A DNA stretch of 64,000 nucleotides, taken from the NCBI GenBank assembly GCA_944368975.1, contig CALVXI010000002.1, positions 12,513 through 76,512 on the forward strand. Reading direction: 5' to 3'. Shown here one piece after another: positions 1-64,000 of the stretch. The position numbers and the translations under genes are program-made. The notes beneath the pieces were generated by a model. It was not told where the DNA came from. It saw nothing but the letters and a program-made list of their open reading frames with translations, and ran no database searches. The first letter of the stretch is position 1. The number at the start of each line of letters is the position of its first letter. This DNA comes from an uncultured Bacilli bacterium (GTDB lineage Bacteria > Bacillota_I > Bacilli_A > RFN20 > CAG-826).

Positions 1-651
1 GCAGAAGTTAAAGATAAACTAGATTCTTTATTAGGTGTAGGAAGAGAAAAAACAATGCAAGGTTATGCAAGCGCTGGATGGTTTTCAGGATCAACAGCCT
101 CTAATAGTTACATAAATTCTTATACTGAAGAAAAAGGAATTTCCTTAGACTACATCAAACAAACAGAGGACAAAAATAGCGCATTATTAACAAACTATGT
201 TACTTTTAGTGGTGATTTTAGCATAAGTTTTGATTATATTCCAAAAGAATATGGCCCTGATGGAGCAATGTTTATCGAAATAAGAAATATGGTTGAATTT
301 TGGGCAAGTGATTCCCCAATTATTGATTTAGGTGCTTGGTTTGATGGAGAAAGATATTTAGCCGATTCAACTAAAGATAAAGGCTGGCATAGTGATTATG
401 AAGGTTGGTCGTTTGATGAATTAGGAACTGATTTTACAAAAGGCGCTAAATATACTTTAGAAGCAAGATTTGATGAAATTGGTTATTGGATTTTCACATT
501 AAAAATTCAATCTTTAGAAGATTCTTCAAAAGTATTAACAAAAGATGTTGAAATATATGATATTACAAAAGACGCAAAATTATTTGCCCAATGGAATAAT
601 ATTAATATAACTGGTCAATATTCAAATATAACCTGGAGCTTAATTAAGTAA
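1..651 (+). CDS. Hypothetical protein, 5'-truncated by the window edge; aromatic, beta-rich C-terminus (possibly a carbohydrate-active or lectin-like domain)
   Basis: Frame is open from position 1 through ATG 55 to TAA 651; first gene of the sugar cluster. Confidence 0.55.
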   Translation, partial: AEVKDKLDSLLGVGREKTMQGYASAGWFSGSTASNSYINSYTEEKGISLDYIKQTEDKNSALLTNYVTFSGDFSISFDYIPKEYGPDGAMFIEIRNMVEFWASDSPIIDLGAWFDGERYLADSTKDKGWHSDYEGWSFDELGTDFTKGAKYTLEARFDEIGYWIFTLKIQSLEDSSKVLTKDVEIYDITKDAKLFAQWNNINITGQYSNITWSLIK

Positions 652-674
652 AAAAAGTGGAGTTTTGCAAGGTT

Positions 675-2510
675 ATGAAGAAAAAAATATTATATTTATC
701 ATTACTTTCTATTATAGGAACAACACTTATTGGATGTGATAACAATAATAATAAGACTGAATTTACTTTTACCTATAATGTTAATTATGAAGGTGGAGAA
801 AATAGAGTTGAAACTATAAAAAGAGGTAATAAAGCTCAAAATTGGGAGATTAGAAGAAGCGGATTTGAGTTTCTTGGTTGGTATGATAGTTCTAGCTTAG
901 ATAATTTATTTAATTTTGATACTCCAATTGAAAAAGATACAACTGTATATGCAGGTTGGAAAGAAGAAGTTATATCAGAAACGGTAACGGTTACATTTGA
1001 TTATAGTTTTAACGATGTAACTAATATTAGCAGAGTTTCTTTAACTAGTGGTGATACTTTATTAGAAGATTTTGCACCAGTTGTTGAAAGATTAGGCTAT
1101 GAAGTTGAAGGATGGTATTTAGATAATACGTACAAAAATAAGTTCAATTTTAGTGAAGATGTTGTTACTGAAGATATAACTTTATATGCTAATTATGAAT
1201 CAACTGCTAATTTTGAATATAATGAGGATGGATCAATTAAATTTGAAAATGTTACTTTTAATTTTGCTGTAAATAATGATTTAGGTGGATTAGAAAGTGC
1301 ATTTAATAAATTAGTTGTTCAATTTAACAAAGAGCATAGAGGAGAGATACTTGTTAGATTAGTTGACAATGATACGACTTCTAATAGTGAAATAACTGCT
1401 AAATTACATCAGACAGAAAGCTTTAATGAAACTCATACAGATTATCACAATATGGATGAAGTTTTAGATTTAGCTAATATCGAATTTAATAAAGAAGATT
1501 ATTACGAATATCAAATTCAAGATAATTATTTTGAAGGCAGATTAAAAACATTACCTTTAGGAAGCTGGGTACCACATATTGTATATAACAAAGCTTTATT
1601 AGATGAGTTTAATAATAGTGTTATCCCTTCTTCATTTGATGAATTTAATAGTCTTGCTAGAAAAATAACTGAAGCTAAAAAAACTGATTCAAATTGGTAT
1701 GGTGCAGTCACAGCTGACGCTGATTGGAATTTTACAGAAATTACAGGTAATTGTGCATATATTCAAAATGATTCACCTCATTATTATTTAAATAATGAGA
1801 ATGAACTTGTTTGTGATTGGAATAATATTGAAAACGGTGGACAAGAAAAAGCTCTTAATGCTTTAAAATCTCTATATACTTATTTTGGTGAAAATAAAAA
1901 TGATCTTCAAATTGGAAAGCGTGAAGGAACTTATGATGGAGAAGGAATGCCTGGTTTATCAGCGGTTGGAAGTGGCAATGCCTTATTTGGATTAGTTGGT
2001 ACGCCTGGAGCTAGAGATTATTACAAGTCTACTGCTGGAGTAAGTGATGCTAATTTAGATACAAAGCTTGGGATAATTCCATTAAGTAATTTCTTTGCTA
2101 TTGATAAAGATAATCCAAATGCAAGTAAGATTTTTGTTAAAGGATATTCTTATGGTGTAACTGCTAGTGGCCCTGAGGATTTATATAAAAAAGCAGCTGC
2201 TGGCGTATTCGGTGATTATTTAACGAAAAATCTTGCTCAAATTGCAGGGGAAATTTGGATGTATCCAGCAAATAAGACACAAATAGAAAATGCAACATTT
2301 AGAAATAGCGATGCCTTTAAATACTATTTACAATATTTTGGGAATCCTGAAAACTTCTTTACTTTACCAGGTACAAAAAATGAATACAGTATTTTTAACT
2401 ATACAATGGAAACATTGATTCTAAATTTATTTGTAAATGAAAATTATGATGAAGCGGCATTTAAAGAAATTTTAAATACTTCTTCAAGTAGTATTAACGC
2501 TTTATTGTAG
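675..2510 (+). CDS. Lipoprotein: two InlB B-repeat (Flg_new-like) domains fused to a sugar ABC solute-binding domain
   Basis: Lipobox LIGC after MKKK signal (ATG 675 preferred over GTG 657); two repeats of GFEFLGWY...FNFDTPIEKDTTVYAGW / GYEVEGWY...FNFSEDVVTEDITLYANY; SBP motif IVYNKALL...PSSFDEF. Confidence 0.8.
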   Translation: MKKKILYLSLLSIIGTTLIGCDNNNNKTEFTFTYNVNYEGGENRVETIKRGNKAQNWEIRRSGFEFLGWYDSSSLDNLFNFDTPIEKDTTVYAGWKEEVISETVTVTFDYSFNDVTNISRVSLTSGDTLLEDFAPVVERLGYEVEGWYLDNTYKNKFNFSEDVVTEDITLYANYESTANFEYNEDGSIKFENVTFNFAVNNDLGGLESAFNKLVVQFNKEHRGEILVRLVDNDTTSNSEITAKLHQTESFNETHTDYHNMDEVLDLANIEFNKEDYYEYQIQDNYFEGRLKTLPLGSWVPHIVYNKALLDEFNNSVIPSSFDEFNSLARKITEAKKTDSNWYGAVTADADWNFTEITGNCAYIQNDSPHYYLNNENELVCDWNNIENGGQEKALNALKSLYTYFGENKNDLQIGKREGTYDGEGMPGLSAVGSGNALFGLVGTPGARDYYKSTAGVSDANLDTKLGIIPLSNFFAIDKDNPNASKIFVKGYSYGVTASGPEDLYKKAAAGVFGDYLTKNLAQIAGEIWMYPANKTQIENATFRNSDAFKYYLQYFGNPENFFTLPGTKNEYSIFNYTMETLILNLFVNENYDEAAFKEILNTSSSSINALL

Positions 2511-2517
2511 GATTATT

Positions 2518-4485
2518 ATGAAAATTAAAAATTGTTTATTATTATCATTAGGTCTTTTATCAATAGGTTTAGTTTCTTGTGGACCAAAAGAAAGCGATAA
2601 TCCAGTTAAGGAAACTAATAAATGGAGTATTTCGTCACCTGATAATAAAGTTAATATCGAAGTAAATTTAAATAACGATGGCGAAATTCATTATAGTGTT
2701 AAGAAAAATAATACAGCTATTGTCGAAGATTCTAAATTAGGTATTGATAGTGATGTAGCTAATCTTCATAGTGGACTTACTTTTGTAGAGAAAAAAGAAA
2801 GTACATTAAACTTTGAATATGAGGCCATTAGTGGAAAGGAATCCTTGGTTAAAAGTAGTTCAAATGAATTACGTTTAACATTCAGAGAATACTATTATTA
2901 TATCGATGTGGTTTTTAGAGCATATAGTGATGGCTATGCGTTTAGATATGAAATTTATAAAAATGATGATAGCAATGAAGAAATCATAATATTAGATGAA
3001 TTAACTGAATTTAATTTGCCTGATAAATCTGCAACTTATGCAATGCCTTATGTGTCTAGTACTTCCAATGGAGACACATTTAGTTACGAGGATTATTATA
3101 ACTATCGTAGAAGCGATCGTTTACAAGATTTAAAAATATCAATGCCATTTTTATATGAAGCTGGGAATGATATGTATAGCTTAATCACTGAAAGTGAATT
3201 AATAGGCAGTAATTATATTGGCTCATTTTTAGAAAGCGATGAGAATGGAACATTAAAAACGATTCCTGCACCAGCTGGAGGTAGTGATACTACTTATAAT
3301 GTGCCATTACCTTTTAAATCACCATGGAGAATAGGTATTTCAGGTTCATTAAAGGAAATAGTTGAGTCAAATTTAGTAGAAGAGGTCTATGGTGATGTTG
3401 AATATTGGAAGCCTGATAATTATGATGAATTAACTAAAGAAGAGCAGGAAATCTATAATTATGATTGGGTTACACCTGGAGTTAGTGCATGGAGCTGGTT
3501 AGTTTATAATGGCGTAAGAGGTCAAAACGATTGGGACTTACAATATGAATATGTAGATTTAGCAAGTGAAATGGGTTGGAAACGGACAATTTTAGATGGT
3601 GGTTGGGATACTGCATTAAATCCTTCAACCTTAACTGAATTTGTTAATTATGCTAATTCTAAAGGTGTAAAAGTAATGGTTTGGTGTCATGCTTTAAATA
3701 AATTTGATACATACGAAAAAAGAGTAAGTCAACTTGATCAATATGCTCGTTTTGGAATTGAAGGTATTAAAGTAGATTTCTTTGATGGACAAGAAAAAAC
3801 AACAAACGCAACTTTCCAAATGGAAGATCAAGAAACTCTTGAATTGTATGAGAGTTTATATCAATTATGTGCTGAAAGGAAAATGGTTGTTAATTGCCAT
3901 GGTTCTAATAAACCAACAGGAGAAAGAAGGATTTATCCTAATGTTATAAATAGAGAAGCTATAAGAGGTAATGAATTTAAAACAATTAATACATCGCAAA
4001 CTACTTTATTACCTTTTATTCGTGGAGTAGTTGGTCCTAGTGACTTTACACCTGTGTCTAAGCCTTTAAGAAGTGGAATAACAATGGGTCAACAAATAGC
4101 TTTATGTATATTACTTGAAAGCGGAAGTCCTTCAATGGCTGATTATAGTGAAAATTATCTAAACCAACCTACAACTGAATTTTACAAAAATTTACCTGCT
4201 TCTTGGGATGAAACTTTATTTATTGGCGGAGATTTGGAGAGCCATTGCGTTATAGCTAGAAGAAAAGGAAGTGAATGGTGGTTGGGTGGTAATACCATTG
4301 ATGAAATGGATATTAATATTAATTTTGATTTCTTAGGCGAAGGAAAATTTAAAGCTTATATTTATGAAGACGGTGAAGATGCTTCTTCAGTAAATGTAAA
4401 AGAAACTGAGATTACTAAAGAATCTAATATAGATATTAAAATGAAAGAAAATGGTGGCTTTGCCATAAGAATTGTGAGGGAATAA
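2518..4485 (+). CDS. Glycoside hydrolase family 97 lipoprotein (retaining-type; alpha-galactosidase/alpha-glucosidase-like)
   Basis: ISSPD N-terminus, FRAYSDGYAFRY, LPFKSPWR, YVDLASEMGW, GIKVDFF, HGSNKPTG, EAIRGNE, WDET, IARRKGSEWWLGG; lipobox LVSC. Confidence 0.9.
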   Translation: MKIKNCLLLSLGLLSIGLVSCGPKESDNPVKETNKWSISSPDNKVNIEVNLNNDGEIHYSVKKNNTAIVEDSKLGIDSDVANLHSGLTFVEKKESTLNFEYEAISGKESLVKSSSNELRLTFREYYYYIDVVFRAYSDGYAFRYEIYKNDDSNEEIIILDELTEFNLPDKSATYAMPYVSSTSNGDTFSYEDYYNYRRSDRLQDLKISMPFLYEAGNDMYSLITESELIGSNYIGSFLESDENGTLKTIPAPAGGSDTTYNVPLPFKSPWRIGISGSLKEIVESNLVEEVYGDVEYWKPDNYDELTKEEQEIYNYDWVTPGVSAWSWLVYNGVRGQNDWDLQYEYVDLASEMGWKRTILDGGWDTALNPSTLTEFVNYANSKGVKVMVWCHALNKFDTYEKRVSQLDQYARFGIEGIKVDFFDGQEKTTNATFQMEDQETLELYESLYQLCAERKMVVNCHGSNKPTGERRIYPNVINREAIRGNEFKTINTSQTTLLPFIRGVVGPSDFTPVSKPLRSGITMGQQIALCILLESGSPSMADYSENYLNQPTTEFYKNLPASWDETLFIGGDLESHCVIARRKGSEWWLGGNTIDEMDININFDFLGEGKFKAYIYEDGEDASSVNVKETEITKESNIDIKMKENGGFAIRIVRE

Positions 4486-4488
4486 AAT

Positions 4489-5970
4489 ATGAAAAAGAGA
4501 ACTATTTTAATATGTGGGTTATTAGCACTTACTTTAGCAAGTTGCGATACTAACCCATATGATGATCCTATTGGTGGTGGAGGAGGAAACAATGGATCAA
4601 TTACTGATCCTTGGTGGACTACTGAAGGAGAATTAGCTTTTGATGGAGACGGAAATGTAGTTTTAGATGAAGTTGATATTCATATTACTACCGTTGTTAA
4701 TGGTGATGATTATGCTAAGTTTCAAGACATTGTTAGCGATTTTAATAGAGAATATCGTGGGCAAATTAATGTAACAACTGATACAGTTAACCAAGTTGGT
4801 TTTGAACAAGCAGTTGCTAATAGAATAAATCAAAATTCAAACGCTCCAGATTTAATTATGTCTCATCAAAAAGGACATAAATCGTTCGCAAATAGCAAAC
4901 TTATTCAACCTTTTAATGAGATTTTTGATGAGTTGAATATTGACTTTAGTTATGATAATTTTGCGTCCAATATTTCAAGTTATGCTAATTTAGATTATGA
5001 AGATTATTACTTTGATGTTCCAATTGATGCTCAAAGTATGGTTATTTATTATAATAAAGATATTTTGAAAAAGTATTCGGAAGATGGAAGCTTACCAACA
5101 AATAGAGAAGAATTCTTTGCTTTATGTAGAGAAGCTCAAGAAGGAGAAAGAAAAACAAATAAAAGTTTTAATGCAGTAGCATTAAATACAGAAGAAGAAT
5201 TTTTCTTCTGGTACATTTGGGGCACAGCTTTAGCACAAAATGGAGCTACATTCTATAATCCTGAAACTTATAAAGTTGAATGGACCGAACCTAATAATTT
5301 ACAAGCTTTCAAAAATGCATTAAATAGCATTAGAGAATTTTTCTATAGTGACGAACCAATTAGTATTTATGGTCAAAATTTAGATTCAACTAATAATGCA
5401 TTTTTTAATGATAATGCCTTATTTTTATTCAGTTTACCTTGGAGCGCTGATACTATTTTCTTGGGTTATGGTCAAAATCATTCAGGGTTAAGTGAAAGCC
5501 AAATTAAAGAAGAAAAAATTGGGGCATTTAATACTTCAAGAATGTTTGCTTTAGATCAAAGCAGCCCTAATGCTACAAAAATTTATGGTGATAGTCACGC
5601 ATTTGCCTTAAGTAAAACAGTTACTGATATTAATAAAAAAGCTGCATGTGCAATATTTGTAAATTATTTTACAAATAATGTAGATGTTGGTATCGATTGG
5701 GCTGAAGCCGGACATATTAGTGTTTCAAATGCGATAAGTAGCAATAAAGAATATCAAGATTCTTTCTTTGTTGATAACTACATTAATAATTTTTATCCAA
5801 ACATTAACGATTTTGTAACAGCAGGCAACACACCATATTTTGATGTCACATTTGATGATGGAGTCTATGCCATTGCTAATACTTTATTGCGAGAAGAAAC
5901 CGATAGAAAAGATGCAAGTACAATCGCATCAATTCAAACTGATGTTAACGATTTAATCGATATGTTATAA
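4489..5970 (+). CDS. Sugar ABC transporter solute-binding lipoprotein
   Basis: Lipobox LASC; APDLIM, VPIDAQSMVIYYNKDIL, PTNREEF; upstream of permeases. Confidence 0.88.
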   Translation: MKKRTILICGLLALTLASCDTNPYDDPIGGGGGNNGSITDPWWTTEGELAFDGDGNVVLDEVDIHITTVVNGDDYAKFQDIVSDFNREYRGQINVTTDTVNQVGFEQAVANRINQNSNAPDLIMSHQKGHKSFANSKLIQPFNEIFDELNIDFSYDNFASNISSYANLDYEDYYFDVPIDAQSMVIYYNKDILKKYSEDGSLPTNREEFFALCREAQEGERKTNKSFNAVALNTEEEFFFWYIWGTALAQNGATFYNPETYKVEWTEPNNLQAFKNALNSIREFFYSDEPISIYGQNLDSTNNAFFNDNALFLFSLPWSADTIFLGYGQNHSGLSESQIKEEKIGAFNTSRMFALDQSSPNATKIYGDSHAFALSKTVTDINKKAACAIFVNYFTNNVDVGIDWAEAGHISVSNAISSNKEYQDSFFVDNYINNFYPNINDFVTAGNTPYFDVTFDDGVYAIANTLLREETDRKDASTIASIQTDVNDLIDML

Positions 5971-5974
5971 ATAT

Positions 5975-6943
5975 ATGAGTGAAGCAGTAATTAATAGAAA
6001 AAAAGATAGAAGAAAAGAAATACTAAAAAGATATGGCCTAGCAATTGGATTTGTTAGTCCTTTCGTTTTGGTATTTATTATTTTTACTGTTATACCTCTA
6101 ATAATGGGGTTTGTCATATCTTTATGTAAATATAACCCATATGACTTAGAAAGTACCACATTTATTGGATTTAGTAATTATTTAATGCTATTTGGAAATA
6201 ACGTTTTAGCTAGAACATTTTGGCAGGCATTAGGAAAAACTTTAATTTTTGATGTTGTTGCAGTGCCATGCTTAATCATTATTCCTTTAGGCTTAGCATA
6301 TTTAATAAATATGAAACCCCCAGGTTACAAAATTTTTAGAGCTATCATTTATCTACCTAGTGTTATATCAATTACAATTGTCGGTGTTTTATTTGGTGCT
6401 ATTTTCTCGGATAGTGAATTAGGATTAATTAATGCATGGTTTTCAAGTGAAAATCCAATTCCCTTTTTAAGTGATCCAGTCTTAAGATGGACTGTTATAT
6501 TGCTTGCTTCTATCTGGTGGCAAACTGGTACTAATTTTATTATTTTGTCTGCTGCTTTAAGAAATGTTCCAAAATCATTATATGAAGCTTGCGAAATGGA
6601 TGGTGGTAGTAGGTTAGAATTATTTATTCATGTGACATTACCAAATATTAAAGGAAGCCTAGGAATAGTATTGTTTAATACATTAATTGGATATTTAAAC
6701 TTATATGGTCAACCAACAGTATTAAATAGTGCAATAAACAGAAATAACATTGAGTCACCAATGATGTTGATACAACAATGGCTAAATAGTTTCGAACGAA
6801 GTAGTTTAACTGGCTTAATTAGTGCTACAGCAATTTTCTTTGGGTTAATAGTTATGCTTTTCACATTTATTGAAAGGTATTTAATGAAGGATCGTAAAGG
6901 AGGGTCAAAGTATGAAATCCAATACAAAGCATACGAAGCTTAG
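5975..6943 (+). CDS. Carbohydrate ABC transporter permease (MalF/UgpA-like)
   Basis: Six TM segments; FIGFSNY; EAA motif LYEACEMDGGS. Confidence 0.92.
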   Translation: MSEAVINRKKDRRKEILKRYGLAIGFVSPFVLVFIIFTVIPLIMGFVISLCKYNPYDLESTTFIGFSNYLMLFGNNVLARTFWQALGKTLIFDVVAVPCLIIIPLGLAYLINMKPPGYKIFRAIIYLPSVISITIVGVLFGAIFSDSELGLINAWFSSENPIPFLSDPVLRWTVILLASIWWQTGTNFIILSAALRNVPKSLYEACEMDGGSRLELFIHVTLPNIKGSLGIVLFNTLIGYLNLYGQPTVLNSAINRNNIESPMMLIQQWLNSFERSSLTGLISATAIFFGLIVMLFTFIERYLMKDRKGGSKYEIQYKAYEA

Positions 6944-7832
6944 TAAAAGCGAAAAGCAAAGATTAAAAGAAAAGACCATTTCCTTTATTTTATTATTGAT
7001 AATTTGTATCATTTGGGTTTTTCCATTCCTTTATATGTTCGGAATGAGTTTAAAAACTGATGTTGATATTGGCACTAATCCGACAAGCATCTTTCCTAGT
7101 GCTGGTAATTGGACTTTAGAACATTATTTGGGCTTTATTTCAATGAAAGGTGATCGTATTGATGATTTACCTATTTGGATGATTAATTCTATTGTTGTAA
7201 CATTCCTAAGTGTTCTATTTACATTAATTGTCGATACTTTAGCTAGTTATGCTTTTGTTTTCTTTAAATTTAAAGGAAAAAATACAATTTTTGCTATTTT
7301 ACTTTTATCAATGACAATTCCAACAGCCATTTCTATGACACCTATGTTTACAATGTATGCTTCTGTTGGACAAGCTATTGAAGGGCTAGCAAATAATAGA
7401 GCTTATGTAATGATGTGGTTAATTTTACCAGGGGTAGCCAATGTATTTAATTTGTATTTAATGAAAAATTTCTTTGATTCTATTCCAAAAGATATTGTCG
7501 AGAGTGCTCGAAGTGATGGAGCAAGTGATTTTAAGATTTTTTATAAAATAGTTTTACCATTAGCTAAATCTACTTTGATGCTTGTAAGTTTATTTGCTTT
7601 TGTTAGTAGCTGGAATGATTTATTGTGGCCTCAATTAATTTTGTCTGGCAAAGACTCAACCTTTCAAACAATTACTGTAGCTCTTACAGGCTATGCTAGT
7701 GGTGATAGTTGGGAATATAAAGGAATAGCGATGGCAACCTCTGTATTTGCATTGATTCCTATTTTAATAGTATTTATTATTACACAAAATAAAATGATTG
7801 ATGGTTTAGCCACAACCGGAGTTAAGAGGTAG
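6912..7832 (+). CDS. Carbohydrate ABC transporter permease (MalG/UgpE-like)
   Basis: IPKDIVESARSDGAS EAA motif; WNDLLWP. Confidence 0.92.
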   Translation: MKSNTKHTKLSKSEKQRLKEKTISFILLLIICIIWVFPFLYMFGMSLKTDVDIGTNPTSIFPSAGNWTLEHYLGFISMKGDRIDDLPIWMINSIVVTFLSVLFTLIVDTLASYAFVFFKFKGKNTIFAILLLSMTIPTAISMTPMFTMYASVGQAIEGLANNRAYVMMWLILPGVANVFNLYLMKNFFDSIPKDIVESARSDGASDFKIFYKIVLPLAKSTLMLVSLFAFVSSWNDLLWPQLILSGKDSTFQTITVALTGYASGDSWEYKGIAMATSVFALIPILIVFIITQNKMIDGLATTGVKR

Positions 7833-7835
7833 ATT

Positions 7836-9605
7836 ATGGAAATTAATTTTAATGAACAATTAAATGAATATAATGAATTTGATGAAAAAAGAATTAAAAA
7901 TAGTTTTGTATCAATTCAAGATCTTGAAAAAATTTATCCTAATGGGGTAAAAGCAGTTTATGATTTTAATTTAGATATTAAACATAATGAATTTATTGTT
8001 ATTGTTGGACCTAGTGGATGTGGAAAAACTACAACTTTAAGAATGATTGCTGGCCTTGAAGATATTAGTTCAGGTGGCGTTTTTGTAGACGAAGAATTGA
8101 TAAATTATAAACCTAGCAAAGATAGAAAAATGGCAATGGTTTTTCAAAGTTATGCATTATACCCTCAAATGAATGTCTTTGATAACATTGCCTTTCCTTT
8201 AAAAATTAATAAATTTCCAAAGGTTAAAATTGATGAGATTTTAAAATATAATAATGAGATTTTAGAGTTATTTAAAAATTCTGAAATTAGTAAAATTATT
8301 CAAGTTTTGCAGGAAATTCAAAATAAAAAGGCATTAAAATTGTCTCAAAATGAGCATTTAATGATGAGACTTAAAATTAGCGAAGGCGCAAGTAATGTTC
8401 TTTTAGAAATGAACATTAAAGACTTTAATAATTTTAATAATGAAGTAGAAGCATTTAAAAATAAACTATCTAACGAAATATTAAATGAGAAAAAATATTT
8501 AGAAAATAATAATTTAAAAGTTAATGAACAGTATGAGTTTATCGAAAATGGAGAAAAGGTTATAGTCTATGATAAACTTACAAAAAATGAAATTAAGCAA
8601 AAAGTATTTGAAGCGGCAAAAATATTAGATTTAGGGCCATACTTAGATAGGCTACCTAAAGAGCTTAGCGGTGGACAAATGCAAAGAGTTGCTTTAGGAA
8701 GAGCGATAGTTAAAAATGTCCCAATTTTCTTAATGGACGAACCTTTATCTAACTTAGATGCTAAATTGCGTTTATCAATGAGAAGCGAAATTGTAAAATT
8801 GCATAATAAAATTAAAGCTACAACGATTTATGTTACTCATGATCAAACTGAAGCAATGACTATGGCAGATAGAATTGTTGTTATGAGTAAAGGTTTTATT
8901 CAACAAATTGGTAGTCCTGAAGAGGTTTATAACCATCCTAAGAATTTGTTTGTTGCAAAGTTTATTGGTTCGCCTTCAATTAATGTAATAGAAGCTGAAT
9001 ATGATAACGGTAACATTTTTGCAACTAATGAAATTAATTTTAAACTAAATGAGAAATTTATAAGTGAACATAATGAATTTTATGATAATAAGATAAAAAT
9101 ATTTGAAGAAAAACTTGAAAATTTTAATACTGAATCTATTGAATTTATTAGAAAAATTCTTTCTTGTGTGATTAATGAGACAAATGTTATGAATTTTCCA
9201 ACTAAGAAACATAAACATTTTAAACGGATAAGAAATCTAATTAATAGAAATAAAAGTGTTGAAGTTGGCATTGAAGAAAAAATAGAAGCTAATCGATTAT
9301 TAGAAAGTTTAAAAGATGCAAGAAATAATGCTCATAAAGTTTATTTAGGTATAAGACCTGAGAATGTAAAGGTTGAAAAATTTAATCAAAATAAAGAATA
9401 CAATAATGCCATTATTGTTAAGCCAACAGTTTGTGAACTTTTAGGCGCTGATTATTTAATACATTTTGATTATGAAGGAAATGATTTCGTTCTTAAAACC
9501 GATCCAAAGTGTGATATTAAAACAAGCGATTTAATTGTTATAAATTTCTCTTACGAGGATATGTTGATTTTTGATTCAATAACTGGTGATATTATTTATG
9601 AATAA
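7836..9605 (+). CDS. Sugar ABC transporter ATP-binding protein (MalK/MsmX family) with large insertions
   Basis: GPSGCGKTT, VFQSYALYP, LSGGQMQRVALGRA, DEPLSNLDAKLR, YVTHDQ, LGIRPE. Confidence 0.92.
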   Translation: MEINFNEQLNEYNEFDEKRIKNSFVSIQDLEKIYPNGVKAVYDFNLDIKHNEFIVIVGPSGCGKTTTLRMIAGLEDISSGGVFVDEELINYKPSKDRKMAMVFQSYALYPQMNVFDNIAFPLKINKFPKVKIDEILKYNNEILELFKNSEISKIIQVLQEIQNKKALKLSQNEHLMMRLKISEGASNVLLEMNIKDFNNFNNEVEAFKNKLSNEILNEKKYLENNNLKVNEQYEFIENGEKVIVYDKLTKNEIKQKVFEAAKILDLGPYLDRLPKELSGGQMQRVALGRAIVKNVPIFLMDEPLSNLDAKLRLSMRSEIVKLHNKIKATTIYVTHDQTEAMTMADRIVVMSKGFIQQIGSPEEVYNHPKNLFVAKFIGSPSINVIEAEYDNGNIFATNEINFKLNEKFISEHNEFYDNKIKIFEEKLENFNTESIEFIRKILSCVINETNVMNFPTKKHKHFKRIRNLINRNKSVEVGIEEKIEANRLLESLKDARNNAHKVYLGIRPENVKVEKFNQNKEYNNAIIVKPTVCELLGADYLIHFDYEGNDFVLKTDPKCDIKTSDLIVINFSYEDMLIFDSITGDIIYE

Positions 9606-10584
9606 AAAAGAAGTATCTTTAAAACTTATTGCAAATAATCTTAATCTATCGATTAATACTGTTTCACATGCTTTAAGAGATTTAAACGATATTTCTAGTG
9701 AGACTAAAGAAAAAGTTATTAAAAAAGCAAATGAGCTTGGATATGTTATGAAGAGAAGAAAAAGCGCTAAAAAGAAAAAAAGAGTGGCCTTTTTAATTAA
9801 TAGTTTCTCTAATCTCTATTACAATATAATCTCAAATGAATTATCTAAGATGTTTAGTGCTTCAGAAAATTTTGAGTTTTTTATAATTTATAATGATTTA
9901 CAGTTTATAGTCGAAGAAGATCTTGATGAATTATTTAGATATAATCCAAACTTAATTATTTCTCATATTGAATTAAGCTATGAAGCTATCAATAAGTTAA
10001 AAAGAGAAAACATTAATGTAGTTCTATTAGGTAATTTTCAAAAAATATTTGATCTAGATACGATATGCGTAGATGAAAATGCAGGAAGTGAAATGGCTGC
10101 TAGATATTTAGCTAAATTTCATCAAACTAAGAAATTTTTGTTTGTTGGAGAAAAAGATTACTATTTAAGTGAAGTAAGACTTAATATTTTTAAACAAACA
10201 ATCAAAAATATTAGTGGGAATGGAATCGTTAATACTTTTTATTACGATGGAGAAAATGTAACAGATTTTTATAAATTAATTAAAGAAGGCTATCGTAGTG
10301 TATTCTTTTTTAATGATCAATTAGCTTATACAGTGCTTGCTGATACTAATAAAATTTATTTAAATATTAGAAAACTATTCCCTGATTTGCATTTAATTGG
10401 CTTTGATTGTTTATCAAGCAAAATTAAAGGATTAATTGATATTACATCTATTCAAATAAGTTATGATGAATTAATAAGAGAACTTTACAATATAATTGAA
10501 AATAGATTTAATAACCCAAATGGTAACTATATACATAAAGTGTTGCCAATAACATTACATCAAAGAAGAGTGATAAAGGAGTAA
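9598..10584 (+). CDS. LacI family transcriptional regulator
   Basis: HTH VSLKLIANNLNLSINTVSHAL...ISSETKEKVIKKANELGY; periplasmic-binding-fold motifs FFFND, LIGFD. Confidence 0.9.
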   Translation: MNKKEVSLKLIANNLNLSINTVSHALRDLNDISSETKEKVIKKANELGYVMKRRKSAKKKKRVAFLINSFSNLYYNIISNELSKMFSASENFEFFIIYNDLQFIVEEDLDELFRYNPNLIISHIELSYEAINKLKRENINVVLLGNFQKIFDLDTICVDENAGSEMAARYLAKFHQTKKFLFVGEKDYYLSEVRLNIFKQTIKNISGNGIVNTFYYDGENVTDFYKLIKEGYRSVFFFNDQLAYTVLADTNKIYLNIRKLFPDLHLIGFDCLSSKIKGLIDITSIQISYDELIRELYNIIENRFNNPNGNYIHKVLPITLHQRRVIKE

Positions 10585-10586
10585 TT

Positions 10587-12341
10587 ATGTTAGTTAATTT
10601 TAAACACACAGATTCATATCATAGAGGTCATCCTAATCCACAATGTTTTAGGGAAGATTATCAATTATTAAATGGCCAGTGGAAATTTTATTTTGATGAA
10701 GAAGATGTTGGAATTAATTTGAAATATTATGAAAAATTTCCTAGTGATTATTCGTTAATTAATGTTCCTTATGCTTATCAGACTAAATCAAGTGGTATTA
10801 CTAAAGCATATAAACAGTGTGATGTAATATGGTATGAAAAAGAAATAGAAATTAATGATTTAAATAAGATTAAGTTGCTTAAATTTTTAGGTGTCGATTA
10901 TTTAACTGATATTTATATTAATAGTGTTTATTGTTTTAGACATGAAGGAGGTTATGACTCATTTGAATTAGAATTAAATAAATATTTGCATTTAGGAAAA
11001 AACAAAATCACATTAAGAGTAGAAGATAAATATCATGTCGATCAATTAAGAGGAAAACAACGCTGGAGAGAAAATAATTTTACATGTTTTTATAAAGAAA
11101 CATCGGGTATATATAAAGATGTATATTTGGAAAATTTAAATGAAATTTACATAAAATACTTTAGTTTTAAAGGCTTTTATAATGAAAAGAAACTTAATAT
11201 ACATTATGAATTAAGTTCAAAAGATAATTTAATTTTAGAAGTTTATATTAAAGAATTAAAGGAAACTCATAATTTTATAATTAAAGATATTAGTGGTGAT
11301 TTAGTAATTCATTTTGATGAGATTATTGGTTATAGTGATGAAAATCCATATTTATATAATGTTATACTTTCGCTTAAAAAAGATAATTCTGTTTTAGATA
11401 AGATTTATACATATTTTGGCTTTATTACATTTGAAGCTAAAAATAAAAGAATATTCGTTAATAATAAGGACACATATTTAAAGTTTGTTCTTGATCAAGG
11501 GTATTATCCAGACGGAGGACTTACTCCAACTGAGGAAGAAATAATAAATGATTTAACACTAATTAAAAAATGCGGTCTTAATGGTTTAAGAAAACATGAA
11601 AAAGTAGAAAGTCCTTTATATCACTATTATTTAGATATTATTGGACTATATGTTTGGTTAGAAGTTCCAAGTGCTCATGAATATAGTTATGAATTAAAAA
11701 AGAAATATATAAAGCAAGTTAATGGAATAATTAAAGATAATTACTCGCATCCTACTATAATGAGTTATGTATTGTTTAATGAATCATGGGGGATTAATGA
11801 AATTAAAGAAAGTGCAGAAATTCAAGAATTTGTTAATGATATGTACTTGTATTATAAGAAAAATTCGATTGATAGATTTGTTATATCTAATGATGGATGG
11901 GAACATGAAAAAAGCGATTTATTAACCTTCCATAACTATGCTGGTACTTATGAAGAATTAGTAAATATTTATAAGCCAGGTTTTGAAAAAGTATTTAAAG
12001 GAGCTAATGCAGATACAATTACTAATTATAAAACATTCTATGTTGGTGGATATCATTATGAAAATGAACCTGTTATTTTTAGCGAATTTGCTGGCATAGC
12101 TTTTAGTAAAGATTTAAATAATGAAAACTGGGGCTATGGAGAAAGTGTAAAAAACGAAGAAGAATTTTTAAATAAATATAAAAATCAATTAAGATTTATA
12201 AAAGATTATGATTTTATTCGAGGGTTTTGTATAACTCAATTTACAGACACATATCAAGAAGTTAATGGTTTATTTGCATTTGATAGATCTCCAAAAGTTG
12301 ATATTGAAAAACTTAGAATGATGCATGAGGAATTTAAATAA
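10587..12341 (+). CDS. Glycoside hydrolase family 2 (beta-galactosidase/beta-glucuronidase-like)
   Basis: HPNPQCFR, LNGQWKF, HEGGY, QLRGKQ, LDQGYYPDG, acid/base FNESWG, nucleophile SEFAG. Confidence 0.9.
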   Translation: MLVNFKHTDSYHRGHPNPQCFREDYQLLNGQWKFYFDEEDVGINLKYYEKFPSDYSLINVPYAYQTKSSGITKAYKQCDVIWYEKEIEINDLNKIKLLKFLGVDYLTDIYINSVYCFRHEGGYDSFELELNKYLHLGKNKITLRVEDKYHVDQLRGKQRWRENNFTCFYKETSGIYKDVYLENLNEIYIKYFSFKGFYNEKKLNIHYELSSKDNLILEVYIKELKETHNFIIKDISGDLVIHFDEIIGYSDENPYLYNVILSLKKDNSVLDKIYTYFGFITFEAKNKRIFVNNKDTYLKFVLDQGYYPDGGLTPTEEEIINDLTLIKKCGLNGLRKHEKVESPLYHYYLDIIGLYVWLEVPSAHEYSYELKKKYIKQVNGIIKDNYSHPTIMSYVLFNESWGINEIKESAEIQEFVNDMYLYYKKNSIDRFVISNDGWEHEKSDLLTFHNYAGTYEELVNIYKPGFEKVFKGANADTITNYKTFYVGGYHYENEPVIFSEFAGIAFSKDLNNENWGYGESVKNEEEFLNKYKNQLRFIKDYDFIRGFCITQFTDTYQEVNGLFAFDRSPKVDIEKLRMMHEEFK

Positions 12342-14188
12342 TGCTTTTTTTGAATATAGATAATATCGATAGTAGAATTGCTAATAGTATAATTGAGTTA
12401 GAAAATGATTTTCCAATAAGATTTTCCTCTGATGGTCTATTATTACGATTATATCATGACAAGGAAAATAAAATTGAATTTGATAAAAATAATAAGGTTT
12501 TAAAGGTTTATTTTATTAAAGAGACTTTTATTTACTTTGCTATTCATAAGTTAATGAACAGAAAATTTGATAAATCTTTCGTTAAAAAATTTAATAAGAA
12601 ATTAGAGGAATTGGCTTTTCAAATTGATTGCTCAAGAAATAATGTTTTTAAAGTTAAAAGTATGAAAATATTAATTCGTTACCTCGCATTTATGGGTTAC
12701 GATGTTCTTTATTTATATCTTGAAGATACTTATCAATTACTTGAAGATGATTATTTCGGAAAATTTAGAGGAAGATATTCATTAAATGAATTAAGGGAAA
12801 TAGTCGAATATGGTGAAAAATTTGATATAGAAATTAGAACAAGCATACAAACTTTAGCTCACTTAGACACAATGTTTAAATGGGTCAAATACGAAAGTAT
12901 CCGCGATAATTCCGATATATTATTGTGTAATAGCAATGAGACTTATAAGCTAATTGATTTAATGTTTAGAAATTTAAGAAAAGCTTTAAAAACAAAAATC
13001 ATTAATGTTGGAATGGACGAAGCAAGATTATTAGGAAAAGGCAAATATAATGAGCTTTATGGATATCTTGATAAAAAAGAAATTCTTTATAACCATTTAT
13101 TAAAAGTTAATGAAATAGCAAAAAGATATGATTTCAAGATTGAAATGTGGAGTGATGTTTTCTTTTCTACAGGATATGATTTATATAATTTAAACGAAGG
13201 TATTGAAAAGAAAGTACCAGATGATGTTACTTTAGTTTATTGGGAATATACTCAAAAAGACAAAAAAGAATATCAAAGAATTATTAATATGCATAAAAAG
13301 CAAGCATCTTCGATTAAAGTAGCAGGAGGAGCTTATAATTGGTTAGGCTATTCTCCTAATAATCAATATTCGATTATTCAGACAAAAAATCTTTTTGAAG
13401 TTTGCTTAAAAAATAAAATAAAAGATTTTATTTTAACTACTTGGAATGATGATGGCGGTGAAACTAATGTTTTTTTGGTTCTACCAGTTTTAAATTATTT
13501 ATCTAACCTTACCTATGGGAATAGAAATACAAAAAATGATTTTAAGATATTAACCAATATTCCTATTAGTCAATTTTTGCTTTTAGATCAATTAAATAAT
13601 TTAGTTCAAGATATTGATGTATCTTATTATGTAAATAATTCTAATAAGCATTTACTTTTTAATGATTTATTATTAGGTACTTACGATCAATTTTTTAAAG
13701 ATTTTAATTTAGATAATTATTATGAAATCTATAAAAAGATAAGAGTCAAAAAAAGCAATAAATTCTATTATTTATTTTATTCATTAAAAAAATTAGCTTT
13801 AATTTTAAATATTAAGTGTGAAATAACATTGGCATTAAGAAAGGCTTATCAAGAAAAAAATAAAGATAAAATAAGAGACATAATTCTTGGAATTGATAAC
13901 CTTATTAAAGAGTTTAAGCTATTTTATAAAGCTTATAAAAAAGGCTTTTTATCTTTTTCTAAACCTCAAGGATTTGATGTTCAAGATTTAAGATTTGGCG
14001 GAACAATTTTTAGGTTAAGACATGTTAGGGAAATTTTAAATGATTATATATCTAATAAAATTGATGTTATTGAGGAATTAGAAGAAGAACAATTAGATTT
14101 TTTTGGAAATGGAAAGAATTATAAGGACGATTTGAATTATATTGAATATAGTTATAGTGCTAATTCCTCGAGAAATTTAAATAAATAA
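12341..14188 (+). CDS. Glycoside hydrolase family 20 beta-N-acetylhexosaminidase
   Basis: IDCSRN, LYLEDTY, IQTLAH, catalytic GMDEA, MWSD, TTWNDDG. Confidence 0.88.
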   Translation: MLFLNIDNIDSRIANSIIELENDFPIRFSSDGLLLRLYHDKENKIEFDKNNKVLKVYFIKETFIYFAIHKLMNRKFDKSFVKKFNKKLEELAFQIDCSRNNVFKVKSMKILIRYLAFMGYDVLYLYLEDTYQLLEDDYFGKFRGRYSLNELREIVEYGEKFDIEIRTSIQTLAHLDTMFKWVKYESIRDNSDILLCNSNETYKLIDLMFRNLRKALKTKIINVGMDEARLLGKGKYNELYGYLDKKEILYNHLLKVNEIAKRYDFKIEMWSDVFFSTGYDLYNLNEGIEKKVPDDVTLVYWEYTQKDKKEYQRIINMHKKQASSIKVAGGAYNWLGYSPNNQYSIIQTKNLFEVCLKNKIKDFILTTWNDDGGETNVFLVLPVLNYLSNLTYGNRNTKNDFKILTNIPISQFLLLDQLNNLVQDIDVSYYVNNSNKHLLFNDLLLGTYDQFFKDFNLDNYYEIYKKIRVKKSNKFYYLFYSLKKLALILNIKCEITLALRKAYQEKNKDKIRDIILGIDNLIKEFKLFYKAYKKGFLSFSKPQGFDVQDLRFGGTIFRLRHVREILNDYISNKIDVIEELEEEQLDFFGNGKNYKDDLNYIEYSYSANSSRNLNK

Positions 14189-14239
14189 TTATTCTTTTAT
14201 AATCAAAAGATATTGTTAATTAAATTTAAATACCACTAC

Positions 14240-14330
14240 ATTTTTCCCTTGAAAAAGCTGTAAACCAATGCGATTTTTCCCTTGAAAAAGGTGTAAATAA
14301 CATAAATTTTTCCTTTAAAAAAAGTGCAAT
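14240..14330 (+). repeat. Three tandem 33-bp-period repeats (ATTTTTCCCTTGAAAAAGNTGTAAA core)
   Basis: Copies at 14240-14264, 14273-14297 and 14306-14330 (degenerate); internal dyad TTTTTC-N4-GAAAAA. Confidence 0.85.
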
Positions 14331-14480
14331 ATCTTTAGAGATGAGTGATATTTTAAATGAAATTTTATAATCAAAAGTTAATAAGAAACTAACTAAAATA
14401 TCTTAATATAAGTTTCATTAAGTATTAAATCTAACTAAATTTTCGACTAAAATGGAGTTGTAATCCAAAAAGGTCGAAAA

Positions 14481-14750
14481 ATCTATATTAAAAACTATTA
14501 AAAACACAATTTTAAATTTAAGTAATCAATTTCCGATTATTGTTATTTCTGTAGCTATGCAAGTTGATAAAATAACAATGCTTCAAATGATTAAGGAAAA
14601 TAATACGAATTATGTTACTTTAGATGATTTTAGCGCTAGAAATATAGCTTTAACAGATACGAAATATTTTTTTAAAACAATATTGATATCTTTTATTAAG
14701 TAATGAAATACAATATAGAACTAATTTTTTGGAATATATAAAAATAATTG
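14481..14750 (+). pseudogene. Decayed N-terminal fragment of an AAA_14-type ATP-binding protein
   Basis: Translates as IKNTILNLSNQFPIIVISVAMQVDKITMLQMIKENNTNYVTLDDFSARNIALTDTKYFF (eroded Walker A GxRQVGKT and YVTLDD), then frameshifts; boundaries approximate. Confidence 0.75.
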
Positions 14751-14925
14751 AGGCTGATAAAAACTTTTAAAGTTTTTAAATAAATATTCTAAATGTTTAA
14801 GAGTAATAGAAAATAAGAAACATATTTGTTTATATTAATAATAAGTAAATCTACTAACTTATTAAGTTAAAATAATATCGCTATTACGTATGCTGAAGTT
14901 TGATTTTTTGTAACTATTCGTAATT

Positions 14926-15020
14926 ATCACAATTATACGCCGTATAAATGTGAAATAATCACATAAAAATTTAAAAAATAGTGAAAAAATCACAATTATA
15001 CGCCGTATAAATGTGAAATA
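14926..15020 (+). repeat. Three tandem ~32-bp palindromic repeats upstream of the AAA ATPase gene
   Basis: ATCACAATTATACGCCGTATAAATGTGAAATA identical at 14926-14957 and 14989-15020; middle unit 14958-14988 keeps only the ATCACA...GTGAAA ends. Confidence 0.9.
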
Positions 15021-15057
15021 TGTTGTAATTTTTGAAAAAATTATTTAATATATCTAT

Positions 15058-16425
15058 ATGTTTTATAGAAAAATTACTGAAAAGTTAAAGGCATGGAAGA
15101 AAAGTAAAAATAAAGTGCCAATTATTATAAAAGGTTTAAGACAAGTTGGTAAAACTACGACTGTTTTAGCTTTTGCAAAAGAAAATTATGAGAATATTGT
15201 TTATATTGACTTCCGTCAAGATAATATATTTAAATCAGCATTTGATGATGATTTAAATATCGATAGAATAATTTATCGATTAAAAACTTTAAATCCTAGT
15301 TTTAATTTTGTTCCAAATAAAACTGTAATTATTTTTGATGAATTACAAGAATGTGCTAGAGCACGAGCTTCTTTAAAATATTTTGCTTTAGATAATAGAT
15401 TTGATATTATTGGAACTGGTTCATTATTAGGATTAAAAAACTATAATTTAGATTTTGAAAAATCAGTTTCAGTTGGTTATGAATACTTTATTGATATGTA
15501 TCCTCTTGATTTTGAGGAATTTATTTTAGCTCTAGGATATGATAACTTAAATAGTATTTTAAAAGAAAATTTAATTAAAAAAACTGAGATTAGCAAAGTT
15601 TTTCATGATTTAGCTTTAAATTTGTTTCGCCAGTATTTAATTGTCGGTGGAATGCCTAATATTGTTAAAAGTTACATAGAGAATAAAGATTTATTTATGC
15701 TTAGAGAAAATCAAAAAAATATTTTAACGTCTTTTGAAATGGACTTTGGACGTTATATTAATGAAAACAATATCGTAAAAAGAGATAATGAACTTTTTAA
15801 TAAAATCCTTAAAGTTTATCATTCAATCCCTAATCAATTAGCAAAAGAAAATAAAAAATTTCAATTATCAAAAATTAATCATAATGCAAGAATGAGAGAA
15901 TATGAAGAAGCTATCGATTGGTTAAATGATTCAGGAATTGTTTATAAAGTTAATAATATTTCTTTAATTGAAACGCCACTAATGTCATATAGAATTGATG
16001 AAGCATTTAAACTTTATTTTGCTGATACTGGCTTACTTTTAAGTGAATATGATTATGGTTTTCAAGACCAAATTTTAAATGGTGACTCCTCAGTGTTTAA
16101 TGGAGCCTTATATGAAAATATAGTTGCATCTTTATTAAAAATTAATGGTTTTAATCTTTATTATTTTTCTAAACTTAATCGCTTAGAAATTGACTTTGTT
16201 ATAACTTATAATGCTTTACCTTGTGTAGTTGAAGTTAAAGCAACTAATTCAAAATCTAAATCTTTATCAACATTAATGAATAATAAAATAATGTATGGAT
16301 CAAATAACATTAAAGCAATTAAGTTTTATGATAAAAATATAAATATAGATGAAACTAAAGGAATAATTTATTTACCTTATTATTTAGCAACTTACATTAA
16401 AGTTACTGATAAAGCTTTATTTTAA
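15058..16425 (+). CDS. AAA_14 family ATPase with C-terminal DUF4143 (PD-(D/E)XK nuclease-like) domain
   Basis: Walker A GLRQVGKT, Walker B IIFDELQ, GTGSLLG, MYPLDFEEF, VGGMP, KLYFADTGLL, EIDFVI...VEVKA. Confidence 0.9.
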   Translation: MFYRKITEKLKAWKKSKNKVPIIIKGLRQVGKTTTVLAFAKENYENIVYIDFRQDNIFKSAFDDDLNIDRIIYRLKTLNPSFNFVPNKTVIIFDELQECARARASLKYFALDNRFDIIGTGSLLGLKNYNLDFEKSVSVGYEYFIDMYPLDFEEFILALGYDNLNSILKENLIKKTEISKVFHDLALNLFRQYLIVGGMPNIVKSYIENKDLFMLRENQKNILTSFEMDFGRYINENNIVKRDNELFNKILKVYHSIPNQLAKENKKFQLSKINHNARMREYEEAIDWLNDSGIVYKVNNISLIETPLMSYRIDEAFKLYFADTGLLLSEYDYGFQDQILNGDSSVFNGALYENIVASLLKINGFNLYYFSKLNRLEIDFVITYNALPCVVEVKATNSKSKSLSTLMNNKIMYGSNNIKAIKFYDKNINIDETKGIIYLPYYLATYIKVTDKALF

Positions 16426-16510
16426 ATTAATTTAATTTAATTTAAAAAATATGTAATTGAGAATTTAGTAATATATCGAATTATATTAAATCTTTTATAA
16501 ATATAACTTT

Positions 16511-16935
16511 TTAGTATTGAATTTTAAAATAATCAAGGTTAAGTTTAAATCTATCTTGTGCCATAAGGCATGTATCACGTAAATAACCAGGTTCATTTAT
16601 CCATTTTTTTAAACCACGATAATAGAATAACTTAAGTTTTTCATCGATAATAAACGGTACGATATCGTATTTTAAGCATGCTTTAAAAAGTAAAAGTCTA
16701 CCAACACGTCCATTTCCATCTTGAAAAGATGGATACATTCAAATTTATAATGAAAGTCTAATAAGTAGTCAAATGTCTTTTCTTTCTTCATGTTATATTC
16801 AAAAAGTAATTCCTTCATTTTTTTAGAAACTTCTTTAGGTTTAGTTGTAAATATATCACCGGCGGTATTTGTTAATCGTTTATAATCACCAACGGCAAAA
16901 TAGTCTTGACGTGCATCTGTTGTTCCATTTTTTAG
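16511..16935 (-). pseudogene. Fic family protein, 5'-truncated and frameshifted in the catalytic motif
   Basis: One frame reads LKNGTTDARQDYFAVGDYKRL...DFHYKFECIH and another continues FQDGNGRVGRLL; a 1-nt deletion near 16730 splits HPFQDGNGR. Confidence 0.85.
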
Positions 16936-16991
16936 CTATTTCAACAGCAGATAAATATTTTATATATTATGACTTAATTATTTGTATATAA

Positions 16992-17050
16992 AATTATCGG
17001 CAAAAAAAGTAAATTATTATTTATGTGTTTTTGGATTTTTACCGATAAAT
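16992..17050. promoter_or_regulatory. Imperfect inverted repeat in the divergent region upstream of the fic remnant
   Basis: AATTATCGGCAAAAA ... TTTTTACCGATAAAT. Confidence 0.4.
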
Positions 17051-17109
17051 GCAAAAAGCGCTTTATTTTATAATCATGAAATAGTTATGAGAAAGAAGTT
17101 ATAAAAGCG

Positions 17110-17277
17110 ATGACAAATAAAAGTAATAATGATTTTGAAAGAAGATTAGAACTTTGCATCATGAAAAATTATTCTAAAAATAATAATAGATTTCTTGCTT
17201 TACATCTTGATACTTTTAATGTCTTAGTTGTTAATAGTGTCTTAGAAAAAGCTATTGATAAATTTGAATTAGTGTAA
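17110..17277 (+). CDS. Small hypothetical ORF (55 aa), possibly a gene remnant
   Basis: MTNKSNNDFERRLELC...IDKFELV*; upstream ATG at 17076 is 1 nt out of frame. Confidence 0.3.
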   Translation: MTNKSNNDFERRLELCIMKNYSKNNNRFLALHLDTFNVLVVNSVLEKAIDKFELV

Positions 17278-17335
17278 TTAATTTGTTGATTTTTATTAAA
17301 GTTTTGCAAACTTTTTTTATTATTTTATTATATTG

Positions 17336-17401
17336 TGCAAAATTTGACCTAATAAAGTATTAAAATATGACCGAATGAATTTGCAAAATTTGACCGAATA
17401 A
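17336..17401 (+). repeat. Three tandem 23-bp-period repeats (TGCAAAATTTGACCGAATAA core)
   Basis: Copies start at 17336, 17359 and 17382; array ends 14 nt before ATG 17416. Confidence 0.85.
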
Positions 17402-17415
17402 TATGATATTGTGTT

Positions 17416-17975
17416 ATGGATAAAATTGTTAAACTTAATTTATATAAAAGAAGAATCGTCGATGAAAAAATTGAAAAGTATTTAAAAACTGTTGGAGCAA
17501 TCTGTATAGAAGGGCCTAAATGGTTTAGCAAAGCTTGGACTTCGTCTTATCATTCTAATAGTGAATTTTTAGTTGCAGATCCTTCTTTAGCTTGTGCGTT
17601 ACTGAAAGTTAATGAAAATAAATTAATTCATGATTTAAGTTTATTTGGATTTTTATTTGAAGCATTTGTTGAAAGAGATTTAAGAATTTATGCTGATTCA
17701 TTTAATGCCTCTTTATATCATTATCAAGATTATCATAATAATGAGATAGATGCAGTTATAGAACTTGAAGATGGTAATTGGTGTGCTTTTGAAATTAAGC
17801 TTGGTTCAAATCAAATTGATAGTGCAGCAAAAACCTTATATTGATTAAAAACGAAATAGAAAAAAATGGTGGTCTACCACCAAAAATAATGTGTGTAATT
17901 GTTGGATTAGGAGGTGTTTTTTATAAAAGAAATGATGGTGTTTATGTCGTTCCAATTAATGCTTTAAAAAATTAG
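17416..17975 (+). pseudogene. AAA ATPase/DUF4143 pseudogene with a large internal deletion and a C-terminal frameshift
   Basis: N-terminus YKRRIVDEKIEKYL...IEGPKWFSKAWT (eroded Walker A) joined directly to DUF4143 DPSLACALL...GFLFE...EIDAVIE...EIKLG; shifted frame ends YKRNDGVYVVPINALKN* at 17975. Confidence 0.85.
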
Positions 17976-17984
17976 ATTATTTTA
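17926..17984 (+). repeat. 59-bp direct repeat, copy 1 (3' end of the DUF4143 gene)
   Basis: 52/59 identical to 21944-22002. Confidence 0.85.
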
Positions 17985-18089
17985 GGAAAGTGATATGATA
18001 TAAAATAAGTAAAATCTGTGAAATCGAACGATGAGGATTCTTTAGTTGATAGTTAATTTCTTTGTGTTAAAATATAAATAGGTAAAGAA

Positions 18090-19466
18090 ATGATAAAAAA
18101 GTTTGAAATATTAGGAACTAGTTTTTTTGTAAATTTATTTAATGGCTTTTCTAGTGTAGATGAAAAATATATTTTAGATAGCATGCAAATTAAAGCAGCA
18201 CAATCACCAATTTTTAAATTTCCGATGTATAAAAAAATAACATTTTGTTTAGAACATACTAATTCTTGCAATTTAAAATGCAATTATTGTTTTAATAAAA
18301 ATAAAAATAATAAGAAAATTATTTTTGATGAGAAATACGAAGATTTTTTAGATAAATTATTTCTTTTTTATAAACAATGTGATAGATATTACATTGATTT
18401 AAGTTCAGATGCTGAGCCTCTAACCAATATAGATTTTATAAAATCTCTTGCTATTTATGTAAATAAGAAGCAAGAAGAAATTCGAAAAGAGATTTTAATT
18501 ACTTTTGTTACAAACGGAACATTACTTACAAAAGATGTGGTACAATTTTTGCAGAACAGTGGAATTATTTTTGGAATAAGCCTTGATGGCGATAAAGAGA
18601 TACATGACTTAAATAGGCGAGATTGTTTTGGACAAATCACTTATGACAAAATCATTTCTAATGTTTTAAATATAGAACATAGAGAATTTTTAGGTTGTGC
18701 TGTTACTTTGTCTTCAAAAGTTTTTTCATTAGTAGATTCACTAAAGAATTTAAATAAAATATTTCCTACTGTATCTTTTAAATTTGTTAGATTAAAAAAC
18801 GAATTCAATTATTCGATAGTAGACAAATGGTCTAATGAATATAACAAATTGACATTATTTCTGCTTGATGAAATAAATAAATATAATTTTAAATATCTAT
18901 TTTGTTTATTAAATGGCGATGATTATTTTGGAAAATTTATCTGTCTTAGTTTTTTAGGTGCTACACCTTATAATAGATGTGATGCAGCAAACGGCAGAAT
19001 TTTTATAGATATTGACTTAAATTTTTATCCATGTGTTCCATTAAAACAATATCCTTCAAAGTATAATATGAAAGTTGATAAAGATATTCATCTTAATGTT
19101 AGCGAATTAGAAAAAGTATACGAACTAACTAGGTATAATAGTGAATGTTCAAAATGTGACTTTCACTTTTTATGTGGTGGCGAGTGTTTAGTCGAAAAAG
19201 AATTAAATGGAGGAAATAACATTTATATTTGTGAAATTAAAAAACATCTAATCTTGCTTTCTAAATTTCTATATTTATCTTTAGTGGACGATGAAGAAAA
19301 ATTTAATATTATTTATAACTTCATTGTTGATAAATATAGAAAGAAAGCTGTTAGTGAAAGATTTAAAGAAATTGTTAGAAAAAACAATAATTTGTCTTTC
19401 AAGGAATGCAAGTCACTTTACTATCAAGAAATTAATAGTGACAATAATCAACAATTAAGGTATTAA
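18090..19466 (+). CDS. Radical SAM / SPASM domain protein (peptide- or protein-maturase type)
   Basis: CNLKCNYC; VTNGTLL, ISLDG..IHDLNR; SPASM cysteines RCDAANG...FYPCV...CSKCDFHFLCGGEC...IC. Confidence 0.88.
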   Translation: MIKKFEILGTSFFVNLFNGFSSVDEKYILDSMQIKAAQSPIFKFPMYKKITFCLEHTNSCNLKCNYCFNKNKNNKKIIFDEKYEDFLDKLFLFYKQCDRYYIDLSSDAEPLTNIDFIKSLAIYVNKKQEEIRKEILITFVTNGTLLTKDVVQFLQNSGIIFGISLDGDKEIHDLNRRDCFGQITYDKIISNVLNIEHREFLGCAVTLSSKVFSLVDSLKNLNKIFPTVSFKFVRLKNEFNYSIVDKWSNEYNKLTLFLLDEINKYNFKYLFCLLNGDDYFGKFICLSFLGATPYNRCDAANGRIFIDIDLNFYPCVPLKQYPSKYNMKVDKDIHLNVSELEKVYELTRYNSECSKCDFHFLCGGECLVEKELNGGNNIYICEIKKHLILLSKFLYLSLVDDEEKFNIIYNFIVDKYRKKAVSERFKEIVRKNNNLSFKECKSLYYQEINSDNNQQLRY

Positions 19467-19467
19467 T

Positions 19468-20745
19468 ATGAAGAAAAGAAGAGTATTTTGCGTATTGTCT
19501 ATGTTGGCTTTATTCTCCTTAAATTATAGTTCTCTTTTAAACTATGATTTAGAAACAGATAGCAATATTGAAAAAAGATTGCAGTTAATTAGCAAGAATA
19601 AAAATATTGAAAAATTAATTAAAGAAGAAATTTTTAATTTAACGAATAGTCAATATTATTCCATCGAGTATTTAACTTACGCAAGAGATTTTAACGGAAA
19701 TATATTTGCTGTAGCTAAATTTTTTCCTAAAGGTTTTGTTATTTTAAACTTATCGATAGGCGAGTTTATGGAAATTTCTACTAATTCTGATTTTCCGTAT
19801 GAAATAGATCAAGTAAAATCAAAATATTATGTCCCACTATATGGCTTTTATAATGAAGATGGTTCGTCGAGTTTAACTAATACTTCAAATGCTATTTCTA
19901 GTTCAGATAACAAAGATAGTACATCATTAGCTAATCTAAAGAAAATAAGCAATCAACTATCAATTAATTATCCAAAATTTAGAAATAAGACAAATCTTGA
20001 AAAGATTCAAGGCAAAATACAAATAAATGATTATTACTATGATGATATGCCACAAGAAACCCCTTCTATGACAGTTTTTAGCGGAGTAGATGCACCTAAA
20101 GCTGAAATTGAGATCCCATATTCATGGTTTTTTAGGTTAAATAAAACCCAGTTCCCTGAGAATATTGATGGAAATTGTGGATATGTTGTTATGTCAATGT
20201 TACTTTGGTATGCTGATATGTTTGAAAGTGCTGGATATTTAAGTGCTTATGATTATGAAAATTTCATTACTGTTGGAAATGGAGAATATGGAAAATGCGT
20301 ACCAACATTAAGTGAAGATTTTATCGATCATTATCGGCCTAATTCGGGGAGTTTAGTTCCGGTTGATGCTGGTGATTTGATTGATGAGTTTATGGTAGGC
20401 AAAGAAATAGACTATGATTGTAAAACCACAATTTGGGTTTTTACAAAAGGAATAGATGACATATTGGCTGAAGGAATTCCTGTAGGCTATTTTGGAAATC
20501 TACCTGTAGAGCCTAACAATAATAAAGGTTTTCATGCTATTACTGTTTATGGAAGCTATGGTAATGGAAAGATACTAGCACATTATGGGTGGGATGGATA
20601 TAATCAAGTTATTATTTCTAAAGCAAGTATGTTTGAATTAGGTGGCTACGTCTATATTGAAAATTATGAAACCCATCATCACCGAAAATATATTTCAAAT
20701 GGAAAACATTCTTATTGTGGATGCGGCTTATTAATGGAATGCTAA
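19468..20745 (+). CDS. Secreted papain-fold cysteine peptidase (C10/C39-like) with prodomain and His/Cys-rich tail
   Basis: Signal peptide; GNCGYVVMSMLL (Cys), GFHAITVYG (His), AHYGWDG; C-terminus HHHRKY...YCGCG. Confidence 0.7.
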   Translation: MKKRRVFCVLSMLALFSLNYSSLLNYDLETDSNIEKRLQLISKNKNIEKLIKEEIFNLTNSQYYSIEYLTYARDFNGNIFAVAKFFPKGFVILNLSIGEFMEISTNSDFPYEIDQVKSKYYVPLYGFYNEDGSSSLTNTSNAISSSDNKDSTSLANLKKISNQLSINYPKFRNKTNLEKIQGKIQINDYYYDDMPQETPSMTVFSGVDAPKAEIEIPYSWFFRLNKTQFPENIDGNCGYVVMSMLLWYADMFESAGYLSAYDYENFITVGNGEYGKCVPTLSEDFIDHYRPNSGSLVPVDAGDLIDEFMVGKEIDYDCKTTIWVFTKGIDDILAEGIPVGYFGNLPVEPNNNKGFHAITVYGSYGNGKILAHYGWDGYNQVIISKASMFELGGYVYIENYETHHHRKYISNGKHSYCGCGLLMEC

Positions 20746-20748
20746 TTT

Positions 20749-21753
20749 ATGACAGAAAGAGCGAATCTAACTAATTTTAAAATTAATAAATATCAAAAAT
20801 ATCTATTTAAGATATTTGATGATGATTTGAAATTCATTAAATTTATAGCATACTTAGTTTTTTATGATAAAAAGGTATTTATTGATATTTTAAATCGAAC
20901 TTATGAGTCTATTATCATTAGCGGAAAGCTTAAAGTTAATACTAAAAAAACATTTGTAACTTTATTAAAGGAGCATTTAATTAATGAAAATATTTCTTTA
21001 ATTAATACCAATTTCAAAGATATTAATGAGTTTAACTTAGATGAAAGAATAATTTTAGCTTATAAACTTTATATAAATAAAACCATTAATTATCATGAAG
21101 TATCTAAAATTATTAATGTAAGCAAAAAAGACATTTATAATACTTTGAATAAAGTTAATGGAATAGAAAATATAATAAATGTACCTGATTTAGAGATAAG
21201 AACTAGTGATCTTAATATTAATTTTAATCTTATTAAAAATACTAATTATCTAAAAGTTATTGTTATCTCTGTAATTTTAATAGTAGTTCTTATTATATTA
21301 TTTTTTACTTCTGTATTAATATATACGCAAATGCTTATGCGTTTTCCAAGCGATAGTAGAGATCCGAATAAATTTTATGATGGTGATTATTATGAAGTTA
21401 ATATAAGAACTATTGATAGGAATATTAGTGATATTTTTGAAGAAGAAGTAACAATGCTTATTAATAATGATGGATTAGGATTTATTGTTTCAGAAAAGCA
21501 TAATACTGCAATATATTTTGAAGGCGTAGATTATAGTCGATTTGAACTTCAAGATTATACTGAAGTTGCAGAAAACGACTTTAAGTACGATTGTGATTTT
21601 TATGGTAAAGCGTTAATAAATGGGAGTGAATATTTATTCTATAACGATAGTAAAAGTGGTTATAGAAATGATCTTTCATTTATTTTCGTTGATGAAAATA
21701 TTAATAAAACTATATTAGTTATGGATTTTGTTTATATTAAAAATATTAATTAA
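20749..21753 (+). CDS. Membrane protein: degenerate ECF sigma-like N-terminus, one TM helix, extracellular domain
   Basis: Region-2-like FIAYLVFYDKKVFIDILNRTY; region-4-like NLDERIILAYKLYINKTINYHEVSKIINVSKKDIYNTLNK; hydrophobic helix at about aa 168-193. Confidence 0.5.
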   Translation: MTERANLTNFKINKYQKYLFKIFDDDLKFIKFIAYLVFYDKKVFIDILNRTYESIIISGKLKVNTKKTFVTLLKEHLINENISLINTNFKDINEFNLDERIILAYKLYINKTINYHEVSKIINVSKKDIYNTLNKVNGIENIINVPDLEIRTSDLNINFNLIKNTNYLKVIVISVILIVVLIILFFTSVLIYTQMLMRFPSDSRDPNKFYDGDYYEVNIRTIDRNISDIFEEEVTMLINNDGLGFIVSEKHNTAIYFEGVDYSRFELQDYTEVAENDFKYDCDFYGKALINGSEYLFYNDSKSGYRNDLSFIFVDENINKTILVMDFVYIKNIN

Positions 21754-21943
21754 TTTAACCAAAAATAATAACTATTGATATAAATAACATTTCAAAATTA
21801 TTAGCGAAATTTTTAGTTGAGTTCTGCTAGGAATTTCTAATAAAAAATTAACCTATATATCAAAGTAAGTAAATTTTCTATTGATTAAAAATTGTATTTT
21901 TGAAGATGAGACAAAAATAAGATGTTTTAAAGAGTGAAACTTT

Positions 21944-22002
21944 AAAGAAGTGATGGTTCTTATTTCATTCCAATTAATGCTTTAAAGAATTGGATTATTT
22001 TA
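21944..22002 (+). repeat. 59-bp direct repeat, copy 2
   Basis: AAAGAAGTGATGGTTCTTATTTCATTCCAATTAATGCTTTAAAGAATTGGATTATTTTA versus 17926-17984. Confidence 0.85.
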
Positions 22003-22172
22003 CTAGAAAATTATTTTTATAGGATTGCATAAAAAATCATTAGTAAGATAAATACTACAAAATTTAAAAATTTTTGAACATATTTATAATTTGAAATAGA
22101 CAAATAATTTTATAAAAAAAATAAGAATAAATTTTCTTTATTTTATTTAGAGTAATAGATCTAAATAAATAG

Positions 22173-22784
22173 TTATTTTCTAATTTTAATTTTATCTTTA
22201 ATAATAGAACCTAAAATTAAGGCAACTTGAATTGGAATCATTAAGATAAATAAAGGCCAAACATTATATTCAATAAATTGGATATAACATGCAGCTACTA
22301 AGGTCCAAAAGAATAAACTCCTAACAACAAAATTATATATTTTAAGTTTCCAAACCTTTTGAAAAAACATCATTACTAAGCATGTAATTGGAAGTGCCCA
22401 AATAAAAATTTGATAGAAGTTAAATTCAGAGAATATTAATAAATAAATATAAATAATTGAAGCTAAAATCCAAACAAAAGAACAAGCTAAAAGTTCAATT
22501 GCAGCATTATTTATAATGATACCTTTATTTAAGTTTTTAACATATTCTTTATTATCTTTAAAGGCATCTTTAGTAAGTAAAATATCAATAGAAATGTTAT
22601 AAAATTCGCATAATTCACTTAAAGTTATAATATCGGGTAAGGTATCACCTTTTCCCCATTTACTAATAGCTTTATCACTATAACCGAACTTTAAAGCTAG
22701 TTCACTTTGAGTTAATTTATGTTTTTTCCTTAGATTTGCAAGGTTTTCAGCAATAATTGCTCTTTTTTCTTGTTCATTTTCCAT
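22173..22784 (-). CDS. XRE-family HTH regulator with a C-terminal 4-TM membrane domain
   Basis: IAENLANLRKKHKLTQSELA...SDKAISKWGKGDTLPDI; hydrophobic C-terminal half. Confidence 0.88.
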   Translation of the reverse strand: MENEQEKRAIIAENLANLRKKHKLTQSELALKFGYSDKAISKWGKGDTLPDIITLSELCEFYNISIDILLTKDAFKDNKEYVKNLNKGIIINNAAIELLACSFVWILASIIYIYLLIFSEFNFYQIFIWALPITCLVMMFFQKVWKLKIYNFVVRSLFFWTLVAACYIQFIEYNVWPLFILMIPIQVALILGSIIKDKIKIRK

Positions 22785-22806
22785 GTGTATATTCTAAATT
22801 ATTTTA

Positions 22807-22867
22807 AATAGAATTGCAATTCTCTTAAAAATAGAGTTCTAGAAAACACTCTATTATTAATTCTATT
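22807..22867. promoter_or_regulatory. Candidate operator array in the divergent promoter region
   Basis: Perfect palindrome AGAATTGCAATTCT (22810-22823); inverted AATAGAGT...ACTCTATT (22830-22855); further ATTCTATT at 22860. Confidence 0.5.
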
Positions 22868-22932
22868 ATCTTATCGTGTAAAAGAATGATTATTAATTTA
22901 TCATTTTTGCGTTTAATAGGGTAATTTTAGTT

Positions 22933-23829
22933 ATGGAAGAAAATTTAAAAAAGAAGAAAAGAAATAACATTATTATCACAAGCTTAGGTGTAATAGCTTC
23001 TATTGCAATTGGTGGAATAGGTGGATATTTTATTGCAATTGAATTATCACCAAAAGGTTTTGATTATTCAAAATTGAATCAAAATGAATATGAAGATGAT
23101 GTTGTTTCTATTTATAATAATTATCTTTCTAATCCTTTAGATCCATTAAGCTATTCACCAAATGATTTAGTTAATATTGCTCTTTATAAGTATTCGTTAG
23201 AAACTTATACCGAAAGTGATGTTAATGCTAGTGCAGTATCTTTAGGTGTAACCCAAAAGACTTTTGGAAAATCCATTAAAAATAATAACCAATTTTTTAA
23301 TGAAAGTATTTCTCAATCAAGTTTTGTTAAAGTTGCAAAAAGATTTTATGAAGATGAAGACACTGTATCAATTTATAATGGTGAAATAAATAATGATAAT
23401 GAAGGTGTTAGTGGTAATTATAAAGAGAAAAATGATTATACAATTGATGAATATATTGATACATGGGGTAAAGATCTTTCTAGACCAGTGATTTATAACA
23501 TTTCTAGTAAAACTACTTTAGATACTTCATTTATTAATAAAACTGATAATGGATATTTAGTTAGTCTTGATTTAGATCCTATAACAAGTGTAATTCGTTA
23601 TGTTAAACAAATGGTACAAATGTCTAGTTTAGATACTGCACCTCAATTTGAAAATGTTCATATCGAATTTAATCTTGATAATGAATTAAATCTAGTCGAA
23701 ATGAATGTTCAAGAATCATATTACGTTTGGGTTGTTGGCAAGAATTTTACTGAAGCAACATTAAACGAAAAATTTTATATATTAGAAGAAACTAATATTC
23801 CTGAATTTAATGAAAAAATATATTATTAG
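22933..23829 (+). CDS. Membrane-anchored beta-rich extracellular hypothetical protein
   Basis: Basic N-terminus plus one TM helix, then an alternating beta-strand pattern. Confidence 0.75.
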   Translation: MEENLKKKKRNNIIITSLGVIASIAIGGIGGYFIAIELSPKGFDYSKLNQNEYEDDVVSIYNNYLSNPLDPLSYSPNDLVNIALYKYSLETYTESDVNASAVSLGVTQKTFGKSIKNNNQFFNESISQSSFVKVAKRFYEDEDTVSIYNGEINNDNEGVSGNYKEKNDYTIDEYIDTWGKDLSRPVIYNISSKTTLDTSFINKTDNGYLVSLDLDPITSVIRYVKQMVQMSSLDTAPQFENVHIEFNLDNELNLVEMNVQESYYVWVVGKNFTEATLNEKFYILEETNIPEFNEKIYY

Positions 23830-23840
23830 GAGAATTTAAA

Positions 23841-26696
23841 ATGAAACCTCTATTTAAAAAATTAATTATTTGGTCATCAACTCTTACTTTAAGTTGTATC
23901 ACAGCTTTTGTAAGTTTTTATGATTTTAGTAGTAATAATACTAATCATGAAGATAATAACAATAACAACAATAATAATGGAAATAATAATGATCCAGTCT
24001 TAACTCCACAACAAAAATTTCTTAATAGTTTAGTTAGTTTAGATGAAGCTAAAATTAATGGAAATATCTCCGTTACAAGTACTAACAATAATCTTATTAA
24101 TGTTGGATTAAATGGTGATTTAATTTTAGACATTGATGAAGTTAGTAATACTAAGTTTAGTGGTGATGTTACTATTAGTTATAATGATATAAGTGCTAAT
24201 GGATCTTTAAGTTATATTAATAACAAAGTTTATTTTGATTATAACGATTCTAAGATGTATTTAGAGACTGATTCAATCTTAGATTTTGTTAATATGATTC
24301 CAAATTATGGAATTGATATATCTTTACCTAGTGAAATAACTAATATTGATTTAAATAATATTATGAATCAATTACAAACTATGGAACCTGAAAGTGCTCC
24401 TAATGGTTATTTCTTTAGATTATATTTAACTAGTGATATCGAATTATGTTTTAAAAGTGATACTAATTATAATTTTGTTGGGGTAAGAACTAATAAATTT
24501 TATTTTGAAGATAACTATATTTATTTAGATTTTGATGTTGATCAAGATTTAGAAGAAAGCTTAGTTATAAATGAACCTGATGTAGAATTATATCAAGATT
24601 TTTCACCAGCTTTTGATTTAGTAAATGTTTTATATAATACATTTAATAAGAAAGAAAATACTTTAAATTTAAAGGTTGATATTTCAAATTTAAATAATCC
24701 TTATTTAAATTTAGATGCTGATATTTCTTATGATACATCATTAAATAAAGTTAGTTTATTAGGTAATGTAAATGAAATAAATTATAGTCGTAATCATGAT
24801 TTTATTTTAGGAGTAAGTGATGATAATTTATTTGTTAATTATAATAATTTAAAAGTTAGTATTGAAAATCAAAGTATTAATGCTGTTATTTCTTATTTAA
24901 TGAATAAAGTAGGTGATACGATATTAAATGAAGCTTTAGGAAGTTTAGATGGCTTATTAACTAATAGTGATTTAAATGATATTTTAAATAATTTAAGTAA
25001 TGTTAATAATTTAATTAGTAGTATAAATGTTACTAATAATGAATTATCAGTAACAATTAATTTAGAATTCTTAGGAATTGATGCTAAAGAATTAGTACTT
25101 AGTTTTAATTTTGATAGTCAAGTTTTTAAAGTCTTATCTTTAAAAGGTTTAAATATAAATGGATATCAAATTGATATAAGCTTAAATACAAAAGAATATA
25201 ATTTAATTAATTTTAATAAAGAAGAATATGTAGCTATTGATCCTAGTTTATGTTTAATTACAGCTATTGATAGTTTATCAAAAGAAAATACTTTTAGAAT
25301 TGAATTAGATGGTAATGTAAGTGAAACAATTAAGATTAATGGTGGTCTCCAATTTGACTTACTTAATGAATTTGGCTATGGAGAACTCGATTTAGTTGAT
25401 GGAAGTAATTTAAATCATAATATTAAATTAGATTTAAGAAGTTATAGTGAAATTTTATTTAGTTATAACACTAACTTAAAAGGAAGATTTACAAGTAATT
25501 TCTTTACTGATGCTATTGGTATGGTAAATGAAATTTTAAATAATAAAGATGATCATTTTTATGAAATATTTGGTGATTTACTTAATGGATTCTCATCTCT
25601 TCCTATTTTAGATGCTATAAATAATGAAGATTATGGAATGTTATTTGAAATAGGTTTAATTGATGGAATTGAAGTAACGGATAATTATCTTAGATTAAAT
25701 ATTAAAGAAGGACTTATTGGAATTGATTCAAGCTTTATTTTAGAAATAGGTTATGACCGTTATGAAGAAGACTATACAAGTATTTTAAAATATTTAAAAG
25801 TAACAGATTTTGTTTATGGAAGTGAAAATATTGATTTTACTTTAAATTTAAAGAAATTTAATCAAAGTTTAGATAGTGAACGTCTTGATCCAAAAGATTA
25901 TTATATTGAATTTGATTCATTAACTGTTTTACTTAGACTTGGAATTAATACTTCAATTTATAATTATTATCATTTTAATGGTAATATTGTTATGAGTTTA
26001 TTTGGAATATTTGATGCCTTTAAAGTTCCTATTGATTTAAAGGTTGCTAATAATAAAGGTGATGTAAGTGTCGAAGCTACTTTAGGTATTCCTTATTTCC
26101 CATTTGTTACATCTGGTGGTAATAGTATTGTTTTCTATAATCGTGTAAGTAAAATTTATTTCCATGATAATTTATTATATATTTACCGAAGTGAATATTC
26201 AGATATTTTCCATACAAAAACATATGAAATTTACACTAAGATTACTCCTGAAGAATTTTTAAATAACCCAGTTTATTATATGTGTGATGTTCTTATTGGA
26301 TTTAGTGATACTGTTTTAAATTCGATTAATAATAGTGCAGGCGATAGTGGAAGTGATTCAACTGACTCAACAATTCATTTTGAAAATATTTTAACGGATT
26401 TCTCATATGAAGAAGGTAGTGAAAAAACATACTTTGACTTTAAAATTAATATGAGTGAAATTCTTAAAAATGATATGTTACAAAATACTTCTTTAAAAGT
26501 TTTTGTAAATAAAGAAAAAGAAGAACTTAATGCAATTGAATTAGATGTTGTCTTGTTTAGTGTCCTTCATGCTAATATGCATATAGATTTAGTTGATCTA
26601 AATGAAGCTTATGAAGGAATGGATTTAACTAATTTACTTAATTATGTTAATGCTCATAGCAATGATGTAATTAATCAAGTATATGAGAAAAAATAA
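23841..26696 (+). CDS. Large membrane-anchored or secreted protein with about four internal beta-rich modules
   Basis: N-terminal signal/TM, poly-Asn linker, repeated ~220-240-aa units; RBS AGGAG. Confidence 0.75.
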   Translation: MKPLFKKLIIWSSTLTLSCITAFVSFYDFSSNNTNHEDNNNNNNNNGNNNDPVLTPQQKFLNSLVSLDEAKINGNISVTSTNNNLINVGLNGDLILDIDEVSNTKFSGDVTISYNDISANGSLSYINNKVYFDYNDSKMYLETDSILDFVNMIPNYGIDISLPSEITNIDLNNIMNQLQTMEPESAPNGYFFRLYLTSDIELCFKSDTNYNFVGVRTNKFYFEDNYIYLDFDVDQDLEESLVINEPDVELYQDFSPAFDLVNVLYNTFNKKENTLNLKVDISNLNNPYLNLDADISYDTSLNKVSLLGNVNEINYSRNHDFILGVSDDNLFVNYNNLKVSIENQSINAVISYLMNKVGDTILNEALGSLDGLLTNSDLNDILNNLSNVNNLISSINVTNNELSVTINLEFLGIDAKELVLSFNFDSQVFKVLSLKGLNINGYQIDISLNTKEYNLINFNKEEYVAIDPSLCLITAIDSLSKENTFRIELDGNVSETIKINGGLQFDLLNEFGYGELDLVDGSNLNHNIKLDLRSYSEILFSYNTNLKGRFTSNFFTDAIGMVNEILNNKDDHFYEIFGDLLNGFSSLPILDAINNEDYGMLFEIGLIDGIEVTDNYLRLNIKEGLIGIDSSFILEIGYDRYEEDYTSILKYLKVTDFVYGSENIDFTLNLKKFNQSLDSERLDPKDYYIEFDSLTVLLRLGINTSIYNYYHFNGNIVMSLFGIFDAFKVPIDLKVANNKGDVSVEATLGIPYFPFVTSGGNSIVFYNRVSKIYFHDNLLYIYRSEYSDIFHTKTYEIYTKITPEEFLNNPVYYMCDVLIGFSDTVLNSINNSAGDSGSDSTDSTIHFENILTDFSYEEGSEKTYFDFKINMSEILKNDMLQNTSLKVFVNKEKEELNAIELDVVLFSVLHANMHIDLVDLNEAYEGMDLTNLLNYVNAHSNDVINQVYEKK

Positions 26697-26724
26697 AAAT
26701 AATTGAGTTTTAGAAGGTTTTTAA

Positions 26725-26759
26725 GTAATTTTAGATAGTTATCATCTATCTAAAATTAC
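26725..26759 (+). terminator. Stem-loop, probable terminator
   Basis: GTAATTTTAGATAG-N7-CTATCTAAAATTAC. Confidence 0.65.
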
Positions 26760-26810
26760 AAGAAAATAAATTTAACTAGTAATTAAATTTAATAAAGCTA
26801 TTATAAATAT

Positions 26811-27590
26811 ATGAATATTAATTTATTAAGTGAGTTAACTCAAATTACTCCAACTAGAAATTTAAATTTACTTTATATTATTTTAGATTCGATATTTTTA
26901 GTTATTTTATTAGGTTTATTAGTTTATAAAAAAAGATATTTAACAACCTTATTCGGTTTATTTGGTGGAATCATTTATACCATAGTTGACTTTTGTGGAT
27001 TTTATTTATTAGCTCATTCAAGAGTTATTTATATTAATGGTGAAATAGCTTCAAGTTTAAATACATTTTGGGTTTTATTTTGGATGAGTATGTCTTATGG
27101 ATTTACTAATTTCGCCTTTATATGGCTATGTTTAAGTAAAGATAAATATTTAAAGTTATGGTTAGTAATGATAGTTATGTGGTGGTTAATTGCTCCTTCA
27201 ATAAGTAAACTTGGTGGAGAAGCTACTATTCAAACAATGCGTACGACTAACGAATATCATGCTTATATGGGAATAGTTTTAATAATTTCTTATTTAGCAT
27301 TAATTATTTTAATGCTTATTAAAAAGAAACAATTTGTAAATATTTTAATATTAAATCTTATTGGAATAAGTGTGCAATTTGGTTGGGAATTTAGTTTACT
27401 TGTTAATGGAATCAGACCTTTAAATGAGTTATCTATTCAAACTTTATTAGTAAATTCATTAATGGAAACTAATTTAGGAATGCCTTTAATTTTATTAATT
27501 TTCTATTATGTCCATAAATATTTAAATGAAGATTTATCTCGAGTTAATGAAGATCATCCTATGGAATTAGGAATTATTAAATTAAACTAA
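26811..27590 (+). CDS. Multi-pass membrane hypothetical protein
   Basis: About 7 hydrophobic segments; WMSMSYGFTNF and ETNLGMP look like conserved motifs. Confidence 0.75.
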   Translation: MNINLLSELTQITPTRNLNLLYIILDSIFLVILLGLLVYKKRYLTTLFGLFGGIIYTIVDFCGFYLLAHSRVIYINGEIASSLNTFWVLFWMSMSYGFTNFAFIWLCLSKDKYLKLWLVMIVMWWLIAPSISKLGGEATIQTMRTTNEYHAYMGIVLIISYLALIILMLIKKKQFVNILILNLIGISVQFGWEFSLLVNGIRPLNELSIQTLLVNSLMETNLGMPLILLIFYYVHKYLNEDLSRVNEDHPMELGIIKLN

Positions 27591-27604
27591 AAAGTTTTTA
27601 AATC

Positions 27605-28888
27605 TTAGTTATTTTTTATATTTTCGTTATTATTTATATTATTTTGTATTAATTTTTTTGTGATAAATTTATTCAAATATTTTATTAATAAATAACTTAA
27701 ATAACTCCAAATAAATATTTGAATTATTAAAGTAAATAAATTATATGAATCAAATCTTGTTTGGTTCATATATGAAACAATTAAAGTAATTAAAGAAGCT
27801 ATGACTAAGATAACAAATAAGATCATTAATATAATTTTTATTTTATATTCTTTTTTATTATCTTTATTAACTAATAAAGAATTCTTATTTATTAAATATT
27901 TAGCAATTAATTTATAAATGAATTTAATGATTTTATAAGTAATAAAATATAAAAAGAAAAATAGCATTAATAAAACTATATAATGCCATAAAACATTTGA
28001 GTCATACTTAATAATAAAATAAATTAAAATTCCTAAATATGAAATATATAAAATACTTTCAATTATTGATAATAATAAAAATAATTTTGGATATTTAATA
28101 TCTTTTATAAAGAGATTATTATTTTTATTATTATCAATATTATGTTCTTTTCTTTTAAGAAAACTTGTTAATTTTTTATCTAAAAATCTTGCAAATCTAA
28201 AAACAAAATAAACACCAATAATGATAACACTAATACAAAGAATATATTCGTAAGGAGTAGTAAATGATTTATATGGAATTAATTCTAAGCCAAAGACAAT
28301 TGTTGCAACCCCAATTCCTCTACATAAACAAATAATTAATAAATGATACCAAAAATTTATTTTACTTATCCCAGCTATACAACAAAGTAAGTCATCTGGG
28401 AATAAAGGAAATAAATACATACAAGGTAAATAAATAACCCCTTTTTCTTTTAAGATTTTTTCTCCTTTATTAAAATCTTCTTCTCCAAACATCTTTTTAA
28501 CAATTTTAGCGCCACCAAATCGACCAATTAAGTCCATTAAAACACTACTAGCAATAACTCCTAAATATAAAACTATAAAACTTTTATAATTAGTGCCAAA
28601 TAAAACAACTGCTAAAGCAATAAAAGTAGTAGTTCCTCCTGGAGCAAAGCAAAGTAAAATAGTTAATATTACTTGAAAGAAGAAAAATATAACATATCCA
28701 TACCAATGATTTTTAAGTGATTCAAATAAACTAACATTAAATTGAAGACCATTATTTAATGTAATGACATTAAAAGCACATAAAATACCAAAAACAATTA
28801 AACTACAAACAATACATATCACTAATAGTAATAAAATTTGTTTGATTTGCTTTTTGTATTTAATAAAAAAAGATTTTATCGCACTCAT
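27605..28888 (-). CDS. DedA/VTT (TVP38/TMEM64) family membrane protein with additional C-terminal TM helices
   Basis: QVILTILLCFAPGG, LIGRFGG, LFPLFPDDLLCCIAG; ATG 28888 sits 7 nt after an extended -10. Confidence 0.8.
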   Translation of the reverse strand: MSAIKSFFIKYKKQIKQILLLLVICIVCSLIVFGILCAFNVITLNNGLQFNVSLFESLKNHWYGYVIFFFFQVILTILLCFAPGGTTTFIALAVVLFGTNYKSFIVLYLGVIASSVLMDLIGRFGGAKIVKKMFGEEDFNKGEKILKEKGVIYLPCMYLFPLFPDDLLCCIAGISKINFWYHLLIICLCRGIGVATIVFGLELIPYKSFTTPYEYILCISVIIIGVYFVFRFARFLDKKLTSFLKRKEHNIDNNKNNNLFIKDIKYPKLFLLLSIIESILYISYLGILIYFIIKYDSNVLWHYIVLLMLFFFLYFITYKIIKFIYKLIAKYLINKNSLLVNKDNKKEYKIKIILMILFVILVIASLITLIVSYMNQTRFDSYNLFTLIIQIFIWSYLSYLLIKYLNKFITKKLIQNNINNNENIKNN

Positions 28889-28949
28889 CGAAATAATTTT
28901 AACATACAAATAAATTTTATTTTATCAAAATTAATACTATAATTAATTT

Positions 28950-29870
28950 ATGAGCAAAATGATTATTAAAAGAGATGGAAGTTTAGAAGAATTTAATAAA
29001 GATAAGATTTTTAAAGCTATTAAAAAAGCTTTTATCTCAACAAATAAAACCTTTAAAGATGATGATATTACTTCCTTAGTAAATGAAATTATTATTTTAA
29101 TTAATAAAGATTCAATTTCAGTTGAAGAAATTCAAAATTTAGTTGAGAAGTTATTGATGGATAATCATTATTATGATGTTGCAAGAAATTATATTCTATA
29201 TCGTGAAGAAAGAAATAAATTTCGTCAATTTCGTTATGCATTAACTAAAGAAGTACCTTCATATAATTTAAATAGAGTCCTTAAGGAGATTCAAAGAGAA
29301 TTTAATTCTCCTTTATATGGCTTAGATAAATTACTTTATAAATATTTAAGTAAAAAGATCTTCAAAATGAATGAAGATGAAAGACTTCATACTTTAATTA
29401 TCTGTGCCGAAGAACTTATTAGTAGTGAAGCTCCATATTGGGATAATATTGCTAGTCGTTTATTTATGGTGAGTTTTAATAAAGAAATTAAAGATAATTT
29501 AAAGAAATATAATTTAAACGATTTTAAGAATCGTTTAAATTTATATGTTTCTAAATATCATTATGATAAAGATTTATTAATTAAATATAATGATGATGAG
29601 ATTAAAACTTTAGAAAGAACTATTAATAAATCTAATGATAAATTATTATCTTTTTCATTAATTAAAAGAATTCTTAAAGAATATTTAATTAAAATTAATG
29701 ACGAAGATTATATTGAAACAATTCAAGAATTTTATTTACTTATAAGTTTAACTTTAGCAAAAGATAATGAAGATAAAATAAGTGATGTAACTACTTATTA
29801 TGAAAAACTATCTAAACAATTAATTAGTTTAGATAGTCCTTTAGTTAATAGTGTTTTAAAGAATTTATAA
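28950..29870 (+). CDS. ATP-cone protein: N-terminal portion of class I ribonucleotide reductase alpha subunit, lacking the catalytic barrel
   Basis: IIKRDGSLEEFNKDKIFKAIKKAF, ISVEEIQNLVE, VARNYILYR; second cone-like ELISSEAPYWDNIASRL; YIETIQE; ends at LSKQLISLDSPLV. Confidence 0.75.
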   Translation: MSKMIIKRDGSLEEFNKDKIFKAIKKAFISTNKTFKDDDITSLVNEIIILINKDSISVEEIQNLVEKLLMDNHYYDVARNYILYREERNKFRQFRYALTKEVPSYNLNRVLKEIQREFNSPLYGLDKLLYKYLSKKIFKMNEDERLHTLIICAEELISSEAPYWDNIASRLFMVSFNKEIKDNLKKYNLNDFKNRLNLYVSKYHYDKDLLIKYNDDEIKTLERTINKSNDKLLSFSLIKRILKEYLIKINDEDYIETIQEFYLLISLTLAKDNEDKISDVTTYYEKLSKQLISLDSPLVNSVLKNL

Positions 29871-30539
29871 TTATTTATTAGAATTATCTTCTTGAGAATT
29901 TTCTTTATTTTTAGTTATATATTTATCTTTTATTAAATAATATAGTTTAGGTGAATAATTAATAATTAAATAATTTACATAACCAAATCCAAAGCCTAAA
30001 AGTGCTCCAGCAATAACATCAGTCATATAGTGATGTGAAACTAAAACCCTGCTAATCCCCATTAAAAATGCAAAAATTCCAAAAAAGATAACGATTGGTA
30101 AGTAAAATTTTCTTTCATCTTTTTTAAATATATAATAAAAAAGTAAACCACCAAAAGTACAAAATGACATAAATGTATGACCACTTGGGAAACTATTTGA
30201 AGTAGGTGCTGTTCCATAAACTTGGCCACCATTATTTGTAATTGCTATTAAATGAGGTAATAAGTTTTCATCTTCAAAAGGTCTAGCACGATCAAAAATA
30301 TTTTTAAATATTAAATCATTAAATATTAATGTTAATAAAACACCAACTAAACAGAAAAAACCTAGTTTTCTAGTTTGTTTTATTAAGATTAATAAAACAC
30401 CGATAACAAGAAGAAAAATCCCATTATCACATAAATTAGTAAATGCAACGATGAATTCTTTAAAAAAATCTGGCAATTTATCAAAGAAACTACTAAAAGC
30501 AATTGCAATTGCATTATCAAATGGATTTGACCAAATCAT
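29871..30539 (-). CDS. PAP2-family membrane phosphatase
   Basis: KNIFDRARP, SFPSGH, SRVLVSHHYMTDV. Confidence 0.9.
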   Translation of the reverse strand: MIWSNPFDNAIAIAFSSFFDKLPDFFKEFIVAFTNLCDNGIFLLVIGVLLILIKQTRKLGFFCLVGVLLTLIFNDLIFKNIFDRARPFEDENLLPHLIAITNNGGQVYGTAPTSNSFPSGHTFMSFCTFGGLLFYYIFKKDERKFYLPIVIFFGIFAFLMGISRVLVSHHYMTDVIAGALLGFGFGYVNYLIINYSPKLYYLIKDKYITKNKENSQEDNSNK

Positions 30540-30958
30540 AAATTCTCCTTTTTAAGTATATATTGATTAGCTAAATCTAATGTTTCTTTATCTGAATCAT
30601 GAGTTAATAATTTATAAGCTTTATCAAATGGTAAAAATTCCATTTTAACAACTTCATTATCATGAGTATCAATTGGATCATTATTAGACATCACTTTTCC
30701 AACAAAGAAATGGACATCTTTAATTATTCCTTCATATGGCGAATACGTTATAACATGATGAAAATTAGTATCAATAAGAACATTTAAAGAAGTTTCTTCA
30801 GCTATCTCACGCTTACAGCCTTCAATTAAAGTCTCATCATTTTCTAAATGACCTTTACACATTGAGATATGCCCTAAAGACATATATTGGATTAAGTATA
30901 AAATTTTTTTATCAATTAATTTATAAATAACTGCACCAGCACTAACTTCTTTTTTCAT
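30536..30958 (-). CDS. NUDIX hydrolase (Ap4A hydrolase-like)
   Basis: SAGAVIY; Nudix box KGHLENDETLIEGCKREIAEET. Confidence 0.88.
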   Translation of the reverse strand: MKKEVSAGAVIYKLIDKKILYLIQYMSLGHISMCKGHLENDETLIEGCKREIAEETSLNVLIDTNFHHVITYSPYEGIIKDVHFFVGKVMSNNDPIDTHDNEVVKMEFLPFDKAYKLLTHDSDKETLDLANQYILKKENL

Positions 30959-31094
30959 ACGATAATGATAAACTTTTTAAATAAAAGAATAAATAGAGAA
31001 ATTTTTTATATTATAAATTAATATTTATATCGATACTTTCTTCAAATTTTAAATTTTATTAATAAAACACTAAAAATTATGATATAATCTTCTT

Positions 31095-31778
31095 ATGAGT
31101 AAAAGAACTGTACTTATTATTGATAAAGACAAAGATAGCTCTAAAGATTTAAAAAATTTCTTAACTACTAAAGACTATAAAGTAGTAATCGCACGAGATG
31201 AAATTGATGGTAAAAATTTACTTATTAAAGACGTAATAGATTTAATTATTATTTGTATTGGTAATAAAGATGGTTTTGGGCTAGATATAATTGGTAAATT
31301 TCGTTTACACAATAGCACTATCCCTATTTTAGTAATTTCTAGTCGAAGTGATGTAGAAAGTAAGATTATTGCTTTTAATAGCGGTGCTAATGATTTACTT
31401 GTTAAGCCTTATAATAATTTTGAATTACTCGCTAGAATCTCTAATCAAATGCGTAATGCTAAAAAAAGTAGTGGTAATATCTTTACTAATGGTGAGTTAA
31501 AAATTGATTATGAAGGGCGTGTAGTTTATATGCAAAATCATGAAGTTCATTTAACTAATTTAGAATATAAAATCCTTGTTTTATTAGCTAATAATTTAGA
31601 TAAAGTTCTTCCTTATGATTATATTATTGAGACTATATGGGGAAAAGGTGGTCAAGATTATAATGGACTTAGAGTATTCATGAGTGGAATACGAAATAAA
31701 CTTAAAACTGGTAAAAGAGTTTCTAGATTAATTAGAACTCAAGTAAATGTCGGTTATCGAATGAAAAAACTAAGTTAA
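31095..31778 (+). CDS. OmpR/KdpE-like response regulator, orphan, atypical receiver
   Basis: Receiver (GANDLLVKPY) plus winged helix (VHLTNLEYKIL, IWG, IRTQVNVGYR); phospho-acceptor Asp position is Cys. Confidence 0.85.
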   Translation: MSKRTVLIIDKDKDSSKDLKNFLTTKDYKVVIARDEIDGKNLLIKDVIDLIIICIGNKDGFGLDIIGKFRLHNSTIPILVISSRSDVESKIIAFNSGANDLLVKPYNNFELLARISNQMRNAKKSSGNIFTNGELKIDYEGRVVYMQNHEVHLTNLEYKILVLLANNLDKVLPYDYIIETIWGKGGQDYNGLRVFMSGIRNKLKTGKRVSRLIRTQVNVGYRMKKLS

Positions 31779-31797
31779 AAATTTCTCTATAAATATT

Positions 31798-31826
31798 AAA
31801 AAAGTGCGATAACATCGCATTTTTTT
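31798..31826 (+). terminator. Rho-independent terminator
   Basis: TGCGAT-AAC-ATCGCA followed by a T run. Confidence 0.75.
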
Positions 31827-31897
31827 AATATTTATTTCTTTAGTTAATGTGAATTTTAAAATATTATTAAAAATCTCTTTTCTTTTAGTAAGAGTTT

Positions 31898-31931
31898 TGA
31901 TAAAATCTATTCGGTAAAAAAATACCGAATA
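31898..31931 (+). promoter_or_regulatory. Extended -10 promoter plus palindrome upstream of rex
   Basis: TGATAAAAT (31898-31906) then TATTCGGTA-N6-TACCGAATA (31908-31931). Confidence 0.5.
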
Positions 31932-31937
31932 AAATTT

Positions 31938-32591
31938 ATGTCTAAAGTTCTAACTACTAATCAATTACGAAGAATACCACGATATCTTAGTTATCTAAGA
32001 ACTTTAAGCGCAAGTAATGTTAGTTATGTTTCATGTCAACAAATTGCTAAAAGTTTATCATTAAATGAAGAACAAGTCCGTAAAGATATTGCTTTAGTTA
32101 GTAAGGTTAATGGTGTTCCTAATAAAGGCAGAAATATTGAAATATTAATTAAAGATATTGAATCAACTTTAGGAATTGATAATGTTAACAATGCAATTTT
32201 AGTTGGTGTTGGTAGTTTAGGTACTGCTTTATTAAATTACAAAGGTTTCTTAAATTATGGCTTACAAATAATTGGAGCCTTTGATAAAGATATTAATCTA
32301 GTTGGTAAAACCATAAATGGTATTATGGTTTACGATATAAATGAAGTTGACTTAGTTTTAAAGAAGTTAAAAGCTCCAATTGGTATTATTACTGTTCCTA
32401 GTAATAATGCTAATGAAGTTGCTAATCTTTTAGTCAAGGCTGGAATTGAAGCAATTTGGAATTTTGCACCTACTCAAATTAATGTTAGTGATGATGTTAT
32501 TGTTACAAATATTGATATGGCTGCAAATTTAGCAACTTTATCACATAAGTTATATCTTAAGCATCGAAAAATTGAAAAGGAGAATATGTAG
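31938..32591 (+). CDS. rex: Redox-sensing transcriptional repressor Rex
   Basis: RRIPRYLSYL, QVRKDI, LVGVGSLGTALLNY, IWNFAP. Confidence 0.93.
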   Translation: MSKVLTTNQLRRIPRYLSYLRTLSASNVSYVSCQQIAKSLSLNEEQVRKDIALVSKVNGVPNKGRNIEILIKDIESTLGIDNVNNAILVGVGSLGTALLNYKGFLNYGLQIIGAFDKDINLVGKTINGIMVYDINEVDLVLKKLKAPIGIITVPSNNANEVANLLVKAGIEAIWNFAPTQINVSDDVIVTNIDMAANLATLSHKLYLKHRKIEKENM

Positions 32592-32592
32592 A

Positions 32593-35226
32593 ATGGCTGA
32601 AATTGAAAAGATTGATCCTGTTAAGGAAGTTGATGAATTAGTTCAAAAAGGATTAGTTTGTCTTGAGGAATTTAGAAAGTTAAATCAAGAACAAGTTGAT
32701 TATATTGTTAGTAAAGTTAGTGTTGCTGTTTTAGATGAACATGAAAAATTAGCTAAACTTGCAATTGAAGAAACTGGTCGTGGTGTTTTTGAAGATAAAT
32801 GTACTAAAAACTTATTTGCTTGTGAATATGTTGTTAATGCAATGAGACATTTAAAAACATGTGGAATTATCAGTGATGATCCTGTTACAGGTGTTACTGA
32901 AGTTGCTGATCCACTTGGTGTAATTTGCGGTATTACTCCAGTTACAAACCCAACAAGTACTGTTATTTTTAAGTGTTTAATTTCTTTAAAAACAAGAAAT
33001 CCAATTATTTTCTCATTCCATCCAAATGCACAAAAATGTTGTGTTGAAACTGGAAAAATCATTAGAGAAGCTGCTATTAAAGCTGGAGCTCCAGAAAATT
33101 GTGTTCAATGGATTGAACATCCATCAATGGATGCAACAAATGCTTTAATGAATCATCCAGGTGTTGCTTCAATTTTGGCTACTGGTGGTAACGCAATGGT
33201 TAAAGCTGCTTATAGTTGTGGAAAACCTGCTTTAGGTGTTGGCGCTGGTAATGTTCCTGCTTATGTAGAAAAAACATGTGATATAAATCAAGCTGCAAAC
33301 GATATTTTAATGAGTAAAGCTTTTGATAATGGTATGGTTTGTGCTAGTGAACAAGCAGCTATCGTTGATAAAGAAATTTATGATGAATTTATCGAAGCTA
33401 TTAAGAAATATGGTGCTTATTTATGTAATAAAGAAGAAAAAGAACTTCTTGAAAAATATATGTTTAGACCAACAAAAGATGGTAAAGGCACAGCCTTATT
33501 TAGTGGTTTAGTTGGTCATCCAGCATGGGAAATTGCTAAAGAAGCAGGATTTGAAGTTCCTAAGAAAACTCCAATTTTACTTGTTGAATGTAAAGAAGTT
33601 AGTGCTAACGAGTGTTTAACTCGTGAAAAACTTTCACCAGTCTTAGCTTTAGTTAAAGCAAAATCAACTGAAGATGGTTTTGATAAAGCTGAAGCAATGG
33701 TTGAAGAAGGCGGTTTAGGACATAGTGCTTGTATTCACACTAAAAGAAAAGATCTTGTTGATGAATTTGGCTTAAGACTTAAAGCTTGTAGAATTATTTG
33801 GAATTCTCCAACTTCATTTGGTGGAATTGGTAATATTTATAATTCTTTCTTACCAAGTATGACTTTAGGATGCGGTAGTTACGGTCATAACTCAGTTAGT
33901 GGTAACGTTAGTGCTATTAACTTAATTAACATTAAAAAGATTGGTAAAAGGAGAAATAATATGCAATGGTTTAAGATTCCTTCAAAAATTTATTTTGAAA
34001 GAAATAGTATTCAATATTTAAAAGATGCAAAACATGTAACTAATGCATTTATCGTAACTGATAAGTCCATGGTTCAACTTGGTTTCTTACAAAAAATTAT
34101 CGATGAATTAAAACTTAGAAGAAATGAAATTACTATTCAATTATTTACTGATGTTGAACCAGATCCAGATATTACAACTGTTAAAAAAGGTTGCGAATTA
34201 ATGAGATCTTTTGAACCTGATACAATTATTGCTCTTGGTGGTGGTAGTGTTATGGATGCTGCAAAAGGTATGTGGTTATTCTATGAAAATCCAGAAGTTA
34301 ATTTCGATGATTTAAAACAAAAATTCATGGATATTAGAAAAAGAGCCTTTAGATATCCTGAACTTGGTAAAAAATCTAAATTAATTTGTATCCCAACAAC
34401 TAGTGGTACTGGTAGTGAAGTTACTCCATTTGCTGTTATCTCCGATAAAGCAAATAATAAGAAATATCCTTTAACTGATTATAGTTTAACTCCAACAATT
34501 GCTATTATTGATGCTGAACTTACAACAAATTTACCAGCTCAAGTTACTGCTGATACTGGTTTAGATGTCTTAACTCATGCTTTAGAAGCTTATGTTAGTG
34601 TTTTAGCAAGTGATTATACTGATGCTTTAGCAATTCAAGCTGCTCAAATGGTCTTTGAATATTTACCAAGAGCAGTTAAAAATGGTAAAAATGATTTAGA
34701 AGCTAGAGAAAAGATGCATAATGCTTCAACAATGGCAGGTATGGCTTTTGCTAATGCTTTCTTAGGTATGTGTCACTCAATGGCTCATAAGATTGGTGGT
34801 ATGTTCCATGTTCCTCATGGTAGAGCAAATGCTATCTTATTACCATATGTAATTAGATATAATGGTGAAATTCCTCAAAAATTAAGCACATGGCCAAAGT
34901 ATAATGTTTATAATGCTGATAAGCGTTATGCTAAGATTGCTAGATTATTAAATCTTAAAGCTACAACTGATGCTGAAGGTGTTGAATCATTAGCTGAAGC
35001 TGTTTATAACTTAGGCATTGAATGTGGTGAAAAAATGTCCTTTAAAGAACAAGGTGTTGATGAAAAAGAATGGTTAGAAAAGGTTGAAGAACTTGCCTAT
35101 TTAGCTCACGAAGATCAATGTACACCATGTAATCCACGCGTCCCATTAGTAAGTGATATGAAACAAATTTTAATTGATGCTTACTATGGAAATTTTAAAA
35201 AAGATACTCCAAAATCAAAAAAATAA
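32593..35226 (+). CDS. adhE: Bifunctional acetaldehyde-CoA/alcohol dehydrogenase
   Basis: ITPVTNPTST, LATGG, catalytic MVCASEQ, linker TLGCGSYG, ALGGGSVMDAAK, PTTSGTGSEVT, HSMAHK; ATG 32593 directly after the rex stop. Confidence 0.96.
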   Translation: MAEIEKIDPVKEVDELVQKGLVCLEEFRKLNQEQVDYIVSKVSVAVLDEHEKLAKLAIEETGRGVFEDKCTKNLFACEYVVNAMRHLKTCGIISDDPVTGVTEVADPLGVICGITPVTNPTSTVIFKCLISLKTRNPIIFSFHPNAQKCCVETGKIIREAAIKAGAPENCVQWIEHPSMDATNALMNHPGVASILATGGNAMVKAAYSCGKPALGVGAGNVPAYVEKTCDINQAANDILMSKAFDNGMVCASEQAAIVDKEIYDEFIEAIKKYGAYLCNKEEKELLEKYMFRPTKDGKGTALFSGLVGHPAWEIAKEAGFEVPKKTPILLVECKEVSANECLTREKLSPVLALVKAKSTEDGFDKAEAMVEEGGLGHSACIHTKRKDLVDEFGLRLKACRIIWNSPTSFGGIGNIYNSFLPSMTLGCGSYGHNSVSGNVSAINLINIKKIGKRRNNMQWFKIPSKIYFERNSIQYLKDAKHVTNAFIVTDKSMVQLGFLQKIIDELKLRRNEITIQLFTDVEPDPDITTVKKGCELMRSFEPDTIIALGGGSVMDAAKGMWLFYENPEVNFDDLKQKFMDIRKRAFRYPELGKKSKLICIPTTSGTGSEVTPFAVISDKANNKKYPLTDYSLTPTIAIIDAELTTNLPAQVTADTGLDVLTHALEAYVSVLASDYTDALAIQAAQMVFEYLPRAVKNGKNDLEAREKMHNASTMAGMAFANAFLGMCHSMAHKIGGMFHVPHGRANAILLPYVIRYNGEIPQKLSTWPKYNVYNADKRYAKIARLLNLKATTDAEGVESLAEAVYNLGIECGEKMSFKEQGVDEKEWLEKVEELAYLAHEDQCTPCNPRVPLVSDMKQILIDAYYGNFKKDTPKSKK

Positions 35227-35249
35227 TTAAGATTTAGAAGGTTTTTAGT

Positions 35250-35279
35250 GAAAAAGTCCTATTTTCTTAGGACTTTTTC
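35250..35279 (+). terminator. Rho-independent terminator
   Basis: GAAAAAGTCCTA-N6-TAGGACTTTTTC. Confidence 0.8.
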
Positions 35280-35355
35280 TAAAAGAAGTAAATGGAAAAT
35301 ATAGAAAATAATCATTTATTATGAAATAATAAATGCGTATAAATAGGAGAAAAGT

Positions 35356-36798
35356 ATGGCAAAATTTGACACAAGAGTTCAAGAATTACGATATGAAGTT
35401 GTTAAAGCAGTAGCTAAGCATATTTATGCTAATGATTTTAAAGAACATGTTTATGATATTGCTAAGGAAATTATTCCAGGACCAAAACCAACAATGAGAT
35501 GTTGTATTTATAAAGAAAGAGCAATCGTTAATGAAAGAATTAAATTAACATTACATAGTTCACAAGATAAATCGAATGTAATTAACGTTATACCTGTAGC
35601 TTGCGATGAATGTCCATTAGGTGGTTATACAGTTAGTGATGAATGTCGAGGTTGTATAGCACATAGATGTATTAATGCTTGTCCTAAAAAATGTATAACT
35701 TTTGATGATAAATTAAGAGCTCATATTGATAAAAGTAAATGTATTAATTGTGGTTTATGTGCTCAAAATTGTCCATATCATGCTATTGAAAATAGAGTTA
35801 GACCATGTGAAAGAGCTTGTAAACAAAAAGCTATTTCACCTAGTAGTGTTGACGGAAGTGCCTCAATTAATTATGAAAAATGCATAAAGTGTGGTGCTTG
35901 TGTTTATACATGTCCATTTGGTGCAATTGTTGATGAAGGATATATTGAAGAAATAATTAATATCCTTAGAAATAGTGAAAATAATACTAAATATCAAGTT
36001 TATGCAGTTGTCGCTCCTTCAATTGGTACTAATTTTTATGGAGTTAAAACTGGCCAAGTGGTTAGTGCAATGAAAAAGTTAGGATTCTATCGAGTTGTTG
36101 AAGCAGCTTTAGGAGCTGATGTTGTTGCTTTAGAAGAAGCTAAAGAGCTTGAAGAAAGAGGAACTTTAACTTCGTCTTGTTGCCCAGCTTTTGTTGATTA
36201 TGTAAAGAAATTTTATCCTGAACTTAAAGATTATGTTAGTTCCACACCTAGTCCAATGGCAATGATTGGTAAGATTTTAAAAGAACATAAACCTGGATGT
36301 AAGGTTATATTTGTTGGACCTTGTACAGCTAAAAAGAGCGAAGTTAGAAAAGACAGTGTTAGACCTTATATTGATAGTGTTTTAACTTTTGAGGAACTCC
36401 AAGCTTTAATTGATGCTAAAGAAATTGATATTGCTAGTTTAGAAGAATCACATTTTGAAAATGGCAGTGGCTTTGGAAGAGGATTTGCTAAATGTGGTGG
36501 CTTAACTAATGCGGTTAATCAAGCTTTAAAAGAAAATAATAGTGAATTTGTTGCTAAAGGAATAGTTTGTGATGGTATTGATAACATTCGTATGGCTTTA
36601 AATAAATGGAAAAGTGGAAATAAAGATTTTAATTTCTTTGAAGGCATGGCTTGTAGTGGAGGATGTATCGGAGGGCCATGTAATTTAACTCACGAATTAA
36701 GAGATAAAATTATGGCAGATAAATTCTCACAAAATAGTGATGCAAAAGAAATTAAAGAAGCAATTACTAAATCTAGATCAACAAAGAAAGGAAAATAA
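35356..36798 (+). CDS. Monomeric [FeFe]-hydrogenase (group B-like) with ferredoxin domains
   Basis: H-cluster motifs TSSCCPAF, GPCTAKKSE, EGMACSGGCIGGP; several CxxCxxC...CP motifs. Confidence 0.9.
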   Translation: MAKFDTRVQELRYEVVKAVAKHIYANDFKEHVYDIAKEIIPGPKPTMRCCIYKERAIVNERIKLTLHSSQDKSNVINVIPVACDECPLGGYTVSDECRGCIAHRCINACPKKCITFDDKLRAHIDKSKCINCGLCAQNCPYHAIENRVRPCERACKQKAISPSSVDGSASINYEKCIKCGACVYTCPFGAIVDEGYIEEIINILRNSENNTKYQVYAVVAPSIGTNFYGVKTGQVVSAMKKLGFYRVVEAALGADVVALEEAKELEERGTLTSSCCPAFVDYVKKFYPELKDYVSSTPSPMAMIGKILKEHKPGCKVIFVGPCTAKKSEVRKDSVRPYIDSVLTFEELQALIDAKEIDIASLEESHFENGSGFGRGFAKCGGLTNAVNQALKENNSEFVAKGIVCDGIDNIRMALNKWKSGNKDFNFFEGMACSGGCIGGPCNLTHELRDKIMADKFSQNSDAKEIKEAITKSRSTKKGK

Positions 36799-36801
36799 TA
36801 T

Positions 36802-37704
36802 ATGAAAGAATTTAGAGATTTAATGGCAAAAGATATTGATGAGGCTAATGTTTATTTAATTGGTATCCCTTTTGATAAAAATGCTAGTGTTGGTAAAGGA
36901 GCATGCGAAGCACCTAGAGTACTTAGAGAGTTAAGTTATGAATTACCAGCATTTGATGCTAAAGGTCAAGACTTAAGAGAAAAAATTAAAATCTATGATT
37001 TTGGCGATATTCTTACAGAAGATTTTAATAAAATGGAAGAAGAAATTACTAATAAACTATATTCAAAAGAAGGATTGCACCTTATTTTTGGTGGTGATCA
37101 CTCTATTGCTATAGCAAGCGAAAGAGCATTTTTTAATAGATGTAATAAGTTAAATAAAACACCTGTTATTATTCATATTGATGCTCACCCAGATATTTGT
37201 GATGAATATGAAGGAAATAAATACTCTCATGCTTGTCCAATTTATCGTGCACTTGAATATGGTTATGAAGATAAAAATATTACATTAATTGGTATTAGAG
37301 GTTTTGAAGCTCAAGAAGTTGAAACATTTAAAAAACATCCATTACTTGATGTTTTTAAGGCTAATGATGTTAAGATGATGGGTATCGAATTGCTTATTAA
37401 AATTTTAAAAACAAAATATAGCGATGATAAGTATTTAATTTATATAAGTTATGATATTGATGCAAATGATCCATGCTATGCTCCTGGCACAGGAACACCT
37501 GAATCATTTGGCTTATCTAATTTTGAAACAATGACTTTAATTCAAGGTATTATTACTAACTTAAATGTTGATACATTAGATATAGTTGAGGTTGCTCCTC
37601 CACTTGATGTAAATAATATAACAAGTTGGCTAGCAGTTAAGTCGTTATATGAATTTTTTACCGCATATATACAAAAAACCACGCAAAACCTTGATATTTT
37701 ATAA
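36802..37704 (+). CDS. Arginase/agmatinase family ureohydrolase
   Basis: GGDHS, DAHPD, SYDIDANDP..APGTGTP, DIVEVAP. Confidence 0.9.
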   Translation: MKEFRDLMAKDIDEANVYLIGIPFDKNASVGKGACEAPRVLRELSYELPAFDAKGQDLREKIKIYDFGDILTEDFNKMEEEITNKLYSKEGLHLIFGGDHSIAIASERAFFNRCNKLNKTPVIIHIDAHPDICDEYEGNKYSHACPIYRALEYGYEDKNITLIGIRGFEAQEVETFKKHPLLDVFKANDVKMMGIELLIKILKTKYSDDKYLIYISYDIDANDPCYAPGTGTPESFGLSNFETMTLIQGIITNLNVDTLDIVEVAPPLDVNNITSWLAVKSLYEFFTAYIQKTTQNLDIL

Positions 37705-37706
37705 AA

Positions 37707-38366
37707 ATGAATAATTGGATAGATGTTTTTAATATCCTAAAAAATAAGGATTATTTTAAGGAATTATTGTCTTTTATTGATAGTGAATATCAAAAATATA
37801 TCATCTATCCTCCAAAAGAATTAATCTTTAATGCATTTAAATTAACACCTTATAATGAAGTGAAAGTTGTTATATTCGGACAAGATCCTTATTTTAATAA
37901 GGGAGAGGCAATGGGATTAGCTTTTAGTGTTAATAAAGATATAAAAGTTCCACCATCCTTAAAAAATATTTATAAAGAAATTGAGCTTGAATTCAATCAA
38001 AAATTTAATAATTGTGATGGTGATCTAACTTATTTAGCTAAACAAGGTGTTTTATTACTTAATCCAATATTAACAGTAAGAGAAAAATCTCCATTAAGTC
38101 ACGATAATAATTTATACAAAGAATTTACTAAAGATATAATTTTATCTTTAGAAGAAAATAATAATGTAATTATTTATTTATTAATGGGTAATAAAGCTAA
38201 AAGATATGAAAAATATATCACAAATAAAAATCATTATATTATAAAAGTTAGTCATCCTAGTCCATTAGGGGCTAATAAAGGTGGTTTCTTTAATAGTAAT
38301 TGTTTTAAAAGAATTAATGAAATATTAAAGAAAAATAATGAGGATACAATAAATTGGTTAAAATAA
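37707..38366 (+). CDS. ung: Uracil-DNA glycosylase
   Basis: GQDPY, AMGLAFSV, PPSLKNIYKE, QGVLLLN, SHPSPL. Confidence 0.95.
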   Translation: MNNWIDVFNILKNKDYFKELLSFIDSEYQKYIIYPPKELIFNAFKLTPYNEVKVVIFGQDPYFNKGEAMGLAFSVNKDIKVPPSLKNIYKEIELEFNQKFNNCDGDLTYLAKQGVLLLNPILTVREKSPLSHDNNLYKEFTKDIILSLEENNNVIIYLLMGNKAKRYEKYITNKNHYIIKVSHPSPLGANKGGFFNSNCFKRINEILKKNNEDTINWLK

Positions 38367-38387
38367 AACATCTCTTCGCGAGATGTT
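38367..38387. terminator. Hairpin between convergent genes
   Basis: AACATCTC-TTCGC-GAGATGTT. Confidence 0.65.
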
Positions 38388-38415
38388 ATATTTTAATTTA
38401 AATTAGTTTCAATTC

Positions 38416-38934
38416 TTATTTTTTTAATGTAATTAAAGTTTGAACTAATAAATAAACGCCATAGATAGCAAGTAAAACACCAAATACGACCCATAAATAA
38501 CTATTCATTTCTGGAATAACCATAAATAAGATAGCTAATATTGTTAAAATTAAGCCAACAACTAATTCTGTGATGCCTGGAGTATTTTGTTTTCTAATAA
38601 ATCTAACGATAGCGTCGATAATAAGTAAAATACCAATTGCTAATACTCCAACAATGATTACTTTTTGTAATAACTCAACTGCATTAATATAATTTGCAAG
38701 CATTGAAATACCACAAGCAAGTAAAATTGCACTAGCGACGCCTGTAGGTAATAAGAAGTTTACATTTTTTTGTTCAGTAGCACATTTAATAAATAAAAAT
38801 ATGCCTAATAAGGTAACACAGCCTCCTAATAAATAATTAAGGATACTGGCATTAAGAATTGAGACTGCAATTAAAATACCTAAAATGATAAATATAATTG
38901 ACTCAATAATTTTGTATGCTTTTGCTTTACTCAT
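38416..38934 (-). CDS. DUF308/HdeD-like membrane protein
   Basis: Six TM segments with internally duplicated G-rich helices; RBS GGGAGG. Confidence 0.7.
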   Translation of the reverse strand: MSKAKAYKIIESIIFIILGILIAVSILNASILNYLLGGCVTLLGIFLFIKCATEQKNVNFLLPTGVASAILLACGISMLANYINAVELLQKVIIVGVLAIGILLIIDAIVRFIRKQNTPGITELVVGLILTILAILFMVIPEMNSYLWVVFGVLLAIYGVYLLVQTLITLKK

Positions 38935-38954
38935 AATTTCCTCCCTAAAGCAAG

Positions 38955-38985
38955 TTAAAAACTATGCTTCATACATAGTTTTTAA
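38955..38985 (-). terminator. Stem-loop between the small membrane gene and the DUF308-like gene
   Basis: TTAAAAACTATG-N7-CATAGTTTTTAA. Confidence 0.5.
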
Positions 38986-38998
38986 ATTTAAATTTCTT

Positions 38999-39229
38999 TT
39001 AATCTGCCCAGAATAAATGTTTAAAGAGCAATACCCAAATTAAATCAAGATAACCTAATACAATTCCAAAGATTGTATAAGCTAAAGCTAAAATTAATCT
39101 AATTAATCCCTTTTTGTGTAACCAGTTTGACCATCTTACAAGAATTTCAGTGATCCAGTTAACACCAGGAATTAATAAAAGTAAGGCTTGAATTAATCGT
39201 GGTAAATTGTTAAATGACTTATAAATCAT
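38999..39229 (-). CDS. Small membrane protein (76 aa)
   Basis: RBS AAGGAG/GAAGGA upstream; two hydrophobic segments. Confidence 0.7.
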   Translation of the reverse strand: MIYKSFNNLPRLIQALLLLIPGVNWITEILVRWSNWLHKKGLIRLILALAYTIFGIVLGYLDLIWVLLFKHLFWAD

Positions 39230-39417
39230 AATCCTTCATCTCCTTTAATTTATTATATCACGCATAGAATAAAATAAAGTATTTTTTATTTATTTAAATA
39301 AAATATTGCTTAATATTTTTTTAGTGAATTAAGAACGTTTTTTAAAATTTTAATTTACGCTTATAATTAGAGATTGCATGATTTTTCTTTCGAAAACCTT
39401 GCAAAAGTAAGGTTTTT

Positions 39418-40878
39418 TTAGTTTTCTTCTACTATAGTTTTCTCTTCAATTACATTAGTTTTATTTTGAAATAATTTGTTATTTAAAATTTTAATAACAA
39501 TAATTCCAACTAAGAAGATAACACCTAGAACCATAAATATAATTGGCATTACAATACTAATTTCTGGTGAAACTGTTGTAGAAAGAAGTTTCTCATAAAT
39601 ATAAGGAACACAAACTAAATCAACGATTAATAAAATAATTCCAATTAAGATTAAAGAGATACTTGCTGTAAACCCAGATGTTATTGCTTTTTTACTAAAT
39701 GAATTTCCAAAATGAATTAATGATTCGTTAATAAATCTAATTAGAGATTCGACAAATGATAAAACAAATGCGACTAAGAAAAATACACAAATTGTATTAC
39801 CAACATAATTTAATACAAATTCATTCCACATATCATCTGTTGCATAAGGGTATAAAGAAATACCTAAACTAGTTAATTGCCCATAATATGGTTGAATGCC
39901 AGAAGAAAGACTACTTTCTTCCATTGTAAGACTATATAAACCTAATCCAAATAAAGATAAAGAAACGATTCCAATAATGGTAATTACACTACTAGAAATA
40001 CCTGAGAATAAATATCCTTTTAAATTACCATTATATCCTTTAACAATACCATTTAAGACTAAGCTTGCTAATAAGAATATAGCACCAAGAATAATTCCAG
40101 CAATAGTCGCACCATTTAAACTATAACCAATACTTATTCCACTTGTGTTTGTTTTTGTTGCAATAAATAACATGAAAATACAAGCTAAAGCTAAATAAAT
40201 AAAGTAAGCATTAATTCCGTATTTTGTTAAATTTCCATCTTTTTCTTTGATGTATTTAATACCAGCCTTAATAGCAAAAGCTATATTTATAATTGTAAAT
40301 ACAAAAGCTAGAATTATAACTATTAAGCCTAATAAACTAGAAGGTAAAATTAATTCACTTGCATCAGCAGTTCCAATAACTTCAAATGCATCTGAGAAAA
40401 AGTAATAAATATTTAATTGAAGACCTGTATCAGCAGAAGCTCCCCCTGAACTAATAGTAGGTGTAGCACCAACTAAGAAAACGAATATTGTTGAAAATAA
40501 AATTACTAAGCAGGTAGATATTTGTGAAATTAAACTAAGGATACTTTTAACTTTAGTTTTAGGTTTACTTGAAACTTTATTTTCACTTAAAGAACTAGAA
40601 GTTTCTTTGTTAACAGAAGCCTTAGTATGTTTTGCTAATGCTTCGTGTTTAGTTTCATTTTCCTTGCTTAATTCAGCTTCCTTTTTAAAAGGTAAGTTTT
40701 TTTCAACAATTGCATTGCGGTTAGAACCACAATAAATACAATATTCGCCATCAGCTGGAGTTAATTTTCCACAAGTTGGACAAATACTATTGCCATCAAG
40801 CCTTCTACCACATTTTTTGCAAAAAACTGCATCTTGTTGGTTTTCTTGGCCACAGCGTGCACATATCATATGTATCAT
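39418..40878 (-). CDS. Double zinc-ribbon domain membrane protein
   Basis: CARCG, FCKKCG, CPTCG, YCIYCG followed by about 9 TM helices; GGAGGA RBS before ATG 40878. Confidence 0.8.
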   Translation of the reverse strand: MIHMICARCGQENQQDAVFCKKCGRRLDGNSICPTCGKLTPADGEYCIYCGSNRNAIVEKNLPFKKEAELSKENETKHEALAKHTKASVNKETSSSLSENKVSSKPKTKVKSILSLISQISTCLVILFSTIFVFLVGATPTISSGGASADTGLQLNIYYFFSDAFEVIGTADASELILPSSLLGLIVIILAFVFTIINIAFAIKAGIKYIKEKDGNLTKYGINAYFIYLALACIFMLFIATKTNTSGISIGYSLNGATIAGIILGAIFLLASLVLNGIVKGYNGNLKGYLFSGISSSVITIIGIVSLSLFGLGLYSLTMEESSLSSGIQPYYGQLTSLGISLYPYATDDMWNEFVLNYVGNTICVFFLVAFVLSFVESLIRFINESLIHFGNSFSKKAITSGFTASISLILIGIILLIVDLVCVPYIYEKLLSTTVSPEISIVMPIIFMVLGVIFLVGIIVIKILNNKLFQNKTNVIEEKTIVEEN

Positions 40879-41016
40879 TCCTCCTGATTTATTTATTATA
40901 AAGCTCGGTATTGTCAAATTCAATTTTTGATATTTTTATTTATATTTTATACATCTTATTATTGTCGATATTATCTTATTAAAATAAAACATGTTAAGAA
41001 AATATTTTCAAAAAAA

Positions 41017-41043
41017 TTAGCACTCTCTATTGACAAGTGCTAA
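41017..41043 (+). promoter_or_regulatory. CIRCE element (HrcA operator) overlapping the -35 of the clpB promoter
   Basis: TTAGCACTC-N9-AAGTGCTAA (one mismatch to consensus); TTGACA 41030, TATAAT 41052. Confidence 0.92.
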
Positions 41044-41082
41044 AAAATATTTATAATTATTGCTTGTAGGAGGTAAAGTAAA

Positions 41083-43206
41083 ATGATGAATAACGGAATG
41101 CAAGATTATCAAAATGATGAAAACATACTCCAAAAATTTGGGCGCCTTATTACTGAAGAAGTAAAAAATAATAAAGTGGACCCTGTTATTGGAAGAGATG
41201 AAGAAATTCGTAAAATAATAACTGTTTTAGCTAGAAAAACTAAGAACAATGTTATTCTTTTAGGTGAGCCTGGTGTTGGTAAAACAGCGATCATTGAAGG
41301 ACTTGCTCAAAGAATTGTTAATAATGATGTACCTCAAACTTTAAAAGATAAGGAAATTTTTGAACTTGATATGGGAGCTCTTATAGCAGGAGCAAAATAT
41401 CAAGGTGAATTTGAAGAAAGACTCAAAGCAGTTTTAAACAAAATTAAAGAAAGTAATCATAAAATCATAATGTTTATTGATGAAATTCACCTTATTGTAG
41501 GGGCAGGTAGAACTCAAGGAGCAATGGATGCTTCAAATATGTTAAAACCAATGCTAGCTAGAGGTGACATCGATTGTATTGGTGCTACTACTTTAAGTGA
41601 GTATCAACAATACATTGAAAAAGATAGAGCTTTAGAAAGACGTTTTCAACCAATTATGGTTAATGAACCTTCTAAAGAAGATACTTTGTCTATTTTAAGA
41701 GGATTAAAATCAAGATTTGAGTCACATCATGGTGTTAAAATTACAGATAATGCTTTAGTTGCTGCTGTTAATTATTCTACAAGATACATTACTAATAGAT
41801 TTTTACCAGATAAAGCAATTGATTTAATTGATGAGGCGTGTGCTGAAACTCGTGTAGAAATTGAGTCTATGCCAAGTGAACTTGATGAAGTTAATCGTAA
41901 AATTAGACAACTTGAAATCGAAAAACTTGCTTTAGAGCAAGAAAAAGATGAACAATCTCAATTAAGATTAAATAAATTAATAAAAGAATTAAATGATCTT
42001 AAAAATGAGTCTAATGAATTAACTAATAAATGGAAGAAAGAAAAAGAAGAAATTACTAGATTAAAGGAATTAAAGTCAAAATTAGATAAATTAAATTTTG
42101 ATCTTAATCAATCTTATAATGCTGGTGATTTTAAAAAAGCTAGTGAGATACAATATCGTGAGATTCCATTAGTAAAAGAAGAGATTAATAAAATTGAACT
42201 TGATGAAAAATCTACAAAAAGAATACTTTCTGATGAAATAACTGAAGAAAATATTGCTGAAATTGTTAGTAAAATGACTAATATTCCAGTTAGTAGAATT
42301 ACAAAAGGTGACAAAGAAAGAGTTCTTAACTTAAAAGAAACTTTAAGTAAAAGAGTTATTGGCCAAGATGATGCTTTAACTTTAGTTAGTGATGCGATTC
42401 TTAGACAAAGAGCTGGAATTAAGGATCAAAATAGACCAATTGGTAGTTTCTTATTTTTAGGTCCTACTGGTGTTGGTAAAACTGAAGTAGCTAAAGCTCT
42501 TGCTGAAGCTTTATTTGATAGTGATACGCATATTATTAGATTAGATATGAGTGAATACATGGAGAAATATAGTGTAAGTAGACTTCTTGGTGCTCCTCCA
42601 GGATATGTTGGATATGAAGAAGGAGGTCAACTTACTGAACCTGTTAGAAGAAATCCATATTCTATTGTTTTATTTGATGAAATTGAAAAAGCAAATCCAG
42701 AAATATTTAATGTTTTACTTCAAATAATGGACGATGGAAGATTAACTGATTCTCAAGGAAGAGTAGTTGATTTTAAAAATACGATTATCATTATGACTAG
42801 TAATTTAGGTAGTGAGGAAATTCTTCATGGTAATAAAGATGAAGTATTTAATTTATTAAGAAATTACTTTAAACCTGAATTTTTAAATCGTATTGACGAA
42901 GTAGTTTACTTCAATAGTTTAACTAAAGACGTTCAACTTAAAATTGCTGATAAATTATTAAATGATCTTTCAATTCGTTTAAGTAATGAATACTATCAAG
43001 TAATATTTAATAAAAATGTTAGCAAATATGTTCTTGATAAAGCTTATTCAAATGAATTTGGTGCTAGACCATTAAAGAGATTTATTCAACATAATATCGA
43101 AACAGTTTTAGCTAGAAAAATAATAAATGAAGAAATAAAAGTTAACACACCATATGAAGTAAATATCGTTAATGAAGAATTAATTATTAAACCTCTAAAA
43201 AAATAA
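41083..43206 (+). CDS. clpB: ClpB chaperone, short form lacking the N-terminal domain
   Basis: [18 protein letters not shown], coiled-coil M domain, [15 protein letters not shown]; 707 aa. Confidence 0.9.
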
Positions 43207-43235
43207 AAAACCTTCAAAACTAGAATATTTTTAGG

Positions 43236-43274
43236 AAAAATGACTTACAATTTAATTAAAGTAAGTCATTTTTT
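43236..43274 (+). terminator. Rho-independent terminator
   Basis: AAAAATGACTTAC-N12-GTAAGTCATTTTT. Confidence 0.75.
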
Positions 43275-43357
43275 GTTGTAATGAAAATTTACATTTTAAT
43301 TACATTTGTAAAATTTTTGATAGTTTTTATTATTTTAGTTTGATAATATTTTGTCGT

Positions 43358-44467
43358 ATGAATTTCCAGGACATTTTTGTTTTGATGAGTGAATACCCTA
43401 TATTAATACTTTGCTTGTTATTGGTATTAGGTGTCGTATTCGTTAATGGATGGACTGATGCTCCTAATTCTATTGCAACCTGTATTTCAACAAAAAGTAT
43501 TAAACCTAAATATGCATTAATAATGGCGGCTATATGTAACTTACTTGGTGTTCTTGTAGCTTTTTTCTTTTTAGATGCCGTTGCTTATACAATTCAAGAT
43601 ATGGTTGATTTTTCGATGGCTTCTCCTAGTGATGCTTTAGTTGCTTTAAGTTCAGGGATGTTAGGAGTTTGTGCTTGGGGAGTATTAACTTGGTATTTTG
43701 GAATTCCATCAAGTGAATCTCATAGTTTAATTGGTGGATTAACAGGAGCAGGGCTTGCTTGTATGACATTAAATTTAAATGTTTCTATACCATTTGGGCC
43801 AACAAGTAGCTGGGCTTTAACTTTATATGGCTTATTTGGTTCAATATTATTTGGCTTTTTTGTTGGTTTAGGTTTTACTAAATTAATCCAATTTATTTTT
43901 AAAAAAGTTAATAGAAGTAAATTAAGGAAACCATTTAGATATGCTCAAATTTTTAGTGGCGGATGTTTAGCATTTGCTCATGGAGCTCAAGATGGATTGA
44001 AGTTTGTTGGTATTTTTGTTATGGCAATTAATTTTGCAGCTAGTGCACATAATTTAAATGTCGGTTATGAGGAAATAGTAATTTTAGAAGAATTAGGAAA
44101 TAATTTATGGTGGGTTGCAGCAATTGTTGCTTTAGTAATTGGTGCTGGAACTTGTATTGGAGGATTTAAAATTATTAAAAAGATAGGACAGGGCCTATCA
44201 AAAATGGAATCTTATCAAGGATTTTGCAGTGATTTAACTAGTGGTGTTGGTATTATTTTAGCTAGTGCTATTGGTTTACCTATTTCGACAAGTCAGGTTG
44301 CAACTAGTTCTATTTTAGGAGTTGGAGCCGCTAAAGGAATTAAAAGAGTTAAATGGAAGGCATTTATTGAGATGGTTATAACTTGGGTATGTTGTTTCCC
44401 AGGAACTATTTTAATTGGTTATATTTTTACACTTATTTTCTTATCAATACCAGGCTTAGGAGGTTAG
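43358..44467 (+). CDS. pit: Inorganic phosphate transporter (PiT family)
   Basis: NGWTDAPNSIAT, GIPSSESHSLIGG, AHGAQDG, GLPISTSQ; start could be a few codons either side. Confidence 0.92.
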   Translation: MNFQDIFVLMSEYPILILCLLLVLGVVFVNGWTDAPNSIATCISTKSIKPKYALIMAAICNLLGVLVAFFFLDAVAYTIQDMVDFSMASPSDALVALSSGMLGVCAWGVLTWYFGIPSSESHSLIGGLTGAGLACMTLNLNVSIPFGPTSSWALTLYGLFGSILFGFFVGLGFTKLIQFIFKKVNRSKLRKPFRYAQIFSGGCLAFAHGAQDGLKFVGIFVMAINFAASAHNLNVGYEEIVILEELGNNLWWVAAIVALVIGAGTCIGGFKIIKKIGQGLSKMESYQGFCSDLTSGVGIILASAIGLPISTSQVATSSILGVGAAKGIKRVKWKAFIEMVITWVCCFPGTILIGYIFTLIFLSIPGLGG

Positions 44468-44473
44468 TAGATT

Positions 44474-45094
44474 ATGAAAAAGAGATCAAATTTTTTCTAT
44501 GATTCATTTGTTGAACAAATTAATTATGCTGTTAAAGCTATGTCTATCTTAAAAGAAGGTTTATTAAATTTTGATGGTATTGATACTTTAACTTTAAAAA
44601 ATAATGTTCATGAAGTTGAACATAATGCTGATATTATGAAGCATCAGTTAGAGGAAAAACTTGCTAAAGAATTTATAACTCCAATTGACCGTGAAGATAT
44701 TTTTGTTCTTTATGATAATATTGATGATTTAATTGATGCTATTGATGAAGTTAGCTATAAGATCTATTTAAGAAATTATAAGTCTCTTCCTAATAATATT
44801 GAATTATTTATCAATAAATCATTGGATGCTGTTAATTATTTAAAAGATGTTTTAGCATCTTTTAAATATATTGATGATAAGAAAATTATGGATCCTCTTT
44901 TAAGTAAAGTAATTGAAATTGAAGAAGAAGTAGATAAACTTTATGAAGAAAATGTCCATCATTTATATTTAAGTGAACTTGATTATAAAGTAACAACTAC
45001 TTTTGAAAAAGTATATGGATATTTTGAATACATTACTGATAAATGTCGCGATGTATGTAAAACAATAAGTGTTATTATGTACAAAAACTTGTAA
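44474..45094 (+). CDS. DUF47 / PhoU-like Pit accessory protein
   Basis: EHNAD, FITPIDREDI, EEEVD; adjacent to pit. Confidence 0.9.
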   Translation: MKKRSNFFYDSFVEQINYAVKAMSILKEGLLNFDGIDTLTLKNNVHEVEHNADIMKHQLEEKLAKEFITPIDREDIFVLYDNIDDLIDAIDEVSYKIYLRNYKSLPNNIELFINKSLDAVNYLKDVLASFKYIDDKKIMDPLLSKVIEIEEEVDKLYEENVHHLYLSELDYKVTTTFEKVYGYFEYITDKCRDVCKTISVIMYKNL

Positions 45095-45185
45095 AATAGT
45101 TGAGTTTTGCAAGGATTTTGAATTCTTATAAAAAGTGTTTGCAATTAATAATTATTTATATTAATATTATTAAGCACACATAAGT

Positions 45186-45276
45186 GGAGTAATACCCAAG
45201 TTGGTGAAGGGGCTTCCCTGCTAAGGAAGTAGACGGCGTAAGTCGTGCGAGAGTTCGAGTCTCTCTTACTCCGCCA
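45186..45276 (+). tRNA. tRNA-Ser (GCT)
   Basis: GGAGTAA/TTACTCC acceptor stem, anticodon loop CTGCTAA, long variable arm, GTTCGAG T-loop, encoded CCA. Confidence 0.96.
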
Positions 45277-45287
45277 AAATGAAGATT

Positions 45288-45311
45288 AGTTCGACTAAGG
45301 TCGAACTTTTT
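45288..45311 (+). terminator. Rho-independent terminator after tRNA-Ser
   Basis: AGTTCGAC-TAAG-GTCGAACT followed by TTTT. Confidence 0.8.
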
Positions 45312-45441
45312 ATTTGCGTAATAGATTAAGCGTTTTTGAATTTGAACCTTCGTGAAATGATAGTAATAGTCTAAGTATAATAATTGAATCTATTTAGTTT
45401 TAAAATCTAATAATCATATCTTTTAAAAATAATTATTATAG

Positions 45442-45986
45442 TTATTCTATTACATTTAGCTTTAAAATAAATAAAGAATAAAAAATTGGAGTTCCACTAA
45501 AATCTTTATTTACTAATTTAAGAGCAAGAAAATATTTAGGATCAACATTAAAAGGACTATTAATATTAAATAACAATACTTCAAGAAAGTTAAATTTCTT
45601 ATAAAATTTAGGATCTCCTAATACTAAAATTAATGGATAATTTAACTTTTTAATTTCATTTATTGAATAGTTTATTAATAAAGTTTCTAGGCCATTATTT
45701 TGACATTTTTCACTTATTGCAATAGGAGCTAACACTAAAATTGTTTCATTATTTAATGCCATTTCCGTAAATAATAAATAGCCGATACTCTCATTATTAA
45801 GTTTTAAAATAAAGATTAGATTAATAATATAATTTGAACTATTTCTTAAATTTGAAACTAATATATGTTCATCGTGATTTATAAAGAGATGATCTTTAAA
45901 ACTTCAACTAATAAATCATTAATTTTTTATAGTCATTAATATTTTTTTACTATTTTTATATCGTTAATTAAGCGATTATTTTTCAT
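45442..45986 (-). pseudogene. GNAT (YhbS-like) acetyltransferase pseudogene
   Basis: Frame FKDHLFINHDEHILVSNLR...VLAPIAI...VLGDPKFYKKFNF is open upstream of the tracked ATG; 5' part from ATG 45986 is frameshifted. Confidence 0.75.
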
Positions 45987-46030
45987 AAAATTATCATAAC
46001 ATTTTTATTCAGATAACTTATAATAAATTC

Positions 46031-46501
46031 ATGAACGAATTAAAATATAAAATTATATAAATTACTAATAATAAAGATTATATTATTAAAGCAAGTGAAT
46101 TTTTCCATAATGTTTGGAATATTGATATTAATGAATATATTTTAAGTATGAAAGAATCTTTAAATAAGAAATTAGCTTTTCCTAAATGGCATATTGCTTT
46201 AATTAATGAAGAAATAATAGGAGGAGTAGGAGTAATATTTAATGATTTTCATAAAGAGAAAGATTTATATCCTAATATTTGTGCTTTATATGTAAAAGAA
46301 GAGTATCGAAATAAAAAAATCGCTACTAATTTAATCAATAAAGTTTGTAGCGATTTAATTAGTTATAAAATTAATAAAGTATATCTAATAACCTCTCATA
46401 CTAATTTTTATGAAAAATTAGGATTTAAATATTTAAAGGATGTTCATGAAGAAGATGATAATTTAATTAGAATGTATGTTAAAGATTTAGTTAGCTTTTA
46501 A
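46031..46501 (+). pseudogene. GNAT acetyltransferase with an in-frame stop at codon 10
   Basis: ATG 46031 (6 nt after TATAAT) is in frame with ORF 46148; TAA at 46058-46060; ALYVKEEYRNKKIA, FYEKLGF. Confidence 0.7.
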
Positions 46502-47215
46502 GATATTTCTAGCTAATTCAATTTCTTCATTAGTAGGTAATCTTGTATTAATTAACTTATATTTAATATTTAATTCTTGATATTTAGAAATTGCTAAATT
46601 GTGATATGGAAGGACTTCAATTTTTTTAATATTACTTAAAGTATCAAGAAATTTTCTTAACTTTTTTAAATCATCAATATTTAAAGTTAGTCCTGGCACA
46701 ATTACATGTCTTATCCAAACTGGAAAGTTCAATTTATTTAAAAAACCTGCTAGATCTAAGATATTTTTATTAGTTTTGCCAGTTAATTTAATATGTTTTT
46801 GTTCATCGATTTCTTTAATATCTAATAAAATTAAATCAGTATAATCTAAAAGTTCTTTAAATTTATTTAACCAATTTATATTATTTTCTTCAAAAGGTCC
46901 ACCAGAGGTATCAATACATGTATTGATACCATATTTTTTAGCTTCTTTAAATAAAGATATTAAAAAGTCAATTTGTAAAAGTGGTTCACCTCCACTAACA
47001 GTAATTCCACCTTCATTACCCCAATATTCTTTATAGCGTAAAGCTTTATTTATTAATTCAGTTGAATCAATTTCATATCCTTTATTTAAATCCCATGTTT
47101 CAGGATTATGACAATATAAGCAACGAAATTGACATCCTTGAGTAAAAATTACAAATCGAATACCAGGACCATCAACTGATCCAAAAGTTTCTATTGAACT
47201 TATTCTTCCTTTCAT
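46487..47215 (-). CDS. pflA: Pyruvate formate-lyase activating enzyme
   Basis: ETFGSVDGPGIR, CQFRCLYCHNPETW, SGGEPLLQ. Confidence 0.95.
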   Translation of the reverse strand: MKGRISSIETFGSVDGPGIRFVIFTQGCQFRCLYCHNPETWDLNKGYEIDSTELINKALRYKEYWGNEGGITVSGGEPLLQIDFLISLFKEAKKYGINTCIDTSGGPFEENNINWLNKFKELLDYTDLILLDIKEIDEQKHIKLTGKTNKNILDLAGFLNKLNFPVWIRHVIVPGLTLNIDDLKKLRKFLDTLSNIKKIEVLPYHNLAISKYQELNIKYKLINTRLPTNEEIELARNILKAN

Positions 47216-47217
47216 TT

Positions 47218-49461
47218 TTATAAAGTCTTATGGCATGTACGAGCAATAACATCTTTTTGTTGCTCTTTAGTTAAATCAATAAATTTAACAGCATATCCTG
47301 AAACTCTTATTGTAAAGTTTTGATATTCTTCTTTTTCAGGATGTTCCATAGCATCAATAAGTTTCTCTAAACCAAAAACATTAACATTTAAATGATGTGC
47401 TCCTTTAATAAAGTAGCCATCAAGTAAACTTACTAATGTTTTAATTCTTTCTTCCTTTGTATGACCTAAAGCACTAGGAGAAATAGTTTGAGTATTAGAA
47501 ATTCCATCTAAAGCAAATTCATAAGGGAGTTTAGCAACAGAATTTAAACTTGCAAGTAAACCATTTTTTTCTGCTCCATAAGATGGGTTTGCTCCTGGAG
47601 AAAGTGGAACAAAAGCTTTTCTTCCATCAGGAAGAGCTCCAGTAAATTTACCATAAACTACATTTGAAGTAATTGTTAAAATAGAAGTAGTTGGTTCACT
47701 ATTTCGATATGTGTGATTACTTGCAATTTTGCGCATAAAAGTTTTAAGTAACCAAATTGCAATATCATCAGCTCGATCATCATCATTTCCATAACGAGGG
47801 AAATCACCTTCAACTCGATAATCAATAGCTAAACCATTTTCATCACGAATTGTTTTTACCTTTGCATATTTTATAGCGCTTAAACTATCAACGACATGAG
47901 AAAATCCTGCAATGCCAGTGGCAAATGTACGTCTTACATTAGTATCAATTAAAGCCATCTCTAATGCTTCATAATAATATTTATCATGCATATAGTGAAT
48001 TAAATTTAATGTATTGACGTATAAAGAAGCTAACCAGTCCATCATTAAATCAAATTTATGTATTACTTCATCGCAATTTAAATATTCGCTTGTGATAGGC
48101 GCTATTTCTGGCCCAATTTGTTCTTTACTTTTTTCATCAACTCCACCATTAATTGCATAAAGTAAACATTTTGCTAAGTTAGCTCTAGCTCCAAAAAATT
48201 GCATTTCTTTACCGGTTTCAGTAGCACTAACACAACAGCATATCGAATAATCATCCTTCCAAATAGGACGCATAACTTCGTCATTTTCATATTGAATTGA
48301 ACTTGTATCGATGGATATTTTGGAAGCATATTTTTTAAATGCACTTGGTAAACTATGCGAATATAAAACAGTTAAATTTGGTTCAGGAGAAGGACCCATA
48401 TTTTCTAATGTGTGTAAGAAACGGAAATCGTTTTTAGTAACTAATGTTCTACCATCCATCCCCATTCCGCCAACTTCTAAAGTTGCCCAAACAGGATCTC
48501 CAGAAAAAAGTTCATTATAAGAAGGGATCCTAGCAAATTTAACCATTCTAAATTTCATTACTAAATGATCAATTAATTCTTGAGCTTCTTTTTCAGTTAT
48601 TAATCCTTTTTTTAAGTCTCTTTCAATATATATATCTAAGAAAGTAGAAATTCTACCAACAGACATTGCTGCCCCATTTTGAGTTTTAATAGCACCTAAA
48701 TAGCCAAAATAAAGCCATTGAACTGCCTCTTTAGCATTACTTGCTGGTTTTGAAATATCATAGCCATAATCATTAGCCATAATTTTTAATTCTTTTAAAG
48801 CTTTAATTTGATCAGCAATTTCTTCTCTTAGACGAATAACATCGTCAGTCATGACCTTGCCAGTATAAAATAGATCCTCTTTTTTCTTTTCAATCAAAAA
48901 ATCAACACCATATAAAGCAACTCGACGATAATCTCCAACAATTCTTCCTCGACCATAAGTATCTGGTAAACCAGTAATAATATGAGAATGACGTGCTTTT
49001 TTCATCTCAGGAGTATAAGCATCAAAAACGCCTTGATTGTGTGTTTTATGATATTTGGTAAAAATTTCTTCTAAAGATGGATCAAGTTTATAACCATAAG
49101 TAACTAAACTTTCTTCAGCCATTTTAATGCCACCATAAGGCATAAAAGCTCTTTTTAAAGGCTTATCAGTTTGTAAACCAACAACCTTTTCAATTGAAGG
49201 ATCCTCAGGATTTAGATAAGAGGCTTTATAAGCAGCAATTGAAGAAACAACATGTTCCTCCATATCTAAAACTCCACCTTTTTTTCTTTCCTCAATTTGT
49301 AAGGCCTTTAATTTATTCCATAAATAAGTCGTATTTTCTGTTGGACCTTCTAAAAAAGATTCATCACCTTCATAAGGAGTATAGTTTTTTTGAATAAAAT
49401 CTCGAACATCAACTTCAGTTTCATAATGTCCGCCTTTAAATCCTTCCCACTCTTTAAACAT
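47218..49461 (-). CDS. pflB: Formate C-acetyltransferase (pyruvate formate-lyase)
   Basis: [17 protein letters not shown] active site, glycyl-radical IRVSGYAV. Confidence 0.96.
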
Positions 49462-49724
49462 AATTTTTACCCTCCTTTAATCGTTAAGATTTTATATGAA
49501 AATAGTTAAATTATCTATTAATATGCAACTCGTTTACATTAATAATATTTTATAAGTAAATAAAATATTTCTTTGCTTAAGAATTATTATAAGTCTTAAA
49601 TTAAAAAATAGTAATATATTTTTAAGTAAATTTAAAAAATAAATTCTTAAAAACCCTGCAAAACCTTAATATTTTTTAGAAAATAAAAAATAATAATGCA
49701 AAAAGATTTAAAAAGATATATTAT

Positions 49725-49812
49725 TAACAACTGGGTGGTAGAGAACTATCTGAGATAAGCGTGAAACTCGCTTGACCGTACCTGATCTAGGTAATGCTAG
49801 CGTAGGAATCTT
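49725..49812 (+). ncRNA. TPP (thi-box) riboswitch
   Basis: GGGTG...CTGAGA...ACCTGATCTAGGTAATGCTAGCGTAGGAA; upstream of a ThiT-like gene; boundaries approximate. Confidence 0.92.
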
Positions 49813-49820
49813 TTTAATTG

Positions 49821-49845
49821 AATTCTACCTAGCGGTAGATTTTTT
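49821..49845 (+). terminator. Riboswitch expression-platform terminator
   Basis: TCTACC-TAGC-GGTAGA followed by T6; left side can alternatively pair with the aptamer 3' end. Confidence 0.75.
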
Positions 49846-49863
49846 AATTTAAAAGGAGGTTTT

Positions 49864-50973
49864 ATGGAAAAATTAAAAAAGCTATTCGCTTATATTGGTA
49901 AAGAAGTATTATTCACTATATTTACTGCAATTATTCTTATTTCATTAATCGCACCAATTTTTGACTTAAGCTTAGAAGCTGATGGTGTAAAAACAGAATT
50001 TAGTATTACTTTCTTAGATTTATTTATTGGAAATAATATTGGTTATATTGATCTTAGTATTGATTTTGTTACTAGCGCAATTATTACTATTTCGTTAGTG
50101 AGTTTAGTTCTTGTCTGGATTAACTTCTTAATTAATAAAGTTTATAAAAAAGATAATAATTTAATCAGTAAAATTAATAGTTTTATTCTCATTATTGCTA
50201 TTATTTTACTTGCTGTTAGTAATTTAATTTTTGCTGAATATTCTTATATTAAAGATGCTGGATATAAGGTTGAATTTAACGATATTGGTTTTATAATTTA
50301 TTTAATTTGTTTAGGTGGAATGGCTCTAATTTCATTAAGTGATATTTTTAAGAAAGTCCATTATGATACTCATGAAATTGTTGAAATTTCAATGCTTATT
50401 TCTTTAGCTATTGTTTTAGATAAATTTGCTTCTATTGACATTGGGGCTACTGGTGGTAGTTTTAATTTTAGTGGAATCCCACTTTTATTAATTGCTGTTA
50501 GATATGGTGTAACTAAATCTCTTATAAGTAGTTCAGTAGTTTTTTCAATCTTAACTTGTTTACTTGATGGTTATGGTTTACAAACTTTACCATTTGACTA
50601 TGTAATTGCTTTTAGTGGCTATGCTTTTGCTGGATTAAGTTATAGCTTAATTGATAAATATTTATTTAAGAATAATTCTAAAAAAGAAATAATTAACATT
50701 ATTATAAGTATGGTAATTGGTGGAATTGGTGTTCTTCTTACAAGAATGATTGGTTCATCAATCTCTTCGATGATTTATTATAATTATAGTTTAGAAGCAG
50801 CATTAGCTTACAATATAGTTTATGTTGGTCCAAGTGCTGCAATATGTGTAGTTGGTGGAATTATTCTTAGTGGTCCTTTAGCATTAATCAATAAACTTTA
50901 TCCTGTAGATCGCTATAAGAAAAACATCACTAAAGTAAATAAAGAAGAAGAAAACATTGTCGAAGAAAAATAA
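49864..50973 (+). CDS. thiT: ECF-type thiamine transporter S component (ThiT-like) with an extra N-terminal membrane domain
   Basis: C-terminal half EISMLISLAIVLD...GGSFNF...PLLLIAVRYG...FDYVIAF; TPP riboswitch upstream. Confidence 0.8.
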   Translation: MEKLKKLFAYIGKEVLFTIFTAIILISLIAPIFDLSLEADGVKTEFSITFLDLFIGNNIGYIDLSIDFVTSAIITISLVSLVLVWINFLINKVYKKDNNLISKINSFILIIAIILLAVSNLIFAEYSYIKDAGYKVEFNDIGFIIYLICLGGMALISLSDIFKKVHYDTHEIVEISMLISLAIVLDKFASIDIGATGGSFNFSGIPLLLIAVRYGVTKSLISSSVVFSILTCLLDGYGLQTLPFDYVIAFSGYAFAGLSYSLIDKYLFKNNSKKEIINIIISMVIGGIGVLLTRMIGSSISSMIYYNYSLEAALAYNIVYVGPSAAICVVGGIILSGPLALINKLYPVDRYKKNITKVNKEEENIVEEK

Positions 50974-51045
50974 ATTAAATTTATAAAGAAAAAAACACTC
51001 CTATTGTTTATAATATAAACAATCACGAAAGGAGTGTTTTTATTT

Positions 51046-52104
51046 ATGGGTTTAAAAAAGTATGATGAAGAAGAAGTAAAAGCTAAAGAAGAAGAGATTG
51101 AAGCTAAACTTATTCAAGAAGATCAAGATGAAGAGGATGAAATTATCGACGAACCTCTTACTGAAGAAGTAATTGAACCTGATAGTGATGAAGCTATCGT
51201 TTTAGATAATATTAAAAATAAGATTAACGAAGAACGTAAAAAATATCTAGATTATTATAATAAGCAAAAGTTGATGCGTCGAATTTCCACAATTATTATT
51301 GTTTTAATCTTAATTGGTGCTTTTGCGATGGTCTTATGTAGTGATTTAATGGGTGGAGTTGGAGTTTATGTTGGTTTCCCACTTGCTATTTTAGCAATTA
51401 TCGCTGCTTATGTTGTAAGTAAAATTTCTAGAAATAAACTTTCGAATGAAGCTCAAAAATATATGGCTAATTTATATAGTATTTCTAATCAATATATTTT
51501 TGATGGAATTAATTTAGCTGATTATGATTTTAATATAAGTAAGCAATTAGAGATGTCTAATTTTATAAATTGTCATTTTTATAAAAATATTAAAAACACT
51601 AGAAGTAGAAATTTTGTTAGTTTTTTATATAAAGGATATGAATTTACTGCTTGTGATTTAGCAGCTAGTGTTATTATAAAAAATAAGACTAGTCCGATGT
51701 TTTTAGGTAAATTTTATTCTTATTCTTTTTCAAAATATCAAAAAGAAGATGGTGTAATTACTTTTCAACTTAAAGGAAAAGAACTTTCTAGACCTTTAGA
51801 TGATATTGAAGATTTAAAGCTTCAAGAAGAAACTAAAAAATATGTTATTTATTCAAATGATGATGAGTATAAAAAGATTTTAAAAGATAGCATTATCAAA
51901 AATTTATGTCAATTTAGAATCGATAATACTTTAATTGATGTAATTGTTTCAATTAGACCTTCACATATTGATATTGGAATTGATTATAGTGATGAATTTA
52001 TGAATGTTCCAGTTGAAAGTGAATTTAATATTGAAGACTTAAAAAGAGCCAAAAGAGATTTTAATAAGGTAATTAATATTATTGAATTAATTAATAAAAA
52101 TTAA
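51046..52104 (+). CDS. Hypothetical membrane protein (acidic N-terminus, two TM helices)
   Basis: AAGGAG RBS before ATG 51046; first gene of the tsa operon. Confidence 0.7.
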   Translation: MGLKKYDEEEVKAKEEEIEAKLIQEDQDEEDEIIDEPLTEEVIEPDSDEAIVLDNIKNKINEERKKYLDYYNKQKLMRRISTIIIVLILIGAFAMVLCSDLMGGVGVYVGFPLAILAIIAAYVVSKISRNKLSNEAQKYMANLYSISNQYIFDGINLADYDFNISKQLEMSNFINCHFYKNIKNTRSRNFVSFLYKGYEFTACDLAASVIIKNKTSPMFLGKFYSYSFSKYQKEDGVITFQLKGKELSRPLDDIEDLKLQEETKKYVIYSNDDEYKKILKDSIIKNLCQFRIDNTLIDVIVSIRPSHIDIGIDYSDEFMNVPVESEFNIEDLKRAKRDFNKVINIIELINKN

Positions 52105-52105
52105 T

Positions 52106-52636
52106 ATGTCAGATATTTTAAAGAAGTGGATAGAAGTTCAAGGGTATAAACATGATGGAAGAATGCATCGCATTTGGGATAGTGTTTTTGTTATCGCTGA
52201 AACTAATGAATATATTGTTACAGCAAGTAAAAGGACAAAAGTAATTGAACATGATTTCCGAATTTGGTATACCAAAGAACCTGCTATTATGATCTTCTTT
52301 AAAGATTCGTGGTTTAATGTAATTGCTATGTTTAAAAAGATTGGATTAACTTATTACATTAATCTTGCTTCCCCGTATATATTAGATAAAAATAAAATCA
52401 AATATATCGATTATGATTTAGATTTAAAGTTATTTCCTAATAAAACTATAAAAGTTATTGATGTGAAAGAATACGGGTACCATCGAAAAAAATATAATTA
52501 TGGTGAAGAAATTGATAAAATTTTACGTTTTAATTTAAAAGAATTACCAGGAATTATGAAAGAAGGTAAATTTCCATTTCTTGATGAACAAATTAAAGAG
52601 TATTATGAGGAATTTTTAAAGGTTACGAAGAAATAA
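52106..52636 (+). CDS. DUF402 family protein (YgaC-like nucleoside phosphatase)
   Basis: YKHDGRMHRIW, WFNVIAM, YYINLASP, YIDYDLDLK. Confidence 0.88.
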   Translation: MSDILKKWIEVQGYKHDGRMHRIWDSVFVIAETNEYIVTASKRTKVIEHDFRIWYTKEPAIMIFFKDSWFNVIAMFKKIGLTYYINLASPYILDKNKIKYIDYDLDLKLFPNKTIKVIDVKEYGYHRKKYNYGEEIDKILRFNLKELPGIMKEGKFPFLDEQIKEYYEEFLKVTKK

Positions 52637-52638
52637 GT

Positions 52639-53112
52639 ATGAAAATAATAATAATTAGTAAAAATGTAAATGAAACAATATCTTTAGGAGAAAAGATTGC
52701 TAAATTTTTATTTAAAGGAAGTGTTATTACTTTAAATGGAGATTTAGGAGCTGGCAAAACAACTTTTACTAAGGGTATTGGGAAAGGATTAAATATTAAA
52801 GAAGAAATTAATTCTCCAACATTTAATATTTTAAAATGTTATTTCAATAAAAATGGTTTAAACATGTATCATATAGATGCTTATCGATTAGAAGATGTTC
52901 CTAATGAAAATAAAAATATCGGTTTAGAAGAAGTTATTGAAGGTGATGGAGTAACCTTAATTGAATGGGATAAATTTATTAAAGAATTTATTGATTATGA
53001 TTTAAGTTTAAATATTGAAATATTAATTAATGAAGATAATACCCGTAAATTTATTATTGAATCAAAAAATAATCAATATTCGATGTTATTTGAGGAGTTA
53101 AAAAATGATTAG
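52639..53112 (+). CDS. tsaE: tRNA t6A biosynthesis ATPase TsaE
   Basis: GDLGAGKTTF, SPTF, HIDAYRL, LIEW. Confidence 0.95.
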   Translation: MKIIIISKNVNETISLGEKIAKFLFKGSVITLNGDLGAGKTTFTKGIGKGLNIKEEINSPTFNILKCYFNKNGLNMYHIDAYRLEDVPNENKNIGLEEVIEGDGVTLIEWDKFIKEFIDYDLSLNIEILINEDNTRKFIIESKNNQYSMLFEELKND

Positions 53113-53689
53113 TTTATTACTTGATAGTTCAAATACTTATTTAAATGTTGCTTTAGGTATTAATAACAAAATCGTAAGTAAAATTAGTTATGAATGCTTT
53201 CAAAGGCAAAGTGAAATGATGATTCCAGAAATACATAACATTCTTAAAGAAAATAATATTGATCCAAAAGATATTAATGAAGTTTTAGTTACATTTGGAC
53301 CTGGAAGCTATACTGGATTAAGAATTGCTTTAACAATTGCTAAAATCTATGCATATAGTTTAAATATCCCATGTTATACATTTTCAAGTTTAGAAGTTCT
53401 TCAAAAAGAAAATACTCCTTCTATATGTTTAATGAATGCTAGAAGTAAAAGAAGTTATTTTGGAGTTTATTTAAATAATGAAGTACTTGTTAAAGATCAA
53501 GTTCTCACTAACTTAGAAGTTCTTAATTATATTAATGAACATAATGATTATGCTTTATGTGGTGAAGTTAATTATCTTAATTTAACTTCAAATGGAGATG
53601 ACATCTTTTTAAATATGATTAGATTAAAAGATGAAAAACATTTAGTAAAAGATATATTAAGTTTAAAAGCAATTTATTTAAAAGATTAA
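53105..53689 (+). CDS. tsaB: tRNA t6A biosynthesis protein TsaB
   Basis: LLDSS, GPGSYTGLRI, MNARS. Confidence 0.93.
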   Translation: MISLLLDSSNTYLNVALGINNKIVSKISYECFQRQSEMMIPEIHNILKENNIDPKDINEVLVTFGPGSYTGLRIALTIAKIYAYSLNIPCYTFSSLEVLQKENTPSICLMNARSKRSYFGVYLNNEVLVKDQVLTNLEVLNYINEHNDYALCGEVNYLNLTSNGDDIFLNMIRLKDEKHLVKDILSLKAIYLKD

Positions 53690-53692
53690 TTT

Positions 53693-54127
53693 ATGGATAT
53701 ATTAAAAGTAAGTCATAGTGATTTAGATAAAATTTTAGAGATTGAAAATGAATCATTTATTAAACCTTTTAAAAAGGAAAATTTTTTATATGAACTAAAT
53801 GAAAACCCTTTTTCTCGTTTTTATAAATTAGTTATAGATAATGAAATTATTGGTTTTCTTTTACTTTATGTTACTTTTGATAGTTCCTCTATTGTCCAAA
53901 TTGCAATAAAAAAAGGTAAAAGAAATCAAGGTTTTGCATGGTTTTTACTTCAAAATGTCGAAAAATTATTAATTAAAGAGGAAGTAAATTTCATTACTTT
54001 AGAAGTTAGAGTTTCAAATATTCCAGCTAGAAAGTTATATAAGAAATTAGGATATGAAGAAATAAATATTAAGAAAGGATACTATGAAGATGGTGAAGAC
54101 GCCATTTATATGGTAAAAGGTATTTAA
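53693..54127 (+). CDS. rimI: Ribosomal protein S18 alanine N-acetyltransferase
   Basis: LEVRVSNIPARKLYKKLGY...YYEDGEDA; located between tsaB and tsaD. Confidence 0.9.
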   Translation: MDILKVSHSDLDKILEIENESFIKPFKKENFLYELNENPFSRFYKLVIDNEIIGFLLLYVTFDSSSIVQIAIKKGKRNQGFAWFLLQNVEKLLIKEEVNFITLEVRVSNIPARKLYKKLGYEEINIKKGYYEDGEDAIYMVKGI

Positions 54128-54128
54128 G

Positions 54129-55142
54129 ATGGATAAAATAATTTTAGCGATTGAAAGTAGTTGTGATGAAACAGCATGTGCAATTATAAAAAATAATGAA
54201 TTATTAGCAAATGTAATTTCTAGTCAAATTGAAATTCATCAAAAATACGGTGGAGTTATGCCTGAAATTGCTAGTAGATTACATTTAGAAAATATTTTAG
54301 TTGTTATTAATGAGGCTTTACATAAGGCTAATATCAGTTTAGATGATGTTAGTGCTTTTGCAGTTACTCGTGGCCCAGGATTAATTGGAGCACTTCATGT
54401 TGGTTTACAAGCTATTAAGACACTATCTTTAATTTATAATAAACCAATAATTCCAGTTCATCATTTAGCTGGGCATATTTATGCAAATGAATTTGTTAAA
54501 CCACTTAATTTCCCTTTACTTGCTGTTGTTGTAAGTGGCGGAAATACTGAACTTGTTTATATGAAAGAACATTTATCCTTTGAAATAATTGGTGAAACAA
54601 AGGATGATGCTATTGGGGAAAGTTTTGATAAAGTTGCTAGAGTTTTAGGCTTACCTTATCCAGGAGGGGTTGCAATTGATAAACTTGCTAAGTTAGGAAA
54701 ACATACTTATTCTTTACCAACTCCATTAAAAGATGGTAGTTTAAATGTTTCTTATAGTGGACTTAAAACTGCAGTAATTAATTTAGTTCATAAAGAGAAA
54801 CAAAATGGACGTGAAATTAATATTAATGATATGGCAAAAAGTTTCCAGGATACCGCGATTAATGAATTATTAATTAGAGTAAAGAAAGCAACTTCAATTT
54901 ATAATGTTAAACAAGTTGTTTTAGCTGGTGGAGTTAGTGCTAATTCTTATTTAAGAAGTGAAATTTCTAGAATGTATGAAAATAGTGGAATTGATGTCAT
55001 TATTCCTCCATTATGGTGTACAACTGATAATGCGGCAATGATTGCTAAAGTTGCTAGTTATTTATATGACAGAAATGTTTTTAGTGATTTATCTTTAGGT
55101 GCTGATCCAAGTTGGAAAATAGAAGATTACTTAAAGTTTTAG
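54129..55142 (+). CDS. tsaD: tRNA N6-threonylcarbamoyltransferase TsaD
   Basis: IESSCDET, GGVMPEIASRLH, HHLAGH, VSGGNT, TDNAAMIA. Confidence 0.96.
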   Translation: MDKIILAIESSCDETACAIIKNNELLANVISSQIEIHQKYGGVMPEIASRLHLENILVVINEALHKANISLDDVSAFAVTRGPGLIGALHVGLQAIKTLSLIYNKPIIPVHHLAGHIYANEFVKPLNFPLLAVVVSGGNTELVYMKEHLSFEIIGETKDDAIGESFDKVARVLGLPYPGGVAIDKLAKLGKHTYSLPTPLKDGSLNVSYSGLKTAVINLVHKEKQNGREININDMAKSFQDTAINELLIRVKKATSIYNVKQVVLAGGVSANSYLRSEISRMYENSGIDVIIPPLWCTTDNAAMIAKVASYLYDRNVFSDLSLGADPSWKIEDYLKF

Positions 55143-55161
55143 TAAATAAGGAAAAGCATAT

Positions 55162-57582
55162 ATGAAACTTGATGTTGAAAAATTAATTAATGAATTAACA
55201 ATAGAAGAAAAGGCATATCTATTATCTGGCTATACTGTTATGTCGACGATGCCAATTAAAAGATTAAATATACCTAGTGTTAATTTTAGTGATGGACCAT
55301 TAGGAATAAGAAAATTAGATGAAGGTGGAAATTCTCTTAGTGGTATCACTGAATCTTTAATTTCAACTTGTTTTCCTTCACCAACAAATTTAGCAAGTTC
55401 TTTTAATAAAGAAAATTCAAAATTAATGGGAGAAGTAATTAGTGATGAGTGTAAATATTACAATATTCAAGTAATGCTTGCTCCAGCAATTAATATTAAA
55501 CGTAATCCATTATGTGGAAGAAATTTCGAATATTTAAGTGAAGATCCATTTTTAACTAGTGAGATTATTAAAGGATATATAAATACATTAGAAGATAATG
55601 GAATTGGAAGTTGTTTAAAACATTTTGCTTGCAATAATAATGAGACTATCCGTTATTATGGTAATTCAATAGTCGATGAAAGAGCAATGTTTGAGATTTA
55701 TTTTAAAGCTTTTCGTGATTTAACCAAAAATGGTCATCCATTTACTTATATGAGCTCTTATAATCAAATTAATGGAACGTATGCTAGCGATAATGATTTT
55801 TTATTAAATAAAACATTAAGAGATAATTTTAAATTTAATGGATTAGTGATGACTGATTGGGGAGGACTTACTTTAGATCGAGTTAGTTGCTTAATTCATG
55901 GCACAGATTTAGAAATGCCTGGAATGACTAAAGAAAATACTAATCAAATAATTGAAAGTATAAGAAATAAGACCTTAGATATTGAAGTTCTTAATAATAG
56001 TGTTTGTAATTTATTAAATTTAATTAATAAATTAGATTATACAAAACATAATGATGTTGATTTTGAAAGTCATTATGAGGTAAGTAAAAAAATAGCGACT
56101 GATTCGATAGTTTTATTAAAAAATGATGATCAAATATTACCTTTAAAGAAAAATAAAAGCATTCTTTGTGTCGGTTCTTTATTTAAAAAGAATCATTATC
56201 AAGGTAGCGGTAGTAGTTTACTTAATCCTGCTAAACTTACTAGTATTGAAGAAGCATTTATTAATAATAAAGTTAATTTTAAATATTTAGAAGGATATTT
56301 AGAAAGCGAAACTAAGATTAATAAAAAATTAGAAAAAGAAGTGCTTAAAAATGTAAATAATTATGATTATATTTTATATTTTTGTGGTTTAACTGATTAT
56401 GAAGAAAGTGAAGGATTTGACCGAGAAACATTAAAATTAAACGAAAATCAAATTCATTTATTAGGAGAAATCCTTAAATTAAATAAAAATGTAATTTTAG
56501 TTTTACAAAATGGTGGGGTAATTGAGATTCCTTATAATAATGAAGTAAAAGGAATTGTTGAAACTTTCTTATTAGGTGAAGCAATTGGTGATAGCTTATA
56601 TTCAATTTTATTTGGAGAAGTTAGTCCAAGTGGTCGCTTACCTGAAACATTTGTTAAATCAATGAACGATATTCCTTTTATTAATGAATTTAATAAGCAA
56701 CATGAAGAATATTATAAAGAGTCAATTTATGTTGGTTATCGATATTATCAAAGTGTTAATAAGGAAGTTTTATATCCTTTTGGATACGGATTAAGTTATG
56801 CTAAATTTAGTTATTCAAATTTCAATATAGAAAAAGTAAATGATGGGATTAAAGTAAAATTTACTATTAAAAACGAAAGTGATATTGAAGCTAAAGAAGT
56901 TAGCCAAATTTATGTTTCAAAAGAAAATAGTGACATTTTTAGACCCCTCAAAGAACTTAAATTTTTCACAAAAACCCTTCTAAAACCTTATGAAATTAAA
57001 GAAATTGAAGGTTTTATCTCTTTCGAAGACCTTAAAATTTATGATGTTAATTCAAAGACTTTTAAACTTGAAGATGGAGAATATAAGTTTATTTTATCAA
57101 AGGATGCATTAAATGAAATTAGTAGTTTAAAAGTTTTTATTGAGGGTGAAAAGTTAGTTAATAAGTTTAGTAAACTAATCAATAAATATTATAAAGATCC
57201 TAAAAATTTATTGAATGTTACAGATGATGCTTATTATGAGTTATTAGGTTATAAACCTCAAAAATTAATTTTTAAAAGACCTTATACACTAGAAACACCA
57301 ATAAAAGAATTTAAAACACTTTATGGTAAAATCTTTATTAAAATTATGCTTAATCAAGCTGATAAAAAACGTAAGAAAGCTAAAAGAATTAAAGATCCAT
57401 TCCTTAAAGAAAGAGAATTAAAAGCAGCTGTTTTTATGAAAAAATTAACATTAGCTAATAGCTTAAGAAGCTTATGTTTTTCTAGTAGTGGTTTAATGAG
57501 CTATAACTTTATGCTTGGAATTTTAGCCTTGGTCAATAATCATCCAATCAAAGCTATTAAATATTTTATGAAAAAATCATAA
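55162..57582 (+). CDS. Glycoside hydrolase family 3 beta-glucosidase-like protein with Fn3-like domain
   Basis: SDGPLGIR, RNPLCGRNFEYLSEDP, KHFACN, nucleophile MTDWG, ESEGFDR, YPFGYGLSY. Confidence 0.92.
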   Translation: MKLDVEKLINELTIEEKAYLLSGYTVMSTMPIKRLNIPSVNFSDGPLGIRKLDEGGNSLSGITESLISTCFPSPTNLASSFNKENSKLMGEVISDECKYYNIQVMLAPAINIKRNPLCGRNFEYLSEDPFLTSEIIKGYINTLEDNGIGSCLKHFACNNNETIRYYGNSIVDERAMFEIYFKAFRDLTKNGHPFTYMSSYNQINGTYASDNDFLLNKTLRDNFKFNGLVMTDWGGLTLDRVSCLIHGTDLEMPGMTKENTNQIIESIRNKTLDIEVLNNSVCNLLNLINKLDYTKHNDVDFESHYEVSKKIATDSIVLLKNDDQILPLKKNKSILCVGSLFKKNHYQGSGSSLLNPAKLTSIEEAFINNKVNFKYLEGYLESETKINKKLEKEVLKNVNNYDYILYFCGLTDYEESEGFDRETLKLNENQIHLLGEILKLNKNVILVLQNGGVIEIPYNNEVKGIVETFLLGEAIGDSLYSILFGEVSPSGRLPETFVKSMNDIPFINEFNKQHEEYYKESIYVGYRYYQSVNKEVLYPFGYGLSYAKFSYSNFNIEKVNDGIKVKFTIKNESDIEAKEVSQIYVSKENSDIFRPLKELKFFTKTLLKPYEIKEIEGFISFEDLKIYDVNSKTFKLEDGEYKFILSKDALNEISSLKVFIEGEKLVNKFSKLINKYYKDPKNLLNVTDDAYYELLGYKPQKLIFKRPYTLETPIKEFKTLYGKIFIKIMLNQADKKRKKAKRIKDPFLKERELKAAVFMKKLTLANSLRSLCFSSSGLMSYNFMLGILALVNNHPIKAIKYFMKKS

Positions 57583-57635
57583 TAGAAAATAAATTATTTT
57601 ATAAAAATAAATGTCAATAATGATATAATAAAAAG

Positions 57636-58319
57636 ATGGAAAACAAATCTAGTATTGAAGAATTAATTAAACAAATGGAATCATTTAAACTCCCAGGGTA
57701 TAAAGATTTACCTGAGATTCCTTTATATATGGAACAAGTTGTAAGTTATGTTAAAGAAGCTTTAGGAATTTTAGGAAATAACAATGACATATCAATCACT
57801 CCATTTATGATAAATAATTATGTCAAAGCAAAAATCATTGATTCACCAAGCGAAAAGAAATATAACCAAAGACATTTAGGCTATCTAATTGCAATATCTT
57901 TACTTAAATCTGTAGTGAACATGAAGGATTTAGCCACTTTTATTGATATAGACCGTAGTGAAATTTTAAAGAAAAATAATAGTGATACTTTCTTATATGA
58001 TGTTTTTAAAGAATTGGAAGAAGATGCTTTGCATAATGCCATTCATAAAGTAAAAGTCTTAAATGAAGTTTTTAAAAAGTCTGCAAAAAAGAATAAGAAT
58101 AAGAAAGAAAATTCTGAAGAAATAGAAAAAGCAAATTTATCATATATTGCTTTAAGACTTTATGTTGAAAGTGAAGCTAATAAATTAATTGCTGATATGA
58201 TTATGCAGCAAATAGGTCAAGATACATTTAAAAATCTTGATACTTCAAAATATGATCGAAAGAAAATCGGCGTAGAAGCTAAAAAACTTCGTGATAGAGA
58301 AAAAGGAGTTAAAAAATGA
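57636..58319 (+). CDS. DUF1836 domain protein
   Basis: LPEIPLYMEQV, ITPFMINNYVK, KKY. Confidence 0.85.
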   Translation: MENKSSIEELIKQMESFKLPGYKDLPEIPLYMEQVVSYVKEALGILGNNNDISITPFMINNYVKAKIIDSPSEKKYNQRHLGYLIAISLLKSVVNMKDLATFIDIDRSEILKKNNSDTFLYDVFKELEEDALHNAIHKVKVLNEVFKKSAKKNKNKKENSEEIEKANLSYIALRLYVESEANKLIADMIMQQIGQDTFKNLDTSKYDRKKIGVEAKKLRDREKGVKK

Positions 58320-59332
58320 GAGTATTAGTTACTGGTGGTTTAGGTTTTATTGGTAGTCATACTGTTTGTGACTTACTTGAAAGCGGTTATGATGTAACAA
58401 TTATCGATAACTTATATAATTCAAAAGAAGTTGTTCTCGAAAGAATTAAAGAAATTACTGGTAGGGCTCCAAACTTTTATAAATTTGATGTACAAAATAA
58501 AGAAAAATTAGAAGAAGTATTTAAGAAAGAAAAAATAGATGCAATAATTCATTTTGCTGGCTATAAAGCAGTAGGAGAAAGTGTTGAAAAACCACTTGAA
58601 TATTATGAAAATAACTTAGATACTACTTTTGCCTTATTATGGATGATGAAAAAATATGGTACTAAAAATTTTGTTTTTAGTAGTAGTGCTACAATTTATG
58701 GAGTTCCTGATAAGGTTCCTTTAAAAGAAACAGATCCAAGAAAAGAAGCAACATCTCCTTATGGTGAAAGCAAGGTTATGATTGAAAGAATATTAGAAGA
58801 TGTAAGTCATGTTAATAAGGATTACAATATCGCTATTTTAAGATATTTTAATCCAATTGGCGCACATAAGTCTGGATTATTAGGTGAAGACCCTAATGGT
58901 ATCCCTAATAATTTATTACCATATATAAATAAAGTAGCTGTCGGCGAACTTAAATATTTAAATGTTTTTGGAAATGACTATCCTACAAAAGACGGGACAG
59001 GTGTTAGAGATTATATCCATGTTTTAGATTTAGCTAGAGGCCATGTTTTAGCTTTAAAGAAACTTGAAACAAATCCTGGATTAGTTATTTATAATTTAGG
59101 AACTGGAAAAGGTACTAGTGTTTTAGAGATGATTAAAGCTTATGAAGAAGCAACAAATATTAAAATACCTTATGAAATTAAACCACGTAGAAGTGGAGAT
59201 GTTGCTATAAATTATGCCGACTGTTCTAAAGCAAATATTGAATTAGGTTTTAAAGCTAAGTATACGATTAAAGATGCCTGTTTAGATGGTTATAATTATC
59301 AATTAGCTGAAGAAAAAAGAAAAAATAGTTAA
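58316..59332 (+). CDS. galE: UDP-glucose 4-epimerase
   Basis: TGGLGFIGSH, KAVGESVEKPLEYY, YGESK, LRYFNP, RDYIHV. Confidence 0.96.
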   Translation: MRVLVTGGLGFIGSHTVCDLLESGYDVTIIDNLYNSKEVVLERIKEITGRAPNFYKFDVQNKEKLEEVFKKEKIDAIIHFAGYKAVGESVEKPLEYYENNLDTTFALLWMMKKYGTKNFVFSSSATIYGVPDKVPLKETDPRKEATSPYGESKVMIERILEDVSHVNKDYNIAILRYFNPIGAHKSGLLGEDPNGIPNNLLPYINKVAVGELKYLNVFGNDYPTKDGTGVRDYIHVLDLARGHVLALKKLETNPGLVIYNLGTGKGTSVLEMIKAYEEATNIKIPYEIKPRRSGDVAINYADCSKANIELGFKAKYTIKDACLDGYNYQLAEEKRKNS

Positions 59333-59379
59333 ATTTTGCAAGGTTTTTAATATAAATTTAAAATAAAAAGATATTTTAT

Positions 59380-59847
59380 ATGAGAATACTTTACGTTTTA
59401 ACATCGATTCCTGGAAGTGGTAAGTCAACACGGGCTTTAAATTTTAAAGCAAATAATTTGAATACTTTTATTGTTTCTAGTGATGAGATAAGAAAAGAAT
59501 TAGGCGGTTCATATCAATATTTTAAAGAGGAAGATCGAGTTTGGAGAATATTTTATGCTCGCACTAATAAATATGCTCGAGAATATAAAGATTGTAATGT
59601 AATTTTAGATTCAACAGCTATGAATGATTATTATCGAGAACTTTATTTACATAAATGCAAGGGATTTGATAAATATGTTTTAGTTTATTTTAATGTTCCT
59701 TTTAGTGTATGCCGAAAAAGAAACAAAAATAGAATGGTTGAAAAGCAAGTTCCTGATGCAGTTTTTGATAATTTTGTGAAAAATTTCAAAAAACCAGATG
59801 AGTTTATAAAAACGCTATATGATGAATATATCGAAGTAACTAACTAA
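59380..59847 (+). CDS. AAA_33 / polynucleotide-kinase-like P-loop kinase
   Basis: IPGSGKST, VSSDEIR, VILDSTA, CRKRNKNR...VP. Confidence 0.82.
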   Translation: MRILYVLTSIPGSGKSTRALNFKANNLNTFIVSSDEIRKELGGSYQYFKEEDRVWRIFYARTNKYAREYKDCNVILDSTAMNDYYRELYLHKCKGFDKYVLVYFNVPFSVCRKRNKNRMVEKQVPDAVFDNFVKNFKKPDEFIKTLYDEYIEVTN

Positions 59848-59849
59848 AT

Positions 59850-59926
59850 TGGCGTGTAGACAAATGGTAAAGTCACCTGTCTCTGAAACAGGGTTTGTGA
59901 TGGTTCGAGTCCATCCACGCCAGCCA
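59850..59926 (+). tRNA. tRNA-Gln (CTG)
   Basis: TGGCGTG/CACGCCA acceptor stem, anticodon arm CCTGT-CTCTGAA-ACAGG, GGTTCGAGTCC, encoded CCA. Confidence 0.94.
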
Positions 59927-59936
59927 TTCAAAAGAT

Positions 59937-59968
59937 AACGAGATAATACCAAAAATTATCTCGTTTTT
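59937..59968 (+). terminator. Rho-independent terminator after tRNA-Gln
   Basis: AACGAGATAAT-N7-ATTATCTCGTT followed by TTT. Confidence 0.8.
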
Positions 59969-60108
59969 ATTATATTTAGGTTCTTTTTTGATAGATTTGA
60001 TTATTCAGAAGATTCCTGAACAGACATTATTAAATGACAAAATACAATTTGCAAACAAAATGCAAAAGACCCTTGTTATTCTAGTTTTAGAATATAGAAT
60101 TATTACTT

Positions 60109-61524
60109 GTGAAAAAACAAAAGTTTCCTCTATTTAGCTTATTCTCCCGCAATAAAGAAGTCATCAAATTGGCTGTTCCAGTTTTTATCGAACTGATTTT
60201 AGGCGTCGGTATTGGCTATGTTAATCAATTTATGTTTGCTGGTGTACCTCAAGCCACCAACGCTATAGGACAGGTAAATCAAATAAGCAATATTTTTATT
60301 GTCGCGTTTAGCGTGCTATCAACATCATCTCTTATTCTTATCACGCAATTAAAAGGATTGGATAATGAAGAAGGAATTAAAAAGATTTATCCACTTACAT
60401 TATTTTTAAATTTATTTATCGGAATAATAGTCTGTGGCATTCTTTTAGCTATTTCGCCCTTTATTTTTGATTGGATGCAAGTCGATGCACAAATTATTCC
60501 ACTGGCTAAACTCTACTTATATATCTCAGCGCCATCTCTTGTTTTTCATTCTTTAAATCAAGCTTTTTCAAGTTTTTTACGAGCAAATAAAAAAATGGTT
60601 CAGCCAACTATTATTTCTTTTGCCACCAACATTATCAATATTGTCATTTGTGCAATTGTGCTATGGGGAATTCCAAATCTTGACATTGAAGATCAATTGA
60701 TTGGTGTGGGATTAGCTACATTAATTTCTCGTTTTATCTCTTGCCTTATTTCGTATATTTTCTTTAAAGCGACAGTTAAATCAAAAATTTCATTAAGATT
60801 TCTTCGTCCATTTCCGTCTATGTTGCTTAAAAAACAACTAAAGATTGGGTTACCGACAGCTGGAGAAACTTTATCATATAATTTATCACAATTTGTTTTA
60901 GCAATTATTGTCAACTATTCTTGCACAGTTTTAGATCAAAATTTAAGAACATACATTATGACCATCACTTCCGTTATTTACTTGTTTGCAAGTGGCAGCG
61001 GAATAGCTATGCAAGTCATCGAAGGTAATCTTTTGGGCAAACAAAACAAAGAAGAAGTTCATAAACTCGTTTGTGATACAGGTAAAATGGCACAAATTGT
61101 GTCTTTTGTCATGTCACTAATTGTTTTAGGAATTGCTTATCCTCTTTTTGGAACACTAATGACTTCAGCAATTAACAACCCAGCAATCAATATCGATAAT
61201 GTGGATTTTATGTACTGTGGATTAACGGCAGTTTTTTGCCTTTGTATCAACGTTGTGTTAGAACAAGGTAGAGCAACTAATTTAGTTTATGTTAAAGGAT
61301 TAGAGACGGCCGGAGATATTGCATTTCCAGTGATAAGTTCTATCATCACATCATGGGTGTTTACAGTCGGAGCTTCAGCACTTCTATGTATCGTCTTCAA
61401 ATTAGGTATTTATGGTGCCTTTATTGGTGCTTGCCTCGACGAATGTGTACGCGGAATTGGCTTTTATATTCGCTGGCGAAATGGTAGATGGAAAACAATT
61501 AACTTACTTAAGGGAATAAACTAA
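60109..61524 (+). CDS. MATE family efflux transporter
   Basis: LAVPVFIE, LKIGLPTAGE, LDECVRG...RWRNGRWK; about 12 TM segments. Confidence 0.9.
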   Translation: MKKQKFPLFSLFSRNKEVIKLAVPVFIELILGVGIGYVNQFMFAGVPQATNAIGQVNQISNIFIVAFSVLSTSSLILITQLKGLDNEEGIKKIYPLTLFLNLFIGIIVCGILLAISPFIFDWMQVDAQIIPLAKLYLYISAPSLVFHSLNQAFSSFLRANKKMVQPTIISFATNIINIVICAIVLWGIPNLDIEDQLIGVGLATLISRFISCLISYIFFKATVKSKISLRFLRPFPSMLLKKQLKIGLPTAGETLSYNLSQFVLAIIVNYSCTVLDQNLRTYIMTITSVIYLFASGSGIAMQVIEGNLLGKQNKEEVHKLVCDTGKMAQIVSFVMSLIVLGIAYPLFGTLMTSAINNPAINIDNVDFMYCGLTAVFCLCINVVLEQGRATNLVYVKGLETAGDIAFPVISSIITSWVFTVGASALLCIVFKLGIYGAFIGACLDECVRGIGFYIRWRNGRWKTINLLKGIN

Positions 61525-61533
61525 ATAAAGACA

Positions 61534-61628
61534 ATCACAATCCTTTTAAATTTCCTCATTTATATCACCTCGAAGCTATTTTAAAATGAACAAATATTTT
61601 TGTTAGGGTGTAATTTATTTACGTTTAC
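61534..61628 (-). mobile_element. Truncated inverted copy of the IS66 left end (terminal repeat, RBS and first codons of tnpA)
   Basis: Minus strand reads GTAAACGTAAATAA from 61628 and TCGAGGTGATATAAATGAG (61573-61555), identical to plus-strand 61654-61667 and 61710-61728. Confidence 0.75.
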
Positions 61629-61723
61629 GTAAATTTTAGTGTGCGACATAATGGTAAACGTAAATAATTAACACCCTTAAAAGAATTTTTTTAATCTCCT
61701 AGAATTACATCGAGGTGATATAA

Positions 61724-62104
61724 ATGAGCAAATACAAAAGTGATTATGAAAGATTGGAAACTGTAAAAAAATTTAAATGTTCAAATAAATCGATTTCCCA
61801 ATTTAGTAGAGATGAAAAAATTCCTTATACAACACTAAGAGATTGGATAAGGGCATTTGATAATATTGACGGCGAATTTGTTAAATTAAAGAAAGAAATG
61901 TCAAAACCCGGTGTTGTGTTAACAAATGATGATGCGACGCTTAAATTATTAAAAAATGAAGAAATATACCATAAGCATTCAAGCTTCACTAGATTTGATC
62001 ACTCCGTTGTAGTTATTGAATTTGCTAAAATTAAAATTACAACTTCACTACAACAAGCTTTAGAAATTATGAGTCAATATTATGATAGATTTAAGCAAGG
62101 TTAA
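61724..62104 (+). CDS. tnpA: IS66 accessory protein TnpA (HTH)
   Basis: SISQFSRDEKIPYTTLRDW helix-turn-helix; GAGGTG RBS. Confidence 0.75.
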   Translation: MSKYKSDYERLETVKKFKCSNKSISQFSRDEKIPYTTLRDWIRAFDNIDGEFVKLKKEMSKPGVVLTNDDATLKLLKNEEIYHKHSSFTRFDHSVVVIEFAKIKITTSLQQALEIMSQYYDRFKQG

Positions 62105-62417
62105 AAATCTTTATCTTTACACAAGCAAAGTAGATATGCGTTTTGGTATTTATGCAATTCAAAAGAGATTGGCTTTATCATTTACACCAGTTGAAATATT
62201 AGGATCTATTTTCATATTTATCTCAAGAGATAGAAAACAAGTTAAAATTTACTATGAAGATGAATATGGAAGTTGGTTATTTATAAATAAAATGAAATAC
62301 TACAAAGTGCAAATAGAATCAATGCTTGAGGCTAAAGAAATTAGTAAACAAGACTTAATATATCTTTTAAAAGGGGTTGAATTAAAGTCAAAAATAGAAC
62401 ATCAATTTAGTGTTTAA
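62082..62417 (+). CDS. tnpB: IS66 accessory protein TnpB
   Basis: LYTSKVDMRFGI, IFIFISRDRKQVKIYYEDEYGSWL. Confidence 0.88.
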   Translation: MIDLSKVKNLYLYTSKVDMRFGIYAIQKRLALSFTPVEILGSIFIFISRDRKQVKIYYEDEYGSWLFINKMKYYKVQIESMLEAKEISKQDLIYLLKGVELKSKIEHQFSV

Positions 62418-62434
62418 ATTAAAATTAATATAGT

Positions 62435-62466
62435 AGAAAAATGTGCGATTGAATCGCACTTTTTCT
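62435..62466 (+). terminator. Terminator-like hairpin between tnpB and tnpC
   Basis: GTGCGAT-TGA-ATCGCAC followed by TTTTT. Confidence 0.65.
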
Positions 62467-62499
62467 TTACTTTTTAGTATAAAAATGTTATAATAAATT

Positions 62500-64000
62500 A
62501 TGCAAATTGAAGAAGCCTTAATCATCATAGAAAAGTTAAAAAGTGAACTTATTGAAACGCAAAAAGAATCTGCTAGAAAGGATTTTGTAATTGCTACTCA
62601 ACGTGCATTGATTAAAAGTCTAAATTTAAAAATTAATGAAGAAATAAAAGAAAATGAATTATTAAATGAAAAGAAAAGAATTAGTGAAATAAGCAAGTTT
62701 GTTCAAAAAAATGAGCTTTTAGATAATATAATAAATGAGCCTGAAGCGATAATTAAAGAATCAAAGCCAAATAAAAAAAGAGGAATTAAAAGGTGCTCTA
62801 AAAAATATAAAAATTACAACTTTGCTCAACAAGTAACTAAAACAATTTATGAAGAGCCTGAGGAAGAAAAATGCCCAATTTGTGGTGCTGAATTAACCAC
62901 GGTAACTGAGAAAACTCGTTATGAAGTTCGTTATGTTCCAGCAAAACTTGAGGTTGTTAAAATCATTAAAAGATCCAAGATATGTAAAAAATGTAATAAA
63001 AAGAATAACAAAATTTATTATAAAGTTACTTCAAAGCCTTTCCCTGGATCTATATTAACACCTTCTTTTGCTGCATGGATTATTGACCACAAATATTATT
63101 TAGGAATCCCATTTAATAAATTAGAACAATATATAAAAGATTCTCTCAATATTGAAATTTCTAAGCAGTCATTAGCTACATATGCTGCAAAGTGTTCTGC
63201 TTTGCTTGAACCAATTTTTAATCAAATGAAGTTAGATTTACTTCAAGATGCAACAAAAGTTATTCATATAGACGAAACGACATTAGTTGTTTCAAAAAAG
63301 CCAGATGAAGACAAGGAAAGAAAGAAATCTTATGTTTTTGTTTATCGTTCTAATTTATATAGTGAAAAACAAATAATGCTTTATTCTTTTAACGAAACAA
63401 GAGAAATAGCAAAGACAGCAGAATGGTTAAAAGACTTTGACGGAACGATAGTTTGCGATGATTATAGTGGATACAACACATTAAAAAAGAAAAATAATAA
63501 AATAAAACTTCAAAAATGTATGGCACATGCTCGACGAAAGTTTGCCGATATATTAAAGACAGTCAGACAAAAAGATAGAAAGGACACTAAAAGCTACGAG
63601 ATTTTAGAACTATTTAGTCAAATATTTAATTTAGAAAGTCAATATAAAAAAGATGAATTAAACCCAATTTCAATAGTTCAAAGAAGAAAAAAAGATCAAA
63701 TACCAATTAAAAGTAAATTAGAAAATTTAATTTTTGATGTTTCATATAACCCAAATAGTGCAATTTATGATGCTGTAAATTATGTAAAAGACAATTGGGA
63801 TGATATGCGGACGTATCTTGACAATGGTTTTGTTGAACCTTCGAATAATCCTGCTGAACGCGCAGTTAAGCCTTTTGTTGTTCAACGTAAAAATTTCCAA
63901 ACTTCAGGCTCATATGCTGGAGCTAGATATACAGCAAAAATATTTAGCATAATTCAAACAGCTAGAGCAAATAATCTAAACACATATCAGTATTTAAATT
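62500..64000 (+). CDS. tnpC: IS66 DDE transposase TnpC (runs off the window end; absent from the ORF track)
   Basis: My translation from ATG 62500: coiled coil, CPICG...CKKC zinc finger, IHIDET, VCDDYSGY, CMAHARRKF, SNNPAERAVKPFV. Confidence 0.92.
   Translation, partial: MQIEEALIIIEKLKSELIETQKESARKDFVIATQRALIKSLNLKINEEIKENELLNEKKRISEISKFVQKNELLDNIINEPEAIIKESKPNKKRGIKRCSKKYKNYNFAQQVTKTIYEEPEEEKCPICGAELTTVTEKTRYEVRYVPAKLEVVKIIKRSKICKKCNKKNNKIYYKVTSKPFPGSILTPSFAAWIIDHKYYLGIPFNKLEQYIKDSLNIEISKQSLATYAAKCSALLEPIFNQMKLDLLQDATKVIHIDETTLVVSKKPDEDKERKKSYVFVYRSNLYSEKQIMLYSFNETREIAKTAEWLKDFDGTIVCDDYSGYNTLKKKNNKIKLQKCMAHARRKFADILKTVRQKDRKDTKSYEILELFSQIFNLESQYKKDELNPISIVQRRKKDQIPIKSKLENLIFDVSYNPNSAIYDAVNYVKDNWDDMRTYLDNGFVEPSNNPAERAVKPFVVQRKNFQTSGSYAGARYTAKIFSIIQTARANNLNTYQYLN

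Follow-up and report, generated by a model that had tools for sequence, protein, structure and literature searches.

An asymmetric DNA motif of considerable length, first noticed in a stretch of 64,000 nucleotides (hereafter the window), is dispersed over 11 motif-rich genomes and is absent or nearly so from a zone of 84-154 kb around the GC-skew terminus in all four species examined. This exclusion of sites from the terminus is a new observation of our analysis. In our judgement the chances are about even that the motif constitutes an array of DNA-level recognition sites for a putative DNA-binding protein, which would work like the Noc and SlmA sites.

The consensus of the motif is AAAAAATAnTTnAGnTTTTGCARGGTTTTT, that is, an A-tract followed by TAnTTnAG and then by TTTT-GCARGG-TTTTT. 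An earlier note on the window had described an 18-bp word. This word is the core of a real conserved motif, but the unit is ~30 bp rather than 18 bp long and includes the A-rich flank AAAAAATAnTTnAG upstream of the core. The motif logo shows no dyad, no terminal inverted repeats and no hairpin, and similarity ends beyond ~30 bp. Both orientations are used about equally in the genome, as had been suggested for a non-palindromic signal. The core words top all over-represented 10-mers of genome G000 (1.30 Mb). A scan with a position weight matrix (PWM) at a threshold of >=12 retrieved 199 sites in this genome, i.e., one per 6.5 kb, whereas a genome simulated with a Markov-3 model gave 1 site and the motif-less congener G003 (879 kb) gave 4. 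With a relaxed PWM the number rose to 407 (one per 3.2 kb). The counts thus lie far above the Markov background against which the earlier note had proposed to measure them. Its idea of a genome-wide signal is borne out by a word that is the most over-represented of the genome, occurs in both orientations, was written into coding sequence by substitution and is restricted to particular clades.

The window itself contains 15 matches to RRGTTTTGCAWGGTTTTT with up to 3 mismatches, relative to 1.83 +/- 1.30 (maximum 6) in 100 dinucleotide shuffles. About 13 copies had been claimed initially; we count 15 firm and 6 to 7 weaker ones, most of which are collected in Table 1. Thirteen of the 14 places listed at that time were recovered, 11 by the mismatch scan and two by PWM scans, while none of the scans recovered the place at 21819, which is left uncounted. 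Four copies and four weaker ones had been missed, the latter including those at 11167 and 12500. The reported proximity to stop codons holds for at least seven copies that abut or overlap ORF stops (660, 26705, 35229, 39409, 43206, 45102 and 59331), and the copy at 37674-37691 falls in the final codons of the agmatinase gene. Our scan detected a separate hairpin with a T-run behind two of these copies (35229 and 43206). The copies in the rimI and agmatinase genes indeed differ at one base over 22 nt, and the MATE/IS66 segment is free of the motif, with no PWM site past 59336. In an Rfam search, only two tRNAs reached the gathering score in the window, and no motif site was matched.

Table 1. 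Motif copies in the 64-kb window. Scores marked "relaxed" belong to weaker copies and were obtained with the relaxed PWM. The fourth column gives the position listed earlier and the scan that recovered it (M, mismatch scan; P, PWM scans only) or the position of a copy missed earlier.
Position	Strand	PWM score	Position and recovery	Context
649..678	+	24.7	660, M	core TTTTGCAAGG; just past stop at 651
8291..8320	+	13.9	8307, missed	within ORF 7836..9605, sense
15575..15604	+	18.2	15591, missed	within ORF 15058..16425, sense
17288..17317	+	17.6 (relaxed)	17304, missed	intergenic
22720..22749	+	20.8	22731, M	within ORF 22173..22784(-), antisense
26694..26723	+	20.0	26705, M	variant core TTTTAGAAGG; A-rich flank over stop of ORF 23841..26696
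27588..27617	-	23.9 (relaxed)	27601, missed	core TTTAAAAAC; between convergent ORFs 26811..27590 and 27605..28909(-)
28181..28210	-	13.7	28194, missed	within ORF 27605..28909(-), sense
30041..30070	-	21.9	30054, missed	within ORF 29871..30539(-), sense
35218..35247	+	21.3	35229, M	over stop of AdhE-like gene (32572..35226); then separate hairpin terminator
37673..37702	-	25.3	37674, M	antisense, last codons of agmatinase-family gene (36802..37704)
39391..39420	-	28.5	39392, M	sense; directly behind end of ORF 39418..40923(-)
43204..43233	-	19.2	43206-43222, P	core one base short; antisense; abuts stop of ClpB-like gene (41083..43206); separate hairpin downstream
45091..45120	+	31.7	45102, M	over stop of PhoU_div gene (44474..45094); upstream of tRNA at 45186
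46740..46769	-	15.8 (relaxed)	46741, P	within ORF 46487..47215(-)
49648..49677	-	38.2	49649, M	best copy of the window; intergenic, between ORFs 47218..49461(-) and 49864..50973(+)
53918..53947	+	25.2	53929, M	within GNAT/rimI-like gene (53693..54127), sense
56970..56999	-	15.9 (relaxed)	56971, M	within GH3 gene (55162..57582), antisense
59320..59349	+	33.8	59331, M	over stop of GalE-like epimerase gene (58316..59332)

We analyzed the terminus zone in four of the 11 motif-rich genomes (G000, G011, G018, and G050), all of which are draft metagenome bins with a terminus defined by GC skew and gene orientation only. G000 has 0 sites, where 12.8 were expected, in 83.7 kb (C7:1-19809 plus C6:1-63896, a join inferred from synteny). 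This zone contains the GC-skew +/- switch as well as the convergence of gene orientation, and it carries core genes of the same lineage. No sites were found between 37.4 and 120.6 kb in G011 (skew switch at ~80 kb), and no site with PWM>=12 lies below 161 kb in the examined 60-180 kb of G018 (switch at ~100 kb). The two largest gaps of the G050 genome are adjacent and flank the switch at ~180 kb, with 1 site versus ~21 expected in 153.6 kb; the whole wider gap of this genome holds 6 weak sites with scores of 12-18. Site density is normal at origin-type skew switches. Moreover, 51 G000 genes (59.7 kb) located outside the G000 gap have their orthologs inside the wider gap of G050, and these genes carry 10 sites in G000. 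Therefore, the gap tracks chromosomal position and not gene identity. The comparison of density and orientation with origin and terminus, which had been suggested for this motif, revealed a terminus gap in each of the four species and no replication polarity in G000 and G050.

Intergenic DNA is ~4-fold enriched for sites, and there the core is mostly located 4-20 nt past the stop codon of a co-oriented gene. This placement, the 54 sense versus 31 antisense orientations among 85 gene-end copies and the T-run at the motif end are features of an RNA 3'-end signal (UUUUGCARGGUUUUU), which could act as a hairpin-less, factor-dependent terminator or as a stability or processing element of the 3'-UTR. 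In addition, motif-free species often have a classic hairpin terminator at the galE 3' end, the spot where the window (59320..59349) and 4 related species carry the motif. Nevertheless, we consider such a function on the RNA quite unlikely. The 31 antisense copies argue against it, as do 8 of the 28 strict intergenic copies, which lie between divergent gene starts, and 21 of the ~35 strict copies deep in genes, which are sense and where termination would harm. Neither are hairpins replaced by the motif: a hairpin with a T-run lies behind 13 of 54 ends with a sense motif, 6 of 31 with an antisense motif and 151 of 1019 motif-free ends. The Rfam result likewise offers no match, and the terminus gap would be left unexplained. 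An intrinsic (Rho-independent) terminator, which consists of a GC-rich hairpin with a U-run directly behind it and marks operon ends on the sense strand, was rejected based on the lack of a dyad, the antisense gene-end copies, the separate hairpins after 13 of the 54 sense copies and the sense copies deep in genes. The deep in-gene copies occur in each of the three sense frames and in two of the antisense frames, with the upstream flank retained, which indicates a signal at the level of the DNA and not of a peptide. As a dispersed repeat at gene 3' ends, the motif might also be a miniature element, mobile or repetitive, of the MITE or REP/BIME type, or a trace left by the IS607/TnpB elements of the genome. 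G000 and G050 both carry IS607-like TnpA and TnpB copies; none were detected in G003. The motif and the REP/BIME elements of enterobacteria are both short intergenic repeats 3' of unrelated genes. REPs, some of which are bound by nucleoid proteins, lie outside genes and fold into hairpins as imperfect palindromes, whereas our motif has no dyad and also occurs inside genes. Two strong copies reside in one conserved gene of 625 aa, which shows no indel at either copy relative to 29 orthologs and near-motif states in the closest relatives. In this one gene checked, the copies therefore arose by point substitution and not by insertion. The motif is present in two clades of the genus, while other congeners lack it; G050, which belongs to a different clade than G000, has 217 sites with identical flank and core. 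Of 131 G000 sites, 29 have a G050 counterpart no more than 45 nt away from the orthologous position (null 0-5, 20 draws). Ten of 68 deep in-gene sites are shared in position (null mean 0.37, maximum 2, 30 draws), eight of them in the same orientation. The sites are thus maintained, with positions shared above the null. With positions conserved across clades, sites reached by substitution and similarity confined to ~30 bp without inverted repeats, the reading as a mobile repeat of the MITE/REP type is largely refuted, and we grant this origin scarcely any probability.

A polar chromosome signal (KOPS or SRS guiding FtsK/SpoIIIE, or Chi) or a parS-type partition site is hardly credible either. 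The motif is an over-represented chromosomal word with a G-rich stretch, GCAGGG, in its core, but its leading-to-lagging ratios of 221:156 and 45:27 in G000 and 107:100 in G050 contrast with 876:165 for genes. KOPS density rises towards dif, whereas the density of our sites falls to zero at the terminus. Furthermore, the motif is non-palindromic and occurs away from the origin as well, and the query used detected no ParB in the motif-rich genomes G009 and G011 (both 96% complete). More weight, although still a low probability, is given to a DNA uptake (self-recognition) signal comparable to the USS of Pasteurellaceae or the DUS of Neisseriaceae, which would be preferred by the competence machinery and spread through biased uptake and recombination via substitution. 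Like these signals, the motif leads the over-represented words of its genome with both orientations about equal, is clade-specific and concentrated at gene 3' ends, and entered coding DNA by substitution in variable protein segments. Occasionally, two inverted copies form a hairpin (e.g., C2:88437/88459). Its architecture, a GC-containing core combined with phased A/T tracts, is similar to that of the Haemophilus USS. We also checked for com genes: ComEC, DprA and a T2SSE-type ATPase locus are present in G000, but equally so in the motif-less G003, and ComEC occurs in both high- and low-count congeners; competence genes thus do not seem to track the motif. USS and DUS occur about once per kb, while our motif occurs once per 3-6.5 kb and is ~5-10 times sparser. 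No dialect, i.e., no replacement word, was detected in G003, the one motif-less congener searched whole. A sharp, position-dependent terminus gap is not predicted by uptake-driven spread, and such a gap is not known for USS or DUS. We know of no uptake signal in Bacillota; if this reading were true, the motif would to our knowledge be the first one. The earlier note had offered both an uptake-like signal and a binding site of a nucleoid or segregation protein. The latter is favored over the former because the terminus zone is excluded in four of four species, as described for Noc and SlmA sites in a published review (PMC4726725).

According to the same review, Ter is depleted of Noc and SlmA sites, their distribution acts as a timing device, and nucleoid-occlusion factors have been identified in few model bacteria only (PMC4726725). 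Noc and SlmA are not related, and SlmA belongs to the TetR family; terminus-depleted arrays therefore evolved independently (PMC4726725). The Noc-binding sites (NBS) of Bacillus subtilis and Staphylococcus aureus resemble our motif in forming arrays over the arms that are missing at the terminus, and both are found in Bacilli; terminus-depleted arrays are likewise formed by the SlmA-binding sites (SBS) of E. coli (PMC4726725). The NBS is a 14-bp palindrome with ~70 copies, whereas our motif is ~30 bp long, asymmetric and present in ~200 copies in a genome only one third as large. The SBS is a palindromic 12-bp site with 24-52 copies, bound by a TetR-family dimer in Gammaproteobacteria. In general, the known nucleoid-occlusion sites are short palindromes with about 25-70 copies per 4-5 Mb, and our asymmetric motif exceeds this density more than tenfold. 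The strong preference for positions 4-20 nt past stops and the 54:31 sense bias at gene ends are no known features of Noc or SlmA sites; as we assume, they may simply reflect the cheapest place for a 30-bp word.

We infer that the ~30-bp asymmetric motif is most likely read by a putative sequence-specific DNA-binding protein at ~200 sites over both chromosome arms and in either orientation. These sites lie where the compact genome tolerates them, mostly just past stops and otherwise in variable protein stretches, and are kept out of the ~84-154 kb around the replication terminus. The array could thereby mark "bulk chromosome" versus "terminus" for a process coupled to the cell cycle, by analogy with the Noc-binding sites in Bacillus and the SlmA-binding sites in E. 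coli, which time division. Alternatively, the binder may compact or tether the chromosome arms. It is conceivable, though we hold this only tentatively and rather doubt it, that the motif belongs to a third system of independent origin, either of the nucleoid-occlusion type or one that separates arms from terminus, with an asymmetric site of ~30 bp and a binder outside the ParB/Noc and SlmA lineages, in uncultured gut Bacilli with reduced genomes. This system would be old, with in-gene sites held across clades whose proteins are only ~40-60% identical. The terminus-excluded array was found from sequence alone, and the underlying test, i.e., an over-represented word and then a gap at the GC-skew switch, is applicable to any draft genome. 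Our results also show that selection on a DNA word can shape proteins at dozens of places in a 1.3-Mb genome.

The motif provides a concrete bait for finding its binder by DNA-affinity capture or DAP-seq. The array is a member of neither the Noc nor the SlmA family: its motif has no dyad symmetry, unlike the palindromic sites of both. The NBS consensus has 0 matches in the G000 genome with up to 1 mismatch, and 4 with 2 mismatches. A Noc paralog was not found in G000, where the one ParB_N hit scored 127.6 bits compared to a cut-off of 315 for the Noc model. No binder was found among three candidates, namely ParB, the membrane protein encoded beside parB and an ECF sigma factor, which were compared with the occurrence of the motif across 41 genomes; none of them tracks it. 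FtsZ is present in G000. Besides, two TetR-like ORFs were seen by eye.

The consensus RRGTTTTGCAWGGTTTTT matched 15 places in the window with up to three mismatches, compared with 1.83 ± 1.30 (maximum 6) in 100 dinucleotide shuffles. Thirteen of the 14 places listed in an earlier note were found again by consensus or position weight matrix (PWM) scans, the copy at 21819 was not, and the PWM scans added eight further copies. The copies in rimI and in the agmatinase gene indeed differ at one base, as had been described, and at least seven window copies touch stop codons, in line with the association proposed earlier. The MATE/IS66 end of the window is free of the motif, again as reported, with no PWM site past 59349. 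An IS66-type segment, so named in that note, occupies 62082-64000, and its ORF 62082-62417 has a partial homolog with 85% identity in G050, a motif-rich species of the same genus. Of the unit proposed earlier, the 18-bp core was retained, but conservation extends about 16 bp upstream, giving a length of about 30 bp.

An alignment of 57 strict genomic copies (pattern TTGCA[AGT]GG[TC]TT) yielded the unit AAAAAATAnTTnAGnT-TTGCARGG-TTTTT, which lacks dyad symmetry. Since its A-tract and two T-tracts are spaced by roughly one turn of the helix, they could create, around the 6-bp GC-containing core, a face that is bent or has a narrow groove. G050, a distant congener, independently yielded the same extended logo. 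The window corresponds to C2:12513-76512 of the draft genome studied here (G000; 1.30 Mb, 21 contigs, 26% G+C), in which no 10-mers are more strongly over-represented than the core words. On both strands together, TGCAGGGTTT occurs 22 times and TGCAAGGTTT 35 times, compared with order-3 Markov expectations of 0.54 and 2.44, respectively. The genome-wide scan against a Markov background, which the earlier note had asked for, gave 199 sites with a PWM score of at least 12 and 124 of at least 20, compared with 1 and 0 in a genome simulated with a Markov-3 model. The congener G003 (879 kb, 25% G+C), which served as a natural control of similar composition, contains four sites of at least 12 and none of at least 20. 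An iterated, relaxed PWM found 407 sites in G000, a figure without a simulated null.

Counts of TTTGCARGNTTTT in 41 genomes of the genus ranged from 40 to 105 in 11 (including G000), from 10 to 22 in seven and from 0 to 5 in 23, with 0-3 for the reversed-pattern control. G036, G031, G044, G038, G040, G004, and G016 are regarded as intermediate genomes. Matches to a stricter 13-mer numbered 0-1 in twelve genomes that represent other families in the order. In a tree of a 625-aa protein (30 rows), the motif-rich genomes form two clades, G018/G011/G000/G036/G013/G045 and, together with intermediates, G039/G009/G001/G050/G042; the low-count clades comprise one of eight species and one of five. In G003, the sole low-count genome examined whole, there is no over-represented word of a different kind scattered over the genome. 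At least in this species, the system is missing, not swapped for a dialect. The over-represented GC-containing 10-mers of G003 all derive from a collagen-like tandem repeat (CCTTTTGGACC/CACCTTTTG words, one strand; locus L147, ~8.8-9.7 kb, also L154). Literature searches with four 12-letter core words returned, among the matches listed, only unrelated studies (presumed oligonucleotides), and the matches listed for 'Onthovivens' included none on such a motif by title or start of abstract; supplementary files lay outside both searches.

We located the sites relative to ORFs from a crude, purpose-made caller covering 91.8% of G000. With 35% of the relaxed sites (141 of 407) and 37% of the strict ones (28 of 75), intergenic DNA is enriched approximately four-fold. 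The core of these intergenic copies typically starts 4-20 nt past a co-oriented stop codon, with peaks at 4, 8, and 12-16 nt, so that the stop codon often belongs to the A-rich flank; alternatively, at convergent genes, the core ends 11-16 nt before the gene end. Gene-end copies are sense in 54 cases and antisense in 31. Simple ORF callers take the motif-internal TTG or a nearby GTG as a start (e.g., window 657-2510), thereby extending ORFs upstream, and nine of the 47 strict 'CDS' copies are therefore probably intergenic. Automatic annotation of these genomes may contain the same false starts. About 35 strict copies lie deep within ORFs, in all three sense and two antisense frames and with the full flank kept. 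Thus, the constraint acts on the nucleic acid and not on a peptide.

In the one gene checked, in-gene copies arose by substitution. The conserved 625-aa gene, which adjoins rsmG-parA-parB and from its position only is taken to be mnmG, contains a strong antisense copy at residues 135-147 and a strong sense copy at residues 468-480. Neither coincides with an indel in comparison with 29 orthologs; both consist of substitutions within segments that vary, with states close to the motif in the nearest relatives. At the 3' end of a galE-like gene the motif follows the stop codon in G000 and four related species; in others, this place is taken by the next gene or by an ordinary hairpin terminator. 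Among 131 G000 sites with an orthologous context in G050, 29 are matched by a G050 site no more than 45 nt from where they project (random positions, 0-5). For deep in-gene sites only, 10 of 68 are matched (null mean 0.37, maximum 2), eight of them in the same orientation relative to the gene, in proteins just 39-63% identical. Individual sites have therefore kept their places over a long period. Among the 40 strain differences listed, out of 583, one SNP and one 1-nt deletion fall into the A-rich flank of the copy at 43204-43233, and one 1-nt deletion into the T-run of that at 39391-39420. The window has two tRNA genes (45186-45273 and 59850-59923), both situated downstream of a motif copy (45091-45120 and 59320-59349, respectively) at a distance of 80-500 nt, and galE is directly followed by a tRNA gene in several relatives. 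A scan of the window at Rfam gathering scores found these two tRNAs only.

Spacing of the G000 sites is slightly more even than random (CV 0.92 vs. 1.07 ± 0.09), one outlier gap aside: no site was found in C6:1-63896. This terminus gap is a new observation of the present study. At ~25 kb, contig C6 contains the only plus-to-minus GC-skew switch of G000, together with a convergence of gene orientation, which places the replication terminus there; in these genomes, all of them draft metagenome bins, the terminus is defined by GC skew and gene orientation alone. Synteny with three relatives indicates that the start of C7 joins the start of C6. The gap was looked at in four of the 11 motif-rich genomes.

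Motif-poor zones around terminus-type GC-skew switches in four motif-rich genomes
Genome	Zone	Skew switch	Sites in zone
G000	C7:1-19809 + C6:1-63896 (83.7 kb)	C6, ~25 kb	0 vs. 12.8 expected
G011	37.4-120.6 kb	C3, ~80 kb	0
G018	60 kb (start of examined stretch) to 161 kb	C2, ~100 kb	0 with PWM score ≥12; weak 13-mer word match at 68.9 kb
G050	98.9-202.6 + 202.6-252.5 kb	C2, ~180 kb	1 vs. ~21 in 153.6 kb

The zone of G011 is bordered by the same genes as that of G000, and the two gaps of G050, adjacent to each other around the skew switch, are the largest in its genome. Site density is normal or high at origin-type switches (G000 C9, G050 C1). The gap tracks chromosomal position and not gene content, since 51 G000 genes (59.7 kb) with orthologs in the wider gap of G050, which lie outside the gap of G000 itself, carry 10 sites, eight with scores above 20; in the G050 gap as a whole there are six sites, with scores of 12-18. 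A mis-binned contig can be dismissed, because the Lon gene of C6 shares its nearest relatives with genes of C2 and C4 (G045, G013, G036 74%; G011 70%). Foreign DNA is likewise excluded by the core genes in C6:1-63896, which encode DnaG, a GyrB/ParE-type subunit, transketolase, RelA, a class-I tRNA synthetase, and Lon. The mnmE-mnmG-rsmG-parA-parB block usually lies near the origin. In G050 it is found at C2:100-121 kb (C4:17-53 kb in G000), just 60-80 kb from the terminus-type switch, which points to a large rearrangement relative to G000 and G011. The C6 block has segments of G000 C7 to either side of it in G011.

Several known classes of repeated sites do not account for the motif. A transcription terminator is made unlikely by the lack of a dyad, by the many antisense or in-gene copies and by the separate hairpins, which are at least as common at motif-bearing gene ends (13 of 54 with a sense and 6 of 31 with an antisense motif) as at those without it (151 of 1019). 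The two in-gene copies checked show no indels and the motif has no inverted repeats, which argues against a mobile repeat. KOPS, SRS, or Chi would require a strand polarity that is largely lacking: leading-to-lagging ratios in G000 are 221:156 (all sites) and 45:27 (strict sites), that in G050 is 107:100, and that of genes is 876:165. Judged from the logo alone, nothing is conserved at promoter spacing (σ70, σ54, or ECF) downstream of the core, and distances to downstream gene starts are broad (5-1508 nt). As the earlier note had stated, known sites do not match, with parS and Noc consensus sequences giving no match at up to one mismatch.

The main rival is a DNA uptake signal. As for USS/DUS, the motif is the top word of the genome, occurs in both orientations, is limited to clades, has been written into genes by substitution, prefers 3' ends and occasionally forms inverted pairs; moreover, G000 possesses ComEC, DprA, and a T2SSE-type ATPase locus. 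But these genes are equally present in motif-less G003, and ComEC also in low-count congeners. Competence genes and motif show no correlation, with the reservation that the Pfam ComEC model is weak in this lineage, which makes ComEC blanks unreliable. Site density is several-fold below that of USS and DUS, and spread by uptake would not explain a gap at the terminus that is sharp and depends on position. We therefore regard an uptake signal as unlikely. Inverted pairs of facing copies occur outside the window at G000 C2:88437-88470 and C7:55077-55090, where they form strong hairpins (-14.9 kcal/mol at the former), and similar pairs at G050 C4:219784/219806 and G009 C14:41534/41557.

The reading that we favor, to which we would give about an even chance, is a putative protein-binding array with a position-dependent function. 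In a review (PMC4726725), B. subtilis is described as having about 70 Noc-binding sites, each a 14-bp palindrome; the Ter region shows under-representation of both Noc and SlmA sites, the proteins themselves come from unrelated families (ParB and TetR, respectively), and the distribution of their sites is presented as a timing device for division. The motif array follows the same positional logic, and FtsZ is present in G000. The motif differs from the Noc and SlmA sites in its asymmetry, greater length and far higher copy number, and neither of the defining proteins fits. For these reasons we file it as an array that would work like those of Noc or SlmA, as a member of neither family. As one part of this even chance, a role specifically in nucleoid occlusion, or in separating chromosome arms from terminus, would have roughly one chance in three overall.

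A search for the binding protein by gene content gave 195 crude G000 ORFs with a hit in G050 and none in G003, of which 111 were read by eye and 10, from one cluster, were compared with Pfam and proved to be McrBC-like plus unknown proteins. TetR-, MarR-, LysR-, and Xre-like ORFs were recognized by eye among them. ParB, an ECF-S-like membrane protein adjoining parB, and an ECF σ factor were each rejected, since none of them tracks the motif across the 41 genomes. The single ParB homolog of G000, encoded in the mnmG-rsmG-parA-parB cluster, scores below the Noc model cut-off, no ParB was found in the motif-rich genomes G009 and G011, and ParB identity values do not track the motif in the 41 genomes. 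The binder may also be a protein common to all species.

The gene-content comparison also brought up several other loci. In G003 (879 kb), tblastn gave no hit for the GroES of G000 (C5:51510-51788), the adjacent 540-aa protein, or RuvA-like and XseA-like ORFs; the 540-aa protein is a putative GroEL, based on its position and 87% identity to its G050 counterpart. Cluster C9:19305-34269 of G000 (locus L389) has a counterpart in G050, and none was found in G003. Its products are an AAA_5 ATPase and a weak match to DUF2357 (McrBC-like), large unannotated proteins together with an ABC ATPase, a protein with Listeria-Bacteroides repeats, and six paralogs of 230-270 aa. The latter give no Pfam match and carry a single N-terminal membrane helix, at the end of which is a GFS(S/T)W-like motif. 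Further paralogous clusters are located at C2:173914-178039 and C13:11306-13783. An IS607-like pair, recognized by eye only and with homologs in G050 and none found in G003, is present outside the window in two identical copies (C5:100791-102705 and C7:55814-57728). The TnpA of this pair (221 aa) is of the serine-recombinase type and has an N-terminal HTH, and the TnpB-like protein (426 aa) has a zinc ribbon at its C terminus; other TnpB-like ORFs, which are more diverged or partial, are located at C9:9308-10510 and C15:3-257.
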